A stretch of DNA of 64,000 nucleotides from an uncultured Acidobacteriaceae bacterium (lineage in GTDB: Bacteria; Acidobacteriota; Terriglobia; Terriglobales; Acidobacteriaceae). The notes under the pieces are model-generated. The model saw only the letters and a list, made by a program, of their open reading frames with translations, was not told the origin of the DNA and searched no databases. Of the stretch, positions 1 to 64,000 are shown piece by piece. The stretch's first letter is position 1. Each line of letters begins with the position of its first letter. The position numbers were made by a program, and so were the translations under genes. The stretch is from NCBI GenBank assembly GCA_963836305.1, contig CAWIJP010000015.1, positions 45,900-109,899 on the forward strand, given 5' to 3'.

Positions 1-26
1 GTTGAAGACCGAATGCTCCCCTGCAA

Positions 27-3000
27 CTAGAAAGCTAACCGCAAAGCGAACTGAATCTCGCGCGGCGTTCCGCTCCCAACCGGGCTAACCGGCGTCGTAG
101 TGTTTACGGTACTTGTGATGCTACCGAAACCGCTAACTAAGGTCGTTGCATTCGGCAACCCGTACTGGGGATGGTTGAAAATGTTGAAGAACTCGGCCCG
201 AAACTCAAGCCGCAACTGTTCGGTCAACGGGAAGTGCTTCCCGAGTCCCATGTCAATTTGCCATGCGCCCGGCCCACGAGCCACGTTCCGCGGTGAATTG
301 CCCCAGGTGTCGTTGGCTGGCGCGATGAAGGCGGCGGGATTGAGCCATTGCGCGATGGTCGAACCACCCGCCGGGTATAGCGAAACTCCAGGCACCAGAT
401 CGGGTCGCTGATCGTTAGTGTTACCGTCTAGCGTTTGAGAAGACGACCGATTGATTAAAACGTTGATCGGGAATCCAGTGCGCGCCACGACTGTGGATGT
501 CAGTTCCCACTTACCGACAATGCCGTTAACAATTCCCCGCAGGTTCAAGTAGGGCTTGCCAGCTCCGAAAGGAAGCTGATACACGGCGTTGGCATTGAAG
601 ACGTGGCGAGCATCCCAGAAACCGCTGGCGCGTTCGCATGCAGGACAGGCAACATTCTGAGGCACCAATGAGTCGCCGTCGCCGCTGCCGTCCGAGCCGT
701 CGTCAATTTCGTGAGACCACATGTAATTGCCCGAAAACAGAAAGCCATGGGAGAAGGAACGCTTTAAAGCGATCGAAAGTCCGTTATAGCTACTGTTGTC
801 CTTGTTGCCGCGCCAACTCACTTGGCCAAAGTCCGGGTAAGGGCGCAGTCCCGTAACTGGGTTGACGACGTTCACTTCTGAAAGCGTAAGCAAGTGGATG
901 CCTTCGCTACCCACGTAAGAAACGGTCCCGACGAAATCCGCTGGCAGCACCCGCTGTACCGATACGCCCCACTGTGTGACGTAGGTATCCTTGCGCCGGC
1001 GGTCATCGTCGCGCGGAGAGATGATTCCCGTCGTGTCGCCCAGAAAGGGGGTGATCGGATAGCTAAGGGTCGGAATAGTCTTATTCGACAGCGAGTAGGC
1101 ATACACCTCGTTGCTGATCGGAAGGTTTTGATCGTCAAGTTGCCCGTCCTCGTGGTAGATCCCAAAGCCGGAGCGAAGTACGGTGCGCCCGTTCTTGGTT
1201 GGGTCCCAGGCAAAGGCTATTCGCGGATCGATGTCGTAATAATTCGGCTGACCGAAGCTCGCACCCACACCGCAAAATCCTTGCGGTCCACAGGTGGCGA
1301 AATCGAAGGGATTGGCGCGGCCCTGCACCTCGTGAAAGAGATTGAAGAAGCTGTAGCGTGCGCCCAGGTTCAAGGTGAAGTTCGGCACCAACTTAAACTC
1401 ATCCTGGACGTAGCCATAAAACTGGGTCTTGCGGAGACCATTGATCGGCAAGGCGCCGTTAAGCGTGGCCGTACTTACCTGATTGGCTTCGAATGCGGCC
1501 GTCGAGGCAAAGCTGACCGTTCCGGCTTCTGTGTTTCCCTGGTTCAGTTGAATGCGCCGAATCTCGACCCCGGCTTTGACCGTGTGCCGTCCTTTCACCC
1601 AGGTTAGGTTGTCGATCTCGGAGAACGAATTGCCGACTCCGGTGCTTACTTTGTTGTTATTCAGATTGGTGAAGCCGGAAACCGCGATCGCGTAGGGTAT
1701 TCCCGTTTGATTGATATCGAAAGTGTCGGCGGTACCGCGGTTGAAACCAAATTTGAACTCGTTTACCAGGGTCGGAGAGAAAATGTGCAAGAGTTCGACC
1801 GCGCCATTCACGGGAGCAGATGTAAGCTGCTGTTGGTCCAAAAGATAATTTCCTGAACTCGCAAGCGGCTGCGTATTCACCGCTCGATCGATATTCAACC
1901 GGAGGAATGCAGTTGTACTCGCGGAAAAATGCTGATCCAGGCGGACCATGGCGGAATTCTCAAAGACCTTCTGCTTGCCCTCGCTCGTAAATTCATTGAC
2001 GTCGGGATCGCTGGTCGAAGTTTGGCCCCGTGGATAAGCGTCGAGAATTGGGACGAGAACAGGAGAATCTGCGGCCACTTGAGCGCGAAACGCGGCGCTG
2101 GGAACGTAGCCGAGCAGTGGAAACCCCCAGTTTTGGCGGTAGCCTTCGTATGCGACAAAGAAAAAAGTCTTTTCGCGCACGATAGGTCCGCCGAGCGATG
2201 CCCCGAACTGATTCAAATGAAATGGCGGCTGCGTAGCCGTGGTAAAAGGAACAGGCTGTCCGGCGTCAAAGACGTTGTTGCGAAAGAATTCAAAGGCGTC
2301 GCCGTGCCACGCATTCGTACCGGACGCCGAAGTTACGGCTAGCTGCGGGCCCCCTGTTCCTCCCGCCTCGGCAGTAGAGAGCATGGCGTCGACGCGAAAC
2401 TCATCAACCGTATCCAGCGGGATCGCTAAGCGTACATAAGGTTGTTGCGGCTGGTTGATGATGTTGGTGGCATCGATGCCATCGTAAGTAAAATTGTCGT
2501 CGTCCCGCCCTCGTCCCGCAAATCGAATCGAACGTTGGTTACTACCACCGGTGTCAACCGCGCTGGGCTGAAGCGCGGTAAGTGTGGCCCAATTGCGGCC
2601 ATTGAGCGGCAGTTCTTTGGCTTGTAGCTTACTGATGTTGGTACCGAGCGCATCAGAATTTTTGTCCATCTGCGCGGAACTAGCCGACACCTCCACTCGC
2701 TGCTGACCGCCGGACACGCTGAGTGTCGCGTCAAGGGTGCGGGTCCGGCCGATCACCTGCTCGACATCTACGAACGTAAGCGCCTTGAAGCCCTCATGCT
2801 CAAACGTGATGGTGTAAACCCCCACCGGCAGCTCGGGAATATCGTAGGTTCCTCTAGCAGAGGATGTAGTTTCCCGTCGCAGTCCGGTAGCATTCTGCAC
2901 TGCGGTGATACGCGCCTGAGGTAAAACACCGCCGGAAGCATCGGTGACTGTGCCATTCAGTCCCGCACGGTCCACCTGCGCGGGCGACGACACAAAACAC

Positions 3001-3134
3001 GCCAGTATGCTGGCTAAAACAAACAACGCGGGAAGGGGCGAGCGGGTTGTGATCAGCCTTGAGACTGAGGTGAGTAGAGGGAACATTTTCGAGTTGATTT
3101 TCATTGAATTCTGTGCGGCCAGGTGAATGTTCAT
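27..3134 (-). CDS. TonB-dependent outer-membrane receptor with N-terminal carboxypeptidase-regulatory-like domain
   Basis: 1035-aa ORF. Signal peptide (..FVLASILACFVSSPAQV) is followed by 'LNGTVTDASGGVLPQARITAV..YDIPELPVGVYTITFEHEGF', a CarboxypepD_reg Ig-like fold. A long Gly/Asn/Tyr-rich barrel region follows, ending 'EIQFALRLAF' (terminal Phe typical of OMP barrels). In-frame ATGs at 3134, 3104 and 3086, so the true start is unresolved. Confidence 0.85.
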   Translation of the reverse strand: MNIHLAAQNSMKINSKMFPLLTSVSRLITTRSPLPALFVLASILACFVSSPAQVDRAGLNGTVTDASGGVLPQARITAVQNATGLRRETTSSARGTYDIPELPVGVYTITFEHEGFKALTFVDVEQVIGRTRTLDATLSVSGGQQRVEVSASSAQMDKNSDALGTNISKLQAKELPLNGRNWATLTALQPSAVDTGGSNQRSIRFAGRGRDDDNFTYDGIDATNIINQPQQPYVRLAIPLDTVDEFRVDAMLSTAEAGGTGGPQLAVTSASGTNAWHGDAFEFFRNNVFDAGQPVPFTTATQPPFHLNQFGASLGGPIVREKTFFFVAYEGYRQNWGFPLLGYVPSAAFRAQVAADSPVLVPILDAYPRGQTSTSDPDVNEFTSEGKQKVFENSAMVRLDQHFSASTTAFLRLNIDRAVNTQPLASSGNYLLDQQQLTSAPVNGAVELLHIFSPTLVNEFKFGFNRGTADTFDINQTGIPYAIAVSGFTNLNNNKVSTGVGNSFSEIDNLTWVKGRHTVKAGVEIRRIQLNQGNTEAGTVSFASTAAFEANQVSTATLNGALPINGLRKTQFYGYVQDEFKLVPNFTLNLGARYSFFNLFHEVQGRANPFDFATCGPQGFCGVGASFGQPNYYDIDPRIAFAWDPTKNGRTVLRSGFGIYHEDGQLDDQNLPISNEVYAYSLSNKTIPTLSYPITPFLGDTTGIISPRDDDRRRKDTYVTQWGVSVQRVLPADFVGTVSYVGSEGIHLLTLSEVNVVNPVTGLRPYPDFGQVSWRGNKDNSSYNGLSIALKRSFSHGFLFSGNYMWSHEIDDGSDGSGDGDSLVPQNVACPACERASGFWDARHVFNANAVYQLPFGAGKPYLNLRGIVNGIVGKWELTSTVVARTGFPINVLINRSSSQTLDGNTNDQRPDLVPGVSLYPAGGSTIAQWLNPAAFIAPANDTWGNSPRNVARGPGAWQIDMGLGKHFPLTEQLRLEFRAEFFNIFNHPQYGLPNATTLVSGFGSITSTVNTTTPVSPVGSGTPREIQFALRLAF

Positions 3135-3189
3135 GTGTGGGCTGCCCGTTCAGTTGAGTTCCGCTGGTACCGAAAACCGGATTGTTCTC

Positions 3190-3256
3190 CGTAATTCGAA
3201 CCTGGTTATCCGAAGCCGGTTATCCGAACCTGGTTGTCCGAATATGGATCGGAACC
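3190..3256. repeat. Tandem array, about 5 copies with a 14-bp period, in the TBDR upstream region
   Basis: Read directly: GTAATTCGAA (3191), GGTTATCCGAA (3204), GGTTATCCGAA (3218), GGTTGTCCGAA (3232), GGATCGGAA (3246). On the TBDR coding strand the unit reads TTCGGATAACC. The array lies about 56-122 bp upstream of the 3134 start. Confidence 0.6.
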
Positions 3257-3682
3257 TAAGTCTGTCACGCAGACGGGCAGATCGTCACGGGCAACAGACC
3301 TAAGTGAGGTTATGCACCCTTACTGCTATCTCGTCGCCAGCTTCCTTTTCGAGAACTCAATGCTGGTCGAAGTTAACAGCTATGGCGACGCAGCGTCGCC
3401 GGCGGATTCGCGGTTCTGAATTCGTCGCTCCGGGTGAGCACCGAGTCACCTCAGGCGGGGAGCGGAACGAGCAACGTTACGTGCACATAGTTAGAGAAAG
3501 TTTAAGCAGGTGTTAATTTCTGATGAAAAAACATTCACAGCGAATGTAATTCCCAGTTTTCCGCTGAATCTGCGAAGGTGTCTGTGGCAAAATTCTTTTG
3601 GTTGGCAGATCATGGCCGCGCCGACAATTTTTGCGCTGGCGATTCCGATGGCCACTCTTCAGCTCCCACGCCAAATTCGCCC

Positions 3683-5392
3683 ATGTCCCAGTCTCCAAAC
3701 CCGGCCGCGTCGCAGCAGGTGGCACCGCTGCTTGCCTTGGCCACTCAGTTCCTCAGGGCCGGGCGACCAGCCGATGCCATTGCACCGTTACGCGATGCAG
3801 CGCTGCTGCAGCGGTCGGACCCCATCATTCTGCACGATCTCGGCCTCGCCTGCCTTGAGGTCGGCCGCTTCCCCGACGCCGTTGCGGCATTGCAGCAGGC
3901 CGTCGCCTGCAATCCGCGCTACGACGATGCACACTTCCGCCTGGGAATTGCCTTCGAGAAGATGGGCAACATCGGCGCGGCAATCGCTGCGTACGGCCGG
4001 GCCACGAAGCTGCTCCCATCCCTTACCGAGGCGTGGTTCCGCGCCGGCGCCCTGGTCTACATTCTGGGCCATCGCGACCAGGCGATCGGCTGTTTCCGGC
4101 GAGCTGCCTCGGCTGGAGGCAAGAGCGGCTTCGGCCTTCTTGGCAAGGCGCGAGCGCTGCTGATCGAGGATCACAATCAGGAAGCCGAAAAGGTGCTGCG
4201 AGAGACGCTGGTCGTCGATCCGAGAAACGCGCTGGCATACGATCTGCTGGGCAATCTGTTCTCTGAGTTCGGCCGTTTCGGCGAGGCGCGCGCATGCTTC
4301 GAACGCGCGATTGCGATTGCGCCCCTGCTGGCGGGATGCTACTACGATCTTGTCCGCTGCCGCCCGGTGACGAGTGCGGATGACGGTCTGCTTCAAGCGA
4401 TGCAAGCCGCTCTGGCCATGCCGGGACTGGAAGCTGGCCAACGGCAGCGGATTCACCTCGCGATCGGCAAGGCGGCGGAGGATCTTGGCGACTACGCTCT
4501 AGCCATGCAGCATTTCGATGCCGCAGACGCTGTCAGGCGGAGCTCTGCCTCCTTCGACTCGGCCGCGTTCTCCATCGAGATCGACCGCCTGATTGCCCGC
4601 TGCACACCGGAATTGATCGCGCGCGCGCCCGAACTCGGCAGCCGCGATGCGACGCCGGTTCTGATCATCGGCATGCCGCGCTCCGGCACAACTCTGGTCG
4701 AGCAGATCGTCTCCATGCATCCCGAGGTCGGGGCGGGCGGCGAGTTGAATTTCTGGAACCAGCGCGGGGCAGAGTGGCACCGCTCCGCCGCGGCCGGAAA
4801 TGAAAAGTCGTTCGTTGCCTCCGAGTTCTCAATCTCGGAATTCGTTTTCTCGGAATTCTTGGCCAAAGCGGCGGCAGACTATCTCGGCGTGCTGCGCGCG
4901 ATTGCGCCGAAGGCGGCGCGAGTGACCGACAAGATGCCATTCAACTTCCTCTGGGCCGGGCTGATTCATATGGCATTCCCGCGCGCGACCATCATCCACT
5001 GCCGCCGCGATGCAATCGACACGGCGCTGTCGATCCATCAAACTCATTTCCATCCCAGCCTGCCGTTTCCAACCGGAGGCGCTGAACTGGTCGCGTACTT
5101 CCGCGACTATCAGCGGCTCATCGATCATTGGCGGTGCGTGCTGCCGGCGGATCGCTTCATCGAGGTCGATTACGAAGAACTGACCCGCGCGCCCGAACCA
5201 GTCATCCGGCGAATCATCGCGGCCTGCGGGTTACCGTGGAACGATGCTTGCCTTCGCCCCGAATCGAATCCACGCGCGGTGAAGACTCCCAGCAAGTGGC
5301 AAACCCGCCAGCCGATCTATCGCACCTCGGTCGCGCGCTGGCGACGCTACGAACCCTGGCTCGGGCCTCTGCGCGCGCTCGTCGATGTTTAA
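3683..5392 (+). CDS. TPR-repeat protein fused to a sulfotransferase domain
   Basis: The ORF opens at GTG 3578 and the first ATG is at 3683. The N-terminal half is TPR-like (e.g. 'LGLACLEVGRFPDAVAALQQAVACNPRYDDAHFRLGIAFEKMGNIGAAIAAYGRA'). The C-terminal half has the PAPS 5'-phosphosulfate loop 'IIGMPRSGTTLVEQ' and 'RRDAIDTALS'. Confidence 0.8.
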   Translation: MSQSPNPAASQQVAPLLALATQFLRAGRPADAIAPLRDAALLQRSDPIILHDLGLACLEVGRFPDAVAALQQAVACNPRYDDAHFRLGIAFEKMGNIGAAIAAYGRATKLLPSLTEAWFRAGALVYILGHRDQAIGCFRRAASAGGKSGFGLLGKARALLIEDHNQEAEKVLRETLVVDPRNALAYDLLGNLFSEFGRFGEARACFERAIAIAPLLAGCYYDLVRCRPVTSADDGLLQAMQAALAMPGLEAGQRQRIHLAIGKAAEDLGDYALAMQHFDAADAVRRSSASFDSAAFSIEIDRLIARCTPELIARAPELGSRDATPVLIIGMPRSGTTLVEQIVSMHPEVGAGGELNFWNQRGAEWHRSAAAGNEKSFVASEFSISEFVFSEFLAKAAADYLGVLRAIAPKAARVTDKMPFNFLWAGLIHMAFPRATIIHCRRDAIDTALSIHQTHFHPSLPFPTGGAELVAYFRDYQRLIDHWRCVLPADRFIEVDYEELTRAPEPVIRRIIAACGLPWNDACLRPESNPRAVKTPSKWQTRQPIYRTSVARWRRYEPWLGPLRALVDV

Positions 5393-5567
5393 CGCAATCT
5401 ATGCGGGGTTGAAACTGGATGCGGGTATCGCCTGATCGTAATTGCGCTAAAGCCGGCCATGCCTCACCGGGAAAAACGGCGGGGGGGAAGATGAGTGTAA
5501 TCGAGGATTTATCGCTAACCATTCCCAACATGTTGCTTGTGTGGCCAAGGGGAGCTAACATCGTCGC

Positions 5568-6092
5568 GTGGAAATCCAGAGCTTCACCGAAGAATACCAA
5601 AGCAAGACGGACGACGAGCTGTTGCGATTGGCACTCGACTCGGAGCAACTGACCCCCGAAGCCGGTGCTGCTCTGAATGACGAGCTCGCCCGGCGACGAA
5701 TTGATAAGAATGAACAGCTACAGGCTTTTATTGAGCAAGAAGAGCAACGCAAAAAGGAGCAAAGGAGAAACCCCGGAAATTTGTTCGTTCTTCATCCGTA
5801 TGGTGTTGGTCGTGATCGGTTTGGAAAAGTTGGATGCATCTACAGTCCAGAAACAGGCAAGGAGCGGTTTAAGACGACCGTGTTTGTTGTATTGTTGTGG
5901 CTACCGCTGATACCGACCGGGACATTTATTGTTGAGAAAAAGCGATCATTTTTCTCGAGACAAGTCACAATTCTGGAAAGACTTCCTCTCGACTGGGAGC
6001 AAGTGTTGAAGGTCTGGGTAGTGGCGTTTGCTATTCTTCTCGCTGTGATTTGGGCCGTTAAGCTGCTGCCTCACATCCTCTACAGAGCATAA
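5568..6092 (+). CDS. Hypothetical membrane protein
   Basis: 174-aa ORF with GTG start. Charged helical N-terminus ('DDELLRLALDSEQLTPEAGAALNDELARRR') and two hydrophobic helices ('TTVFVVLLWLPLIP', 'VVAFAILLAVIWAVKLL'). No family recognised. Confidence 0.45.
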   Translation: MEIQSFTEEYQSKTDDELLRLALDSEQLTPEAGAALNDELARRRIDKNEQLQAFIEQEEQRKKEQRRNPGNLFVLHPYGVGRDRFGKVGCIYSPETGKERFKTTVFVVLLWLPLIPTGTFIVEKKRSFFSRQVTILERLPLDWEQVLKVWVVAFAILLAVIWAVKLLPHILYRA

Positions 6093-6124
6093 GCTGATTA
6101 CACCAGTCACGGAGTCAGCAAGCT

Positions 6125-6379
6125 TCACCTTCCGCGCCTTCGCTGATCGAACGCGAGATACACAAGAAAACAAGCAGTCGCTACGGCGGTAAACACCGCC
6201 ACTTCTGGCAATCCATCAAGAACGGATCCGTTGGAGTGTCTGACAATCCATTTTTCCCAGAGAAGAACTAACAGGATCGCATAAAACAAAACACCTGCGA
6301 CCGCATACAGCTTCCATCCGGTGAGGAGAGGCCTTCGTCGCATAGTCGGCTCCAATGATCCCATTAAATCGCTCTGCAA
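6125..6379 (-). CDS. Hypothetical small two-helix membrane protein
   Basis: 84-aa ORF with 'LYAVAGVLFYAILLVLLW' and 'VAVFTAVATACFLVYLAF' and a basic C-terminus. No family recognised. An alternative start is Met13. Confidence 0.35.
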   Translation of the reverse strand: MQSDLMGSLEPTMRRRPLLTGWKLYAVAGVLFYAILLVLLWEKWIVRHSNGSVLDGLPEVAVFTAVATACFLVYLAFDQRRRGR

Positions 6380-6699
6380 GGGTAGCTGTTGAAACCAGCG
6401 TTAACACTCAGAACCAGTCCCCAGAGATCAAACTATTGCCATAACTCAACACAAAAAAGACTCTGACCGGCGGAGCTGCGCGCTAACAGTCCGCACCCTG
6501 TAACGTTGCCACCTCAAACGCCAACATTACAAAAATGTAATCCCGGCGTCATGCTGCTGTCTCCTTCTCAAAACTAGAGTGGTCGCGTTGGTGTACTGAG
6601 TGCTTGCGCCAAGCCCTGTTGGAGAAGCTGAGCACCGCTACGAACTCCCTGCTACTAACGTTGCGCGATGAAAAAAAAATTCCAGGAGGAGAACGGCAT

Positions 6700-9618
6700 A
6701 TGTCTCGAAACAGAGTTCAAAATAGAGTTCAAAATAGAGTTCAAAGTAAAGTTCGAAACAAAGTTCGCAATAAGTCGAGAAATAAATCTCGGATCAACCA
6801 TCTGCGACCACTCACTGGCCTGCTGGCCGCGGGGCTGAGCTTTCCGGCGCTGGCTGCTGCTCAGTCCGTGCAGTATCCAACCTACCTCACTGGACCGCAG
6901 CCGAACGGCTCGTGGGTCGTCAGCTCTGGCCAGATCATCAACCCGGCTGGCCTGCAAGTAAACCTCGGCATCCGGGTCCGGGCGAAAGCCGTCGCGCTGA
7001 ACCCCAATCTGAAGACTCACACCGCAGCCGTGCTCACCATGGGTACGTCGACCAGCGATGGCAACGGAGCCGTCGAGGTGTTCGACACTCAGACGGGGAT
7101 TGTCCTGCAGAACTACATCCCGTTCGGAGGACTGGATCCGAGCGGCAGCTATAGCGGCATAGCCTATTCGGCGGACGGCTCGCACCTGGTGTTCAGCCAG
7201 GACAGCAGCAATGTCACCGTCGCCAGTGTCACTGACGAGGGCTTGCTGGAAGATGACGCTCAAGTCAGCGTACCGCCGAACAATTCTTTCATCACCTGCT
7301 TCCCGAACAGTCCTCCGGCCGCTTATGCCAATCCATGCGGCTCGTTCTATTCTCCGAGCACTTCCTATCCTGGCGGCGTCGCGATCTCAAGCGATGGCAG
7401 AAGCGCCTACGCGCTGCTAAACCAGAACGATACGCTCACCAAGATCGACCTGACCGTGAAGCCGCCGAAGCAGCGCACGCAGATCCGCGTCGGCAACGCG
7501 CCACACAGCATCGTGATCAACAGCATCGGCACGACTGCCTACGTCAGCAACGAGGGTGGCCGGGCCGCTACACAGTCTGACTTCCAGATCAACTCCGCCG
7601 GCACTGAAATCGTCGCCGACCCGGTGGTCGGCGCCGCGATCACCGGTACTGTCTCAGTAGTTAATCTGGCCACGATGAAGGTCACCGCTAACATCTCGAC
7701 CGGTTTGCACCCGACAGGGATGGCATGGTACGGACAGTCCCTGTTGGTCGCCAATACCTACAGCGACACCATCTCGGTGATCAACACGGCCACCAACGAG
7801 GTGACCCGGACGATCGACCTTGGGCTGCCGATCGGCGTGCCCGGCACAGGTCAACCGGCTTATGGCGCTGCGCCGAATTCGATCGCCGTCAATGGCAAGG
7901 CAGGCGTTGCTTACGTCGCGCTTTACAATGCGAACGCGATCGGGGTGGTCAACCTAAGCGCGGGTGCGAGCAATCCAGTCATGGGCATGATCCCGGTAGC
8001 GTATGCGCCGAGCTCGGTCGTGCTGGATGCGGCCGCTAACGTGCTCCTCGTTGCCAACGATAAAGGCATCGGCGCGCGTGAATCGTTCGAGTGCGATCAC
8101 GGCGTCTGCAGCTACAACACCCACCAGGACAATGGCACCGTCAGTATCGTCCCCGTGCCGGATAGCACGACCCTGGCGACCATGACGGAGCAGGTTTTCG
8201 TGAACAACCACTGGGATCTGAAGCAAAATATCGCGTCTGCCTCCGGTGGCTCCCCGAGCGCCAAGCCAGTCGCACTCCCGAACAAGATCGGCGATCCGTC
8301 GCTGATCAAGCACGTGTTCCTGATCGTCCGTGAAAATCGCACCTATGATCAGATTCTGGGCGATGTGGCCGCCGGCGATGGCGACGCTTCGTTGGCTGTG
8401 TTCGGTGGCAAGGACACGCCCAACGTGCACCGTCTGGTAAAGCGTTTCCCTCTCTTCGACAATTTCTACGACCCAAGCCGGCAATCGGCTGACGGTCACC
8501 AGTGGATCACCGAGGGCATGGCACCCTACGCCGACGACATTCAGTCCCCGGACTGGGTTCGCAGCTATCCTGGTGGGAACGCCGGCGATGCACTCGCCTA
8601 TCAGAACAAGGGCTTCCTGTTCTCGGAGGCGGCAGCCATCGGTCAGACGGTGAAAATCTACGGCGAATACGTTGAGAACGATACTTTCCTGCAACCGACT
8701 GGCTCGACCAGCGAACCGAGCTGGAGCGAGTTCTACACTGACGCGCAGAACTTCGAGGCTGGGAAAGAGAAGACCCTGTACTATCAGAACACAGTACAGG
8801 CACAGTCCTCTCTCCCTGCCGTATCCAACCATCTCATCAAGAACTTCCCGCAGTTCGATCTGGGCATTCCAGATCAGTTCCGCGTCGATGTCTGGGTGCA
8901 GGATTTTCAGAATGACGTAAAAGCCGGCACGGTGCCCACGTTGAGTATCCTGTGGGTAATGTGCGACCACACCGGCGGCCCGCCAACTCCGGACGCCGAA
9001 CAGGCCGACAACGACCTGGCCGTCGGGCGGATTATCGACTACATCAGCCACAGCAACGTGTGGTCCACCTCGGCGATCTTCATCGAGGAGGATGACGCGC
9101 AGAACGGCGTCGACCACGTCGACGGTCATCGCAGCCCTGGGTATATTGTCAGCCCATACGTTGTGCAGAACGGACCCACCGACCACACCTACTACACCCA
9201 GGTCAACATGACTCGGACGATCGAGCAAATCCTCGGTCTGCCGCCCATGAACCAGTTTGACCTCGTGGCGTCGCCAATGAGGACGTCTTTCGTCAAGGGC
9301 ACGCCGCCCGCGGGCAACTTCGCCCCGTGGTCACATGTGCTGAACCAGGTTCCGCTGGACGAGGGCGTTTCAGACAGCGTAGCCGACCCGGCTACCAGCC
9401 ATAAGGTCAAAGCCCTGAGGGCGGCGTGGCTGCAGAAGAAGGCGCAGATCTTCGCCGGCAAACTAACCAAACCCGACTCCGAAGACCCGGACACGGTGAA
9501 CCATTTTAACTGGTATATGTCCACCGGGTTTACGCGGCCGTATCCGGGCGAGAGCCAGGTTCGCCCCCCTAGCGACTTCAACAAACCAGCACCCACCACT
9601 GCTGACTTGGACGACTAA
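6700..9618 (+). CDS. Secreted YVTN/YncE-type beta-propeller fused to a phosphoesterase (phospholipase C / AcpA acid-phosphatase family) domain
   Basis: ATG 6700 is preceded by AGGAGGA (6684-6690). Sec-type signal 'LLAAGLSFPALAAAQS'. Propeller repeats include 'TAYVSNEGG', 'LLVANTYSDTISVINTATNEV' and 'VAYVALYNANAIGVVNL'. Phosphoesterase signatures: 'IKHVFLIVRENRTYDQILGD', 'DGHQWITEG' and 'EEDDAQNGVDHVDGHRS'. Confidence 0.85.
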   Translation: MSRNRVQNRVQNRVQSKVRNKVRNKSRNKSRINHLRPLTGLLAAGLSFPALAAAQSVQYPTYLTGPQPNGSWVVSSGQIINPAGLQVNLGIRVRAKAVALNPNLKTHTAAVLTMGTSTSDGNGAVEVFDTQTGIVLQNYIPFGGLDPSGSYSGIAYSADGSHLVFSQDSSNVTVASVTDEGLLEDDAQVSVPPNNSFITCFPNSPPAAYANPCGSFYSPSTSYPGGVAISSDGRSAYALLNQNDTLTKIDLTVKPPKQRTQIRVGNAPHSIVINSIGTTAYVSNEGGRAATQSDFQINSAGTEIVADPVVGAAITGTVSVVNLATMKVTANISTGLHPTGMAWYGQSLLVANTYSDTISVINTATNEVTRTIDLGLPIGVPGTGQPAYGAAPNSIAVNGKAGVAYVALYNANAIGVVNLSAGASNPVMGMIPVAYAPSSVVLDAAANVLLVANDKGIGARESFECDHGVCSYNTHQDNGTVSIVPVPDSTTLATMTEQVFVNNHWDLKQNIASASGGSPSAKPVALPNKIGDPSLIKHVFLIVRENRTYDQILGDVAAGDGDASLAVFGGKDTPNVHRLVKRFPLFDNFYDPSRQSADGHQWITEGMAPYADDIQSPDWVRSYPGGNAGDALAYQNKGFLFSEAAAIGQTVKIYGEYVENDTFLQPTGSTSEPSWSEFYTDAQNFEAGKEKTLYYQNTVQAQSSLPAVSNHLIKNFPQFDLGIPDQFRVDVWVQDFQNDVKAGTVPTLSILWVMCDHTGGPPTPDAEQADNDLAVGRIIDYISHSNVWSTSAIFIEEDDAQNGVDHVDGHRSPGYIVSPYVVQNGPTDHTYYTQVNMTRTIEQILGLPPMNQFDLVASPMRTSFVKGTPPAGNFAPWSHVLNQVPLDEGVSDSVADPATSHKVKALRAAWLQKKAQIFAGKLTKPDSEDPDTVNHFNWYMSTGFTRPYPGESQVRPPSDFNKPAPTTADLDD
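6709..6792 (+). repeat. In-frame 12-bp tandem repeat (7 units) encoding a poly-basic (N/S)(R/K)(V/S)(Q/R) tract
   Basis: aacagagttcaa / aatagagttcaa / aatagagttcaa / agtaaagttcga / aacaaagttcgc / aataagtcgaga / aataaatctcgg. Translates to NRVQNRVQNRVQSKVRNKVRNKSRNKSR, directly after Met-Ser-Arg and before the hydrophobic signal core. Confidence 0.9.
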
Positions 9619-9639
9619 AGCCGTTCCGACTGTAACCGA

Positions 9640-9671
9640 CCTCTCCCCGATAACAGGGGAGAGGTTTTTTT
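9640..9671 (+). terminator. Rho-independent terminator of the phosphoesterase gene
   Basis: Stem CCTCTCCCC (9640-9648), loop GATAACA, stem GGGGAGAGG (9656-9664), then T7 (9665-9671). It lies 22 nt after the TAA at 9616-9618. Confidence 0.75.
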
Positions 9672-9672
9672 G

Positions 9673-10581
9673 TCAGGCCTGGAAATACTGCATATTCTCA
9701 AGATCGGCGATAAGGCCCGGTCCCGTTGGTTTCCACCCCAACTGTTTCCGTGTTTGCGCACTGGAAGCCGGCATGTCGAAGCCCGCGAACATCGCAAGCC
9801 AGCCAAAGTGAGCTTGCGCTTGCTCTGGAGAAAGGCTGACTACAGGCACCTTCAACCCTTTGCCAATCACCGCAGCAATTTCCCGCATCGGTATCCCTTC
9901 TTCAGCCACCGCGTTGTACCTGCTTCCCGTTTCCCGCTTCTCCAATGCGAGCCTGTAGAGATGGGCAACGTCCCGAACATGCGCCGCCGGCCAGCGATTG
10001 AGTCCCTCACCGATATATGCCGACACTCCCTTCTCGCGGGCCACTTGGACCGCGTAGGTGATCAGGCCCTGCTTGACCGTGTCATGGACCTGGGGAAGGC
10101 GCACCACCGACACGTTCACTCCGCGCCCCGCCACGGAAGCTCCTGCGACTTCCGAGCCCTTACGAGGATTTGGGTGGTTGGCATCGAAGTGATGTTCGGT
10201 TGCGGGTTGCCCTGGAACACCATTGCCCATCCCGGTTCCGGAAGTGATGAGGAGCGGGCGGTCGGACCCGATGAGCGCGGCGCCGAGAGCTTCGATTGCG
10301 CGCTTGTCCTTCTCGCAGACCTCAGCGAACTTGGAGAAGTCCTGGCCGAAGGCGCTGTGGTCGAAGGCGAGGTGAATCACGCCATCGGCATGGGCAGCGC
10401 CGCTGCGCAGGGTCTCCACATCTTCAAGATTCCCTCGATGCACCTCGGCGCCAGTGGCGATCAAGGATTGAGCCCCAGCCTCGCTGCGAGCGAGGCCGAG
10501 TACCTGATGGCCGGCGTTAATTAATTCCTGAACGGTGGTATACCCGATAAAACCTGTAGCACCCGTAACAAATACTTTCAT
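9673..10581 (-). CDS. NAD(P)-binding SDR-family oxidoreductase (atypical/extended SDR, NmrA/epimerase-like)
   Basis: 302 aa. N-terminal Rossmann motif 'MKVFVTGATGFIGYTTVQELINAGHQVLGLAR'. Lies downstream of the AKR gene on the same strand (43-bp gap). Confidence 0.85.
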   Translation of the reverse strand: MKVFVTGATGFIGYTTVQELINAGHQVLGLARSEAGAQSLIATGAEVHRGNLEDVETLRSGAAHADGVIHLAFDHSAFGQDFSKFAEVCEKDKRAIEALGAALIGSDRPLLITSGTGMGNGVPGQPATEHHFDANHPNPRKGSEVAGASVAGRGVNVSVVRLPQVHDTVKQGLITYAVQVAREKGVSAYIGEGLNRWPAAHVRDVAHLYRLALEKRETGSRYNAVAEEGIPMREIAAVIGKGLKVPVVSLSPEQAQAHFGWLAMFAGFDMPASSAQTRKQLGWKPTGPGLIADLENMQYFQA

Positions 10582-10624
10582 GAATTGTCCTTCCTGAATC
10601 GATGATGAATGACGGCGCGGACGG

Positions 10625-11512
10625 CTACTGATCCCCTCGACCTCGACCGATTGCGTCGAGATCTGCGAGTACTTCAGCTGGAATCTGAAGCGTCGCGGCC
10701 TTCAAATTCTCGCGGAGATGTGCCACGGAAGATGTTCCCGGGATCAATAAGATGTTGGGGGATCGATGGAGAAGCCAGGCTAACGCAACCTGCATGGGCG
10801 TGGCTTTGAGTGATGCCGCGGACGAGTCGAGTGCTGACGACTGTAACGGCGTGAAGCCTCCCAGCGGGAAAAATGGAACGTAAGCGATACCTTGGGCAGC
10901 CAGATCATCAATGAAGGCGTCATCGTTCCTTCGGGCCACGTTGTAGAAATTCTGCACGCACACGATCTCGGTAATGGTTCGAGCCTCCGACAGCTGCTTA
11001 GGGGTTATATTGCTCAGTCCGATATGACGAATCAGTCCCTGACCCTTAAGTTCGGCAAGCACCGCCAGCGGTTCCTCAATCGAACCTTCCGCTGGTTCGA
11101 GCATTCCTCCAACGCGGAGGTTTACAACATCAATGTGATCGAGCCCGAGATTTCTCAGGTTGTCATGAACGCCGTCGATGAGCTCCTGGCGAGAAAGAGC
11201 ATGAATCCAGGACTTGTCTGAACCGCGGCGAGCGCCAAGTTTGGTGACGATCACGAGATCATCCGAATAAGGATGCAGCGCCTGCTTGATGATCTGATTG
11301 GTCACGTGCGGTCCGTAATAGTCGCTGGTATCAATATGGTTTACCCCGGACTCGACTGCCTCGTGAAGAACAGCAATGGCGGCATCGATGTCCCGCGGCG
11401 GTCCCCACACGCCGGGTCCGGCGAGCTGCATCGCACCGTATCCCATGCGGTTCAAGGTCATCGATGTACCGGCAAGAGTGAAGCTTCCAGCAAGATCAGG
11501 TTGTTTAATCAT
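10625..11512 (-). CDS. Aldo/keto reductase
   Basis: 'MGYGAMQLAGPGVWGPP', 'GVNHIDTSDYYG' and 'IRHIGLSN' are AKR signatures. ATG at 11512 has AAGGAGGA upstream, so the ORF-track start at 11536 is probably an over-extension. Confidence 0.9.
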   Translation of the reverse strand: MIKQPDLAGSFTLAGTSMTLNRMGYGAMQLAGPGVWGPPRDIDAAIAVLHEAVESGVNHIDTSDYYGPHVTNQIIKQALHPYSDDLVIVTKLGARRGSDKSWIHALSRQELIDGVHDNLRNLGLDHIDVVNLRVGGMLEPAEGSIEEPLAVLAELKGQGLIRHIGLSNITPKQLSEARTITEIVCVQNFYNVARRNDDAFIDDLAAQGIAYVPFFPLGGFTPLQSSALDSSAASLKATPMQVALAWLLHRSPNILLIPGTSSVAHLRENLKAATLQIPAEVLADLDAIGRGRGDQ

Positions 11513-11570
11513 TTCGTTCCTCCTTGCTACAATCATTTGATGAAGGATTCTTCAGGTTTGGAGTTCGCAT

Positions 11571-12209
11571 ATGTCAGCTGACGCCATCGTCGCATTTGAG
11601 CCAAGAAAAACGCCCGTCCAAGCGAGGTCAACGGTCACGGTCGAGGCGATTTCTGAGGCGACTATTCAGGTTTTGCTAAGCCACGGAGCAGACCGATTGA
11701 CGACGACACGGGTCGCCCAGCGTGCTGGTGTCTCGGTGGGCACACTGTATCAGTACTATCCCCATAAGCAGTCGCTGTTGTTTGCGGTGCTGGAAAATCA
11801 TCTCAATAATGTCATTTCGAGGGTAGAGGCTACATGCGAGGACGCGTGTCACAAGCCGCTAGCCGAAATGATTAAAGAAATGGTGGAGGCGTTCGTTGAC
11901 GCCAAGATGGACCGCGCAGACATCTCCGTGGCGCTCTATCGGCTCGGAGCCGACGTGGGTGGGCCTGCCTTGATCAAACGGATCAACCAACGGTCTCGGA
12001 AAGCGGTTGAGGCGATGCTGGAGACCGCGTCCGACATCCAGTCGCCACCCGACAAATTCGCCATCGACATAATGCTCTCAGCCATGGCAGGCGCGATGCG
12101 TTCCTTGCTGGAGGCTGGGCCATCCCCTGCCACAGTGCGCAAAGCGCGAGAGCAACTCGTGCTCCTTTGTCAGTCATACATGACGGCCGCGACAGCAAAA
12201 CGCGTCTAG
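11571..12209 (+). CDS. TetR/AcrR-family transcriptional regulator
   Basis: N-terminal HTH 'TTTRVAQRAGVSVGTLYQYYPHKQSLL'. Divergent from the AKR-SDR pair (58-bp gap), the classic TetR arrangement. Confidence 0.9.
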   Translation: MSADAIVAFEPRKTPVQARSTVTVEAISEATIQVLLSHGADRLTTTRVAQRAGVSVGTLYQYYPHKQSLLFAVLENHLNNVISRVEATCEDACHKPLAEMIKEMVEAFVDAKMDRADISVALYRLGADVGGPALIKRINQRSRKAVEAMLETASDIQSPPDKFAIDIMLSAMAGAMRSLLEAGPSPATVRKAREQLVLLCQSYMTAATAKRV

Positions 12210-12247
12210 AGCATTCATTGGGTTTGCCGACTCGTGATTCCCAAATA

Positions 12248-13060
12248 CTACTTAGGCAGTGGTTCTTGGATACTTCGGAAGTACATTTGTGGCGTCGCTC
12301 CCAGCATCTTCCGGAACATTTCAATAAAGGCACTCACGCTGTCATAACCAACCGCAACAGCCGCCTCCGTTACAGACTTTCCCTGAGCAAGCATTTCAAG
12401 CGCAGCGAACAGCCGTACCTGCTGCCGCCAACGGCCAAACGACATACCTGCCTCAGCGGAAAAAGCACGCATGAAAGTACGGCGGGACATACCAGCAAAA
12501 CGAGCCCAGTCGTCCAATCCGCGGTCGTCGCCAATATCATCCAGCAGAGCATGAGCAACTCTGGCCAGCCTCTTGTCTCCGGGCAGGGGCAAACGCAAAG
12601 GCTGTCGTTCGGGCTGCGCAATCTCATCACGAAGAACTGTGATGAGGCGCTTCCTCGCTGGGTTGAGCGGGTGCCGGGGATTCCATGCGAGAACACGCTG
12701 AACGATTGCAAACAATAACCCGGATGAACTAAACAGACAGGGCGTCCTGGGCAGTCCACGGCACATCGCCGCGGACAAGTAAACCATGGAGCCCGCCGTG
12801 CCCCCCACGGAGCGAGCCTTGTGCATGCAATCGGGAGGAATCCACGCACAACGCTGAGCGGGAAACATCCACCGTTCACCGCCCGCTTCCACAGCCAGCA
12901 GTCCTCGAGTCAACGCGAAGAACTGTCCACGTGCGTGACTGTGCTCGGGCGCCCAATCCTCCGCCGCGCGCCTGTCGAAGGCAAATGCAAGTACTGGCAC
13001 GTCGCTCTCGACGAGACGGCGCAGTTCCTCCACATTCACATTCTTTGGGATCGAGAACAT
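12248..13060 (-). CDS. AraC-family transcriptional regulator (cupin sensor + HTH)
   Basis: Cupin-like 'HSHARGQFFALTRGLLAVEAGGERWMFP'. C-terminal AraC HTH 'FAGMSRRTFMRAFSAEAGMSFGRWRQQVRL..AVAVGYDSVSAFIEMFRKMLGATP'. Confidence 0.85.
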   Translation of the reverse strand: MFSIPKNVNVEELRRLVESDVPVLAFAFDRRAAEDWAPEHSHARGQFFALTRGLLAVEAGGERWMFPAQRCAWIPPDCMHKARSVGGTAGSMVYLSAAMCRGLPRTPCLFSSSGLLFAIVQRVLAWNPRHPLNPARKRLITVLRDEIAQPERQPLRLPLPGDKRLARVAHALLDDIGDDRGLDDWARFAGMSRRTFMRAFSAEAGMSFGRWRQQVRLFAALEMLAQGKSVTEAAVAVGYDSVSAFIEMFRKMLGATPQMYFRSIQEPLPK

Positions 13061-13233
13061 GAATCTTCGAGATCGACCCTTTCCCGATAAAAATCGCCAC
13101 TTTCTCGTTAGCAGGCAAAAACGAATGTGGCTAGAGTACGGGGCAGATTAGCGAAAGGCAAGAAAAGGAACCAAACACACTTCGAAGAATGTACTGATCG
13201 AAACACATTCAGTCATTGTGAAAGGACGCGAAC

Positions 13234-14202
13234 ATGAACGCTGCCGTGCTACACACTCTCAATCAACCCCCTCTCTTCCAGCAGTTTCCCGAACCCGTTG
13301 CGGAAGAAAACGAGGTGATCGTTCACGTTCGGGCCGCGGCGCTCAAACCCGTCGATAAGCAACTGGCCAGCGGTTCGCACTACGCGGCGCACGGCAAACT
13401 GCCGGTCGTGTGCGGCATGGATGGAGTCGGGCACCTTGACGACGGTACGCGGGTGTTCTTCGGTGGCCCTCGGCCGCCGTACGGTAGCATGGCGGAACGC
13501 ACTGTCGTGCCGCGGGCGCGCTGTTTTCCGATCCCCGACAACGTTGACGATGACATCGCCGCAGCTGTGGTAAACCCCGGCCTGTCTGCCTGGGGTGCGC
13601 TTGTCTGGCGTGCGCAACTTGCTCCGGGCGAGACTGTCTTAATCCTCGGTGCAACCGGAGTCACGGGCAAGCTCGCCATTCAAATGGCCAAGCTCCTTGG
13701 CGCTGGGCGGGTAATTGCGGTCGGACGGAACGAACAAGTTCTGAATACCCTTCACGGCCTCGGAGCCGACGCGACCATCCGCCTCGACGAGCCCGGCCAG
13801 GATCTCATCGAAGTGTTCGTTCGCGAAGCTGGGGACAGCGGCTTCGACGTCATCCTCGACTACCTTTGGGGTCCTATTACCGAAGCTCTTCTTACCGCCA
13901 TTGCACGAAAAGACTTGAAGCCAGCGTCTTCCAGAATTCGTCTGGTTGAGGTTGGCGAGAACGCGGGTCCTACTATTTCGCTACCCGCCGCGGTGCTGCG
14001 AAGCTCGCGCTTGGAACTTCTTGGAGCCGGATCCGGCAACGCCCCTGCGTCACCTGAGATATGGATCGGAGCCGTTCGGCAGCTGATGTCCAATGTTGCT
14101 CGCGGTGCACTGCGCATCGACATTGAGCGGGTACCGTTAGAGGAAGTAGAGAATGCTTGGCAACAGGAACGGCAAGGTAGGAGAGCCGTCATCATTCCAT
14201 AG
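13234..14202 (+). CDS. Medium-chain dehydrogenase/reductase (quinone oxidoreductase-like)
   Basis: 322 aa. GroES-like N-terminus and Rossmann 'VLILGATGVTGKLAIQMAKLLGAGRVIAVGR'. Divergent from the AraC gene. Confidence 0.85.
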   Translation: MNAAVLHTLNQPPLFQQFPEPVAEENEVIVHVRAAALKPVDKQLASGSHYAAHGKLPVVCGMDGVGHLDDGTRVFFGGPRPPYGSMAERTVVPRARCFPIPDNVDDDIAAAVVNPGLSAWGALVWRAQLAPGETVLILGATGVTGKLAIQMAKLLGAGRVIAVGRNEQVLNTLHGLGADATIRLDEPGQDLIEVFVREAGDSGFDVILDYLWGPITEALLTAIARKDLKPASSRIRLVEVGENAGPTISLPAAVLRSSRLELLGAGSGNAPASPEIWIGAVRQLMSNVARGALRIDIERVPLEEVENAWQQERQGRRAVIIP

Positions 14203-14792
14203 TTGGATGGGCGAGTTGGATGGGCGCAATTTGCAAATTGCAGGTGTGGCAACTCGAATTTCGCTAGTGCGGCAGTGGGCCCGGCGATTCCCTGCGTATT
14301 GCCGGCAAACCTTACCTTACCGGATCAAATAGAGGAGAGAGAGTCGTTTGAGAGACTCTTTCCGCTTTGGTTCTCGAGCCAGACCCGTTTTGAGATCACC
14401 CATAAACTGTGGCAGTTCCGCCCCTTTCCGGCTTAGAGTAGTGTGTGAGGCGACCTGAAGTTGGCGCGACGCAATCGGTATGCGGCGGACGTACCCCGAT
14501 CGGCCGCAGAAACGGCAGAAGGTCGTCGAGCATCTCGCAGTCCGCCATTCGCGTTCCCCGTCGTGTTGGTCCAAAGCTCGGTTGACGAGATCGAATAACG
14601 CCGGGAAGGACAAGTTCATGGTGCGAGCAATACAGTTTCCCGCAAAAATCCTATCGCGGGACAGACCGCCGAAACACGGCTCGGGCATGTTTTCGCCGAG
14701 TCCGTGCTCAGCCTGCAAAAGTTGATAAGGGTAACAGCAATAGTGCGCCGGCGATAATAACACCGGAGCGGGAACAACAACGAAGGAGAAGA

Positions 14793-17117
14793 ATGGACCG
14801 ACGCGACTTTATCAAGAAGACCAGCACCGTGCTTGCCGGCACCGCTCTTGTTCCCCGCACTTTCGCAGAAAATTCGGTTCAGTCCAGCGCGGTTCATCCC
14901 GCGGGCCGGTTAGTTCTTCCCATCAACCGCAATTGGCGCTATAACCGCAGCGTGGCTGAGAATGGGCATGCGAAAGATTTTGACGATTCCGGATTTGAAC
15001 GCGTCGTAGTTCCCCACACGAACACGCGTTTGCCGTGGCACGGCTTCAACGAGAAACTGTCCCAGTTTATCTCTCTCTATCGCCGCCGGTTCAAGCTTCC
15101 GCCAGAAGCTCGTGGCAAGCATGTGTTCGCGGACTTTGAAGGAGTGATGACTGCGTCCACGGTGTGGATCAACGGAGTGCGCCGCGGAGAATACAAAGGA
15201 GGCTACACGCCGTTTTCCTTCGAACTGACCCAGCATATCGATTTCGATGGCGAGAACGTACTTGCGGTCGATGTTGATTCCACCGAGCGGGAGGACATTC
15301 CGCCCTTCGGGTATGAGATCGACTACCTGACCTTTGGCGGCATCTATCGGGAAGTTGCTCTGCGAATTGTTCCTGCGACGTTTATCGAGAATATTTGCGG
15401 AAGGCCCAAGGATGTACTCACGGCGCATCCGAGTCTCGATGTTGACTGCTTCCTTCAGCACCTCGAACCATCACGGATCCCGCTCACAATCGAAGTGGAG
15501 CTCCTGGATGGGAATCAGTCGCTCGCTAAGACCACTCAGCGTGTGGCTCCATCCGGCGCGTTAAGCGACCCGGTAGCCCACACCATCCACCTCGACAACC
15601 TGGGGTCGATCAAGTTATGGGATCTGCAGAATCGAAATTTATATCAGGTGCGCGTTCGTTTGCTGGACAAAAGCCGCATTCTGGATGACGACGCTCGCGC
15701 CCTGGGTTTCCGTGAAGCACAATTCACTGATCATGGGTTTGAATTGAACGGAAAGGTCATTAAGTTGCGCGGCCTCGATCGTCATCAAACCTTCCCGTTC
15801 GTCGGACAGGCGATGCCGGGCCGCGTGCAACGCCGTGATGCCCAGATTCTTCGCGAAGATCTGAGTTGCAACATAGTCCGCACATCTCACTATCCGCAGT
15901 CGCGGCATTTCCTGGATGCGTGTGATGAGCTAGGTCTGCTGGTTCTGGAGGAAATTCCCGGCTGGCAGCATATCGGTGATGAGGCATGGAAAGATCTTGC
16001 GGTTGACAATGTGCGCCGAATGGTTCGCCGCGACTGGAACCATCCTTCAATTGTCCTGTGGGGAGTGCGCATAAATGAGTCTAAGGATGATCACGACTTT
16101 TATATTCGAACTAACGCGCTGGCACACAAGCTTGATCCCACGCGCCAGACTGGCGGCATTCGTTATTTTCAGGAATCAGAATTCCTGGAAGACGTCTTCA
16201 CCATGAACGATTTCGGATTCCCGCTGAAGCCGCCGAACCATCCGCGTTATCTCAATACAGAATTCGTCGGTCATACCTATCCTACGAAAACTATCGACAA
16301 TGTGGAGCGGCTCACCGAGCACACGCTGCGCCACGCGCGTATTCACAATCAGTTGGCCTCGAACGCCCAGTATGCTGGTGGAATCGGATGGTGTGCCTTC
16401 GACTACAACACGCACGGCGACTTCGGTTCTGGCGATCACATCTGCTATCACGGCGTCACGGATATTTTTCGTGAACCGAAGCCCGCAGCTGGGTTCTACA
16501 AATCGCAATGCGATCCCTCGGAAAAAGTCGTGCTGGAGCCGGCGTTCCACTGGGCCCGGGGAGATGAGTCGATCGGCTTCTCGAGAGCGGTGATTTGCTC
16601 AAACTGTGACCACATCAAGTTCTATATCGATAACAAGTTGGTAGGCGAGGCCGATCCGGATCGAGCCGATTTCGGAAATCTGCCTTATCCTCTCTTTAAT
16701 GTGAATCTGGGGGAGTTGTTCCATCGTTGGGGCGATTTGAGAGTCGATGGCTATCTTCGGGGCAAGCTGGTGATCACCAGGAACTATTCAGGGAAGGGTA
16801 TCGATCAGAAATTCATGCTGGCACCAGACGATACACGGCTAATAGCGGACGGAGCCGACTCCACGCGCGTGGTTTTGCGCGTGACGGATGAATTTGGCGC
16901 CATCCGGCCTTTCGCGAATGATGCCATTAAGTTCGACCTGGAGGGTCCCGCAGACATTATCGGCGACAATCCCTTTTCGCTGGTAGGTGGCACAGGAGCG
17001 ATATGGATTCGCACCAGAGAACAAGCCGGCAAAGTGAGCTTGACGGCGACGCATCCGTCTCTCGGGAAGCAGCGGGTGGAATTTGAGATGACTACTGCAC
17101 TGCCAGAGAGCGTATAG
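14793..17117 (+). CDS. Glycoside hydrolase family 2 protein, Tat-exported
   Basis: Twin-arginine signal 'MDRRDFIKKTSTVLAGTAL'. GH2 sugar-binding domain ('FADFEGVMTASTVWINGVRRGEYKGGYTPFSFELT'). TIM-barrel 'NIVRTSHYPQS' and 'WNHPSIVLWGVRINES' (acid/base Glu region). Confidence 0.85.
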   Translation: MDRRDFIKKTSTVLAGTALVPRTFAENSVQSSAVHPAGRLVLPINRNWRYNRSVAENGHAKDFDDSGFERVVVPHTNTRLPWHGFNEKLSQFISLYRRRFKLPPEARGKHVFADFEGVMTASTVWINGVRRGEYKGGYTPFSFELTQHIDFDGENVLAVDVDSTEREDIPPFGYEIDYLTFGGIYREVALRIVPATFIENICGRPKDVLTAHPSLDVDCFLQHLEPSRIPLTIEVELLDGNQSLAKTTQRVAPSGALSDPVAHTIHLDNLGSIKLWDLQNRNLYQVRVRLLDKSRILDDDARALGFREAQFTDHGFELNGKVIKLRGLDRHQTFPFVGQAMPGRVQRRDAQILREDLSCNIVRTSHYPQSRHFLDACDELGLLVLEEIPGWQHIGDEAWKDLAVDNVRRMVRRDWNHPSIVLWGVRINESKDDHDFYIRTNALAHKLDPTRQTGGIRYFQESEFLEDVFTMNDFGFPLKPPNHPRYLNTEFVGHTYPTKTIDNVERLTEHTLRHARIHNQLASNAQYAGGIGWCAFDYNTHGDFGSGDHICYHGVTDIFREPKPAAGFYKSQCDPSEKVVLEPAFHWARGDESIGFSRAVICSNCDHIKFYIDNKLVGEADPDRADFGNLPYPLFNVNLGELFHRWGDLRVDGYLRGKLVITRNYSGKGIDQKFMLAPDDTRLIADGADSTRVVLRVTDEFGAIRPFANDAIKFDLEGPADIIGDNPFSLVGGTGAIWIRTREQAGKVSLTATHPSLGKQRVEFEMTTALPESV

Positions 17118-17265
17118 CTAACTCGGCCGTTGTTTCACAGCATCTGCGCGGTTACTCTTTCATGATCTTGCCGGGTTCCATGCGACCACGATAGAACGCC
17201 CGTTCGTTGACTCCCGGATGGCGTCTCCGTAATATGAAGCGACCCAACAACTATTCACCTTCCGA

Positions 17266-20112
17266 ATGATCGGCCAAACCATTTCGCACTACCGCATTGT
17301 CGAGAAACTTGGCGGCGGCGGCATGGGTGTGGTTTACAAAGCCGAAGACACGCGGCTGCACCGTTTCGTCGCCCTCAAGTTTTTGCCCGAGGAAGTTGCC
17401 CGCGACCCGCAGTCGCTTGCCCGTTTTCAACGGGAAGCTCAGGCGGCATCCGCCCTGAACCATCCGAACATCTGCACGATTTACGATATCGGCGAACACG
17501 ATGGACAGGCATTCATCGCCATGGAGTTTCTGGATGGCCTGACGCTGAAGCACCGCATCGGCGGGCGGCCAATGGAGATCGAGACCGTCCTGTCTTTAGC
17601 CATTGAAATTGCCGACGCTCTCGACGCCGCGCACAGCGAGGGTATCGTCCATCGCGACATCAAGCCGGCGAACATCTTTATCACCAAGCGCGGACATGCC
17701 AAGATCCTGGATTTCGGCCTCGCCAAACTGACGCCTGCGACGGGGAAGTTAGCAACGCCGGGAGAAATCGATGTAACCGCAGGCGTCAGTCTGGAATACC
17801 TCACCAGCCCGGGCACGGCCATTGGAACTGTGGCCTACATGTCGCCAGAACAGGCAAAGGGCAAAGAACTCGATTCGCGGACCGACCTGTTTTCCTTCGG
17901 CGCCGTGTTGTATGAAATGGTCACAGGCACCGTTCCGTTCCACGGAGACACCGCTGCCGTTATCTTTGACGCCATCCTCAATCGCGCTCCCTTACAACCC
18001 CTGCGCTTTAATCCCGATTTGCCGGCCCGGCTGGAAGAAATCATCAACAAGGCTCTCGAAAAAGACCGGGACATGCGTTATCAGCACGCCTCGGAGATTC
18101 GCGGTGACCTGAAGCGTCTGCAGCGGGATAGCGCTTCCGGCCACCGATCCGCGGCGCAAACGCAGGACGCAGCCGAAAACGCGCCACAACAAAGCGTTAC
18201 GTCCTGGCAGACGCCTGCGGGCGGAACTGGTCCCGCCGCAGCTCAGTCTTCATCGCCCCAAGCCTCGTATTCACACCTCACGGCGAGCGGTTCAAGCGTG
18301 AGCGCCGTGGCGCGCGAACACAAGTTTGGTCTTGCGGCCGTTCTCGTGGTTGGTCTGGTCCTGCTCGCCGCCGGCGGTTTCGGTGTTTACTCGCTGCTCA
18401 GCCGCAGCGGCCCCACCCCATTTCAAAATTTCACCATCACGCAGATCACGAACACCGGCAAGGCACAACAGGCTGCCATCTCGCCCGACGGCAAATATGT
18501 TTTGAACGTGCAGAACGATAATGGCCTGCAGAGCTTGTGGCTGCGCAACGTGCCAACCGGCAGCGATACTCAAATCGTCCCTCCGGCGGCGGCGGTCTAC
18601 CGTACCCTGATTTTCTCGCCGGACGGAAACTACGTTTATTTCCGCAAAGCTGGCCTCGGCACGCAGAGCGAGTGGGATCTTTACCGCACTCCGGTGCTGG
18701 GAGGCACGCCGCAACTCGTTCTCCGCGACCTTGATACAGGAATTACGTTCTCGCCCGACGGCCATCGCATCGCCTACGCGCGCGCCAATGATCCAGAGGT
18801 AGGCAAGTACCGCCTGCTCACCGCCAATTCCGACGGCAGTGACGAAACCATCTTGCAAATCGCCGCGAACGGGGCAGGCGATCTCCCTCGCAGCATGACT
18901 TGGTCGCCGGACGGCAAAAAGATTACTTATGCCCTCTTTACCCTCGGCGATGTCTTAGGCACCATCAAGTCGTTTGATGTTGCCGGGAAGCAAGAGGAAC
19001 CTTTAGCGGCCTTCAAGAATGAACTTCTGTTCGATATCGCCTGGCTGCCCGGCGGCCAATGGCTTCTCGCCAGGTATGACCAAAAAGGTCCGAGTTACGT
19101 GCGCTCGCAAATCGGTTTGCTTTCTCACAGCGGGGGGCAAATCCAGCCGGTCACTCGCGATACGAACGAGTATGACACGCTAACCCTTTCCGCCGATGGC
19201 AAGACCGCCGCCACCGTGCAGGTAAGAACCGCGTACAGTCTTAGCCTGCTTCCCGGCGCCGGAGTTCAGGGAAATACTACCGTCGAGCCCTTGACGCAAG
19301 CTCAGGATGTGCAGTCCGTCGCCTGGGCGGCCGATGGCAAGTTGCTCGTTTCCGACGGACAGAGCGTACAAACGATGCATCTTGATGGCGGGCAGCGAGC
19401 CACCATACTCAATGATCCGAACTCCTGGATCGCGGACATAGCCCGCTGCGGCGATCACTACATCGTTGTTGCCTGGGGGTTCCACGGAGGCACGAACCAG
19501 GTCCATCTCTGGCGAATCAACTCCGACGGCTCGAACCCGACGCAACTCACCAACGGAGTCTTTGATCGTTTTCCGGTTTGTTCCCCGGATGCAAAATGGC
19601 TCTACTACGCCGACGTGGTCCCACACTTTTCCAGGAGAGTGCCCCTTGAAGGTGGAAAAACGGAGCCAGTGCCGGCGAGCGACGTTCATGACATGTACGG
19701 ATTTGGCGCAGGCGAAGCCATTTCGACCGACGGAAAGCGGCTGATTTTCAATGCCGATATAAGTGGCCCGAATAGTGTAGCCCTCAGCAAATTGGCCCTG
19801 GTAACCCTGGACTCAACTTCGCAGTCCGCTCCCATCTTGTTCCAACCCGATCCACGGATAGCTACAGGAGGCGGAACTAGTTTTACCAATGCTATGGCCT
19901 CCACTCCCGATGGAAAATCCGTGGCCTACATCGTTCGCGATCAGGGTGTGGATAACATTTTTGTGCAACCGCTCGACGGCTCGCCCGGGCACCAGATCAC
20001 TAACTTCACTTCTGAACACATTGCAGAATTTCAATGGTCGCCAGATGGAAAAACTCTCGCCGTCGCTCGCGCGCAAAACACCTCTGATGTAGTCCTGCTC
20101 CGGGAAAAGTAA
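17266..20112 (+). CDS. Ser/Thr protein kinase with transmembrane helix and TolB-like beta-propeller sensor region
   Basis: Hanks motifs '[11 protein letters not shown]', 'VALKF', '[10 protein letters not shown]', 'DFGLAK' and 'YMSPEQ'. TM helix '[20 protein letters not shown]'. About 550 C-terminal residues carry recurrent 'SPDGK/SPDGN/SPDGH' blades. Confidence 0.9.
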
Positions 20113-20249
20113 TCGATAAGGATTGCTTCAGCGAGGCGGCACGCCCCGCCATCTGGTCCGCCATGGCTTATCCCTTTCATGAAATCGCGCATGCACTAGA
20201 CGTTAATGTCGAACGGAATAATGACCAGAGATCGAGAACAGGAGATGCC

Positions 20250-22982
20250 TTATTCACGAGCAACACGAAAGGACAGAGCTTTACTCGCGATGAGGCCGAA
20301 CCCATTCTTACGGGCGGCATTCTCCAAGCTCAACGATTCTGCGCGGGCCGCGACCGACTGTTCTTCCCTGTTTCTCAACTCCGCCAAAGCTAGCCGCGTC
20401 TCGAACTCAAGCCCCAACAGCTGATGAGAATGAGCGCTTCGAAGTGTCTTCTGCAGTTGTGCGCTTGCTGCTGGGAAATGCCCAGACAAGCCTTGCACGC
20501 GGCCGGACATCATTTCAAACTGCAAACGGAGCATTGTGTTCGCAGTCTTATCGGCCAGCAATTTAGCTTGTCCGGCCTCAGACTCCGCTTCAGTAAGCTT
20601 GGATTCGGCCAGGAGCGCATCGATCAGCACAATGCTGGCGGCCAATTCGTCGTCTGCCTGCTGATCATGATGAAACTGTTCTTTGCATTTACGGATCACA
20701 GTTTCGGCGTCTGAGCTCCGCCCTTCTTCAATTGCCAGATGCGCAAGCGCAAGTTCAGTCTCTGCCGCCGTTTGTGTCTCGCCAGTTTGTTTGCGTATCG
20801 TCAGCGCTTCCTCATAGGATTTCCGGGCGGAGGCCAAATCACCGCGATCAGTGAGAACGTCTCCTTTTCCAGAAAGGATATATGCGACAGCACTCTTGTC
20901 ATCAGCTTCCTGAGCTACAGCCTTGGCTTGCTCGAGGGTTGTTAAGGCCTTGTCAAGCTCTCCTTTACGTCGAGCAACTTCCCCCAGATCGTTTAGCGTA
21001 AGAGCAACGCCATCCTTATCTCCCATCTCTTTGTAACCGGGAAGAGCGTCGGAAAGGGCATGCTCTGCGCTGGCGAGATTCCCGCGGGCCAGAAAGACAT
21101 CGCCAAGATTACTGGAAACCGTTGTTATCCCGTCGATAACGCCGATCTCATGGAACATTCCTAGAGCCTCTCGATACATATTCTCCGCCCGGTCAATCTG
21201 GCCCAATTGGTAGTAGAGTCCGGCAAAGTCACTGAGTGTGCGGGCTTCGTTGTTACGATCGCCTGCCGCTGCATAGCTCTGGCGAGCATTCTCGCAATCT
21301 CGGATGGCCTGCTCGGTGGAAGAGCCATTCCCCAGGGTCGCGCAAAGAACTCCATAGGCGCGTGCGACGAGCAAATTGGCACCTTGCGCCGTGCCCTTTT
21401 CAACCGCACGCCGCCCCGCTGCTTGCGCTTTCGCATAGTCGTTGTTTGTCCAAGCGCGTGATTCAATTATGTCGATCCGTGGATCGTCAGCAACTGGACC
21501 AGGCAGGTGCCTAAGAGCGGCCACGGTTTTCAACGCATTTTCAGAGTTCACATGGCGTTGCTCGTCGGCCAACCGGAGACCGTAATTGAGGTTGTCTGGA
21601 AATTGGGCAAAGAGCTTCCGGTACACCTCAATCGCCTTGCCCGTATCCTGCAGGGACGAATAGTACTGACCTTCAATTTGGAGACGCTCTTCTGAACTCA
21701 GATGTTCAGAAAGCGCAAGCGCGTGCTCCGACTCGTCGCGAGCCTTCAAGTCGTATCCCAGATGATGCCATGCATCCGACAGAGCGGAATGCGCTAGAGG
21801 AAAATCCGGTTCGACGCCTATCGCCTGGACAAGCAGATCACGCGCGTGGACAAAGTCGAATTCCCAGAGACGAGACCGACCTTCCGTGTAGAGCTTTACG
21901 GCCAGCGGCTTCAGCGGTAAAGCAGCCCTCGTCTGCGCGAAAGCTTCTTCTGAAATTGAGGTGCCTCCCAAGCTGTCCCGAAGAGACGCTCCGGCCTGGG
22001 TCACAAGTTCGAAAAGATTGTCTTCGTTCCCGACAAAAGCCCGCTCGGCAATGGTCTCGCCATGTTCGGTGTCTTGAAGCCGAACGTCCAGTCGAATCCG
22101 CCTTTCTCCTTTTCCCGGCAACGGAGTATACGAGCCAAGCACAACTACGTCTGCTCCAGGATTCGTATGGAGCCGTGCAAGGGTTTCTTTCGCCAGGCTG
22201 TCTTCATCGACCAAGGGCAGTTCTCGCTTTGCGCGTGCCACGTCCTCACCCGAGACCATGCGTAAGGCGCTATCAGCGGCGAGCTCGGTGCTGAGCATTT
22301 CCGCAAAGGCCGATGAGAGCCAGTTGTCCTCGGGACGTCCAGGCAGGTTGCGAAAACCCATGACGGCCACAGATCGTCGAACATGTACTTGCGGAAGGTT
22401 GGTCTCGGCCGCTGTCTTATTTTCTATTCTGGTCCGCGGAAGCCGGAATCGATAAGCGGTACTCCCGATCACAAGCACAACGAATGCGGCAATTGCTATG
22501 TAACGCCACCTCCGACCTGAAATGGCAGGGAGTTTTTTTGCTCGGGGCGACGAAATCGGCGCTGTTATCGTCTCAGGCGCGAGGGGGCGGGCCGGATTCT
22601 CTGACTCTGTGACCGTAGTGACCGGTGCCAAGAATCGGTAGCCTTGCCGTGGCACCGTTTCCACATAACAAGGTGCGTCCGCATTGTCTCCGAGTGCATC
22701 ACGGATTTTCCGGATCGCGACTCCCAGGCTGTTATCGAACTCTACGAAAGTGTTTTCCGGCCAAAGGCGCTGGCGAAGCTCTTCTCGGGAGACGATCTCT
22801 CCTGGCTTTTCCACCAGAATTGCCAGCATGCGGAAGGGCAGATCTTGCAGCTTGAGCTGCTTAGTGTTGCGAGTGAGCGTGGCCCGACTGGGATCAAGCT
22901 GGAACGGACCAAACCTGTAAACAGTTTTCTTGTGAAGCTCCCCAAGCGACACGCGGTTCCCTTTGGCCACAAATGGTAGCAC
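20250..22982 (-). CDS. CadC/OmpR-type winged-helix regulator, membrane-anchored, with TolB_N-like and TPR domains
   Basis: N-terminus 'YRFGPFQLDPSRATLTRNTKQLKLQDLPFRMLAILVEKPGEIVSREELRQRLWPENTFVEFDNSLGVAIRKIRDAL..VETVPRQGYRF' is a Trans_reg_C domain. TM helix 'YIAIAAFVVLVIGSTAY'. About 500 aa of TPR-like repeats follow. Confidence 0.85.
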   Translation of the reverse strand: MLPFVAKGNRVSLGELHKKTVYRFGPFQLDPSRATLTRNTKQLKLQDLPFRMLAILVEKPGEIVSREELRQRLWPENTFVEFDNSLGVAIRKIRDALGDNADAPCYVETVPRQGYRFLAPVTTVTESENPARPLAPETITAPISSPRAKKLPAISGRRWRYIAIAAFVVLVIGSTAYRFRLPRTRIENKTAAETNLPQVHVRRSVAVMGFRNLPGRPEDNWLSSAFAEMLSTELAADSALRMVSGEDVARAKRELPLVDEDSLAKETLARLHTNPGADVVVLGSYTPLPGKGERRIRLDVRLQDTEHGETIAERAFVGNEDNLFELVTQAGASLRDSLGGTSISEEAFAQTRAALPLKPLAVKLYTEGRSRLWEFDFVHARDLLVQAIGVEPDFPLAHSALSDAWHHLGYDLKARDESEHALALSEHLSSEERLQIEGQYYSSLQDTGKAIEVYRKLFAQFPDNLNYGLRLADEQRHVNSENALKTVAALRHLPGPVADDPRIDIIESRAWTNNDYAKAQAAGRRAVEKGTAQGANLLVARAYGVLCATLGNGSSTEQAIRDCENARQSYAAAGDRNNEARTLSDFAGLYYQLGQIDRAENMYREALGMFHEIGVIDGITTVSSNLGDVFLARGNLASAEHALSDALPGYKEMGDKDGVALTLNDLGEVARRKGELDKALTTLEQAKAVAQEADDKSAVAYILSGKGDVLTDRGDLASARKSYEEALTIRKQTGETQTAAETELALAHLAIEEGRSSDAETVIRKCKEQFHHDQQADDELAASIVLIDALLAESKLTEAESEAGQAKLLADKTANTMLRLQFEMMSGRVQGLSGHFPAASAQLQKTLRSAHSHQLLGLEFETRLALAELRNREEQSVAARAESLSLENAARKNGFGLIASKALSFRVARE

Positions 22983-23145
22983 AGCGCGTTAATAAGGCGG
23001 TCTAAGCCCATAGAAACCTGACTCTTATCAGTTAAAGCAGGTTTAAGGGAAAGTTTCATTGACCCGACGAACATGTCCCTGCAGATTGATGCTCGCAGGG
23101 CAGCGATTCCTACGACCACAACTGCTGCCCACCAGCCATCAGGGC

Positions 23146-23218
23146 GGAAGTGGCATCGGGGGGTGCCACTTCCACCTGGGGAAGCCACTTGAGAGGTAAG
23201 GAAGATAGGGGTAAGGAA
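23146..23218 (+). promoter_or_regulatory. Structured leader upstream of the multicopper oxidase gene (10-bp hairpin, alternative pairing arm, duplicated SD-like element)
   Basis: GGAAGTGGCA (23146-55), loop TCGGGGGG, TGCCACTTCC (23164-73). A third element GAAGCCACTT (23181-90) could pair with the first arm instead. GGTAAGGAA occurs twice (23194-23202, 23210-23218) just before ATG 23223. Function not established. Confidence 0.35.
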
Positions 23219-23222
23219 AATC

Positions 23223-24362
23223 ATGATGAAACGAATCCTGATCGTCGTAATCCTGTTGGCGATTCCCGCTTGCTTCGGGCAGACGCACACCCCGAAGGTT
23301 CGCGCGTATTACATAGCGGCCGACGAAGTCGATTGGGACTATGCCCCTGGCGGCGTCAACAAGATGATGGGCATGAAGTTTGATGGCTACTCGAAAGTCT
23401 TTGTCGAGCGCGGCCCGCATCGCATTGGGAGTATCTATCGCAAGGCGCTGTATCGCGAATATACCGACGAAACCTTTGCCCACCTTAAGCCCCGGCCTGC
23501 AGAGTGGGAGTCCTCCGGAATTCTCGGTCCGATTCTGCGGGCCGAGGTCGGCGATACGATTCGCGTAGCCTTCAAGAACAATGCCACGCATCCCTATAGC
23601 ATGCATCCTCATGGCGTCTTCTATAAGAAAGACTCGGAGGGTGCACTCTACGAGGATGGGACGTCTGGTTCAGACAAAGGCGATGACGCTGTACCGCCCG
23701 GCAAGACTCACGTTTACACCTGGGAAGTACCGGAACGGGCCGGGCCTGGACCAAATGATCCAAGCTCGATCGTGTGGCTCTACCACTCGCATTCCTATGA
23801 AATGAGAGACGTCCACAGCGGACTGGTGGGCGCAATCATTATCTCGCGTCGCGGTGCCGCCGATGCTTCCGGAAAACCTAAAGATGTCGACAGAGAGTTC
23901 GTCTGCTTATTCATGCTGTTCGATGAAAACCAGAGCTGGTATCTGGACTACAACATTCAGACTTACACCAGTGATCCTAAGGGTGTGAATAAGGGTGAGT
24001 TCGTTCCCGTCGACGCGGATGGAAATCTGGCTCCCGCCGGCACTGGCTTTTCGGTCGCCAATGGAAAGTTCGCAATCAACGGATACATCTATGGAACTGG
24101 ACCGGTCATGACCATGAAAAAGGGAGAGCGCGTTCGCTGGTATCTCGTCGGTCTCGGCGAGGGGTTTAGTTTACACACCCCGCATTGGCACGGAAATGTC
24201 GTGCTTCAAGACGGCAAACGTACCGATGTGGTTTCCCTTTTGCAAGCACAGATGGTCACAGTGGACATGGTCCCCGATGATCCGGGTACTTGGATGTTTC
24301 ACTGCCATCTTGATGACCACATGGAAGCCGGGATGATGGCGTTCTACAAGGTCGAGCCGTAA
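23223..24362 (+). CDS. Two-domain multicopper oxidase, ceruloplasmin-like
   Basis: Signal peptide 'MMKRILIVVILLAIPACFGQ'. 'AYYIAADEVDWDYAPGG..YREYTDETF..GILGPILRAEVGDTIRV' resembles ceruloplasmin / factor V-VIII A-domain openings (from memory). Cu ligands: 'HPYSMHPHG', 'WLYHSHS', 'HTPHWHG' and 'WMFHCHLDDHMEAGMM' (T1 Cys-His-Met in domain 2). Confidence 0.9.
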   Translation: MMKRILIVVILLAIPACFGQTHTPKVRAYYIAADEVDWDYAPGGVNKMMGMKFDGYSKVFVERGPHRIGSIYRKALYREYTDETFAHLKPRPAEWESSGILGPILRAEVGDTIRVAFKNNATHPYSMHPHGVFYKKDSEGALYEDGTSGSDKGDDAVPPGKTHVYTWEVPERAGPGPNDPSSIVWLYHSHSYEMRDVHSGLVGAIIISRRGAADASGKPKDVDREFVCLFMLFDENQSWYLDYNIQTYTSDPKGVNKGEFVPVDADGNLAPAGTGFSVANGKFAINGYIYGTGPVMTMKKGERVRWYLVGLGEGFSLHTPHWHGNVVLQDGKRTDVVSLLQAQMVTVDMVPDDPGTWMFHCHLDDHMEAGMMAFYKVEP

Positions 24363-24415
24363 TTTAAATACCCCATGTCGACAATTGGGAAATCTGTTGT
24401 GGAAGGAGAATCGCG

Positions 24416-24937
24416 ATGTTTCGAAATGCTTTTGTCGATTGCATCCTGTTAATACTTGCCTCGATGGGTTCGCATTATGCCGTGGCGGCCGATTCCTGCC
24501 AGCCCGTATTTGACGCTATGAACAAAGTGCTCGTGACCCCATCCCACGTCTTTTCCACGGAAGGCGCCGGGACGCGGGCCGGTGCGAAACCGCAGAGCGA
24601 GTCAATCTATTTTGGCGGCGCTATTTACGTCAAGCTCAACGACAAATGGATTCGCAGCAAAATGACCGTGCAACAAATGCTTGAGCAGGAGAAAGAAAAT
24701 CGAGAACATGGTACCGCAACCTGTCGCTACCTGCGTGAAGAAGTAGTGAGCGGCGAAGCTGCCGCCGTCTACAGCGCTCATAGCGAAAACGAAGATGTGA
24801 AGTCGGATGGGCAGGTATGGATTTCCAAGAAGGGATTGCCCCTGCGCCAGGAACTCGACATCGACATGGGCGACCCCAGCAAGATTCACCACTCACTTCG
24901 TTACGAGTACAGCAACGTGCAGGCACCGCCTATGTAG
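24416..24937 (+). CDS. Hypothetical exported protein
   Basis: 173 aa. Signal peptide 'CILLILASMGSHYAVAADS'. GGAAGGAG precedes the ATG. No family recognised. Confidence 0.6.
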   Translation: MFRNAFVDCILLILASMGSHYAVAADSCQPVFDAMNKVLVTPSHVFSTEGAGTRAGAKPQSESIYFGGAIYVKLNDKWIRSKMTVQQMLEQEKENREHGTATCRYLREEVVSGEAAAVYSAHSENEDVKSDGQVWISKKGLPLRQELDIDMGDPSKIHHSLRYEYSNVQAPPM

Positions 24938-25105
24938 AGGCGAAAGTACAGCGATAGCGGTCGTTGCAAAGCTCCATCTACAACTGTGGGAGAGCGGAAA
25001 GGAGCACCGCTCGACCCGCTTCGAGTACGGAAATTTCGTCCACCAATGTAAACAGCCCGTTGCGGTTCGCGAAATTCCACAGCCGTTAACTAAGGAGTCA
25101 TACCC

Positions 25106-25999
25106 ATGGCGACATTCTGCGTGAAGTGTGGAGCACCGCTAGGCAGTGGTCCTTTTTGTGTGAAATGCGGCGCGGACATGCGCAATGTGGCCGCGCCGCC
25201 GCAACCACGATCGCCGTCTCCGGTGGCCCAAACGCCGCAACCAGCAGCGGCTCCGACATCCACCGGGCCGGCGCCCGCGAAGCAAGGAATGAGCGCGCTG
25301 GCCAAGCTGGGCATTGCGGCAGTCGTCATCATTTTTGTTGGAGGTGCTGTTGGCATCGTCGGCGCGTATTACGTTGCGCACCGTGTTAGTGAAAAGTTCC
25401 ATGAGGTTTCGGACGGAATCCTCGGATCGAGTTCGGATTCGAGCCGTTCCGATAGCGGCGGGTCAGCTTCCAAGACCGGAAGCATTGGGGATGTGTGTCG
25501 CCTGTTGAGTAAAGAAGACGTCGGCCGCGCGGTCGGGGTTGTGATCGCGCGCGCGCAACCTGGGGACAATTCGTGTTCTTACATCGCGAAGGGTGATAAG
25601 GCCGACATGCTCGCAAAACACACCACCGCGATGATGGCCGCCCGCGGTGCGGACAAACAGACGCAACAAACGATTCAGAAATTTGCGGGAGGCATGTTCA
25701 AAACATTTCAGAGCGAGCAACCGGTATCGGAGCAAGACACTTCTGGGGAAATCCCGGTGTTTTCGTTTTCGGTCGATCAAAACGGCGTGGAGGAACAGAT
25801 GCGCCTGAACGAAAAGATACTGGGTGTCATCGGAGACCAGGAACGCCTGCCGGGTCTCGGCGATCAGGCGTTTGTATCGGCGGACGGAATGATCATGATG
25901 CGCAAGGGAAAGAATTTCGTCCGCATCATGTTCATCGCCTGCCCGTGCAACACGGAAGCCGTGAAGCCTCTGGCCAAGGAAATCGCAGATGCGCTGTAG
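25106..25999 (+). CDS. Zinc-ribbon membrane protein of unknown function
   Basis: N-terminal double CxxC ribbon 'FCVKCGAPLGSGPFCVKCG', Pro-rich linker, TM helix 'LGIAAVVIIFVGGAVGIVGAYYVA', then an extracytoplasmic domain of about 190 aa. AAGGAG precedes the ATG. Confidence 0.7.
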   Translation: MATFCVKCGAPLGSGPFCVKCGADMRNVAAPPQPRSPSPVAQTPQPAAAPTSTGPAPAKQGMSALAKLGIAAVVIIFVGGAVGIVGAYYVAHRVSEKFHEVSDGILGSSSDSSRSDSGGSASKTGSIGDVCRLLSKEDVGRAVGVVIARAQPGDNSCSYIAKGDKADMLAKHTTAMMAARGADKQTQQTIQKFAGGMFKTFQSEQPVSEQDTSGEIPVFSFSVDQNGVEEQMRLNEKILGVIGDQERLPGLGDQAFVSADGMIMMRKGKNFVRIMFIACPCNTEAVKPLAKEIADAL

Positions 26000-26245
26000 A
26001 TCACGGAGGCTGCAATGGGAATAGATATTGAGAAGAAAATCTTGCGGTTTGCAATGATGACCGTCGCACCTGCGTGCCCTACTGCTTTGACGCAAAAACA
26101 ACCGCGCCATTCTTCAACCCGAACACCAACCCCAGCGCCGACGGGCCAGATTCTCGCGCAGCACATCAGCGTAACGTTTGCCCCACTCCCCTCCGGGCAG
26201 GCGCCGGAACACAACGTCACCCCGGTCCCGGAGTCTCTTCGGTAC

Positions 26246-26725
26246 ATGAGAACTATCTCTAGTTTGGGCAGCTTCGTGGCCATCCTTATTCTGAGCTTCG
26301 TGTTTACCGCCTGGGGCGGAACGAAGTTGCTCACTTCGGACCCATTGACGGGACTTCCTCTCCATCCTGCTACAGATTCCCGCCTCCACTTGGGCAATGA
26401 GCCAACTCGGTTGCCGCAATCGCAAGTCTGTAAAAGCAAAATGCAGGTTGATTTCTACTCCGTTTTCGATACCAAAGTGAATGCAACCCTCGCTTGGTAT
26501 GACGCTCACTTACCAGGGTTCAAGAAAACGCACGCCTACACCGCCAACCGCTCGCAAGACACCTACTACAAAACCGATGGGACCCTGATTGTCTCAGTCA
26601 CGGGTAGCCCGGGCAAAGAAGGAGAGAACACGGACACATATTCGGTGCTGTATGCCCGTCTTCAGCCCGGACTGCCCGAGAAGACAATCGTCGGCCTTAA
26701 TGAACAGAGCGTTGTTTGCCCCTGA
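26246..26725 (+). CDS. Hypothetical exported protein
   Basis: The ORF opens at 26015, but Met at 26246 starts a signal-anchor 'MRTISSLGSFVAILILSFVFTAWGG'. The upstream 77 codons are Pro/Thr-rich with no features. No family recognised. Confidence 0.5.
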   Translation: MRTISSLGSFVAILILSFVFTAWGGTKLLTSDPLTGLPLHPATDSRLHLGNEPTRLPQSQVCKSKMQVDFYSVFDTKVNATLAWYDAHLPGFKKTHAYTANRSQDTYYKTDGTLIVSVTGSPGKEGENTDTYSVLYARLQPGLPEKTIVGLNEQSVVCP

Positions 26726-26789
26726 TCGATCCATATTTGTCCCCTAACTTTCTTCGACGACGTAAAATCGTTAATCATCATTTCTGAGG

Positions 26790-27991
26790 CGTCTGCCGGA
26801 CGGGAGATTGACTCGTCGTACAACGAAAATGTGTCGCTTAATTTGATCTGGAGTTCGATGTCGAGCGAATTGCGAGACCACCTGCGAGAAGGAAGCATCG
26901 CAGCCCAGAAATTCCAACCGCTGGAAACGGTGCTTCAGGAGCGGTGAACAATCGACTCGAATTGCCACCGACGTGCCGTATGCGCTGGGGCGATTTGCGC
27001 TGGTGCCCGATATCCGCAGATACTCGACGTGACTAGAGAAACAGGTCTGGCGTGGCCCTACAACTTCGCTTCATCTCCCGTTTTGTCAATCTGGCGGTAT
27101 TCAGGTGACACTACTAACGCCGTTTGAGAAATCCTTCACGGCGGATGACCTGATGGTGCGTGGGATTCACCCGCCTATCGTGAGTCAAGAGCCATTCGAT
27201 GCAGTGCAGGGTGTTCTCACTGGCCGTTCGAAGACCGCACAATCTCGTCAGGGTGCTGAATCCAGCTTTCCCGCTACGTCAATTCATACGCTGTGCAAAG
27301 TGCAACAAGGGCCTGACTGCAGGTATAGCTGAGAAGAAGTTCCCCTACTACTGGTGCTACAAGCCGGGGGGCCGCTCTGTGTTTATCTCTGCAGAAAAAC
27401 TGGAAAACGAATTCGTAGCTTTGTTGAAGATGCATCAACCCACTATGGAGCTGCTAGAGCGCCTGCCTGAGATCGCCAAGCAGCTTTGGAAGGTTCGGCA
27501 AGAAGTGTGGAACGGGACTCCCGCGCACTGACCATCCGGCTGCAGGGCCATAAGCATTTGAACTCGCAGGCGATCAAGGCAAAACTGAAGGGTGAGCTGA
27601 CCGAGGAAGACTTCGCCACGCTGAAGCAAAATATAACCGAGGAGACCGCGCTGATTGAGAAGCAGCTTACTCTTTTAGAATCAGAGTGTTCCACGATGGA
27701 GGAGCTTATTGCTCAGACCAACGTGAGCTGGCAGACCTAGCCGCCGCGTGGAATAAGGCGAATCTGACTCAGCGGCGAGAACTTTGTGCGATGGTATTTC
27801 CTGACGGTTTGGTGTGGTCGAAGTCTTGGGGCTTTTTGAACCCTCAAAACAAGACGATCATGCAGGATTTATGCACCTTTTGGGATGAGACGATCTCTGG
27901 TGTCAAAGTTGGCGTCCCAACGTTACCCGAGTTTGAACCATTCGGTCCCCTGATGGCACTGAGAACATTAGCGTTAGAGATGGTGAACTGA
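26790..27991 (+). pseudogene. Large serine recombinase, degraded (at least 3 frameshifts; catalytic N-terminus largely lost)
   Basis: Pieces lie in three frames. 27105-27332 gives 'GIHPPIVSQEPFDAVQGVL'. 27199-27531 gives 'FPLRQFIRCAKCNKGLTAG..KFPYYWC' (recombinase zinc beta-ribbon). 27486-27740 is a coiled coil, 'LKGELTEEDFATLKQNITEETALIEKQLTLLESE'. 27686-27991 is the C-terminal tail. The 26790-27100 part is only weakly recombinase-like ('LIWSSMSSELRDHLREGSIAA'). Confidence 0.7.
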
Positions 27992-28409
27992 CTTAAAACG
28001 CTAGTGGACCTCTAGCAGCGAAGTTAAGATTGCACCTTCGCTAGCCCGATCATCGAAGAGACGTTCACTAAGTCAGTTCTTGTGGTTCTGTTGACAGCCG
28101 GGTCGTTGGGGTTCGGTTCCATCGCTCTGACAACGCTTCGAACCGTCACTGTCCTTGTCTTGATCGTGTCAAAAGTCACTGCTTCGATTACTGCGGCTTG
28201 CTCGTGATCCACCCGCAATACTAGGCAAGACTTCCGAGAAGCCAACTTTTCCATTACCAATCTGGCCACTTCATCGAAGCCCCTTTCTGGATAATTTCCG
28301 CTTTGCCGACAAGGACTAAGCCGCTGGCGCGGCGGACGCTACCGCGTGGGTGAGCGGAGAGATTTCCGAAACAGCTGGCATAGTGGGGGTCATTGGGAAG
28401 GAGATTCCT

Positions 28410-29305
28410 GTGACCCGTTTACGCAAGATGATGCTGGAGGAACTCCAGCGTCGCAACTACTCTGCCATCACCACGCGCAATTACCTGCGGGTGGTAAGCG
28501 ACTTCGCCAAGCATTTTGGCAAGTCTCCCGACAAGCTCGGCCCCAACGAACTTCGAACTTATCAAGCCTATCTACTGACTGAGTGCAAGCTGACGCCTGG
28601 CACGGTGGTCAACCGGGTAGCGGCGCTGCGCTTCTTTTTCGTCAAGACACTCAAGCGCCATCAGTTTCGCGAGTTCTTGCCCTACCCCGGGACCGGCGCC
28701 GACTGCCGACGGTGCTCAGCCGGGAGGAAGTTGCGCGATTGATCGATGCCGCCGGAACCCTGTTTCGACGGACGCTGCTGATGACGCTCTACGCCACGGG
28801 CATGCGACGCAACGAACTGGCTCGTCTCAAAGTCAGCGATATCGATAGCCAGCGGATGATCATCCGCGTGGTGGAAGGCAAGGGCGGTAAGGACCGTGAT
28901 TTGCCTCTGAGTCCAATCCTGTTGGAAACCTTGCGCGAGTACTGGCGCTGGCGAAAACCCAGACTCTATCTGTTCCCGACGCGCAACCTCTCAGGGAGAC
29001 TCAATCAGCCGATTTCGGACAAGACCGTCTGGATTGCGTGCAGCGATGCCGCGCGCCGCGCCGGCATCCGCAAACGCGTCACCCCGCACACGCTACGCCA
29101 CAGTTGGGCGACCCACTTGTTGGAGGCGGGCACCGACCTGCGCACCATCCAGGTTCTGCTCGGTCACGGCGACCTGGAGACCACCGCCCAGTACCTGCAT
29201 CTGTCGCAGCGGCACTTGCAGGCGGTTACCAATCCGCTGGATGGCCTCACTCTATCCAGCACCGAGAACATCAGCCGCAGCTTTAAACGGAAAAACGAAA
29301 AATGA
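28410..29305 (+). pseudogene. Tyrosine recombinase/integrase (IS91-associated type), interrupted by a frameshift near 28685-28691
   Basis: GTG 28410 follows GGGAAGGAG. SAM-like N-domain 'MMLEELQRRNYSAITTRNYLRVVSDFAKHFGKSPDKLGPNELRTYQAYL' is in frame 0. The catalytic domain is in frame 2: 'LMTLYATGMRRNELARLKVSDID', 'VTPHTLRHSWATHLLEAGTDLRTIQVLLGHGDLETTAQYLH' (R..HxxR..Y). The junction lies in the run CCCCGGG. Confidence 0.8.
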
Positions 29306-30483
29306 CTCGGCCCACCTTCGAGGTGGCCGACATCCTACGCGTGCAGGGCGATCGCTTCCTGGAGCGCTATCGATCGAGCTTTAACTTTCAGCAACTCAAA
29401 GCGTTTCGTGCCATTCTGCGCTGTCGCACCGCTGCGCTGGGTGGTCATCGCGATGCCTGCCCGAGCTGTGGTCATCAGGCTATCTCGTACAACTCGTGCA
29501 GAAACCGGCACTGCCCCAAGTGCCAGACCCAAGCCCGCGAGCGCTGGCTGGCGGCCCGCGAACGCGAACTCCTGACCACCAGTTACTTCCATGTCGTGTT
29601 CACTGTGCCCCACGAACTCAATGTGCTGGCGTTGGAGAACCCGCGTTTGTTCTACGACTTGTTGTTCGCCGCCAGCGCGCAAACCTTGCTGGAGATCGCT
29701 ATCGATCGCAAACACCTGGGCGCAGAGATCGGCGTGATCAGCATCCTGCACACCTGGGGACAGAACCTGCTTCTGCATCCCCACATCCACTGCGCTATTC
29801 CTGCGGGCGGACTCTCACTCGATCACCATCAATGGGTCCGCCCACGCTATCATTTCTTCTTGCCCGTGAAGGTCCTCAGCCGCGTCTTTCGCGGCAAGTT
29901 CCTCGCCGGTCTGAAACGGCTGCACGGTCGCAACCAACTTTGCTGCGCCGGTCCCGCAGCCGCTCTGGCCGATCCGCAGCAGTTCGCCAAACTCATTCGC
30001 CGCCTGCACCGTCACGACTGGGTCGTCTATGCCAAGCAAGCCTTCGGTGGGCCGCTGCAGGTGCTGCGCTATCTCGGCCGCTACACTCATCGCGTGGCCA
30101 TCTCCAATCATCGCTTGTTGGCCTTCGACCAGGAGCGCGTCACCTTTCGCTGGAAGGACTATGCCCACGGTGGCAAGCACGGCAAGATGACGCTTGGCGC
30201 CACAGAGTTCTTACGACGCTTCTTTCTGCACGTGCTCCCCAGAGGCTTCGTGCGCATCCGTCACTTCGGGTTCCTTGCCAATCGCTTTCGCGCTTCCCGC
30301 CTGGGACTATCCCGACAACTGCTGTCCAGTACCTCCTCCCCGCTGGTCGAGGCTGGAACCTGCAAAGCTCCAGTGGAGAGTTCTTCTGTCTGGCATTGCC
30401 CACGCTGCGGTGCGGCGATGATCGTGGTTCAGAGATTTACCGCTGCGGAATTATCCACATGCGCTTACTTCGATTCTTCGTAG
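29302..30483 (+). CDS. IS91-family (HUH, Y2) rolling-circle transposase
   Basis: Zn-binding N-terminus 'CPSCGHQAISYNSCRNRHCPKCQ'. HUH 'LLLHPHIHCAIPAGG'. Y2 motif 'RYLGRYTHRVAISNHRL'. C-terminal 'WHCPRCG'. The start overlaps the integrase stop (ATGA at 29302-29305). Confidence 0.9.
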   Translation: MTRPTFEVADILRVQGDRFLERYRSSFNFQQLKAFRAILRCRTAALGGHRDACPSCGHQAISYNSCRNRHCPKCQTQARERWLAARERELLTTSYFHVVFTVPHELNVLALENPRLFYDLLFAASAQTLLEIAIDRKHLGAEIGVISILHTWGQNLLLHPHIHCAIPAGGLSLDHHQWVRPRYHFFLPVKVLSRVFRGKFLAGLKRLHGRNQLCCAGPAAALADPQQFAKLIRRLHRHDWVVYAKQAFGGPLQVLRYLGRYTHRVAISNHRLLAFDQERVTFRWKDYAHGGKHGKMTLGATEFLRRFFLHVLPRGFVRIRHFGFLANRFRASRLGLSRQLLSSTSSPLVEAGTCKAPVESSSVWHCPRCGAAMIVVQRFTAAELSTCAYFDSS

Positions 30484-30743
30484 CGTGTCCACCACTGGCG
30501 GCCCAGGGATGTGCTCCCGCACGCCGGCGCACTCGTGTGCCCGCCGCCTCGCCACCGTCTCTCCGGCCACTCTCCGCATACACTCTGGCTCATCTTCAAC
30601 ACCATTCCGACAACCCTGGCGGCGTTCCCACCACGCTTCGCTGCTCTCCCCGAGCCCCGTTCAGATCCATGCTGCCGTTCAAATCCCATAGCGCACCGCG
30701 TCCGCCGCAAACGCCAGCGGCTTCCTCCTAGTCTCCTTATCGA

Positions 30744-30797
30744 AAACGCCTCGGTTCGATATCCCGCTCCGCCCCAAAAGTCTGCCCCGAGGCGTTT
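30744..30797. repeat. 11-bp perfect inverted repeat with 32-nt spacer between the IS91 transposase and the aldehyde dehydrogenase gene
   Basis: AAACGCCTCGG (30744-54) and CCGAGGCGTTT (30787-97). On the minus strand the second arm is followed by TTTTCG, so it could terminate the hyp operon. Alternatively it is an IS91 end structure (GGTTC follows arm 1). Confidence 0.5.
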
Positions 30798-30848
30798 CCG
30801 ATCAAGACTAGCGACAATCCGGGAGTTATGTCGCAGCGTCCGGGACTT

Positions 30849-32459
30849 TTAAATCGCGAGCGCAGGCAAGATGGCTTCCCGGGTCATTTCTCCGTCCACC
30901 ATGCGCCAGATTGCCAGCGGGTTCTCGTTTTTCAATTCCGGTGGCAATGCCTCGTCGGAGAACCCCTGATAGCAAACCGGCCGCGTAAATCTGAAGATCG
31001 CCCGGGTTCCAACCGATGTCGAGCGGCCATCGGAGGTCGAGGGATACGGGCCGCCATGCACCATGGCGTTACACACCTCGACGCCAGTGGGAAACCCGTT
31101 CACGACGAGGCGTCCGACTTTGTTCTCGAGGATCGCTATAAGATCCGCGAACTCACCGAGATCTTGTTCCGTGCCATGAATCGTTGCAGTGAGATGGCCT
31201 TCGAGAGAGTGGGCGATCTCAAGAATCTGCTCGCGGCCCGAGTGCCGAACCAGAAGCGTCGTGGGGCCAAAGATCTCGGCACCAAGGTCAGACGCCAGAA
31301 ATGCAGCAGCGTCAGTTTCGAAGAGTGCGGAGCCAGCGGCAAAACCAGCGCACGGGGAAGCTTTTGAAGCTTCGGCAACGAGCGTAACAGCAGCATCCGC
31401 TTTCCGGCCAGCAAGCGCCAAATCATAAGAAGAGTGAATAGTCTTAGTCAGCAAATGGAACGGCGCAGAATCATTGACCAATTGGCGTAACTTATCGGTA
31501 AACGAGGCAGCTTGGTTGCCGTCGGAAAGAAATATCATTCCCGGCTTGGTGCAAAACTGGCCAGCACCGAGAGTGAACGAAGTATGTAGTCCCACTGCGA
31601 TAGCTTCGCCGCGTTCTCGTAGCGCACCCGGCAAAATGAAAACGGGATTGGTACTGCTCATTTCTGCGTAGAACGGAATCGGCTCGGGCCGCGCGGCTGC
31701 TAGATCCATTAACACTCTTCCCGCGGTGCGCGATCCAGTGAAACCGCCGGCTCTCACCGACGGATGCTGCATCAGCGCAGTGCCTATCTGCGCACCGCTG
31801 CCGAACAGAAGCGAAAAAACGCCTTCCGGTAGACCACACTCTCTAACGCTTTCGCGCACCATCTGACCCACAAGTTCGCTTGTGCCGGGATGCGCGGCGT
31901 GCGCCTTTACGATGACAGGATTTCCAGATGCGAAAGCGGACGCTGTGTCCCCTCCCGCAACCGAGAACGCCAACGGAAAGTTGCTTGCGCCAAAAACAAC
32001 GACCGGCCCAAGCGGGCGCAGCATGGAACGAATGTCCGGCTTTGCGGCTGGTTTGCGGTCGGGGTCGGCGCGGTCGATACGCGCGTCAACCCAGGATCCC
32101 TCCTCTGCAACCTCCGCAAACAGGCGGAGTTGAGCACAGGCACGCGCAGTCTCACCCTGCAATCGCGGTTTCGGGAGGGCGGTTTCCTCGTGCGCGCGTT
32201 CGACTATATCAGCCGCAATGGATTCTATTTTCGCGGCGATCGTGTCTAGAAACGCGCCCCGATCACGTCCTGGAAGGCGGCCGTAGGTGGCAAACGCTTC
32301 TGCCGCGAGGCGAGCTGCGAGGTCTACCTCTTCTGCGGTTGCGGCAATGAATCCCGGCTGCAGTGGTTGTCCGCTGGTCGGGTTCGTGGCGTAGGACGGC
32401 CCTGATGAACCTCTACCGTCGCGAAATCCGATTAGTGATCGACCAAAAAGTCTTGACAT
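30849..32459 (-). CDS. Aldehyde dehydrogenase, 2-oxoglutarate semialdehyde (2,5-dioxovalerate) dehydrogenase-like
   Basis: 536 aa ALDH fold. 'FTLGAGQFCTKPGM' (catalytic Cys) and 'FYAEMSSTNPVF' (general-base Glu region). Last gene of the hydroxyproline operon, which is the basis for the substrate call. Confidence 0.8.
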   Translation of the reverse strand: MSRLFGRSLIGFRDGRGSSGPSYATNPTSGQPLQPGFIAATAEEVDLAARLAAEAFATYGRLPGRDRGAFLDTIAAKIESIAADIVERAHEETALPKPRLQGETARACAQLRLFAEVAEEGSWVDARIDRADPDRKPAAKPDIRSMLRPLGPVVVFGASNFPLAFSVAGGDTASAFASGNPVIVKAHAAHPGTSELVGQMVRESVRECGLPEGVFSLLFGSGAQIGTALMQHPSVRAGGFTGSRTAGRVLMDLAAARPEPIPFYAEMSSTNPVFILPGALRERGEAIAVGLHTSFTLGAGQFCTKPGMIFLSDGNQAASFTDKLRQLVNDSAPFHLLTKTIHSSYDLALAGRKADAAVTLVAEASKASPCAGFAAGSALFETDAAAFLASDLGAEIFGPTTLLVRHSGREQILEIAHSLEGHLTATIHGTEQDLGEFADLIAILENKVGRLVVNGFPTGVEVCNAMVHGGPYPSTSDGRSTSVGTRAIFRFTRPVCYQGFSDEALPPELKNENPLAIWRMVDGEMTREAILPALAI

Positions 32460-32470
32460 TTTCTCTATAC

Positions 32471-33394
32471 CTATTTCGCAGTTGGCAAAGCGAAGCTGCC
32501 TGTCGATTGCGGCTTTGTCCGCAGCGCGTCACGAATAATTTTTTGCACCCGCTTCAGTTCGTCGCCTACCAACGCGAGGCGCGGCGGCCGCACCCGTGGA
32601 TTCCCCATCCCCACCTCGGCCTGGACAAGCTTGATCAGCTGAACGAAGTTCGGCACCGTGTCCATGCGCAGCAATGGCAAGAACCAGCGATATATCTCAA
32701 ACGCTTTGTCGCTCTCTCCACGGGTACCACAGTTGAAAAGATCAACCGATTCCCGGGGAAACGCGTTGGCCAGGCCCGCAATCCAACCAGTCGCGCCTAC
32801 ACCGATGGCCTCCAGCACTGCATCATCCACGCCAACGGAGATTTCCAAACGACGATCGAGGAGGGCGCGAATCGCAGATACGCGCCTGGCATCGGTACTC
32901 GACTCTTTTACTGCTTCGAAGTTTTCATACTCTGCGGCCAATTCGCAGATTTGTTCCGGAAGGAAATCAGTTCCATAGGCGACCGGATTGTTGTAAAGCA
33001 TGCAGGAAAGCGGAGTCGCCTCAAACACGCTGGCAACGTGCGCCTTCATTTCCCGCCAGCTTCCCTGGTAGACGTAAGGAGGAAGCACCATAAGGGCATC
33101 ACAGCCTAGCTCCGCGGCAGTCTTCGCCTGCGCGATTGCTTCGGAAGTCGTAAGCGCCGAAATGGAGGCGACCACCGGCCCACGACCCTGGACAACAGCC
33201 ACGCAGGTGCGCAAAATCTCTGCTTTCTCTTCAAACGTTAGAGCCGCGCCCTCGCCTAATGAACCAAGCGCCACAATTCCCGAGCAACCGTTATCCAGGA
33301 GCCATCCGCAATGCTTTGTCAAGAAACTGTGATCCACACGAAGGTCCTCGGTAAATCCTGTTGTGATTGCAGGGATCACGCCCTTCCAGTTCAT
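32471..33394 (-). CDS. DapA/DHDPS-family enzyme, Delta1-pyrroline-4-hydroxy-2-carboxylate deaminase-like
   Basis: 'GVIPAITTGFTEDLRVDHSFLTKHCGWLLDNGCSGIVALGSLGEGAALTFEEK' is a DHDPS/NAL-family N-terminus. The operon context gives the specific assignment. Confidence 0.8.
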   Translation of the reverse strand: MNWKGVIPAITTGFTEDLRVDHSFLTKHCGWLLDNGCSGIVALGSLGEGAALTFEEKAEILRTCVAVVQGRGPVVASISALTTSEAIAQAKTAAELGCDALMVLPPYVYQGSWREMKAHVASVFEATPLSCMLYNNPVAYGTDFLPEQICELAAEYENFEAVKESSTDARRVSAIRALLDRRLEISVGVDDAVLEAIGVGATGWIAGLANAFPRESVDLFNCGTRGESDKAFEIYRWFLPLLRMDTVPNFVQLIKLVQAEVGMGNPRVRPPRLALVGDELKRVQKIIRDALRTKPQSTGSFALPTAK

Positions 33395-33404
33395 CAGTGT
33401 TCTC

Positions 33405-34709
33405 CTATTCCTTCGCTATACTGCAGTTCAACTCGCGGGCTTGGGCTGCTAAGGTTTCTACGCGCGCGGGGAAGACTGGCGGTCGAATCGAATCTGGCTT
33501 CCACTTAAAAAGAAATTGCGCCGCGGGCCCACAGACACGGCCTTGGCATGGTCCCATGCCACAACGCGTATGCAACTTAGCGGAGCGCCATGAGGTGTGC
33601 TCACGAAGACGCGAATAAGAAACATCCTCGCAGCGGCAGACCACGGTCTCTGGCAAAGGCAGGCTTCTCAGCTCTGAGCGCGGGCGGAACGTGCGATCGA
33701 GCAACCGCGCAAAACGCCGCGCCTTTTTACGCTCACGGAACAACGCTCTCGCTTCATCCGTGCGTCCAGCAGAAGCCAGGCCCGCGATCTGGCCTTCGAC
33801 AAGTGCTAGTTCTACACCTCCGATACTTGTTGGTTCACCAGCACAAAAGATGGATGAAACGGACGTCCTCTGGAAGTCATCGACCTGCACGCAGCCGTTG
33901 CCGACTGCACAGCCCAATAACAATGGCAGTTCGATATTAGGGACGAGGTGAAAACCGCAGGCCAAGTAATCACAAGGGATCGTTTCGATTTTTCCGGCCC
34001 GTGAAATGGTTACGCTCTTGAGCGTCTGCTCGCCGTGAGCGGCGATGGGCCAACTGTTTGTGGCAAATGGAACTCCGGAGAGACGACGCTTCAAGTGGAG
34101 GCCCTGGACAATCTTTGCCGGCCAGCCAAGCAGCTCAACGCCAAACCGAGCCAGGGTTCCACGCGATGCTTGCTCGCAAATCATCGGTATCTCAGCGCCA
34201 TGCTCGCGGAGGTAAGCGGCAACGGCCAGCAGCAAAGGACCGGTGCCGGCGACGATCATACGTTTGCCGCGAATTGGCAGGCCGCACTTGACCATGGCTT
34301 GCAGGCCGCCCGCACCCATCACGTTGGGAAAAGTCCAGCCCGGGAACGGCAAAAACTTTTCCCTCGCACCAGTCGCGAGCACAAGCTTGTCGTAGGTCAA
34401 CTCGCAAAAACCATCGAGATTTTCTGCCAATAAAACACCTGAGGCCGGCTGGTGCACGACGCGCAGTCCACATAGCGAAGTAACTCCTGTGTTGTGCAGC
34501 CGTTCAATCCATTTCGAAGCGTCAGCGTTCTCTTTACCTTTCGAGTGATTATCCTCTGACTGACCACGCCAAATCTGACCGCCGAGTTTGAAGTTGTCAT
34601 CGACAATTCCAACCCGCATGCCGGACTCCACAGCACAAGAAGCGGCAGCGATGCCCGCTGGCCCTCCCCCAACAACGAGGACATCGAAATGAAGTTGGGA
34701 TCCTCTCAT
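33405..34709 (-). CDS. FAD/NAD(P)-binding oxidoreductase, D-hydroxyproline dehydrogenase alpha-type subunit (HcnB / opine-oxidase-A-like)
   Basis: 'FDVLVVGGGPAGIAAASCAV' dinucleotide fold. C-terminal BFD-like [2Fe-2S] segment 'VCRCEDVSYSRLREH..HTRCGMGPCQGRVCG'. Confidence 0.8.
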   Translation of the reverse strand: MRGSQLHFDVLVVGGGPAGIAAASCAVESGMRVGIVDDNFKLGGQIWRGQSEDNHSKGKENADASKWIERLHNTGVTSLCGLRVVHQPASGVLLAENLDGFCELTYDKLVLATGAREKFLPFPGWTFPNVMGAGGLQAMVKCGLPIRGKRMIVAGTGPLLLAVAAYLREHGAEIPMICEQASRGTLARFGVELLGWPAKIVQGLHLKRRLSGVPFATNSWPIAAHGEQTLKSVTISRAGKIETIPCDYLACGFHLVPNIELPLLLGCAVGNGCVQVDDFQRTSVSSIFCAGEPTSIGGVELALVEGQIAGLASAGRTDEARALFRERKKARRFARLLDRTFRPRSELRSLPLPETVVCRCEDVSYSRLREHTSWRSAKLHTRCGMGPCQGRVCGPAAQFLFKWKPDSIRPPVFPARVETLAAQARELNCSIAKE

Positions 34710-34716
34710 CGTTTTT

Positions 34717-34983
34717 TCACTTCCCGGTATCTACTTCCATCCCCTGTTCGCACAACACCTGGCAGCTTCGGCAATGCGGTTTCCCGTCGATGGTCACGCG
34801 GCACTCAAAACAAATCCCCATACCACACAAAGGACCACGAGGTTCGCCATTCATGGACCTGCGGCAAGCTTGTCCCGCAATTCCAATGGCGACCGCGACC
34901 GTCGAAACTGACGGAACCACAACTGGCACCCCATTGACCGTCACGGTGACTTGATCAGGCACGACAGGACTAAGCATGCACAT
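34717..34983 (-). CDS. Small (2Fe-2S)-binding subunit (HcnA-like gamma subunit)
   Basis: 88 aa. 'VTVNGVPVVVP' and Cys cluster 'GPLCGMGICFECRVTIDGKPHCRSCQ'. Overlaps the upstream gene end (ATG at 34983 or 34977). Confidence 0.8.
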   Translation of the reverse strand: MCMLSPVVPDQVTVTVNGVPVVVPSVSTVAVAIGIAGQACRRSMNGEPRGPLCGMGICFECRVTIDGKPHCRSCQVLCEQGMEVDTGK

Positions 34984-36100
34984 GCTCCTTCACGGTCCGC
35001 GAGGGCAAGTACGGTTCGATGGGAATCTCTGATTTTTCCCCGGTGATCTGGTCGGCGAGGAGGCGCGCCGTGCCCAGAGATGTGGTAATTCCCAAGCCTT
35101 CATGGCCCGTCGCCAGGAATACTGTTTTATCTCCGGTTGATCGTCCAATCAGTGGAAGCTTGTCGGGAGTGGCGGCGCGAAACCCCGTCCAGGTGCGCAC
35201 GGTCGATACTTGAGCCAGACCAGGCATGTACTCCTGAGCACGTTGCAGCATCCGCACCAGCATGAAGTTATCCACGGCCTTGTGCTCCGCACCGTACTGC
35301 CGCGAAGATCCGATAAGAATCTGACCGGTTCGGCGAGGCTGCACGTTAAACGCCACTGAATCGGCAGTTAGCGAGTGAGCGCTCTTGAGATAGCCAAGTT
35401 CCACCAATTGATGCCGCACCAATCCCGGATAGCGGTCGGTGATAACGAGATGCCCCTTCCTCTTCTGGATTTCAACTCCCGGCGTTAGTTCTGGAGCAGA
35501 AGCTCCCGTCGCATTCACGATGATCTCTGCCAGGATCTTCGAGCCGTCAGTGAACTCAACACTTCCTTGGCCGATCTGCGCAACGGTAACGTCGAGCCGA
35601 ACTTTCGTTCCACGTTCCTGCGCGCGATCCAGGAGAAAGCGTGCGGCACACGGCGGATACAACACACCATCTTCTGGAACAAGAAGACCGCCAGCCAGGT
35701 CGGGTCGAAGATTGGGCTCGAGACTTTGTAAGGCGCGCGCGTCGAGCACTTCGGTAGGAACTCTGCGCTTTTCGTAGTAGTCGTGTTTGCGGCGCACCTC
35801 GATCATCTCTTCTTGGTCAGCCGCAACCCAGATGGTGCCGCACTGATCGTATTCCACGTCATCCGGCAATGTGGATCTCGATTCCTGCCACAGTTGCTGG
35901 GAGTAGCGAGTCAGCGCAAACTGGGCATCGGAATCGTCCATCACGACGATGTGCCCCATCCCGGCTGCGGTAGCGCCGCTTCCCACGATGTCCCGATCAA
36001 CAACCGCGACCTGCAGACCCCGGCGCGCCAATTCGTCGGCGCATGCCGCGCCCACAATTCCCGCGCCTACAACCGCGACGTCATAGGCTGCATTGCTCAT
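34970..36100 (-). CDS. FAD-dependent oxidoreductase (DAO family), D-hydroxyproline dehydrogenase beta-type subunit
   Basis: 'YDVAVVGAGIVGAACADELARRGLQVAVVDRD' (GxGxxG + acidic residue). 376 aa. 4-bp overlap with the epimerase gene. Confidence 0.85.
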   Translation of the reverse strand: MSNAAYDVAVVGAGIVGAACADELARRGLQVAVVDRDIVGSGATAAGMGHIVVMDDSDAQFALTRYSQQLWQESRSTLPDDVEYDQCGTIWVAADQEEMIEVRRKHDYYEKRRVPTEVLDARALQSLEPNLRPDLAGGLLVPEDGVLYPPCAARFLLDRAQERGTKVRLDVTVAQIGQGSVEFTDGSKILAEIIVNATGASAPELTPGVEIQKRKGHLVITDRYPGLVRHQLVELGYLKSAHSLTADSVAFNVQPRRTGQILIGSSRQYGAEHKAVDNFMLVRMLQRAQEYMPGLAQVSTVRTWTGFRAATPDKLPLIGRSTGDKTVFLATGHEGLGITTSLGTARLLADQITGEKSEIPIEPYLPSRTVKEHVHA

Positions 36101-37050
36101 GCGCGAATTCCCATCTGCAGCGGATCGCGCGGGTCCAGCACCAGTTCTGCCTCAGCGTTCACGAACGCCGATCCCGTGATGCTCGGATATACGTTGCCAT
36201 CAATAATCTTGACGCTGCCTTCAAACACGCTACCGACGATGCTTTCCTGTTTCCAGGTTTCGCCTTCGCGGATCTTGCCATCGGCATACAGGCAAGCCAG
36301 TTTGGCGCTGGTGCCAGTGCCGCAGGCTGAACGATCGTAAGCTTTGCCGGGGCAGAGAACGAAGTTCTTGCTATCAACCCCCGGGCGTTGAGATGGACCG
36401 AACAACTCGACGTGGTCGATCTCCCTGCCATCTGAACCAGTGATACCTTGTTTGCGAAGGGCCTGCCGGATGGCCCAGGTAAAGGCTGTCAGTTCGTCAA
36501 CATTCCCGAGGGTTAACTCCATGTCGTGTTTGCGCACGAGGAAGAACCAGTTTCCACCCCACGCCACGTCGCCTGTAACCTCGCCGTAACGGGGAACATC
36601 GACTGCGACATTCGCGGCACTGCGATAGCTTGCGACGTTATTTACCGTAACCTCACCGCCCTCATGCAGGACTGCACTGACGGTGCCCACCGGAGTCTCG
36701 ACCTTGTGCTGTCCGGGCCCGATGCGCTTCATGTAAGCCAACGTTGCAATCAGGCCTATGGTCCCATGGCCGCACATTCCCAAATAGCCAACATTATTAA
36801 AGAAGATCACCCCGGCGGCGCAGGCGGGATCTACTGGATCGGAGAGCAGTGCGCCCACTATCACGTCGGAGCCTCTGGGCTCATTCACAACGGCCGAGCG
36901 AAAATTGTCGTGCTTGTGGCGAAAACACTCCAACCGCTCCTCCAGCGGCCCGGAGCCGAGATCAGGCCCGCCACTCACTACCAAGCGGGTTGGTTCCCCG
37001 CCGGTGTGGGAATCGATAACCCGCACCCTATGGCATTGTTTGTTAATCAT
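36097..37050 (-). CDS. 4-hydroxyproline 2-epimerase (proline racemase family)
   Basis: 'VIDSHTGGEPTRLVVSGGP'. Both catalytic Cys motifs are present ('LGMCGHGTIG' and 'DRSACGTGTSA'), i.e. the Cys/Cys epimerase/racemase type rather than the Cys/Thr dehydratase type. ATG 37050 is preferred over the ORF-track start at 37146, which would run into the divergent permease gene. Confidence 0.85.
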   Translation of the reverse strand: MINKQCHRVRVIDSHTGGEPTRLVVSGGPDLGSGPLEERLECFRHKHDNFRSAVVNEPRGSDVIVGALLSDPVDPACAAGVIFFNNVGYLGMCGHGTIGLIATLAYMKRIGPGQHKVETPVGTVSAVLHEGGEVTVNNVASYRSAANVAVDVPRYGEVTGDVAWGGNWFFLVRKHDMELTLGNVDELTAFTWAIRQALRKQGITGSDGREIDHVELFGPSQRPGVDSKNFVLCPGKAYDRSACGTGTSAKLACLYADGKIREGETWKQESIVGSVFEGSVKIIDGNVYPSITGSAFVNAEAELVLDPRDPLQMGIRA

Positions 37051-37125
37051 GTTCGGTGGTTCAGGCCCGCGTCCGACAAGGCATCCACACAACGCTAGTT
37101 GAGTTTTAAGTAGCCGCCTGTCGTA

Positions 37126-37147
37126 TTTTATGGATACAATATGCAAT
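37126..37147 (+). promoter_or_regulatory. Candidate operator (site A) at the hyp-operon / permease divergent region
   Basis: TTTTATGGATACAATATGCAAT. Matches site G (41145-41166) at 17/22 positions and the reverse complement of site B (56926-56947) at 16/22 (counted by hand). Overlaps the permease ATG (37141). Confidence 0.4.
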
Positions 37148-38724
37148 CGTCAAACTCAATTTCGGCACTCTCCAAGGTACTGTTATTGATCGAAAAATAC
37201 ACTCCGCAGCGACCACCGGGAGATCGTGAACACCGGCAATTCGCACGCGGCTTGACTCTATTCGACTCGACCATGCTAGTGGTTGGGGCAATGATTGGGT
37301 CAGGAATCTTCATTGTCCCAGCGGAGATGGCGCGGGAGATTGGAAGCGCAGGCTGGTTGTTGGTCGCCTGGGGCGTGGCTGGCGCACTCACTATTGCAGG
37401 TGCGTTGTGTTACGGAGAACTCTCCGGCATGATGCCCCATGCTGGCGGCATGTATGTTTACCTGCGCGAGGCGTATTCGCCGTTATGGGGTTTCCTTTAT
37501 GGCTGGACCTTATTCTCCGTGATTGAGACGGGCACCATCGCGGCGGTGGCGGTTGCCTTCGCACGGTTTTCCGGAGTTCTTTGGCCGTCGATCTCGGAAG
37601 ACAAATATCTCATTGCACCCATTCGCTTCTCAAATCCCTACGCCGTGTCGCTATCAACTGCTCAACTGCTCGCGATTGGGGTGATCGCGTTGCTCACCTT
37701 CTGCAATACCCTCGGACTTCGCTACGGCAAGCTGGTTCAGAATGTCTTCACCGTGGCAAAGACGGGGGCGCTCGGCGGTCTCATTGTCTTGGGCATTTTC
37801 CTTGGGCGGAACGCAACTGCACTGCAGAGAAATTTTGATCATGCGTGGCACCCAGTCGGGATTAGTTCTTTGGGAGGCGGACTCACTGCGGCAACACTAT
37901 CCGGCTTGTTCGTTGCCATCTGTTTAAGCCAAACTGGAGCGCTGTTCTCCGCCGATTCATGGCACAACATCGCCTTCGCCGCCGGCGAAGTGAAGCATCC
38001 GGAGCGCAATGTCACGCTTGCCATGGCGATTGGAACAATCGTCGTCATTGGGCTTTATTTACTCGCCAACGTGGCTTATCTGGTGGCACTTCCGCTGAAA
38101 GTGATTCAGCATGCGCCTGCGGATCGTGTGGGAACCGCCACCTTGCGGGCGATTTTCCCCGGCACTGGCACGGCCCTCATGGCGGCCGCGATCATGATCT
38201 CGACCTTCGGCACCATCAATGCTCTAACGTTGACCGGAGCGCGCGTTTACTACGCGATGGCTCGGCAACGGCTCTTCTTCCCTTTCGCCGGCAAACTCAA
38301 TACAGCAAGCGTGCCCGCCGCATCGTTGCAGTTGCAAGGGCTCTGGGCGGCCGTGCTGGTATTGCCTCGCACCTATGATCCTGCAACGCAAGCTTGGGGA
38401 AACTTGTATAGCAATCTGCTCGAGTACGTTATTTCTGCCGCGCTGATTTTTTATGTGCTGACAGTAGCCGGAGTGTTCCGCCTTCGCGTCAAGCGGCCGG
38501 ATGCAGTCCGGCCGTACCGGACGATCGGATATCCGGTAATCCCTGCTTTTTACATTCTCGCGGCCAGTACGATCCTTTTTGTTCTGTTTGCACATCGTCC
38601 GGCGACCACCTGGCCGGGATTGCTCATCGTCTTATTGGGAATACCCGTTTACTTTCTGATTGCGAGAGCGGGACGAAGGCAAACCGCCGCCCGGCCTTCG
38701 GACCCTGAGATAGTTGATTTTTAG
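37141..38724 (+). CDS. APC-superfamily amino-acid permease
   Basis: 527 aa, about 12 hydrophobic helices. 'FDSTMLVVGAMIGSGIFIVPAEMA' and 'GELSGMMPHAGGMYVYLREA' are APC signatures. Divergent from the hyp operon. Confidence 0.85.
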   Translation: MQSSNSISALSKVLLLIEKYTPQRPPGDREHRQFARGLTLFDSTMLVVGAMIGSGIFIVPAEMAREIGSAGWLLVAWGVAGALTIAGALCYGELSGMMPHAGGMYVYLREAYSPLWGFLYGWTLFSVIETGTIAAVAVAFARFSGVLWPSISEDKYLIAPIRFSNPYAVSLSTAQLLAIGVIALLTFCNTLGLRYGKLVQNVFTVAKTGALGGLIVLGIFLGRNATALQRNFDHAWHPVGISSLGGGLTAATLSGLFVAICLSQTGALFSADSWHNIAFAAGEVKHPERNVTLAMAIGTIVVIGLYLLANVAYLVALPLKVIQHAPADRVGTATLRAIFPGTGTALMAAAIMISTFGTINALTLTGARVYYAMARQRLFFPFAGKLNTASVPAASLQLQGLWAAVLVLPRTYDPATQAWGNLYSNLLEYVISAALIFYVLTVAGVFRLRVKRPDAVRPYRTIGYPVIPAFYILAASTILFVLFAHRPATTWPGLLIVLLGIPVYFLIARAGRRQTAARPSDPEIVDF

Positions 38725-38771
38725 GATATAGAGTAGGTCTAAAAGTTCTGGGCTGGACCGGAGAAGATGAA

Positions 38772-41138
38772 ATGCTCGAAAACGTCAGGGCGCGCGTCCT
38801 CCGAAAGCTGAAGCGAATCACACCGAACCTGTTGCACGGAACAGTTGCAATGATCGCACTGATGATTGCGCTGGGATGGGTCGGTGCGCTCCCGCTGAAC
38901 GCCCAATCTCCGGCCACTCGCGAACTGCTGCGTCGCGCATTTCTTGACCAAGATTTTGCGGTTAAGTCGTTCGGACCGGTGCGCTGGCTGAACGGAGGAT
39001 CTTCCTACAGCACGCTTGAACCCTCCGCGGGAGCCGATAAGACAAACGAGATTGTGCGTTACGACACGGCCACAGCACAAAGAGAGATATTAGTTTCGGC
39101 GCAGCAAATTATCCCGCCCAACGAGAAAGAGCCAATCACGATTGAGGACTATGCCTTTTCCGGTGACATGAACCGGGTCTTGGTCTTTACCAATTCAAAA
39201 CGCGTTTGGCGTCAGAATACTCGCGGAGACTATTGGGTTCTGGATCGGAAATCCGGAGTTCTGCGGAAACTAGGAAACAGTGGACCTCCTTCGACCCTGA
39301 TGTTCGCGAAGTTCTCGCCCGACGGAACCAAAGTGGCATTTGTGCGCTTCAATAATATTTATGTTCAAGATCTTGAAAACGGAGAAATCACACGCCTGAC
39401 CTCAGACGGATCCGAAAAGATCATTAACGGAACATCCGATTGGGTCTATGAAGAGGAGTTCGACGTTCGTGACGCGTTCCGCTGGAGCCCTGATGGCAAG
39501 CGCATTGCCTACTGGCAGTTCGACACAAGTGCGGTCAAGAATTTCGCTTTGATCTACGACACAGGAAGGCCGTACGAACCGGTCACAAACATTCCTTATC
39601 CGGAGTTCGGCGTATATCCCACAGTTCGGGAAATTCCCTATCCGCAGCCCGGCACGCCTAATTCTGCGGTTCGCATTGGTGTTGTGCCGTCGATCGGCGG
39701 GGAGACTCGATGGATGCAGGTTCCAGGGTATGCGAACGACAATTACATCGCGCGTATGGACTGGGCTGGAGATTCAGAGACTCTGGTGATGCAACACTTG
39801 AATCGCCTGCAGAACACGAACGACGTCCTGCTGGCCGACGTGAAAACGGGCGAGGTGCGTAGCGTCTATCGCGACCATGACCGCGCGTGGGTGGAGGTTG
39901 TCGACCATTTGCAATGGCTCCATGCGGGCAAGGATTTTCTGTGGGTCAGCCAACAGCACAACTGGCGGCATGTTTACTTGATTTCCAGGGACGGAAAGCA
40001 GATACGTCTGGTGACTCCCGGGGAATTCGACGTGGTAGATTTGCTTGGGGCCGATCCCGCGGAACAGTGGATCTACTATACGGCTTCACCGGAAAATGCC
40101 ACGCAATTGTACCTGTACCGTGCCCGTCTCGACGGAAAAACAACTACAGAACAGTTGACACCGGCGAACCAGCCAGGGACTCATTCTTACAACCTTTCGC
40201 CAAATTTTGATTGGGCCATCCATAGTTATTCGACCTTCGACACGCCGCCGGTCACCGACCTTATTCGTCTGCCGGATCATCAAGCGGCAAGAGTGCTCGA
40301 GAATAACGAGCAATTGCGGTCTGCAGCAAAAGATCTTGTTTCCAGCCACACAGAGTTCTTCCGAGTAGACATCGGCGCTGGCGTAAAACTGGATGGCTGG
40401 CTGATCAAGCCGAAAGACTTTGACCCCTCCAGAAAGTATCCGATCCTCATCTATGTATACGGGGAACCGGCCGCCCAAACCGTGGTCGATCGCTGGGATG
40501 ACTGGAACGGAATTTTCCATCGCGCGTTGGCGCAGGCGGGCTACATCATCGCCAGCTTCGACAACCGTGGCACGCCCGCGCCGAAAGGGCGCGAGTGGCG
40601 AAAGGTCATATACGGCAACGTTGGAGTATTGTCGTCAAAAGAGCAGGCCTTGGCTCTGCAAGCCTTGGAACGAGCCAGGCCCTATATTGACCCAAGTCGT
40701 GTCGCGGTCTGGGGCCGCAGCGGAGGCGCTTCCAATACTCTGAACCTTATGTTTCGCCATCCCGAACTCTACAGGGTTGGCATGGCTGTAGCCCCGGTTG
40801 CCGATCAACGTTTATACGACAGCATTTATCAAGAGCGTTACATGGGATTGCCGCAAGACAATGCGGAGGGGTACAAGGCTGGCTCACCCATCAACTACGC
40901 CGAGGGACTCCGTGGCAGCTTGTTGCTGGTTCACGGCTCAGGCGACGACAACGTTCATTACCAGGGCTCGGAGCTACTGGTGAACCGTTTAATAGAGTTG
41001 GAAAAACCGTTTGACTTCATGACCTATCCCGGGCGAACGCACGCACTCGTGGAAGGAAAAGGGACGGCCTATCATCTTTATTGCCTGCTGGCGAGGTACA
41101 TCGAAGAGCACCTCCCAGCCGGCGCTGCGGAGCATTAG
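38772..41138 (+). CDS. Dipeptidyl-peptidase IV-type prolyl peptidase (S9B: DPPIV N-terminal propeller + S9 catalytic domain)
   Basis: Propeller signatures 'FSPDGTKVAFVRFNNIYVQDL' and 'GTSDWVYEEEF..WSPDGKRIAYWQFD'. Catalytic triad context 'VAVWGRSGGAS' (Ser), 'HGSGDDNVHY' (Asp) and 'YPGRTHAL' (His). Confidence 0.9.
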   Translation: MLENVRARVLRKLKRITPNLLHGTVAMIALMIALGWVGALPLNAQSPATRELLRRAFLDQDFAVKSFGPVRWLNGGSSYSTLEPSAGADKTNEIVRYDTATAQREILVSAQQIIPPNEKEPITIEDYAFSGDMNRVLVFTNSKRVWRQNTRGDYWVLDRKSGVLRKLGNSGPPSTLMFAKFSPDGTKVAFVRFNNIYVQDLENGEITRLTSDGSEKIINGTSDWVYEEEFDVRDAFRWSPDGKRIAYWQFDTSAVKNFALIYDTGRPYEPVTNIPYPEFGVYPTVREIPYPQPGTPNSAVRIGVVPSIGGETRWMQVPGYANDNYIARMDWAGDSETLVMQHLNRLQNTNDVLLADVKTGEVRSVYRDHDRAWVEVVDHLQWLHAGKDFLWVSQQHNWRHVYLISRDGKQIRLVTPGEFDVVDLLGADPAEQWIYYTASPENATQLYLYRARLDGKTTTEQLTPANQPGTHSYNLSPNFDWAIHSYSTFDTPPVTDLIRLPDHQAARVLENNEQLRSAAKDLVSSHTEFFRVDIGAGVKLDGWLIKPKDFDPSRKYPILIYVYGEPAAQTVVDRWDDWNGIFHRALAQAGYIIASFDNRGTPAPKGREWRKVIYGNVGVLSSKEQALALQALERARPYIDPSRVAVWGRSGGASNTLNLMFRHPELYRVGMAVAPVADQRLYDSIYQERYMGLPQDNAEGYKAGSPINYAEGLRGSLLLVHGSGDDNVHYQGSELLVNRLIELEKPFDFMTYPGRTHALVEGKGTAYHLYCLLARYIEEHLPAGAAEH

Positions 41139-41144
41139 AAATGC

Positions 41145-41166
41145 TTTTCTGGATATAACATACGAT
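41145..41166 (+). promoter_or_regulatory. Candidate operator (site G) upstream of the GntR gene
   Basis: TTTTCTGGATATAACATACGAT, about 60 bp upstream of ATG 41226. 17/22 identity to site A and 15/22 to the reverse complement of site B. Confidence 0.4.
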
Positions 41167-41225
41167 ATAGTAGTGGCTAGGTGGTTGAATTGAGCTTTAA
41201 GTCCCGTCTTGTCAACGCTTGAAAT

Positions 41226-41966
41226 ATGGACTTAGAAATTGCACCTGATTCCGCGATACAGCGCCAATCACTTACCTCGGCTGTGGCCGATAAGTTGCGC
41301 GACCAGATTATTCGAGGAGAAATTCCCGAAGGCGCTCAGCTCCGGCAGGATGCGATTGCGAATCAGTACCATGTGAGCCGTATTCCGGTTCGCGAAGCTT
41401 TGCGACAACTCGATGCGGAAGGTCTGATCGCAATCGTTCCCAATCGCGGTGCCATTGTACCCGCGTTATCCGCAAACGATGTCGAAGAGCTGTTTTCAAT
41501 TCGCGCTCTGCTTGAGCCCGAGGTCTTGAAGCTTTCCATTCCGAATCTGACGGAAGCGGATTTTTCAGAGGCCAGTTCCGTTTTGCGTGACTACGTAGAT
41601 GAACTTCGACGGGAAGACCATGTCTCGGCGTGGGGACGCCTCAACTGGCAATTTCATTCGATCCTCTATTCACGTGCGAACCAGCCGCGCTTCATGGCAA
41701 TCATTCGTAATGTCAACAATAGCGGAGAACGCTACACGCGCCTGCAGCTATACCTGACACACGGGACCAAACGCGCGAATGAAGAGCATCACCAGATTCT
41801 GGAGTTTTGCCGCCAACGCGACCAGGCTCGCGCCTGCAAGCTGCTACGCCAGCACATCCAATACGCCGGCGAGTCGCTGAAGGAAGCCCTGGAGAAAAAG
41901 CGGAGCGAGGCGCAGCTGAATGAGGACCATAATCCTGGACGATCGAAATCGCAGAAACCCCTATGA
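41226..41966 (+). CDS. GntR-family (FadR/FCD subfamily) transcriptional regulator
   Basis: wHTH 'LRQDAIANQYHVSRIPVREALRQLDAEGLIAIVPNRGAIV', then an all-helical FCD-like domain ('HSILYSRANQPRFMAIIRNV..HHQILEFCRQRD'). Confidence 0.9.
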   Translation: MDLEIAPDSAIQRQSLTSAVADKLRDQIIRGEIPEGAQLRQDAIANQYHVSRIPVREALRQLDAEGLIAIVPNRGAIVPALSANDVEELFSIRALLEPEVLKLSIPNLTEADFSEASSVLRDYVDELRREDHVSAWGRLNWQFHSILYSRANQPRFMAIIRNVNNSGERYTRLQLYLTHGTKRANEEHHQILEFCRQRDQARACKLLRQHIQYAGESLKEALEKKRSEAQLNEDHNPGRSKSQKPL

Positions 41967-44339
41967 CTGTCGGCCCAGCTGACCGACCACTTCGAAGTTC
42001 CTGTGGTTCTTCGTATGGATCATGACGGTGTCTTTATAAACTCCTCCCAACGCTGCCGGCCGACCATTCACCGTCACAGTTTTCAGTAAGGCATGCGTTG
42101 GAAGCCTAAGCTTGAAGTGAAGCTCCTGGGGTACTGTGGTTCCTCTCAGTTCGACGTGCCCAACAATCGTTTTTGAAGCGGGCTTCGTCACTAAACTGAA
42201 GCCGACTCTACCCCATCGCGTGGGAGCATTTTCAATCCGGATTTCTTTTCCGGACGCTACCCACTCCCGCGGCAGGCCTTTGGCGAGATACAGTCGGTCT
42301 TCGTCGGAGTCCTCCAAGACCAGCATCCAACGAACGAGCAACGGAATCGTCTGTTGCGCCGGAACGCAGTAGGTTCCCGAGTCACCGGTGATGCCGGTCA
42401 CTTCTCCCGCAGTCCAACTCCCCCGCGTGTGCGCGTGATAACGATGGGAATACAGAAATAAGAGGAATTCCTCGATGCGGTCCAGCCGCAGCAGGGTTTG
42501 TGCGTATCCGTAAGAGATAAAGCCGAGAATTTCGCGGCCATCTTCCTGAAATCTTCCAACATTGGCCACGACGCCAAGCGTGGTGGCTCCAAAGGCTCGC
42601 ATGCAGTCGATCACCTGGTTCGCCAGTGGCGGAGGCAGAATATCCGCCTGAAGCAACTCGGCATAAGGACGATGCGGCCATTGTTGCGGGCTCGGCCGTT
42701 CTTTTTCCAGCGACTCGCGAAAAGTGAGCGTGCTGGCTGGAAACAATCCGATGTAGGGCGGCGACTTGTCGCTGCGAATATTCTTCTGAATGCTTTCGAT
42801 GGTCCGTTCCTGCAATGTGTGGCTGCGCTTAAGCCATTCTTGTGCCAAGGTTTCCATGCCCGGTGAAGAGTTGATACTCGCCAGCTCTCTCCATGCTTTG
42901 GCGATGTCTTTGAATCCTCGTGCGGCGAACGCGCTATTTGCGTAATAAGGGCGCCAGTACAGCGACGGATTTTCGCTGAGGCAAGAATCCGATTCACTCC
43001 ATCCGCTGATCAATCCATAACCGGCATTCTCTCGCGGCAATTGAAGACTTTCGTCGTGCATATCTTCGAGCAGCTTTGCCGTAGCTTCGATCTTCAGCCG
43101 GTGTCTCAAGATTAACGCGCGGTCGCCGCTGTAGTGGAAGTAGCGGGCTAGAAGGGAAAGTGTCATGCCAAACTGCGCGGTCTCGGGACCGCGCATGTCG
43201 ATCATTCCCCTGGAATCGACATATTCGGTGAAGTAGTTATCGATAAAAAGCCGCGCTGTTTCAAGGCGGCCCCACTCTATGTTGGTATAGATTGCGCTGG
43301 TGAAGATGTCCTGAAAACCGTCGTACTCCGAGCCCGCATAATCGCGGTCGACGGCCCCGTACTTGGGATAGATGCCGCCCGGGCGTGTCATTAACTCTTT
43401 TGCGAACGAGTGCTTGGACATGTCGACCCAGGCATTCTGCGGAAGCGACGCGGGAGCGATCTCGTGCAGTTGTTCGTCCCAATAGTCGGCAAAGGCGAGG
43501 AGGGCCCGGTAGAACTCTTCCGGTTGAGGGTCCTCGCGGGCGGGCGGGTAAGCCGGATAACTGTGGCCGTAGACGACTTTGACAATTTTTTCTTCCTCGA
43601 CCCGAGCGGTGCGGTGCCAGGTATGTACGATGTATTTATTTTTGTTTGCGCCTACATCGCCGAACAGGATTACTTCCCAATAGGCGCGATCCGAGATTGG
43701 AATCACCTTTCGGACAGCCGGCATCCAACCGCCAACTAAACCGTCGTAGAACTTTCCTTGCTTTAGCGCTTCGCGCAGTTCGGGAGAATACTGAATTGGA
43801 TGGTAAGTCCGCGTACTGCCGCTGCGGTATACCGGAGTGACGTCGTAGGCTTCCTTGGTGCCGACAAAAGTGGTCCACCTGCGTGGATTCTTCTCCGCAG
43901 ACGCCATCGGAGGGGCTGCGGATTTCACTTTTTCCGGGTCGGGATCGCCATCTCGTAAAAGACGATCCGCCAGAAGGTCGGGTGAGGACAAACCTATTTC
44001 CTTAAGCGTAAGACCCAGGTAGGGATCGCCTTCGGGCATCGACGCTTCTGCATTCTTTGTAAGTATCCGCGCATTGCCGGATGATGACAGAAACGTAAGA
44101 GATCCCTCGCGCGTTCGCAGGTCTTCGTAGACCTTCCACGAATCCGCCTCGTTCGTGAATTCCGCCACCAACTTATGGCCCTCAACCGAGACATCGGAAG
44201 CTTTCTTCCAAGACTTCTGGGGAACCACGAGGTTATCTTGCGCGGATGCTGCACCACTGCCGGACAAAACCTTAATCCCTGCAGCGGCAGCTGCTATTCC
44301 TTGCAGAAAGTCTCTTCGGCGCATATGTTTACTCGACAC
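41961..44339 (-). CDS. Tat-exported protein of unknown function (possible (alpha/alpha)6-barrel glycoside-hydrolase-like fold)
   Basis: 792 aa. Twin-arginine signal 'MRRRDFLQGIAAAAAGIKVLSGSGAASAQ'. No family recognised by eye. The C-terminal 'LYLAKGLPREWVASGKEIRIENAPTRWGRVGFSL' resembles the 'LLPALP..W..G.v.GLrARGg' tail of six-hairpin glycosidases (weak, from memory). Third gene of the TBDR-DPPIV operon (25-bp gap). Confidence 0.8.
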   Translation of the reverse strand: MSSKHMRRRDFLQGIAAAAAGIKVLSGSGAASAQDNLVVPQKSWKKASDVSVEGHKLVAEFTNEADSWKVYEDLRTREGSLTFLSSSGNARILTKNAEASMPEGDPYLGLTLKEIGLSSPDLLADRLLRDGDPDPEKVKSAAPPMASAEKNPRRWTTFVGTKEAYDVTPVYRSGSTRTYHPIQYSPELREALKQGKFYDGLVGGWMPAVRKVIPISDRAYWEVILFGDVGANKNKYIVHTWHRTARVEEEKIVKVVYGHSYPAYPPAREDPQPEEFYRALLAFADYWDEQLHEIAPASLPQNAWVDMSKHSFAKELMTRPGGIYPKYGAVDRDYAGSEYDGFQDIFTSAIYTNIEWGRLETARLFIDNYFTEYVDSRGMIDMRGPETAQFGMTLSLLARYFHYSGDRALILRHRLKIEATAKLLEDMHDESLQLPRENAGYGLISGWSESDSCLSENPSLYWRPYYANSAFAARGFKDIAKAWRELASINSSPGMETLAQEWLKRSHTLQERTIESIQKNIRSDKSPPYIGLFPASTLTFRESLEKERPSPQQWPHRPYAELLQADILPPPLANQVIDCMRAFGATTLGVVANVGRFQEDGREILGFISYGYAQTLLRLDRIEEFLLFLYSHRYHAHTRGSWTAGEVTGITGDSGTYCVPAQQTIPLLVRWMLVLEDSDEDRLYLAKGLPREWVASGKEIRIENAPTRWGRVGFSLVTKPASKTIVGHVELRGTTVPQELHFKLRLPTHALLKTVTVNGRPAALGGVYKDTVMIHTKNHRNFEVVGQLGRQS

Positions 44340-44364
44340 CTAACTAGGTTGCACTGATCACTGG

Positions 44365-46713
44365 TTAACGCCGTCGACGATGGACGTTGCCGGCAGAGTC
44401 CCGGTCTTCCTTGATCTCGAAGTTAGCCGGCGGCGTCTCCCCGAGTAGATATTGAACGAAGTAATCCCATCGCCGCCGAACTAGGTACAACGCATGTTCG
44501 CCGCTCTCTCCATGAAACATGTTGGGCACAAACAGCATGTCGAAGTCCTTATTCGCGTTCATCAACGCATCGGCGAAGCGCATGGTTTCGACTGGGTGGA
44601 CGTTGTCATCAATATCTCCGTGCTCCAGCAGCAGATGTCCCTGCAGGCGTTTTGCCATGGTCACGTTCGACTGCGCCGCATAGTCGTCCTGCACGGGATA
44701 CCCTTGATAGGCTTCATTCCACCAGGCTTTATCCAGGCGTGCATCGTGATCTCCGGACGTGGAAACTCCGACCTTGTAGAACTCCGGGAAAACTAGCATG
44801 GCGTGAGCTGCCCCATAGCCTCCCGCTGACGTACCGAAGATTCCGACACGCGTTAGATCCATATATGGGAAGCGTGCGGCCATTTGTTTGATCATGGATA
44901 CATGGTCTTCAAAAGATCCGCCCAGGTTGTGGTATGAAAATTGATGAAATACCCGCGAACGCCCGGTGGTGCCTCGACCATCCACCATCACCACTACGAA
45001 TCCGAGTTCTGCCATCGACTGCAGCGACAACGTCCGGCCAAAACTCTTGGGCACGAAAAACGATTGAGGACCGGTGTAGACAAACTCAATAATTGGATAT
45101 TTTTTCGCTGGATCGAAATTCGATGGCTTCCAGATCAATCCATAGAGGTCTGTCGTATTGTCTGCGGCCTTACCTTGAAATGGCTCGGCGAACTTCCAGC
45201 CTGTCTTCACGAGCTCACCGATATCTGCTTTTTCCAGCACTCGCACTTCGGAGCCATCTTTTGTACGCCGCAGCACGGCTTCGCCGGGCAGATCCGGGCG
45301 GGAATAGGTATCGACAAAAAATGCCGCATTCGGAGAGACGCTCACGGAATGGTCGGCATTTTCCGGAGACAAGAGTCTCAATCCCTTTCCGTCAAAGCCC
45401 ACGCTGTACAGATGGGTTTGGTAGGGATCTTCGCTTTTCTCGCGCCCGTTGGCCAGAAAGTAGACTTGCCGATTCTTCTCGTCGACGCGTTCTATTTGCC
45501 GCACGACCCAAGGGCCCCGAGTGATCTGATTTTCCAGCTGTCCAGTCTTGTCGTAAATGTAGAGGTGATTCCGGCCGTCTCGTTCCGACGACCGGATAAT
45601 CTCTCCAGTGCCCTCGACAAAGTTGTAGAACGTTTCCCCAGGATCGACGAGCGAATCCGACTGTTCGCGCAGTAGAACTTTTTGCTCTCCCGTATCGGCG
45701 TCGACGATCCGCAACTCCTTCGCCTTGAATCCGCGCTCATCGTAGTCGTAGTGGAAACTCTTGCTGTCGGGAAACCAATCGAAGCCAGGACCGTCCTGAA
45801 ACGGAAGCTCGAGAGAAGCCTTTACGTCGATGCGCTTGCCCGACTGGATGTCGAAGATGATCGGCTCAGCCTTGGCCAGCACCTCTCCGGGCAATGGATA
45901 AACATAAGTGAATGCGCGCGGCCGCAATTGGTCCGGAGGAACGAATTGCAGACTGGTGAAGCGCCCTGAATTTCTGGAATCAATGCGGTAAGTAATCAGC
46001 TTCGACGAGTCAGGGGACCAAAATACGGCCGCTGGTTGTTGCACATCCTCCGTGCCCTGATCGACCATCACACGCAGAGACGGTAGCGGCGTTGCATAAT
46101 CGCAGCCGGCCACGCCATCGTTCGTCAATTGCAGCACCGTACCAGTAACAATATCCCGGAGGTACAGGTTATGTTCTTTGACATAGGCAGCCCAGCGTTT
46201 ATTGGGCGAAGCAACTTCGTCTGGCTTGGTAGCCGGCTGCTCCCGGTGACATTCGTAAGTTGCAAGAACGCAGCTCCACTGGGCCTCACCGACTGAAAAA
46301 TGGATCGCTTTACCGCTGTCCTGAAATTCAATTTCAGAGAAGGGCAAGGCCGACGCCGTGTAATCTTGCTTGGCAGCGCGTGAAAGAGCTGCCGCCAGCC
46401 GCTCGTGATCAAACGCCGGCCCGCTCGTATTCTGCTCGGCATCGACGAGGACAAACTCAGTTTTTTGCAATCCAACTTTGCGGTACCAGAAACGGTTCGT
46501 CTTTTCGATCCAATGCGGGTTCACGTCCGCGATGTAAACTAGATGCCGCACGTTACCGGGAAGGAAGCGCTCCGCGCGCTGGTAATCTTCCAGTCTGCCT
46601 TGCGCGGTTGCCAGAGGAAGCGTGAGAAACGAGCATGCAACAACGATGGTCCAAGGGCAACGATTGGCAGTCATATTGTTTTCGGGTCTTCTGGCAAGCA
46701 TCGAGCTAACCAA
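44365..46713 (-). CDS. Dipeptidyl-peptidase IV-type prolyl peptidase (S9 family), second copy
   Basis: 'WSPDSSKLITYRID' propeller. Catalytic 'VGIFGTSAGGYGA' (Ser), 'HGDIDDNVHP' (Asp) and 'PNMFHGE' (His). TTG start at 46713; the ATG at 46674 ('MTANRCPWTIVVACSFLTLPLATAQG') is the likelier start. Confidence 0.9.
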   Translation of the reverse strand: MVSSMLARRPENNMTANRCPWTIVVACSFLTLPLATAQGRLEDYQRAERFLPGNVRHLVYIADVNPHWIEKTNRFWYRKVGLQKTEFVLVDAEQNTSGPAFDHERLAAALSRAAKQDYTASALPFSEIEFQDSGKAIHFSVGEAQWSCVLATYECHREQPATKPDEVASPNKRWAAYVKEHNLYLRDIVTGTVLQLTNDGVAGCDYATPLPSLRVMVDQGTEDVQQPAAVFWSPDSSKLITYRIDSRNSGRFTSLQFVPPDQLRPRAFTYVYPLPGEVLAKAEPIIFDIQSGKRIDVKASLELPFQDGPGFDWFPDSKSFHYDYDERGFKAKELRIVDADTGEQKVLLREQSDSLVDPGETFYNFVEGTGEIIRSSERDGRNHLYIYDKTGQLENQITRGPWVVRQIERVDEKNRQVYFLANGREKSEDPYQTHLYSVGFDGKGLRLLSPENADHSVSVSPNAAFFVDTYSRPDLPGEAVLRRTKDGSEVRVLEKADIGELVKTGWKFAEPFQGKAADNTTDLYGLIWKPSNFDPAKKYPIIEFVYTGPQSFFVPKSFGRTLSLQSMAELGFVVVMVDGRGTTGRSRVFHQFSYHNLGGSFEDHVSMIKQMAARFPYMDLTRVGIFGTSAGGYGAAHAMLVFPEFYKVGVSTSGDHDARLDKAWWNEAYQGYPVQDDYAAQSNVTMAKRLQGHLLLEHGDIDDNVHPVETMRFADALMNANKDFDMLFVPNMFHGESGEHALYLVRRRWDYFVQYLLGETPPANFEIKEDRDSAGNVHRRRR

Positions 46714-46791
46714 AAATGCATCCGCCGGAGGCGACGACCCTTGTCACAACCAGCGAATGCATTTCGATTTCGATCAGCCGGCAAGCGATGC

Positions 46792-49700
46792 TCAGAACTC
46801 GATATTTGCTCGCAGCTCGATCACGCGAGCTCCCTGGTTGGGAGAACCGCTTGGGTAATTCTGGGAAATCCCTCCGATTCCAAACTGGGAATTCTGCACA
46901 TTCGGCGTAAAGCCGTTGGCGTAGCCGGTATACCAGCTCCCGTTCGCAGAGCCAGTTTGAAAATTGGGGTGATTGAAAGCGTTCAACATCTCCGCCTGCA
47001 GCTTAAACCTTATTTTCTCGGTGATAGGGACGCTCTTCGTAATGGCCATATCATCGTTGATAAAGTGTGGCCCATGCAGGTAAACGAGCTGGCCAATCGT
47101 TCCCGGGGTGGTATTCGCTGTAATGTATGCGGGGTTTGCTCCGCCGCCGATGGGACTGGCGAGATACTTGGGATTAATAAAATCCACGAAGGGCTGCCCC
47201 GGAACCCGATAAACACCTACCGCACTTTGCAATTGCGATGGTGAAACACCGTTCAGCACGATGCCGCCGTCGCCGAATCCATCGTTGATAGGATTCGCGT
47301 TAAACGTACTGTTTCCTCCCTGGAGCAGGAACGGAACACCAGTCTGGAAAACGAAGATCGAACCGATGGTCCAGCCGCCAACGATCCGATCGAGCGCTCC
47401 GCCGTGATTTGCAAATTGCTTGCCCCGCCCAAACGGAAGATCGTAGCTCCCGTTTATGTTCACCGCATGTCGAATGTCGAAAAGACTTGGGCCGTAGCTG
47501 AGTCGCATATCGCGGAGAGTGAAGATGTTCGATTGTCCCTGCCAATTATTGGGAGTCGATATTCCTAGCGTATGGCTCCAAGTGTAATTCGCGTCGAACT
47601 GCACACCGTGCCAAGATCTCTGGCGGAAATCTACTTGCAAGGCGTTGTAATTTGAATAACCTTCGGCGACCAGTTCCCCGGTATTGTTCCCGCCTGTGTA
47701 TGGATTGGCTTGAAAGAAGTTGATGGGAAGACCAGCCCCTGCGGGGTTGAAGGATCCTGCTGCGACATTTTGCGTGCAGGGAAGAAAGGATGCGCCGACC
47801 AGGTTGCAGAAATACGAAACGGGGCCAGAGATTCCCGCCAGCGTCTGCGCGAGAGCCCCGGCAGAGCCCGAGTTCAAATCACCGACAAAACCACCGTTGG
47901 TGTAATCCGCGAGGCTTCCGTCGGCTCCGGGAGACTCTCCCGCGAAGGCGGCATCGAAGAGGGGCATCGCTGCTTGTCCGGGAAGACCGTGATTGGCGAA
48001 CGAACCCTGATAGTTCGCATTTCCACTCGCGTTGTTGGCCGCCAAATTGGCTTGTGCAGTCTTGAAGTTCGTCAGGACTCCGTTCGGCCCAGGCTGAAAG
48101 ATATTGACCTCGTTCGTATCGATAGCAACCCACTGGCGCAACGTCCGGCTCCCCACATAACGCAATTCGAGAGCGCTCGCCTCGGTCAGTTGGTGCTGAA
48201 CCCCAAGGTTCCACGACTGCGTGTATGGCTGCCTTAGATTCGGATCGATTCCATTGACCCCAGGACTGCTGGGCACAAACGTGAAGTTGGATTGCGCCTC
48301 GGTCTTCTGATAGGACTGCGGGGAAAGAGCGTATGCCGGCAGGGTGCCGCCCAGGAACAAGCTTCCAGCAGAGAAGATTCCAGGAGTGCTAGGACTGGGC
48401 GTTCCTGGTGAAAGGCCGAAGTTCTGGTAATAGAACTGGCCGAAATCGGAAGCCTGGTTCCAGACATACTGCTGAGGCTCGGTAAATTTTCGCAACGAGT
48501 AGCCCGCCCGAATCACTGTCTTGTCTCCGCCCAGGCTGCGCGGGCTCCAGGCAATACCGATCGCGGGCTGAGGAGCCACATACCAGTTGTTATATGGCTG
48601 GCTATTTTGGGTTAGCTGCGGATTGGCCACTCCCGTCAGAGATCCTGGATTGAATAAATCATTAATACCGGTTGGGCCAAAGATGTTCGCCGGGCTGGCG
48701 GAATGGTAGAGATTGGTGAGGTCGCGGTCGGCCGCCGTAAAGTCCCATCGCAGCCCGTAGTTCAACGTGAAGTTCGGTTTCAGGCGGTAGGAGTCCTGAA
48801 AGAAAACGCCAAAAGCTTTTTGCAACTCGTCGAGATTATATGCACCGACAGCGTGATTGTACTGGTTCGTGTTCGGATCATATGGATATTGTCCAGTCAC
48901 GCTATTGATCCGCCCGGTTAGGATCGCATACAGAGACTCGGCCTCGTTAGTCGCGGTGGGAGTTGCATTCGGCATGGTCCCATTGAAGGCAGCTTGCGCT
49001 GGGTCGCCGTTCGCGAGGCCGGGCTGCGAGGTACTGGTATTTTGGCCAAGGTTGATGACTGGAAATCCCAGCACTCCGTTGTAGTAATGATCCTGTTCAC
49101 GCCACCAGGAAAAACCAAAATTAAGCGTATGAGCGCCGCGCTGCCAGCTCAAAGTATCGGAGGCGTTGAACGACGGGTAGTAGGATCCGGTGGGGATTTG
49201 GTAGTTCGTCCCGTTCATAGCAGTGTTATAGGTGTATGGCAAGTTCGGCAGGTTCCAACTGATTTGCGCCCCGGTTGGACCTTTGCCGTCGTATGCATAG
49301 AACAAGCCGTTGTACAGGAACCCGCCTCGAAATTCATTGACCATGGTGGGGGAGAGTGTCCAATCAAAACCGAAGGCTGCGGTGTAGGCTTGGAATTTAT
49401 CGCTGGACCCTGTATTCGCAAAGGCCGAGCCCGGTAGGTTGGGCTGATTGACATTCGACTCTATTGTTTTAGTTTCGTTCCAGGCCACGTTGAAGCGCAT
49501 CTTCTGAGAGAAAATGTAGTCGACGCGGACGGTCGGAAAATAGATGGTGGTAGGGGCGGAGACCTGCCAGTTGAGCTGCTCGAGATTTGGATCACCCGTC
49601 GCCGAAATCGATCCGGCACCTAGAACTCCACTGACGGCATTCAGGGTGGCGGCAGTCTGGCTATTCAGTGTCGAAGGTTGCCCGCTGTTCGCAGCAAGAT

Positions 49701-50769
49701 GAAGCACGTTGACGGTCTGTAGATTTCCGTTGGAATCGGTATAGGTGAAATTGCCGGCTTGAGCGGTCTGGGGCAAGATCCAAGTGGCGGCGCTTAGGTG
49801 ACCCGGTTGTTTGGATTCGGCATAGGTGCCAAAGAAAAATAGTTTGTCTTTAATAATAGGGCCGCCGAGGCTGCCGCCAAAATCATTGAGGATGATCGTA
49901 TTACGTGGCAGTTTGGGATTTTGGGCGTTGTTCAGCCAACTATTGGCATTGAGAACGGTATTTCGGAAATCGTCAAAGACGCGGCCGTGAAATGCGTTGG
50001 TCCCTCGCCGAGTGACAAAGTTGAGTTGCAGGTTCGACGTTCCAAACCCCTGGTTCAAGTCGAGCTGATCGGTTTGAACCGTCATCTCCTGAATATCTTC
50101 CACCCTAGGCTCGACGGATGGTTCGACGCTTCCACCGAATTTCATTCGGCCAGCGCTGCCGATAACCCCGTCAATATTGGACCCGGCGGCCGCTGACGGA
50201 AGACCATTCCACGTTCCTATGGATCCTCCTCCGTTTTGTCCGGTGCCCGTGTACCCGGGAACCAGGTTCGCGAGCTGGGTTAAATCGCGCCCCTGGATGG
50301 GTAGGTCTTCGATTTGCTTCATGTCGATGGTCGTCCCAATCGCGTTGGTCGTGGTTTCAACCAATGGGGCAGATCCGCCCGTAACTACAACGGTCTCATT
50401 GACGGCGCCGACCTTGAGCATGGCGGAAATATCCGTCGTCCGGGCGGCTTCTGCTACTACATTGGTAAAAACCTGAGATTGGAAACCGGTTTTCGATACT
50501 TTGAGTTTGTATTTTCCGAGAGGAAGGTTCACGAAGGTATGCGTACCGCTGTTCTGAGTATCACCCTTGCGAACTTCGTTGGTGGCTAGATCCTCGAGTT
50601 CGAGGTGTGCTCCCTGCACGACACTACCGCTGGTATCGACAACAGTCACCGTCACTGTGCCTTCAGAACCGTGCTGAGCCCAGGTTGATGGGACAATGCA
50701 CAGCGCGAGCACGATTAGTAGAACTGTTGGCACGCCCCGGAGCACGCTACACGAAGATTTGGAATGCAT
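46792..50769 (-). CDS. Very large TonB-dependent receptor with carboxypeptidase-regulatory-like domain
   Basis: ATG 50769 follows AAGGAGGA. Signal 'VLLIVLALCIVPSTWAQ'. 'GTVTVTVVDTSGSVVQGAHLELEDLATNEVRKGDTQNSGTHTFVNLPLGKYKLKVSKTGF' is a CarboxypepD_reg domain. A barrel of about 1200 aa follows, ending 'ELRANIEF'. Confidence 0.85.
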   Translation of the reverse strand: MHSKSSCSVLRGVPTVLLIVLALCIVPSTWAQHGSEGTVTVTVVDTSGSVVQGAHLELEDLATNEVRKGDTQNSGTHTFVNLPLGKYKLKVSKTGFQSQVFTNVVAEAARTTDISAMLKVGAVNETVVVTGGSAPLVETTTNAIGTTIDMKQIEDLPIQGRDLTQLANLVPGYTGTGQNGGGSIGTWNGLPSAAAGSNIDGVIGSAGRMKFGGSVEPSVEPRVEDIQEMTVQTDQLDLNQGFGTSNLQLNFVTRRGTNAFHGRVFDDFRNTVLNANSWLNNAQNPKLPRNTIILNDFGGSLGGPIIKDKLFFFGTYAESKQPGHLSAATWILPQTAQAGNFTYTDSNGNLQTVNVLHLAANSGQPSTLNSQTAATLNAVSGVLGAGSISATGDPNLEQLNWQVSAPTTIYFPTVRVDYIFSQKMRFNVAWNETKTIESNVNQPNLPGSAFANTGSSDKFQAYTAAFGFDWTLSPTMVNEFRGGFLYNGLFYAYDGKGPTGAQISWNLPNLPYTYNTAMNGTNYQIPTGSYYPSFNASDTLSWQRGAHTLNFGFSWWREQDHYYNGVLGFPVINLGQNTSTSQPGLANGDPAQAAFNGTMPNATPTATNEAESLYAILTGRINSVTGQYPYDPNTNQYNHAVGAYNLDELQKAFGVFFQDSYRLKPNFTLNYGLRWDFTAADRDLTNLYHSASPANIFGPTGINDLFNPGSLTGVANPQLTQNSQPYNNWYVAPQPAIGIAWSPRSLGGDKTVIRAGYSLRKFTEPQQYVWNQASDFGQFYYQNFGLSPGTPSPSTPGIFSAGSLFLGGTLPAYALSPQSYQKTEAQSNFTFVPSSPGVNGIDPNLRQPYTQSWNLGVQHQLTEASALELRYVGSRTLRQWVAIDTNEVNIFQPGPNGVLTNFKTAQANLAANNASGNANYQGSFANHGLPGQAAMPLFDAAFAGESPGADGSLADYTNGGFVGDLNSGSAGALAQTLAGISGPVSYFCNLVGASFLPCTQNVAAGSFNPAGAGLPINFFQANPYTGGNNTGELVAEGYSNYNALQVDFRQRSWHGVQFDANYTWSHTLGISTPNNWQGQSNIFTLRDMRLSYGPSLFDIRHAVNINGSYDLPFGRGKQFANHGGALDRIVGGWTIGSIFVFQTGVPFLLQGGNSTFNANPINDGFGDGGIVLNGVSPSQLQSAVGVYRVPGQPFVDFINPKYLASPIGGGANPAYITANTTPGTIGQLVYLHGPHFINDDMAITKSVPITEKIRFKLQAEMLNAFNHPNFQTGSANGSWYTGYANGFTPNVQNSQFGIGGISQNYPSGSPNQGARVIELRANIEF

Positions 50770-50901
50770 CTCTCCTCCTTCGACAATCAAGAACGACATC
50801 GGTGTTGAAGCGCGTCAACGTTTTCGCTGGGACAAACCTGCCAAACCCACTTCAGCCCAAGAGCGGATTGCATTTAGAGCAAACGCTTACCCTTGGTGGG
50901 A

Positions 50902-50918
50902 TTTTGTATACTGTATTC
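50902..50918. promoter_or_regulatory. TGTATAC-type element (site C) in the TBDR / CRTAC1 divergent region
   Basis: TTTTGTATACTGTATTC. TTGTATAC (50904-50911) is identical to the 8-mer in the reverse complement of site B, followed by a second half-copy TGTATTC. Confidence 0.3.
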
Positions 50919-51088
50919 AGTTCTATTGTCAACCTTATTCTGCTTCCGCTCTTTATGGAGCGGTTCGGCAGACTTTAGTGATCGCAGGTCTATGTTCGGC
51001 CGTACAGATAGCTGGACTCACATTCCATGACGCTCGTTCCGTATATTCCCCTTAGAATCCAAGCTGGCCTTGTCTGGAAAGCGTTTCC

Positions 51089-52825
51089 ATGAAGACTCTG
51101 TCCGAGATTTCAAGACGAAATTTTCTAAAACTCCTGAGCTCCGCCGGGATCGGGATGTCCGCAAGTTCATTCGCCTGGCCGACCACAGAGGCGGCAAGCC
51201 CAGTGACATTCGTTGACATCACCCGCTCGGCAGGGATTACGTTTCAGCATGACAACGCCGCGTCTTCGGAAAAATATCTGATCGAGACAATGGGATCAGG
51301 TTGCGGCTGGATCGATTACGACCAAAACGGACTCCTCGATCTCTACCTGGTGAATGGTGCAGCCACCCGTACCTACAGCCCGAGGCAGTCCTTACGCAGC
51401 GCCCTTTACCGGAATAACGGAGATGGAACCTTCTCCGACGTTACGGTTAAGGCTGGCGTCGGCGCCGAGGGCCTGTTTGGCATGGGCGTGGCCGTGGGAG
51501 ATTACGACAACGACGGATTCCCTGACTTGTTCGTGCTCGGCTATGGGCGGTGCATTCTCTACCACAACAACGGAGACGGAACGTTTACTGACGTCACCGG
51601 ACACGCTGGCGTGGAGAATTTAGCCCGCTGGGCGTCAAGCGCCGCATGGTTCGACTACGACAATGATGGCCGCCTGGATCTGGTAATTGCCAACTACGTC
51701 GACTGGTCGCCGGAGCGCAATTTCTATTGCGGAGATCAAGGTCCGGGGATGCGGAGCTATTGTCATCCCGATGATTTTCATGGCCAGCCCCCGACGCTGT
51801 ATCACAACAACGGGGATGGCACCTTCATCGATGTAAGCAAGACCTCCGGGCTGGGACTGAAGGGAGGAAACGGGTTGGGCGTGGTCACGTTTGATTACGA
51901 CAACGATGGCTGGCAAGACATTTTCATTGCGAATGACCACATGCCAAATTTCCTGTTCCACAACAACCGCGACGGGACCTTTCACGAAGTGGGATATGCG
52001 GCTGGCGTCGCCGTCAGCTCGGACGGCCAGTTCGAGGCGGGCATGGGAACCGACGCCGCTGACGCCACGGGCACCGGCCGCATGGATCTAATTGTCACCC
52101 ACCTCGACCTGCAACTCGCGCGGCTCTATGAAAACCTGGGAGACCAAACTTTCGATGATGCCACTTTGCGTTCGAAGATTGGCTACGCGACTTATCACAT
52201 GAGCGGGTTCGGCACGCGTTTTATGGACTACGACAACGATGGCGCGCGTGACATCTTCATGGCGAACGGACACGTTCTCGACAACATTCAGCGCTACCAC
52301 GCGGATACGCAATACGCCGAACCCAAGCTGATGTTTCGCAACAACGGACGTGGACTTTTTGACAATGTGAGTAACCGGCTGGGTCCGGATTTTCAGCTGC
52401 CACGAGTAAGCCGCGGCGCCGCAGTCGCCGATTTCGACAACGACGGCGATCTCGACATTCTTGTCAACAACAACGGGGAGGCTCCCCAACTACTGCGCAA
52501 TGACGGCGGAAATGCTAACCACTGGCTGGAGATCTTGCTGATCGGGACGAAGTCCAATCGAGACGGTGTGGGCGCTCGGGCCAAACTCTCGGCTGGAGAG
52601 CTTGTTCTTTTTGATCAGAAAAAGGGAGGCATGAGTTATCAATCCGCGCAGGACCCACGGCTTCATTTCGGATTAGGGCAGCATGGCAACGTGGACTCGC
52701 TCGAAATCACGTGGCCCAGCGGAGCGGTCACGAAGCTGGCGAATCTCAGAGCCGATCAGATTATTACAGTCAAAGAAGACATTGGCATCGTGCCACGGCC
52801 GTTCCCATGTGTTCCTGCAAGGTGA
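51089..52825 (+). CDS. CRTAC1-family protein (FG-GAP/VCBS repeats + ASPIC/UnbV domain), Tat signal
   Basis: 'SRRNFLKLLSSAGIGMS'. At least 7 repeats of the 'DYDNDGxxDL' Ca-binding type. C-terminal 'GGMSYQSAQDPRLHFGLG..VDSLEITWPSG' is ASPIC/UnbV. Confidence 0.85.
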   Translation: MKTLSEISRRNFLKLLSSAGIGMSASSFAWPTTEAASPVTFVDITRSAGITFQHDNAASSEKYLIETMGSGCGWIDYDQNGLLDLYLVNGAATRTYSPRQSLRSALYRNNGDGTFSDVTVKAGVGAEGLFGMGVAVGDYDNDGFPDLFVLGYGRCILYHNNGDGTFTDVTGHAGVENLARWASSAAWFDYDNDGRLDLVIANYVDWSPERNFYCGDQGPGMRSYCHPDDFHGQPPTLYHNNGDGTFIDVSKTSGLGLKGGNGLGVVTFDYDNDGWQDIFIANDHMPNFLFHNNRDGTFHEVGYAAGVAVSSDGQFEAGMGTDAADATGTGRMDLIVTHLDLQLARLYENLGDQTFDDATLRSKIGYATYHMSGFGTRFMDYDNDGARDIFMANGHVLDNIQRYHADTQYAEPKLMFRNNGRGLFDNVSNRLGPDFQLPRVSRGAAVADFDNDGDLDILVNNNGEAPQLLRNDGGNANHWLEILLIGTKSNRDGVGARAKLSAGELVLFDQKKGGMSYQSAQDPRLHFGLGQHGNVDSLEITWPSGAVTKLANLRADQIITVKEDIGIVPRPFPCVPAR

Positions 52826-52852
52826 GAATCTCACGCTCGATTGGAATGCGCA

Positions 52853-54073
52853 TTATTGTTGCGGCGTTGTTCCTTCCCCTATTGCTCGTCGACTCGAATA
52901 TCCCAGCTTGCGATCGCCGGGAGCAGAACTGATTCGATCTGCCTGTTCTCGATTCAACTTCTGGAGCACCGCAAGCGCATCCTGCGCGCGTTGAATTTCT
53001 CCGTGCCGCTGAAAAGCCTTGGCTAGATTGGCGTAAACAGATGGATCGTCCGGCTCAAGCTGGTTCGCTTTTTCCAGATGAGCGATTGCATCCTCAAGGC
53101 GGCCAGCCATCAGGTAAAGACTGCCAAGCGAGATCTGCGAAGCCGGATCATTCGGGTATTGCGTGACCGCCTTCTCCAGAACAGTTTGCGCTTCAACAAA
53201 GTCGGCCTGACCTGGACTGACTCCGGAGCGAATCAAAGCCTCGGCCAGAATCGTCAATAGCGCGTGATTTTCATAACCTCTCCTGACGCCTTCGCGCGCG
53301 ATTCGAACTGCGTCAGGAATATTTCCCTCAAATAATTCTTCGTGCGCAGCTGCGAGGTAACCAATCTCGCTTCCGGATGCGAGTGTGGCCGCCGACTCAA
53401 AGTCCGACTTGGCTTGATCGAACTGATCAAGCCGAGTAAGAAACATGGCTCGTTCGTAGTGGAGTCGCGCCGATTGTGGCAGATTTTGTAAGCCGATGCC
53501 GACCACCGTGAGCCCAAGGCTGTAATCTTTGTGATTCATGCAGGCATCTGCGACAAATGAATAGAGCTTCTCGTTGTGCGGCGACTGCGCGACCGCTTTT
53601 TGTATGGAAGCGAGGGCCTCTTGCGGTTCTGAGTTTCCGATATATGCCTGGGCGAGTAAGTTCTCTACGTCCACGTTGTCGTGTCTACCACTGCGTAGAC
53701 CATTCAGAATCTCAATCGCATTTTTGAACTGGCTGATTCCGATGTAGCAAAGTGCGAGGTTGAAATTTGCTGCATACTCGTTGGTTACTCGCCCTCGCGC
53801 CGCCAGGAGATGCGGGATGGCCTCAGAGAGAGAACCGCGCTGGGTGAGTGCAGTTCCCTTCCGCAGTTCTTCTTCGCCCTGAACTTTTTCGTCGTGGTTT
53901 TGCGAACTCAACGCGGCGTCGCGATCAGGCGATTGAGTTGTTCTATCTTGGCTCGCCGGAAGCTGCTGTCTCGCAGGCATGACTTGCGGATTACTTGGCA
54001 AGCTGGCAAACAAGAGCGCAGCTGAAGCTATCGCTCTCGAACACGCGGCTAAAACTCGATCTCGCAACACCAT
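52853..54073 (-). CDS. TPR-repeat protein, exported
   Basis: 406 aa. Signal-like 'AIASAALLFASLPSNPQV'. Repeated 34-aa TPR units (e.g. 'AIAHLEKANQLEPDDPSVYANLAKAFQRHGEIQRAQDAL'). Confidence 0.8.
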   Translation of the reverse strand: MVLRDRVLAACSRAIASAALLFASLPSNPQVMPARQQLPASQDRTTQSPDRDAALSSQNHDEKVQGEEELRKGTALTQRGSLSEAIPHLLAARGRVTNEYAANFNLALCYIGISQFKNAIEILNGLRSGRHDNVDVENLLAQAYIGNSEPQEALASIQKAVAQSPHNEKLYSFVADACMNHKDYSLGLTVVGIGLQNLPQSARLHYERAMFLTRLDQFDQAKSDFESAATLASGSEIGYLAAAHEELFEGNIPDAVRIAREGVRRGYENHALLTILAEALIRSGVSPGQADFVEAQTVLEKAVTQYPNDPASQISLGSLYLMAGRLEDAIAHLEKANQLEPDDPSVYANLAKAFQRHGEIQRAQDALAVLQKLNREQADRISSAPGDRKLGYSSRRAIGEGTTPQQ

Positions 54074-54113
54074 CTATTTCATCCGGCGTCAACAATGCCC
54101 GGCCTCTCGCGCT

Positions 54114-55838
54114 TTACTTCCACTTACCCTCGCCCTCGACAATCGTGATGTAGCGATCGATGGGCAAACCGGCAAACGGTTGTGTCTTACCACTGGGTTG
54201 GGGCCATTGTATTTCCAGCCAGTCGATTTTCGTTCGCTTTCCTAACCCCAAAACCATCCGGGGATCGTGCGCAGAAAGATAGCTACCTCCGCCTACCTTG
54301 AATTGATGGCGCTTTAGATCGCCGGATTGATAAGTAATCTTGGCACCGATGGCATCGATATTGGACTTCGTGCCCACGAGTCGCACGCCCAACCAGTGGT
54401 TCTGACGGCCTAGATTGTTGCGCAGGAGAATGGGCGCTGCGTTATTCTGCGTCACCAACACATCGACCGAACCATCGTTATCGAAATCGCCGAGCGCCAG
54501 ACCACGCCCGGAGAGTGGCTGTGAAAAGATGGGCCCGCTTCGCTGGCTCACATTTTCAAAACCTTTCCCAGTGTTGCGAAATAGCAGCATGGGCTCAAGG
54601 AATTTCACGCCTTCGACTCTTTTGTCGACGGAATCATCGGGGTGCCCATTGCAGAGAAGCAGGTCGAGATCACCGTCATTGTCGTAGTCGAAGAATTTTG
54701 ATCCCCAACCGCTGAGCATACGCGTTGCCGCACCGATTCCGGTCGAAAGAGCCATGTCACTGAAGGTCTCGCTCTTGTCATTGTGGTAGAGCGAATACAT
54801 TTCGTGATCGACATTGGCCTCGAACAGATCAATCCAGCCGTCTTGATCAAAGTCAGCAGCGTCGACTCCCATGCCGGAGCGAGGTTTGCCAAAGGCGTTG
54901 ACTCCGACGCCAGCCAGCATTCCGATTTCTTCGAATCGTCCCTTCGCCCGGTTGGCAAACAGGAAGTTGGGAACAGTGTCGTTGGTCACGTAAAGATCCA
55001 TATGACCATCGTTGTTGATATCCGCTGCGACCACTCCCCAAGCCTTTGCCAGCGCCTGCCCAATCCCAGATTCCTTGCTTACGTCGGTGAACGTTCCGTC
55101 GCCATTGTTGTGAAAGAGCCAGCACGGCATCGGATCGTAAATGCTGGGAATACAATAGAAACGCTCGCTCGTCACACGATCACCGCAGAACTTCAACTTG
55201 CTCTTGCTGTAGTCCACGAAGTGGCAGACAAATAGATCTAGCCGTCCATCATTGTCGTAATCGAACCATACAGCGCTGGTTGCCCACCCAGGAGCCGCCA
55301 CGCCGGCTCTTGCCGTGACATCGGTGAAAGTACCGTCTCCGTTATTGTGATAGAGAATGCTGTGTGGATACTGCGTGACGTAAAGGTCCGGGAAACCATC
55401 ACCGTTATAGTCTCCAACTGCGATGCCCATACCGTAGGCGTTGCCGGGAACTCCGGCCTTCTGCGTAACGTCGGTAAAGGTGCCGTCGCGGTTGTTGTGA
55501 TAGAGCGCGTTACGCAGTGGCTGGGCAGGTTCGTAAAAATCACATCGTCCGCTGTTCACTAAATAGATGTCCATCCATCCGTCATTGTCGTAGTCGAGGA
55601 ATGCGCATCCGGCCCCGACAGTCTCCGGCAAGTGAGCCATGGGGGAACGTCCGTTTACATGAACCCAGGAGATGCCGCTGGCAGTGGCGGGAACTTCCTC
55701 AAACGCCGGCACCAGATTGTCCGCCGCCCTTAAGAGACCGTTGCCACCCAGTGCGCCACCGACTCCCATCCATCCTAACGTCTGAAGAAAATGACGGCGG
55801 GAAGCCAGGTTCCACATACCGCTTCGGCGTTTCGCCAT
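54114..55838 (-). CDS. CRTAC1-family protein (FG-GAP/VCBS repeats + ASPIC/UnbV), Tat signal; paralog of 51089-52825
   Basis: 'ASRRHFLQTLGWMGVGGAL'. 'DYDNDGWMDIYLVN', 'DYNGDGFPDLYV' and similar repeats. C-terminal 'GGGSYLSAHDPRMVLGLG..IDWLEIQWPQPSG'. Confidence 0.85.
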   Translation of the reverse strand: MAKRRSGMWNLASRRHFLQTLGWMGVGGALGGNGLLRAADNLVPAFEEVPATASGISWVHVNGRSPMAHLPETVGAGCAFLDYDNDGWMDIYLVNSGRCDFYEPAQPLRNALYHNNRDGTFTDVTQKAGVPGNAYGMGIAVGDYNGDGFPDLYVTQYPHSILYHNNGDGTFTDVTARAGVAAPGWATSAVWFDYDNDGRLDLFVCHFVDYSKSKLKFCGDRVTSERFYCIPSIYDPMPCWLFHNNGDGTFTDVSKESGIGQALAKAWGVVAADINNDGHMDLYVTNDTVPNFLFANRAKGRFEEIGMLAGVGVNAFGKPRSGMGVDAADFDQDGWIDLFEANVDHEMYSLYHNDKSETFSDMALSTGIGAATRMLSGWGSKFFDYDNDGDLDLLLCNGHPDDSVDKRVEGVKFLEPMLLFRNTGKGFENVSQRSGPIFSQPLSGRGLALGDFDNDGSVDVLVTQNNAAPILLRNNLGRQNHWLGVRLVGTKSNIDAIGAKITYQSGDLKRHQFKVGGGSYLSAHDPRMVLGLGKRTKIDWLEIQWPQPSGKTQPFAGLPIDRYITIVEGEGKWK

Positions 55839-55858
55839 TCACCGAACCTCCGCTGGCG

Positions 55859-56803
55859 TCACCTGGGCGCCTGCGCACTTGACGGTTGCTTCGCCGACGC
55901 TTCTCGTTGCAGCGCCATTTCCCGTTCCGCTTCCGGCTTATGCCCGGTGCGAGCGTAGGCGGTAGCCAACTGGTAGTGGCCGGCTGGATCTCCAGGCTGC
56001 ATCTTTATATAGCTCTGCAGGGGTGCGATGGCTTCCGTAAACTTTCCTGCTGAGTTAAGTGACATCCCGAGCGCCAGATATGCCTCTTGAAACCCCTGAT
56101 CAAGCTTCGCTGCTCGCGAAAAGTGCGCAACGGCTTCGTCCCATTGCCCGGCTTGACGAGCCATCTCTCCCAGCAGAAACTCCGCTGGAGCGTATTCCGG
56201 ATCGATCTTCAACTCTTCTTCGAATTCCGCCTTGGCGCTCTGGGGATCCGCCGGCGATCTCGACATCAAGATGCGCCCCAGACGGTAGTGAATACCATGC
56301 AGGTTAGGCTCTTGCTCGAGGATCTCTTTGTAGAGGGCAACGGCCTTATCCCAGTTTTCCTGCGACTCAAAAGCCTCAGCTTCGAGCTGTTCTGCCTGAT
56401 GTGAAGTGGGTGCGGTTGCCGCAAGTTCCTGTGCCGCCCGTGAAGCCAGCTCCGAATAAAAGTGCGTGGTGGTGTAGAGCACATCGAGATCGCGAGGAAA
56501 TTCGCGGTTGAGCAGAATCAGCGCCTCGACTGCAGCGTCCGTACGGTCAAGGCTCATCGCGCAACGAGCGGTAGCCATCTCGACGCGATACTTGGCTTGG
56601 TTGTCAGTAAGATGCGGCGTAGCTTTCTTCAGAATCGGCAACGCCTCCCGGCAGCGCCCTTTCGAGGCAAGGTTGACGCCTTGTTCTGTTAAGGACGAGG
56701 GTTCAACGGGTGGACCTTTCGGAGACACCTGAGCACCAGATATCTCGACCACAAGAGTGCACACCCAGAAAAGGAAGCAGCAAGCTTGAAAGAATCTACT
56801 CAT
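55859..56803 (-). CDS. TPR-repeat protein, exported
   Basis: 314 aa. Signal 'CCFLFWVCTLVVEISGAQV'. TPR units (e.g. 'AVAHFSRAAKLDQGFQEAYLALGMSLNSAGKFTEAIAPLQSYIKMQPGDPAGHYQLATAY'). First gene of a TPR-CRTAC1-TPR string. Confidence 0.8.
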   Translation of the reverse strand: MSRFFQACCFLFWVCTLVVEISGAQVSPKGPPVEPSSLTEQGVNLASKGRCREALPILKKATPHLTDNQAKYRVEMATARCAMSLDRTDAAVEALILLNREFPRDLDVLYTTTHFYSELASRAAQELAATAPTSHQAEQLEAEAFESQENWDKAVALYKEILEQEPNLHGIHYRLGRILMSRSPADPQSAKAEFEEELKIDPEYAPAEFLLGEMARQAGQWDEAVAHFSRAAKLDQGFQEAYLALGMSLNSAGKFTEAIAPLQSYIKMQPGDPAGHYQLATAYARTGHKPEAEREMALQREASAKQPSSAQAPR

Positions 56804-56925
56804 AGAGAGATGTTTGTCCAGGTCAGCGCCCTCACCACGAATCTCAGAAGCGTCCCAATAGGTGGCGCCGATTGAAGACTACATGATCCAGTTGCAAATT
56901 TTGGCGACTCGCAAAAGTCAAATCT

Positions 56926-56947
56926 AGTGTATACAATATCCATAAAG
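56926..56947 (-). promoter_or_regulatory. Candidate operator (site B) in the TPR-operon / GH127 divergent region
   Basis: Forward AGTGTATACAATATCCATAAAG; reverse complement CTTTATGGATATTGTATACACT. Contains the perfect 8-bp palindrome TGTATACA (56928-56935) and the 10-mer TTTATGGATA shared with site A. Lies 45-66 bp upstream of the GH127 ATG. Confidence 0.4.
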
Positions 56948-56991
56948 AACGGCCAAAGCATTTGGAAACGGCTCTGTGGAGGAACACGCTG

Positions 56992-58935
56992 ATGACGCGA
57001 TTTGGGGATTTCTCTCGCAGACAATTTATGACTTCAGTGGCTGCCGCCGCCGGTACAGCTCTGATCCCCAGAGCCCTATCCGCAACGCCTCCGCAAGATC
57101 CCGTTGTGAACACAACACAAAAAGCAGGCAAGGCCGTCAGTTATGAAAAAGTTCCCTGGAGAGTCCGCCCATTTCCCATGAAACAAGTACGGCTGGGCGA
57201 AGGTCCATGCAAGGTCGCGATGGAAGCCGACCGACAGTTTCTGCATTCGCTGCCTCCAGACCGCCTCCTGCATACATTTCGCATCAACGCTGGTATTCCT
57301 TCGTCGGCGGAACCCCTAGGAGGATGGGAGAAGCCTGACTGTGAGCTGCGCGGTCACTATGCTGGCGGACACTACCTTTCGGCCTGCGCTCTAATGTACG
57401 CCAGCACTGGAGACGACGATCTCAAAAAAAATGCGAATACCGTCGTAGCCGAACTCGGCAAATGCCAAACAGCTTTGAAGAGCGGTTATCTCAGCGCCTT
57501 CCCGATTGATTTCTTCGACCGCCTTCGGGAGCGCGAGAGAGTGTGGGCTCCCTTTTATACGATTCACAAGATCATGGCCGGACTGCTTGACATGTACGTC
57601 CATACCGCCAATGAGCAGGCACTCGAGATGGATGAGAAGATAGCCGACTGGGTCGCGGGCTATACCGGCTCACTCAGTTACGAACATATGCAACGCGTCC
57701 TGGGAACGGAATACGGCGGCATGGGCGAGGTCCTCTCGAATTTATATGCCGTCACCGGCAAAGAATATTACATCGAGGTCGCGCAACGTTTTGATAAGAA
57801 GCGGTTCTGCGATCCGCTGGCTGCTCATCGCGATGAGCTGAAGGGCCTGCACGTCAATACGCACATCCCGCAAGTGATCGCGGCGGCGCGCTATTACGAA
57901 CTTACCGGCGACCGCCGCTATCGCGACATCGCGGAATACTTCTGGGATGAAGTGGTGAGCGAGCGCTCCTATTGCACCGGCGGCACCAGCAACGGCGAAT
58001 CCTGGAATACGGACCCCGGCATACTTTCAACTCAGCTCAGCACCAATACCACGGAATGTTGCTGCGCTTACAACATGATGAAGTTGACCCGGCACCTGTT
58101 TGGCTGGGAACCCGATGCCCACCTGATGGATTACTACGAGCGTACGTTGTTCAATCACCGGCTCGGCACGATCAATCCAGAAGACGGGACGATGATGTAC
58201 TACCTGCCGCTGGCGTCGGGTTACTGGAAAACTTTCGGCAAGCCCTTTGACGCATTATGGTGCTGCACCGGAACGGGATCGGAAGAGTATGGAAAATTGA
58301 CCGACACGATTTACTTCCATGACGACGATTCACTCTATGTAAATCTCTTCATCGACTCACAACTGGAATGGCTGGAGAAAGGTCTGCGCGTAAGGCAAGA
58401 GACGCGCTTCCCGGAAGAGCAAGGCACTACGATCACTGTCTCCACTAAGAGCCCAGCACAGTTTGCGATCAACCTACGCGTTCCCTATTGGGTGCAAGGC
58501 GGCAACGTGAAAATCAATGGCGCTCCTCTGCCGGCATTTTCCAGTCCGAGCAGCTACCTCACTCTCAATCGAGTCTGGAAGAGCGGAGACAAAATTGAAC
58601 TTAGTTTGCCTATGGGTTTGCATATCGACAGCATGCCTGACAATCAGACCATCCAGGCCGCGATGTACGGCCCACTCGTGCTTGCCGGACGGTTCGAGGC
58701 GGTGAGCAAAGAAATGACCTACGGTGATTACGAGCCAAAAGCGGGCGACGAGAAAAGAGTCGCGGACATCGTCGCTGACGAGAGCAAGCCCACGGCGTGG
58801 ATTCAACCCGACGCCAAGCAGCCCCTTACCTTCCAAACCGCAGGACAATCGCAATCACTGACCATGGTGCCTCTCTACAAAGTGATCCACGAGCGCTACG
58901 CCGTCTATTGGAAGGTGGATAACAAGACCACGTAA
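56992..58935 (+). CDS. Glycoside hydrolase family 127 (DUF1680; beta-L-arabinofuranosidase family), Tat signal
   Basis: 'FSRRQFMTSVAAAAGTALIP'. Conserved 'GHYLSA', 'FYTIHKIMAGLLD' and 'YCTGGTSNGE'. Cys-rich catalytic/Zn region 'TECCCAYNMMKL' and 'LWCCTGTGSE'. ATG 56992 is preferred to TTG 56962. Confidence 0.8.
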   Translation: MTRFGDFSRRQFMTSVAAAAGTALIPRALSATPPQDPVVNTTQKAGKAVSYEKVPWRVRPFPMKQVRLGEGPCKVAMEADRQFLHSLPPDRLLHTFRINAGIPSSAEPLGGWEKPDCELRGHYAGGHYLSACALMYASTGDDDLKKNANTVVAELGKCQTALKSGYLSAFPIDFFDRLRERERVWAPFYTIHKIMAGLLDMYVHTANEQALEMDEKIADWVAGYTGSLSYEHMQRVLGTEYGGMGEVLSNLYAVTGKEYYIEVAQRFDKKRFCDPLAAHRDELKGLHVNTHIPQVIAAARYYELTGDRRYRDIAEYFWDEVVSERSYCTGGTSNGESWNTDPGILSTQLSTNTTECCCAYNMMKLTRHLFGWEPDAHLMDYYERTLFNHRLGTINPEDGTMMYYLPLASGYWKTFGKPFDALWCCTGTGSEEYGKLTDTIYFHDDDSLYVNLFIDSQLEWLEKGLRVRQETRFPEEQGTTITVSTKSPAQFAINLRVPYWVQGGNVKINGAPLPAFSSPSSYLTLNRVWKSGDKIELSLPMGLHIDSMPDNQTIQAAMYGPLVLAGRFEAVSKEMTYGDYEPKAGDEKRVADIVADESKPTAWIQPDAKQPLTFQTAGQSQSLTMVPLYKVIHERYAVYWKVDNKTT

Positions 58936-58961
58936 AATTTCTCGCGGTGGAAAGACAGTTT

Positions 58962-60764
58962 ATGACTCGTTGCATTCGGCCGGCTCTTAGCTGCCTGGTT
59001 CTGTTTGTCTTGACATCGATGTCTGTGCAATCTTCACCCGCCCAAGGCAGCGGGGCGTCGCCCTCGACCGTGGAGAATCGCCGCCACGATCTTCATTCTC
59101 TCTTCGATGAGGAATGGCAATATGAGTTGCGCACGAATCCCGAGTGGGCAACGATGTTGGGCGACAACCGTTACAACGATCGCCTGAGTGACAGCTCCCC
59201 AGAATTCTTTCGCTCCGATCTGGAGCAGCGACGCGGCTTTCTGGCGCGTTTCGAGGCCATTGATCCTGCCGGCCTCTCGCGGCAAGACACGCTGAGCCTT
59301 GAGTTGATGATTCGCAAACTGGGTTTAGAGATTGAAGGAGCGCAGTTCAAGCACTGGGAGATGCCGGTGAATCAGATGGGCGGCCTGCATCTGGAACTAC
59401 CGGACATGATCGTCATTACTCCCTTCAACAGCCTTGCCGATTACGATAACTACCTGGCGCGCCTGCACCAGATTCCGCGCGCGTTCGATCAAGTGACAGC
59501 CAATATGCGGCAGGGCATGAAAGATGGTTTGATGCCTCCACGCTATCTTCTCGAGAAAGTCGCTGCGGAGACAGATGACATTGCAAGCAAGACCGGCGAG
59601 AACAGTCCATTTGCCAAACCGCTGAAGGAGTTCCCGGCTAATGTTTCATCAGCCGAGCAAAAACGGTTGCGGGACGAGTTGCTCGCGGCCATCGCCGAGC
59701 AGATCATCCCCACCTACCAGCGTTTTGCCGCCTTCGTTCGCAATGAGTACGCTCCCCACGGCCGCACTGACCCGGGAGTCTGGTCTCTGCCCGACGGCGA
59801 GGCGCGCTATCGCTTCGCCATCCGCCGCATTACCACAACCAATATGACCCCGGAAGAGATCCACGCTCTCGGCCTGAAACAGATCGACGAAATCGAAGCG
59901 GAAATGCTCACCCTTGCGCACAAGCTGGGATTCAAAGACCTGGCGAGTCTCAATGAGCACATCAAGAGCGACCGGCGCTTCTACGCAACCTCCGGCCAGG
60001 AGGTGCTCGATTTATACGCAAACTACGCACGTGGAATGGAGCCCGAGTTGCCTAAGCTCTTCGGTCACCTGCCTAAGACCAAGCTTACGGTGATTCCCAT
60101 GGAAGCCTCGCGCTCCAAGAATGCCGTGCCTGCGGATTATTCGAGTGGCACTCCGGACGGTTCTCGTCCCGGGCACATCAACGTCAATGAATGGGATCCC
60201 GAGCATCGATTAGTGCTGAACATCGAGGCCATCGCTTACCATGAAGGCATTCCCGGCCACCATCTTCAAATTTCATTGGCGCAAGAGATGCAGGACCTGC
60301 CAGCGTTTCGGCGCCACGCGGAGTACACCGCCTTCGTCGAGGGTTGGGCGCTCTACGCCGAACGCCTAGGAAAGGAAGTCGGGCACTACCAGGATCCCTA
60401 TAGCGACTACGGACGTTTGGAAAACGAGATGTGGCGCGCAATCCGCCTTGTGATCGATACAGGCGTGCACGAAAAACATTGGTCGCGCGAGCAGATGGTG
60501 GACTATTTCCATCGCTATACCGCGATGGATGAGCCAAACATCCAGAGCGAAGTCGACCGTTACATTGCGTGGCCCGGTCAAGCTTTGGCATATAAGCTGG
60601 GACAGTTGGAAATTCTGAAGCTACGCGAAGAGGCACGGCAGAAGCTCGGCGACAAGTTCGACATCCGCGCCTTCCACGATGAAGTACTGGGAAATGGAGC
60701 GTTGCCACTCGACGTGCTGGACTTGGAAGTGAACAACTGGATCAACAGTCAGACGAAGCAATAG
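58962..60764 (+). CDS. DUF885-family protein (putative Zn metallopeptidase), exported
   Basis: Signal 'LSCLVLFVLTSMSVQSSPAQG'. The family signature 'AYHEGIPGHHLQ' (HExxxH-like) lies near the C-terminal third, with 'EVDRYIAWPGQALAYKLG'. ATG 58962 is preferred to GTG 58947. Confidence 0.8.
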   Translation: MTRCIRPALSCLVLFVLTSMSVQSSPAQGSGASPSTVENRRHDLHSLFDEEWQYELRTNPEWATMLGDNRYNDRLSDSSPEFFRSDLEQRRGFLARFEAIDPAGLSRQDTLSLELMIRKLGLEIEGAQFKHWEMPVNQMGGLHLELPDMIVITPFNSLADYDNYLARLHQIPRAFDQVTANMRQGMKDGLMPPRYLLEKVAAETDDIASKTGENSPFAKPLKEFPANVSSAEQKRLRDELLAAIAEQIIPTYQRFAAFVRNEYAPHGRTDPGVWSLPDGEARYRFAIRRITTTNMTPEEIHALGLKQIDEIEAEMLTLAHKLGFKDLASLNEHIKSDRRFYATSGQEVLDLYANYARGMEPELPKLFGHLPKTKLTVIPMEASRSKNAVPADYSSGTPDGSRPGHINVNEWDPEHRLVLNIEAIAYHEGIPGHHLQISLAQEMQDLPAFRRHAEYTAFVEGWALYAERLGKEVGHYQDPYSDYGRLENEMWRAIRLVIDTGVHEKHWSREQMVDYFHRYTAMDEPNIQSEVDRYIAWPGQALAYKLGQLEILKLREEARQKLGDKFDIRAFHDEVLGNGALPLDVLDLEVNNWINSQTKQ

Positions 60765-60916
60765 TTCCCGTCGAGGCTGACTGAACGTTCCAGCACGAGC
60801 AGGTGATGTGGCTTCATGCTCTCGGGCGCAGATTCTAGGGCGGCTTCCTTCTCGCGGGGAATGACTAAGGTAGGCGGGGCAACGACCAGCCCCTTCAGCA
60901 CATCCCGACGATTCCA

Positions 60917-62302
60917 TTGCTGGTTCATGTCGTTCAACCCCCTGAAGCGGCAATTGTGAACGGAAGTAAGGTAAATTCAGAAAACGTTTACCATTTTCTG
61001 CGTATAATCTTGGTCGTTCGTCCTCTTTGGACCAATTTGCAGTGGAGAGATGATTTGCGTTGGCGAATCGCCATTCTGGTCAGCGCTGCGATCGCAGTCA
61101 GCTATCTTGACCGCCAGACGTTGCCGGTCGCAATCAAAGCGATCAGCAAGGATATCCCGCTGACCAACGTGCAGTTCTCCGAACTCCAGTCGGCGTTCTT
61201 ATTCTCTTACGCACTGATGTATGCGGGGGGTGGTAAATTGGTCGACCTCCTGGGAACGCATCGCGGTTTTACGGTGATTATGCTGTTCTGGTCGCTGGCT
61301 TGCGCTAGCCATGCTTTTGCCACCAGTTTCGTGGTGCTCGCGACCAGTAGATTTCTGCTAGGCATAGGCGAGGGCGGCGGTTTTCCTGCCGCTACCCGGG
61401 CAGTCGCGGAGTGGTTTCCAACCGAAGAGCGCGCCACGGCGATGGGCATCATTAATGCGGGGACGGCAGTTGGAGCGGTTATCGCTCCTCCCTTGATTGC
61501 CGCCGTTCTTGGCTATACGAACTGGCGGTGGATTTTCGTTGTCACCGGCGGATTCGGTTTGCTCTGGGCCGCATGGTGGAACTGGTCATATCGACCGCCT
61601 AAAGAAATTTCACATCGAAATCGCGAGGCTCAGAACGAGCCATCCGCCTCCCCCGAGGGCCTAATTCCTTGGACTCGATTGCTCCGCCTTCGCGAAACCT
61701 GGGGGCTCGTAACTGCCAAATTCCTCAGCGATGCGGCTTGGTTTTTTTATCTGTTCTGGCTCCCAAAGTATCTCTATGATGCCCGCGGCTTTGACGTCAA
61801 AGCAGTCGGTACGTTTGCCTGGATGCCTAACGCCGCGGCCGGAGTGGGTTGTCTGCTGGGCGGGGGCTTTTCCAGCTATCTGGTTCGCCGACGATTCTCA
61901 CTCGATACCGCGCGGAAACTGGCACTCGGCTGCAGCGCAGCAATGATGCCTCTTGTCATTCTCATTCCACATGTGGCAGTTTCGTGGGCCATCTCGCTCT
62001 TCTGCGTGGCCTATTTCGGACAGCAGTCCTGGTCGACGCTGGTGATGGTACTACCCACCGATATTTTTTCGCACAGTATTGTTGGTTCGGTAGCCGGACT
62101 GGTCGGGTTCGGCGGAGCGATGGGCGGAATTGTATTTGGAGAAGTAGCCGGCTACTTATTGGACCACGGCTTCGGTTACGGCACGGTGTTCGGCCTCGCG
62201 GGGACGCTTCACGTCGTTGCATTCCTGCTTATTCTGACCACCATTCCAGCAGTACAACCTTTGTCCCTGGAAAACAAATTCAGCTTCGGCGGAACTCAAT
62301 GA
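60917..62302 (+). CDS. MFS transporter (hexuronate/sugar-acid, ACS/ExuT-like)
   Basis: 'RWRIAILVSAAIAVSYLDRQTLPVA', 'GGKLVDLLGTHRG' and 'LLGIGEGGGFPAATRAVAEWFPTEERATAMG' are typical of the anion:cation symporter MFS group. About 12 helices. The start is uncertain: TTG 60917 is the ORF-track start and no in-frame ATG lies near the N-terminus. Confidence 0.75.
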   Translation: MLVHVVQPPEAAIVNGSKVNSENVYHFLRIILVVRPLWTNLQWRDDLRWRIAILVSAAIAVSYLDRQTLPVAIKAISKDIPLTNVQFSELQSAFLFSYALMYAGGGKLVDLLGTHRGFTVIMLFWSLACASHAFATSFVVLATSRFLLGIGEGGGFPAATRAVAEWFPTEERATAMGIINAGTAVGAVIAPPLIAAVLGYTNWRWIFVVTGGFGLLWAAWWNWSYRPPKEISHRNREAQNEPSASPEGLIPWTRLLRLRETWGLVTAKFLSDAAWFFYLFWLPKYLYDARGFDVKAVGTFAWMPNAAAGVGCLLGGGFSSYLVRRRFSLDTARKLALGCSAAMMPLVILIPHVAVSWAISLFCVAYFGQQSWSTLVMVLPTDIFSHSIVGSVAGLVGFGGAMGGIVFGEVAGYLLDHGFGYGTVFGLAGTLHVVAFLLILTTIPAVQPLSLENKFSFGGTQ

Positions 62303-63471
62303 GAATCACGGGAATTCGTACTCGCGTCGTACGCTGGATCGGAAAAACGGTTCCGTTGCCTGCCCACTTTTGCACCAACCCGATGGATCTGCTGCAACTG
62401 CCGGAAGCTTCCATGCAAACGTTTACCTTTCACGGCTGGCTGGTGGTCGAAGTGTTTACGAATGATGGCCTCATTGGGTTGGGCAATGCCGCCCTCGCTC
62501 CTCAAGTGACAAAGCAGGTGATTGATCTTTATCTCAAACCTCTCTTGATCGGCCAGGATCCGTGGGATATTGAACGACTGTGGCAGCACATGTATCGCAA
62601 GACGATGGCGTTTGGGCGCAAGGGAATCGGCATGGCTGCGATCAGCGCACTCGATATTGCATTGTGGGACCTTCTGGGCAAATCGGCCAAACAGCCCGTG
62701 TACCGCCTGCTTGGAGGCCGAACAAAAACGCGCATTCCGGTTTACGCCTCTCGACTCTACAGCGTGGAACTGGGCGAACTGGCACGGGAAGCGAAGAGCT
62801 ACAAGGACGAAGGCTACCAGGCCATGAAGCTCCGCTTTGGATGGGGACCTTCGGACAGCGCTCGCGGCATGCAGCGCAATCTTGAACTGGTTCGCACCGT
62901 CCGCGAGAGCGTTGGCGACGGAATCGACATCATGGCCGATGCCTACATGGGCTGGACTCTCGACTATGCCAAGCGCATGCTGCCGCTGCTCGAGCCCTTT
63001 CGCCTTCGATGGCTGGAGGAGCCGGTAATCCCAGACGATATCCACGGTTATGCCGAGTTGAAATCTTACGGACGAATTCCGATCGCGGGCGGCGAACATG
63101 AATTCACCCTTTACGGCTTTCGAGATCTTCTTGAAGCTCACGCGCTTGACTATATCCAGTTCGATACCAACCGTGTGGGCGGGATTACGCAGGCCCGCAA
63201 AATCGCCGCCATGGCCGAAGCACACTCCATACCGGTGATTCCGCATGCCGGACAGATGCACAACTACCACCTCGTAATGGCCAGCCTGAATTCTCCGATG
63301 GCGGAATATTTTCCCGTCGTCGATGTGGAGGTAGGTAACGAACTTTTCTGGTACATCTTCCAGGGCGAACCCAAGGCGGAGAACGGCAGCATAGAGCTCG
63401 ACGACAAGACTCAAGGCCTCGGACTTACCATCAACGAAGCCGGACTCGAGCGATTTGAGGTATTTGAATAA
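62299..63471 (+). CDS. Enolase-superfamily sugar-acid dehydratase, L-rhamnonate-dehydratase-like
   Basis: ATG 62299 overlaps the MFS stop (ATGA). 'ISALDIALWDLLGKSAKQPVYRLLGG', 'DIMADAYMGW', 'RWLEEP', 'IAGGEHE', 'IQFDTNRVGGIT' and 'VIPHAG' follow the MR/MLE metal-ligand and acid-base pattern. Resemblance to E. coli RhmD is judged from memory. The ORF-track start at 61849 lies inside the MFS gene. Confidence 0.75.
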   Translation: MRITGIRTRVVRWIGKTVPLPAHFCTNPMDLLQLPEASMQTFTFHGWLVVEVFTNDGLIGLGNAALAPQVTKQVIDLYLKPLLIGQDPWDIERLWQHMYRKTMAFGRKGIGMAAISALDIALWDLLGKSAKQPVYRLLGGRTKTRIPVYASRLYSVELGELAREAKSYKDEGYQAMKLRFGWGPSDSARGMQRNLELVRTVRESVGDGIDIMADAYMGWTLDYAKRMLPLLEPFRLRWLEEPVIPDDIHGYAELKSYGRIPIAGGEHEFTLYGFRDLLEAHALDYIQFDTNRVGGITQARKIAAMAEAHSIPVIPHAGQMHNYHLVMASLNSPMAEYFPVVDVEVGNELFWYIFQGEPKAENGSIELDDKTQGLGLTINEAGLERFEVFE

Positions 63472-63495
63472 TTTTTCAAGGACAAAATCGTACTG

Positions 63496-64000
63496 ATGAC
63501 ACGGCTCATTCAAATCAAAAGAGGAAGTATTCGGCGGGTGGCGCTGGTCGAGGAGCCAAATGTCCGCTTGCTGGATACCTGCTCTTCGATCTACGAACTG
63601 GCTCACCTCGCCATTGCCGCTGGCATGAAGCTCAGCGACATCGCAAGGCAGAGGGCCCGGCCAGATGCTCTCGATTACAACTCGATCTATAGCGGCAGAT
63701 CGGAGTGGCAAATCCTTCCAGCGATTGACCACCCTGACGAAGCCAGTCGCTGCCTGATTTCCGGCACAGGACTCACCCATCTCGGCAGTGCTCGAAATCG
63801 GCAGTCCATGCACGAACTCGTCTCGGAGAACCCCACGGACAGTATGAAAATGTTCCAGTGGGGTGTCGAAGATGGACGGCCAGCGGATGACCGCATTGGG
63901 ATACCTCCGGAATGGTTTTACAAAGGCACAGGTTGTGCGCTACGCGCGCACGGAGAGCCGCTCGATGTTCCGTGCTACGCCGAAGATGGCGGAGAGGAAG
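63496..64000 (+). CDS. FAH-family (GguC/AraD1-like) protein, 5' partial (runs off the window)
   Basis: Open frame from ATG 63496 to the window end (168 codons translated by hand, no stop): 'MTRLIQIKRGSIRRVALVEEPNVRLLDTCSSIYELAHLAIAAGMKLSDIA..ISGTGLTHLGSARNRQSMH..KMFQWGVEDGRP'. The family call is from memory of GguC-type N-termini and from the sugar-acid context. Confidence 0.5.
   Translation, partial: MTRLIQIKRGSIRRVALVEEPNVRLLDTCSSIYELAHLAIAAGMKLSDIARQRARPDALDYNSIYSGRSEWQILPAIDHPDEASRCLISGTGLTHLGSARNRQSMHELVSENPTDSMKMFQWGVEDGRPADDRIGIPPEWFYKGTGCALRAHGEPLDVPCYAEDGGEE

What the first reader, a model, noticed from the sequence alone, without database searches (positions are those of the whole stretch)
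30849..60764. Candidate super-locus for harvesting hydroxyproline-rich (glyco)proteins
About 30 kb brings the following genes together:
- A complete Hyp to 2-oxoglutarate operon.
- A divergent APC permease.
- Two DPP-IV-type peptidases, which cleave X-Pro/X-Hyp dipeptides.
- A 1300-aa TBDR co-transcribed with one DPP-IV and an unknown 792-aa Tat protein.
- A GH127. The founding member of this family, Bifidobacterium longum HypBA1, removes beta-L-arabinofuranose from Hyp-linked arabino-oligosaccharides of plant extensins.
- A DUF885 putative metallopeptidase.
- A GntR regulator.

At least five of the exported enzymes carry twin-arginine signals. Taken together this reads like a PUL-like system that deglycosylates, trims, imports and burns extensin/AGP-type (or collagen-type) substrates. 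I do not know of a described Acidobacteria system of this kind. The functional link between the modules is inference from co-localisation and from the shared promoter motif reported below.
Basis: partly seen in the sequence, partly recalled or inferred. Interest (0 to 1): 0.75.

Follow-up and report, generated by a model that had tools for sequence, protein, structure and literature searches.

The report
Hydroxyproline glycoprotein harvesting locus in Acidobacteria
A soil acidobacterium keeps sugar-removing enzymes, proline-specific peptidases, an outer-membrane importer and a complete hydroxyproline-burning pathway in one 30 kb stretch behind a shared control sequence, which looks like a previously undescribed kit for eating plant cell-wall glycoproteins.

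Summary
The gene set is real at 30849-60764, with corrections.
- The Hyp operon has six genes, including an unlisted 88-aa 2Fe-2S subunit.
- The "GH127" is closer to GH146 (BT0349, 350 bits) than to HypBA1 (60 bits).
- Four proteins, not five, carry Tat signals; two are unlisted FG-GAP/ASPIC proteins.
- The second "DPP-IV" lacks the double-Glu motif.
- The 792-aa unknown (U792) models confidently (pLDDT 90) as an (alpha/alpha)6-barrel glycosidase-like protein. It has no Pfam or PDB sequence relative.

- A FadR-type operator (G[GT]ATAC[AT][AG]TAT) occurs three times in 64 kb, once before each module, and is conserved in orthologous promoters of about 30 relatives.
- The layout is syntenic in Ca. 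Sulfotelmatobacter-level genomes. Relatives insert GH27, GH51 or further GH127-clan genes.
- A rearranged Terriglobales locus adds a true GH127 and L-arabinose isomerase.
- A sugarcane endophyte (Endosaccharibacter, Alphaproteobacteria) independently clusters GntR, TBDR, a GH127-clan gene, U792, DUF885, M24 prolidase, APC and Hyp genes, with GTATAC palindromes in three promoters.

Best reading: a GntR-controlled regulon for arabinosylated Hyp-rich glycopeptides. The exact substrate, all enzyme specificities and the regulation are untested. This is a new variant of known kinds.

The parts
30849..32459 (-). Aldehyde dehydrogenase, candidate alpha-ketoglutarate semialdehyde dehydrogenase (last step, to 2-oxoglutarate)
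   Evidence: PF00171. Best NCBIfam hit is AlphKGSA GucD, far below its cutoff. Best PDB hits are 1eyy and 3v4c at 454 and 440 bits. Its operon position is conserved in relatives. Specificity is inferred from context.
32471..33394 (-). DHDPS-family protein, candidate pyrroline-4-hydroxy-2-carboxylate deaminase (LhpC-like)
   Evidence: PF00701 at 179 bits, below the dapA cutoff. Conserved next to the epimerase and dehydrogenase genes, including in L087.
33405..34709 (-). FAD/NAD oxidoreductase with a BFD-like 2Fe-2S domain, candidate large subunit of D-hydroxyproline dehydrogenase (LhpE-like)
   Evidence: PF07992 plus PF04324. Conserved in the operon.
34717..34983 (-). 88-aa 2Fe-2S protein, candidate small subunit of D-hydroxyproline dehydrogenase (LhpF-like).
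   Evidence: ORF found. PF13510 Fer2_4, E 3.6e-19. An 81-aa Fer2_4 gene sits at the same position in L001 and L003.
34970..36100 (-). DAO-family FAD oxidoreductase, candidate catalytic subunit of D-hydroxyproline dehydrogenase (LhpB-like)
   Evidence: PF01266 at 236 bits. Conserved in relatives and in L087.
36097..37050 (-). 4-hydroxyproline 2-epimerase. The ORF runs to 37146, but homologues are 315-318 aa, so the start is probably at 37050.
   Evidence: NF010577 at 436.7 bits against a cutoff of 442. PDB 2azp (PA1268) at 413 bits. Motifs GMCGHG and DRSACGTG give the Cys/Cys pair.
37132..37142 (.). Operator 1 (GGATACAATAT), between the Hyp operon and the APC/DPP-IV genes. It overlaps a sigma70-like promoter on the minus strand.
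   Evidence: The 19-mer TTATGGATACAATATGCAA is identical in about 22 orthologous loci while the flanks vary.
37141..38724 (+). APC-family amino-acid permease, candidate Hyp/Pro importer. The start codon is uncertain: the first ATG lies inside operator 1.
   Evidence: PF13520 and PF00324. An APC permease also lies beside the Hyp genes in L087.
38772..41138 (+). Canonical bacterial DPP-IV (S9B) with a Sec signal
   Evidence: PF00930 at 329 bits plus PF00326. PDB 5olj at 380 bits and 2ecf at 325 bits. DWVYEEE double-Glu and GRSGG serine motifs present.
41226..41966 (+). GntR/FCD (FadR-subfamily) regulator, candidate HypR-like repressor of the locus
   Evidence: PF00392 plus PF07729. 33% identical over the full length to the GntR in the Endosaccharibacter locus. 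Present in 28 of 35 near-clade loci.
41961..44339 (-). U792: Tat-exported protein of an unnamed family, predicted multi-domain (alpha/alpha)6-barrel glycoside-hydrolase-like fold
   Evidence: No Pfam, NCBIfam or PDB sequence hit, even with a profile. AF2 pLDDT 90.4. Foldseek hits to GH95, GH94, GH78 and GH116 at no more than 11% identity. 1424 family representatives. Recurrent neighbours are GH127-clan, DUF885 and X-Pro peptidase genes.
44365..46713 (-). Divergent S9B peptidase with a Sec signal; di- versus tri-peptidyl specificity is open
   Evidence: PF00930 (partial, 188 bits) plus PF00326. Best PDB hit is P. gingivalis prolyl tripeptidyl peptidase 2d5l at 196 bits; DPP4s reach about 180 bits. 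GTSAG motif present, no double Glu.
46792..50799 (-). TonB-dependent-transporter-like outer-membrane barrel, first gene of the barrel-S9B-U792 gene string
   Evidence: PF13620 plus PF25183 at 440 bits; no Plug hit. Gaps of 78 and 25 nt to the next two genes. Co-transcription is inferred.
50906..50916 (.). Operator 2 (GTATACTGTAT), in the divergent region between the TBDR operon and the first FG-GAP gene
   Evidence: GAATA[CA]AGTATACAAAAT is found upstream of 19 of 20 near-clade orthologous TBDR genes and of none of 8 far-clade ones.
51089..52825 (+). FG-GAP/UnbV_ASPIC (CRTAC1-like) Tat protein; role unknown; possibly co-regulated through operator 2
   Evidence: PF13517, PF07593 and an SRRNFL signal. 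A frequent neighbour of U792 in Acidobacteriota only.
52853..54073 (-). TPR protein; role unknown
   Evidence: TPR families. Syntenic in relatives.
54114..55838 (-). Second FG-GAP/UnbV_ASPIC Tat protein; role unknown
   Evidence: PF13517, PF07593 and an SRRHFL signal.
55859..56803 (-). TPR protein; role unknown; first gene of the string divergent from the GH146-like gene
   Evidence: TPR families.
56929..56939 (.). Operator 3 (GTATACAATAT), upstream of the GH146-like/DUF885 pair
   Evidence: TAGTGTATACAATATCCA is conserved upstream of the orthologous glycosidase in L004-L006, L023, L025, L035 and L048.
56962..58935 (+). Tat-exported GH127/GH146-clan cysteine glycosidase, GH146-like (probable beta-L-arabinofuranosidase). 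The likely start is the ATG at 56992.
   Evidence: PF07944 at 380 bits plus PF20736. 5opj (BT0349) E 2e-103 against HypBA1 E 1e-15. ECC and WCC motifs align to the Zn/catalytic positions.
58947..60764 (+). DUF885 zincin-like protein with a Sec signal; function unknown; candidate peptidase
   Evidence: PF05960 at 610 bits. Motif HEGIPGHH instead of HExxH. Only uncharacterised PDB relatives. Recurs beside U792 or GH127-clan genes in L039, L071, L086, L087 and L090.

Best explanation
The region is one GntR-controlled regulon of three to four operator-bearing transcription units. It lets a Ca. Sulfotelmatobacter-like acidobacterium feed on arabinosylated hydroxyproline/proline-rich glycoproteins or glycopeptides of plant or algal cell walls, that is extensin-type HRGPs in the broad sense.

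Proposed flow. Every step is inferred from families and context; none has been assayed.
1. A TonB-dependent-type outer-membrane barrel takes up glycopeptide fragments.
2. In the periplasm, Tat-exported glycosidases strip the glycan. These are the GH146-like Zn-cysteine beta-L-arabinofuranosidase-clan enzyme and U792, a new (alpha/alpha)6-barrel family. Relatives add GH27, GH51 and true GH127.
3. Sec-exported S9B peptidases trim the exposed Pro/Hyp-rich backbone. One is a canonical DPP-IV and one a divergent, possibly tripeptidyl, enzyme. The zincin-like DUF885 may contribute.
4. An APC permease imports Hyp or Pro.
5. Epimerase, three-subunit D-Hyp dehydrogenase, deaminase and semialdehyde dehydrogenase convert Hyp to 2-oxoglutarate.

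A FadR-type repressor, the GntR/FCD gene in the middle, is proposed to bind GTATAC-cored operators in front of the Hyp/APC, TBDR and glycosidase units and to release them when Hyp or a pathway intermediate appears.
For: Families and active-site motifs:
- All listed families confirmed.
- Epimerase resembles PA1268 and has the Cys/Cys pair.
- DPP-IV has the double-Glu motif.
- The clan glycosidase has the Zn/Cys motifs.

U792:
- Confident GH-like fold.
- 44-48% identical homologues annotated as secreted proteins of the plant-pathogenic fungi Rhynchosporium and Colletotrichum.

Shared operator:
- 3 sites in 64 kb against 0.02 expected, one per module.
- Site 1 overlaps a promoter-like element.
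- The same 19-mers are invariant in orthologous promoters of about 30 loci whose flanks vary.
- Present upstream of 19 of 20 near-clade TBDR genes.
- The core fits the FadR-subfamily TKGT/ACMA motif (PMC6608401).

Synteny and re-assembly:
- Full layout in L001, L003, L004-L006 and many of L007-L038.
- GH27 (9 loci) and GH51 (9 loci) are inserted between U792 and GntR.
- A second GH127-clan gene directly follows the Hyp operon in L026, L029 and L031.
- L023, L025 and L048 place the GH146-like gene directly against S9B-U792, with the operator between them.
- L039 combines APC, epimerase, DHDPS, DPP-IV, DUF5695, U792, DUF885, a true GH127 (HypBA1 at 245 bits), L-arabinose isomerase and a TBDR, with five operator sites.

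Other phyla:
- Endosaccharibacter trunci (L087) has GntR, TBDR, a GH127-clan gene, U792, DUF885, M24 prolidase, APC, DAO, DHDPS and epimerase. CGTATAC[CG] occurs only in its three promoter regions, 5 matches against 0.16 expected.
- Anaerolineae (L090) has U792, two M24 X-Pro peptidases, DUF5695, DUF885 and GH127.
- L092 has GH127, an ABC sugar importer, an unknown gene and U792, mirroring the B. longum hypBA cluster (PMC7263609).
- L057, L068 and L077 pair U792, a GH146-like gene, GntR, an S9 peptidase and a TBDR with proline dehydrogenase.

Precedent:
- GntR-type HypR regulons that include TonB-dependent transporters, collagenases and Pro-peptidases (PMC5343134).
- An S9 prolyl peptidase gene beside the Xanthomonas HRGP-arabinosidase genes (PMC6085000).
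Against: - No expression, binding or enzyme data exist.
- The window's clan glycosidase is GH146-like. Characterised GH146 enzymes act on beta-1,3-Araf of arabinan and AGP, not on Hyp-linked beta-1,2 chains (PMC10850190).
- GH121 and GH43 HypAA homologues were not found.
- No prolidase or di/tripeptide transporter lies in the window, so the route from X-Hyp dipeptides to free Hyp is incomplete here.
- At 59-64% U792 identity (46 loci), the Hyp operon is not within 10 kb (except L039 at 66%). Partners there are DUF5695, GH31 and amidase genes, so U792 is not tied to Hyp catabolism everywhere.
- More distant U792 relatives sit in unrelated glycan contexts (L088, L089).
- Near-clade synteny could partly reflect shared ancestry.
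- The operator pattern was defined post hoc, and its assignment to this GntR is inferred. The candidate autoregulatory site in the window has 3 mismatches.
- Four FG-GAP/TPR genes in the middle have no role in the model.
Confidence: 0.6

Rival explanations
1. The substrate is arabinogalactan-protein or pectic arabinan side chains, not extensin-type Hyp-arabinosides. The glycosidases remove terminal beta-1,3-Araf, alpha-Araf, alpha-Gal or beta-Arap from type II arabinogalactan. The Hyp/peptidase genes mop up only the small Hyp-rich core peptide.
For: - The window's enzyme is GH146-like, and the characterised GH146 enzyme Bll3HypBA1 acts on AGPs and arabinan, which carry Araf-beta1,3-Araf structures (PMC10850190). 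That BT0349 also acts on arabinan is from my own knowledge, not checked here.
- GH27 and GH51 in relatives are also AGP side-chain activities.
- L087 has a GH35-like gene.
Against: - No beta-1,3/1,6-galactanase or beta-glucuronidase family was seen in the window or in the syntenic loci.
- AGPs are mostly carbohydrate, yet the locus invests in two or three peptidases and a full Hyp pathway.
- True GH127 (HypBA1-like) genes and L-arabinose isomerase join the set in L039, L090 and L092.
Confidence: 0.2
2. Independent neighbours. A Hyp/proline-peptide utilisation system (Hyp operon, APC, DPP-IV, GntR) happens to lie next to unrelated glycan-degrading genes in a CAZyme-dense acidobacterial genome. 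The link between modules is only inherited synteny.
For: - The flanks of related loci are full of unrelated CAZymes: GH31, GH106, GH78, GH1.
- The window also holds a GH2 and another TBDR-like gene.
- Far-clade U792 loci lack Hyp genes.
- Four FG-GAP/TPR genes of unknown role separate the modules.
Against: - The same operator stands before all three modules and is conserved across relatives.
- The families re-associate in different orders (L023, L025, L039, L048).
- They also re-associate in other phyla, each with its own GTATAC palindromes (L087, L090, L092).
- U792 shares a tight gene string with an S9B peptidase.
Confidence: 0.12
3. The target is collagen, gelatin or other non-glycosylated Hyp/Pro-rich animal or microbial protein, as in the HypR regulons of Alteromonadales. 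The glycosidases are irrelevant to it.
For: - DPP-IV and a prolyl-tripeptidyl-peptidase-like enzyme are classic collagen-peptide trimmers.
- HypR regulons with collagenases and TonB-dependent transporters are known.
Against: - No collagenase family (M9 or U32) appears in the window or relatives.
- Operator-linked glycosidases of the beta-L-arabinofuranosidase clan, GH27, GH51 and L-arabinose isomerase point to arabinosylated plant or algal substrates.
- U792 homologues occur in plant-pathogenic fungi and in a sugarcane endophyte.
Confidence: 0.06

Closest known systems
Bifidobacterium longum hypBA cluster (HypBA1 GH127, HypBA2 GH121, HypAA GH43, ABC importer for beta-Ara2) and the Xanthomonas euvesicatoria xehyp genes (PMC7263609, PMC6085000)
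   Same: - Dedicated removal of arabinofuranosides from hydroxyproline-rich glycoproteins by a GH127-clan cysteine glycosidase plus helper glycosidases.
- In Xanthomonas a prolyl-oligopeptidase (pseudo)gene lies adjacent.
- L092 shows GH127, an ABC importer, an unknown gene and U792 in the same order as the bifidobacterial cluster.
   Different: - The known clusters handle only the sugar. There is no Hyp catabolism, no peptidase set, no TonB-type uptake and no GntR operator network.
- No GH121 or GH43 homologue is present here.
- The clan member here is GH146-like and periplasmic (Tat), whereas HypBA1 is cytoplasmic.
- U792 and DUF885 are not part of the known clusters.
HypR (GntR/FCD) regulons for hydroxyproline/proline utilisation in Proteobacteria and Streptomyces (PMC5343134, PMC6608401; S. 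meliloti HypR as cited there)
   Same: - A GntR/FCD repressor with a FadR-type operator controls epimerase, D-Hyp dehydrogenase, deaminase and semialdehyde dehydrogenase genes.
- In Alteromonadales the predicted regulon extends upstream to a TonB-dependent transporter, secreted collagenases and Pro-specific peptidases.
- A COG0531 (APC) permease is predicted as transporter in Erwinia.
   Different: - Those regulons target collagen-type or free Hyp and contain no glycosidases.
- Here the upstream steps are glycosidases of the beta-L-arabinofuranosidase clan plus an unnamed GH-like family.
- Orthology of this GntR to HypR was not tested. It is only 33% identical to the L087 regulator.
Pseudomonas aeruginosa Lhp pathway (LhpA epimerase PA1268, LhpB/E/F dehydrogenase, LhpC deaminase, LhpG dehydrogenase). 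Pathway composition is from my own knowledge; the PA1268 match was tested.
   Same: The same six-gene enzymatic logic, including the three-subunit flavin/2Fe-2S D-Hyp dehydrogenase.
   Different: The regulator type differs: AraC-type LhpR in Pseudomonas (from my own knowledge) against GntR here. The Pseudomonas operon has no linked glycosidases or outer-membrane importer.
Bacteroidota polysaccharide utilisation loci (SusC/SusD PULs)
   Same: Co-regulated outer-membrane TonB-type importer plus periplasmic or surface hydrolases plus a local regulator. Works like a PUL.
   Different: No SusD-like lipoprotein. The barrel is the acidobacterial CarboxypepD_reg/OMP_b-brl_4 type. The cargo is proposed to be a glycopeptide, and the locus includes the full cytoplasmic amino-acid pathway.

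Membership tests
Bacterial trans-4-L-hydroxyproline catabolic pathway (Lhp/Hyp type) | 4-Hyp 2-epimerase of the proline-racemase family with a Cys/Cys catalytic pair | tested here: met
   PF05544 at 320 bits. NF010577 at 436.7 bits, 5 bits under its cutoff when scored on the over-long ORF. PA1268 at 413 bits. GMCGHG and DRSACGTG motifs.
Bacterial trans-4-L-hydroxyproline catabolic pathway (Lhp/Hyp type) | D-Hyp dehydrogenase, here the three-subunit DAO + Pyr_redox_2/BFD + small 2Fe-2S type | tested here: met
   Three adjacent ORFs with these domains. The same trio is present in L001 and L003. This is domain-level evidence only.
Bacterial trans-4-L-hydroxyproline catabolic pathway (Lhp/Hyp type) | DHDPS-family deaminase and alpha-ketoglutarate-semialdehyde dehydrogenase | tested here: inconclusive
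   The families are right (PF00701, PF00171), but no equivalog model reaches its cutoff. Specificity is inferred from operon context.
Bacterial trans-4-L-hydroxyproline catabolic pathway (Lhp/Hyp type) | Growth on, or enzymatic conversion of, Hyp to 2-oxoglutarate | not testable with these tools
   Needs culture or enzyme assays.
GH127 (HypBA1-type beta-L-arabinofuranosidase) | PF07944 catalytic (alpha/alpha)6 domain with the Cys3-Glu zinc site and catalytic Cys | tested here: met
   PF07944 at 380 bits. TECCC and WCC align with the ETC/WCC of BT0349. The acid/base Glu was not mapped.
GH127 (HypBA1-type beta-L-arabinofuranosidase) | Closest characterised relatives are GH127 members, and the GH127 C-terminal domain (PF20737) is present | tested here: not met
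   HypBA1 reaches only 60 bits (E 1e-15, partial) against 350 bits for GH146 BT0349. There is no PF20737 hit, only a weak DUF4986 hit. So the protein is filed under the GH127/GH146 clan as GH146-like, not under GH127.
GH146 | Full-length similarity to BT0349 and Bll3HypBA1 | tested here: met
   5opj E 2e-103 over residues 66-651. 8k7y and 8k7x E about 1e-54. No phylogeny against CAZy reference sets was possible.
GH146 | beta-L-arabinofuranosidase activity and its linkage specificity | not testable with these tools
   Needs assays on beta-1,2-linked, beta-1,3-linked and Hyp-linked Araf.
Dipeptidyl peptidase IV (MEROPS S9B) | DPPIV_N propeller plus S9 catalytic domain with a GxSxG serine | tested here: met
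   Met by both proteins.
Dipeptidyl peptidase IV (MEROPS S9B) | Double-Glu motif that anchors the substrate N-terminus for dipeptide release | tested here: inconclusive
   Present in 38772-41138 (DWVYEEE). Absent from 44365-46713, whose best PDB hit is a prolyl tripeptidyl peptidase. Only the first protein is filed as DPP-IV proper.
TonB-dependent transporter | 22-strand barrel with an N-terminal plug and a TonB box | tested here: inconclusive
   Barrel domain PF25183 at 440 bits and CarboxypepD_reg present. No Plug (PF07715) or PF00593 hit, even at E<=1. Related acidobacterial barrels in L057 and L089 do hit PF00593. The TonB box was not examined.
Bacteroidota-type PUL | Adjacent SusC/SusD pair | tested here: not met
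   No SusD-family hit among the 20 gene products scanned.
HypR-type GntR regulon | GntR wHTH plus FCD domain, and a FadR-type palindromic operator upstream of the hyp genes | tested here: met
   PF00392 plus PF07729. Operator conserved upstream of the epimerase operon in every near-clade locus that holds it. In silico only.
HypR-type GntR regulon | Binding of the regulator to the operator and release by Hyp; orthology to S. meliloti or Shewanella HypR | not tested
Needs EMSA or a reporter assay.
Peptidase clan MA (zincins), for DUF885 | HExxH zinc-binding motif | tested here: not met
   No HExxH. A variant HEGIPGHH is present. Clan membership is stated by Pfam as reported in PMC12572635. PDB relatives are uncharacterised. 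'Metallopeptidase' therefore remains a guess.
Tat-exported proteins | S/T-R-R-x-F-L-type motif followed by a hydrophobic stretch at the N-terminus | tested here: met
   Met by four proteins: U792, the GH146-like protein and both FG-GAP/ASPIC proteins. Not met by the peptidases, DUF885 or the barrel. This was a motif inspection only; no predictor was run.

The most novel reading that the evidence does not exclude
U792 founds a new glycoside-hydrolase family whose job is to release arabino-oligosaccharides from, or cleave the Araf-beta-Hyp bond of, hydroxyproline-rich glycoproteins, making it a functional analogue of GH121. DUF885 is the missing peptidase for contiguous Hyp runs that DPP-IV cannot cut. 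Together with GH127-clan enzymes and X-Pro peptidases, and in some lineages DUF5695, they form an ancient, horizontally mobile 'HRGP degradation cassette'. It is shared by soil Acidobacteriota, plant endophytes and Chloroflexota, and in part by plant-pathogenic fungi. In Ca. Sulfotelmatobacter it is wired by a HypR-like repressor directly to Hyp catabolism.
Probability: 0.3. Interest if true: 0.8.

Novelty: new variant of a known kind. Interest (0 to 1): 0.66.

Why it matters
Hydroxyproline-rich glycoproteins are a large, nitrogen-rich and protease-resistant fraction of plant and algal cell walls. How soil bacteria turn them over is essentially unknown: the described systems (Bifidobacterium, Xanthomonas) deal only with the sugars.

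If this reading is right, it gives the first complete route for a dominant peat and soil lineage, from outer-membrane uptake through deglycosylation and proteolysis to 2-oxoglutarate.

It also assigns testable functions to three orphan families:
- the unnamed U792 family, with about 1400 clusters at 50% identity;
- DUF885;
- DUF5695, by association.

The same gene set sits in a cultured sugarcane endophyte, Endosaccharibacter trunci KSS8, so there is a tractable model. The predicted operator/regulator pair could also serve as a marker for HRGP use in metagenomes.

Tried and rejected
- Exact look-up of the window's U792 in the contig index found nothing, because the deposited gene call uses a later start.
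- Sequence searches of U792 against Pfam, NCBIfam and PDB found nothing beyond the Tat signal, as a single sequence or as a 33-sequence profile. The idea that it is a peptidase was dropped after the fold result. GH121 did not appear among the 50 fold matches listed.
It was repeated with the closer set A2.
- Literature searches for DUF5695 and DUF885 gave no functional study. Searches combining Hyp, DPP-IV, TonB and arabinofuranosidase terms found no paper describing such a locus.
- Three contexts of distant U792 relatives were uninformative: L089 (beta-glucan-type genes), L088 (RG-II-like genes plus an S15 X-Pro peptidase) and the fungal contig L091.
- The 735-aa unknown gene next to U792 in L092 is not a U792 paralogue.
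- The loose 12-mer search with 3 mismatches is no better than chance, 20 matches against 15 expected. Only the strict pattern is informative.
- Terminator and promoter scans are at background level and do not settle the operon structure.
- I considered calling the region a PUL and rejected that because there is no SusD.
- I considered collagen as the substrate and rated it low.

Full report
**1. What is in the sequence**

Six-frame ORFs plus Pfam and NCBIfam scans confirm the gene set at 30849-60764.

On the minus strand, 30849-37146 holds six genes:
- an aldehyde dehydrogenase;
- a DHDPS-family protein;
- a Pyr_redox_2 protein with a BFD-like 2Fe-2S domain;
- a DAO flavoprotein;
- a proline-racemase-family protein.

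The last scores as a 4-hydroxyproline epimerase: NF010577 gives 436.7 bits against a cutoff of 442 on an ORF that is about 32 residues too long. Its best solved relative is P. aeruginosa PA1268 at 413 bits, and it has the Cys/Cys pair. This is the enzyme logic of the P. aeruginosa Lhp pathway, including the three-subunit D-Hyp dehydrogenase (pathway composition from my own knowledge).

Divergent from the operon lie an APC permease and a canonical bacterial DPP-IV. The DPP-IV hits 5olj at 380 bits and S. maltophilia 2ecf at 325 bits, and carries DWVYEEE and GRSGG motifs. A GntR/FCD regulator follows.

Convergent on the regulator is a same-strand string, with gaps of 78 and 25 nt:
- a 1335-aa CarboxypepD_reg/OMP_b-brl_4 barrel;
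- a second, divergent S9B peptidase (no double Glu; best PDB hit is the P. gingivalis prolyl tripeptidyl peptidase);
- a 792-aa Tat protein without any Pfam, NCBIfam or PDB sequence match, here called U792.

After them lie a PF07944 glycosidase with a Tat signal and a DUF885 protein. An integrase and an IS91-type transposase (28583-30483) border the left end.

I count four Tat signals in the region, not five or more.

**2. Corrections to the families**

- The 'GH127' is GH146-like. It scores 350 bits (E 2e-103, nearly full length) to BT0349 (5opj), about 190 bits to the bifidobacterial GH146 enzyme, and only 60 bits to HypBA1. It has no GH127 C-terminal domain.
- Its TECCC and WCC motifs align with the Zn/catalytic positions of the clan. 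It is therefore probably an active cysteine glycosidase.
- DUF885 has HEGIPGHH rather than HExxH, and only uncharacterised structures as relatives. 'Metallopeptidase' is a guess from clan membership.
- The barrel has no detectable Plug domain.

**3. The unknown 792-aa protein**

The family is large: 1424 representatives at E<=0.001 among the 50%-identity clusters. Members are called only 'hypothetical' or 'Tat pathway signal protein' wherever a source names them.

An AlphaFold model from a 33-sequence alignment is confident (pLDDT 90.4, pTM 0.90). It shows an N-terminal beta domain, an (alpha/alpha) helical barrel and a C-terminal beta sandwich. Foldseek against the PDB returns only multi-domain (alpha/alpha)6 glycosidases and phosphorylases (a putative glycoside hydrolase, 2rdy, which I believe is GH95; cellobiose/cellobionic-acid-type phosphorylases; alpha-L-rhamnosidases; GH116 beta-glucosidases; the family numbers other than GH116 are from my own knowledge), at 8-11% identity and TM 0.3-0.5.

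It is therefore most likely a glycoside hydrolase of a family with no Pfam model and no solved relative. It is not a peptidase. Homologues at 44-48% identity are secreted proteins of the plant-pathogenic fungi Rhynchosporium and Colletotrichum.

**4. A shared operator**

The three divergent promoter regions each hold one copy of G[GT]ATAC[AT][AG]TAT, at 37132, 50906 and 56929. These are the only three matches in 64 kb, against 0.02 expected.

I derived the pattern from these sites, so the count alone is circular. The independent evidence comes from other genomes:
- TTATGGATACAATATGCAA is identical upstream of the epimerase operon in every near-clade locus that contains it, while the flanking intergenic DNA is only 40-60% conserved.
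- TAGTGTATACAATATCCA stands upstream of the orthologous GH146-like gene in L004-L006, L023, L025, L035 and L048.
- GAATA[CA]AGTATACAAAAT stands upstream of 19 of 20 near-clade TBDR genes and of none of eight far-clade ones.
- Some relatives also have a site upstream of the GntR gene (L019, L020, L035).

The TGTATACA core fits the FadR-subfamily TKGT/ACMA consensus (PMC6608401). Site 1 overlaps a sigma70-like promoter for the Hyp operon, as expected for a repressor.

**5. Synteny**

Relatives of U792 at 73-88% identity belong to Ca. Sulfotelmatobacter and 'Acidobacteriaceae' MAGs. They keep the order FG-GAP/TPR, TBDR, S9B, U792, GntR, DPP-IV, APC, then the Hyp operon. The GH146-like/DUF885 pair sits beyond the second FG-GAP/TPR pair on the same contigs.

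Counts among 35 such loci are lower bounds, because many contigs are cut:
- S9B: 30
- GntR: 28
- TBDR: 24
- epimerase: 19

The locus is not frozen:
- GH27 (9 loci) and GH51 (9 loci) are inserted between U792 and GntR.
- DPP-IV and APC are missing in L026, L029, L031 and L036.
- A second GH127-clan gene directly follows the semialdehyde dehydrogenase gene in L026, L029 and L031.
- In L023, L025 and L048 the GH146-like gene abuts S9B-U792, with the operator between them.

L039 (Terriglobales, U792 66% identical) rebuilds the set in another order: APC, operator, epimerase-DHDPS-DPP-IV, DUF5695, two operators, U792-DUF885-GH127, L-arabinose isomerase, two operators, TBDR. Its GH127 is a true one (6ex6 at 525 bits, HypBA1 at 245 bits).

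At 59-64% identity (Acidiferrales, Bryobacterales and others; 46 loci) the Hyp operon is not within 10 kb. The frequent partners there are:
- DUF5695: 24 loci
- FG-GAP/TPR: 18
- GH31: 15
- GH127-clan genes: 13
- S9B: 9
- amidase: 8

In L057, L068 and L077 the set is U792, a GH146-like gene, GntR, an S9 peptidase and a TBDR. L057, L060, L068 and L077 also carry proline dehydrogenase, and an operator-like site precedes the barrel in L057 and L068.

**6. Other phyla**

- Endosaccharibacter trunci KSS8 is an alphaproteobacterial endophyte of sugarcane stems (PMC11239595). It has, in one 18 kb stretch: GntR/FCD, a TBDR with Plug, a GH127-clan gene, U792 (43% identical), DUF885, a GH35-like gene, M24 prolidase, an APC permease, DAO, DHDPS and epimerase. 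GTATAC occurs three times in its 22 kb, each time in a promoter region: upstream of the TBDR, between the GH127-clan gene and U792, and between DAO and DHDPS. These sites form part of the palindrome ATCGTATACGAT (CGTATAC[CG]: 5 matches against 0.16 expected). Its GntR is 33% identical to the window's.
- An Anaerolineae MAG has U792, an AMP_N/M24 aminopeptidase-P-type gene, DUF5695, a Creatinase_N/M24 prolidase-type gene, DUF885 and a true GH127.
- A 2.6 Mb high-GC contig has LacI, GH127, an ABC sugar importer, an unknown gene and U792. That is the architecture of the B. longum hypBA cluster, with U792 where GH121 or GH43 would be.

So U792, DUF885, GH127-clan glycosidases and X-Pro peptidases form a recurring set. 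That set is coupled to Hyp or Pro catabolism in at least three independent arrangements.

**7. Interpretation**

This is a GntR-controlled regulon for arabinosylated Hyp/Pro-rich glycopeptides:
1. uptake through the barrel;
2. periplasmic deglycosylation by the GH146-like enzyme and U792 (relatives add GH27 for Ser-alpha-Gal or beta-Arap, GH51 for alpha-Araf, and a true GH127);
3. backbone trimming by the two S9B peptidases and perhaps DUF885;
4. import through the APC permease;
5. oxidation of Hyp to 2-oxoglutarate.

Shown here: families, motifs, fold, operator conservation, and gene-neighbourhood recurrence. Inferred: every specificity, the compartment logic, the regulator-operator pairing, the inducer and the substrate.

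Gaps in the model:
- No prolidase or peptide transporter lies in the window.
- There is no GH121 or GH43.
- The FG-GAP/TPR genes are unexplained.
- The choice between extensin and AGP is unresolved.

Rivals are AGP or arabinan as substrate (0.2), unrelated neighbours (0.12) and collagen-type substrate (0.06).

**8. Comparison and novelty**

The pieces are known kinds:
- the Lhp/Hyp pathway;
- HypR-type GntR regulons that in Alteromonadales extend to TonB-dependent transporters, collagenases and Pro-peptidases (PMC5343134);
- the bifidobacterial and Xanthomonas HRGP-arabinosidase clusters, the latter with an adjacent prolyl peptidase pseudogene;
- PUL-like organisation.

The combination is what the searchable literature does not describe. 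That combination is glycosidases, proline-specific peptidases, an outer-membrane importer and complete Hyp catabolism under one operator. Two or three orphan families (U792, DUF885, DUF5695) are consistent members of it.

I file it as a new variant of a known kind, with interest 0.66. All evidence is computational.

Noticed in passing
window 28583-30483: A phage-integrase-family recombinase (240 aa) and an IS91-family transposase (Y2_Tnp plus Zn_Tnp_IS91, 393 aa) lie directly against the 3' end of the Hyp operon. In L026, L029 and L031 a GH127-clan gene follows the operon at that position, so the element may have displaced or interrupted locus content in this genome.
   Followed up: partly
window 51089-56803: Two FG-GAP/UnbV_ASPIC (CRTAC1-like) Tat proteins, each paired with a TPR protein, sit inside the locus and share the operator-bearing divergent promoters. 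They are frequent neighbours of U792 in Acidobacteriota (23 of 35 near loci, 18 of 46 far loci) but are absent from the Alphaproteobacteria and Chloroflexota versions. Function unknown.
   Followed up: partly
P0245, P0406, P0407, P0253; L091: U792 has 44-48% identical homologues annotated as secreted or uncharacterised proteins in the plant-pathogenic fungi Rhynchosporium spp. and Colletotrichum kahawae. UniRef labels some of them 'Glutaminase A'. This suggests inter-kingdom transfer of a plant-cell-wall-directed enzyme.
   Followed up: no
L030:18099-21122, L039:7001-9856, L090:14129-16912 and 24 far-clade loci: DUF5695 (about 930-950 aa, no literature on function) is the most frequent neighbour of U792 in the 59-64% identity clade. 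It also lies between two M24 peptidase genes in the Anaerolineae locus. It is a further orphan family tied to this gene set.
   Followed up: partly
L092:2609-12286: A LacI-flanked gene string (GH127 with the GH127 C-terminal domain, SBP, two permeases, a 735-aa protein with no Pfam hit, then a U792 homologue) mirrors the B. longum hypBA1/ABC/hypBA2/hypAA cluster. The 735-aa protein is unrelated to U792.
   Followed up: partly
L057, L060, L068, L077: In these gp2-type Acidobacteria and related MAGs, proline dehydrogenase (PF01619) takes the place of the Hyp operon next to U792 and a GH146-like gene; a GntR gene is seen in all four. An S9 peptidase and a TBDR-like barrel are seen in L057 and L068, and an operator-like site (TGTATACAATAT) precedes the barrel there.
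   Followed up: partly
window 37128-37146: The first in-frame ATG of the APC permease ORF (37141) lies inside the conserved operator 19-mer, so the true start codon and leader of the permease gene are uncertain. The epimerase ORF is also about 32 codons too long (TTG at 37146 against homologue-consistent ATG at 37050), as is the GH146-like ORF (TTG at 56962 against ATG at 56992).
   Followed up: partly
window 60917-62302 and 62296-64000: An MFS transporter of the D-galactonate-transporter subfamily follows DUF885. Its orthologue in L004 and L005 lies about 9 kb further away, next to a mandelate-racemase-family enzyme. A 505-aa minus-strand ORF (62296-63813) has no Pfam or NCBIfam hit. It is not clear whether these belong to the locus.
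   Followed up: no
window 27-3134 and 14793-17117: A second CarboxypepD_reg/OMP_b-brl_4 barrel (1035 aa) and a Tat-signal GH2 (MDRRDFIKK) lie upstream in the window with no operator match. This shows how CAZyme- and barrel-dense the genome is.
   Followed up: no
L025:300-5551: In one rearranged relative an M1 peptidase fragment, a DDE transposase, a distant proline-racemase-family gene (29% identical to the epimerase) and an M24 peptidase precede the GH146-like / operator / S9B-U792 unit. This is another mobile-element-associated remodelling of the locus.
   Followed up: no
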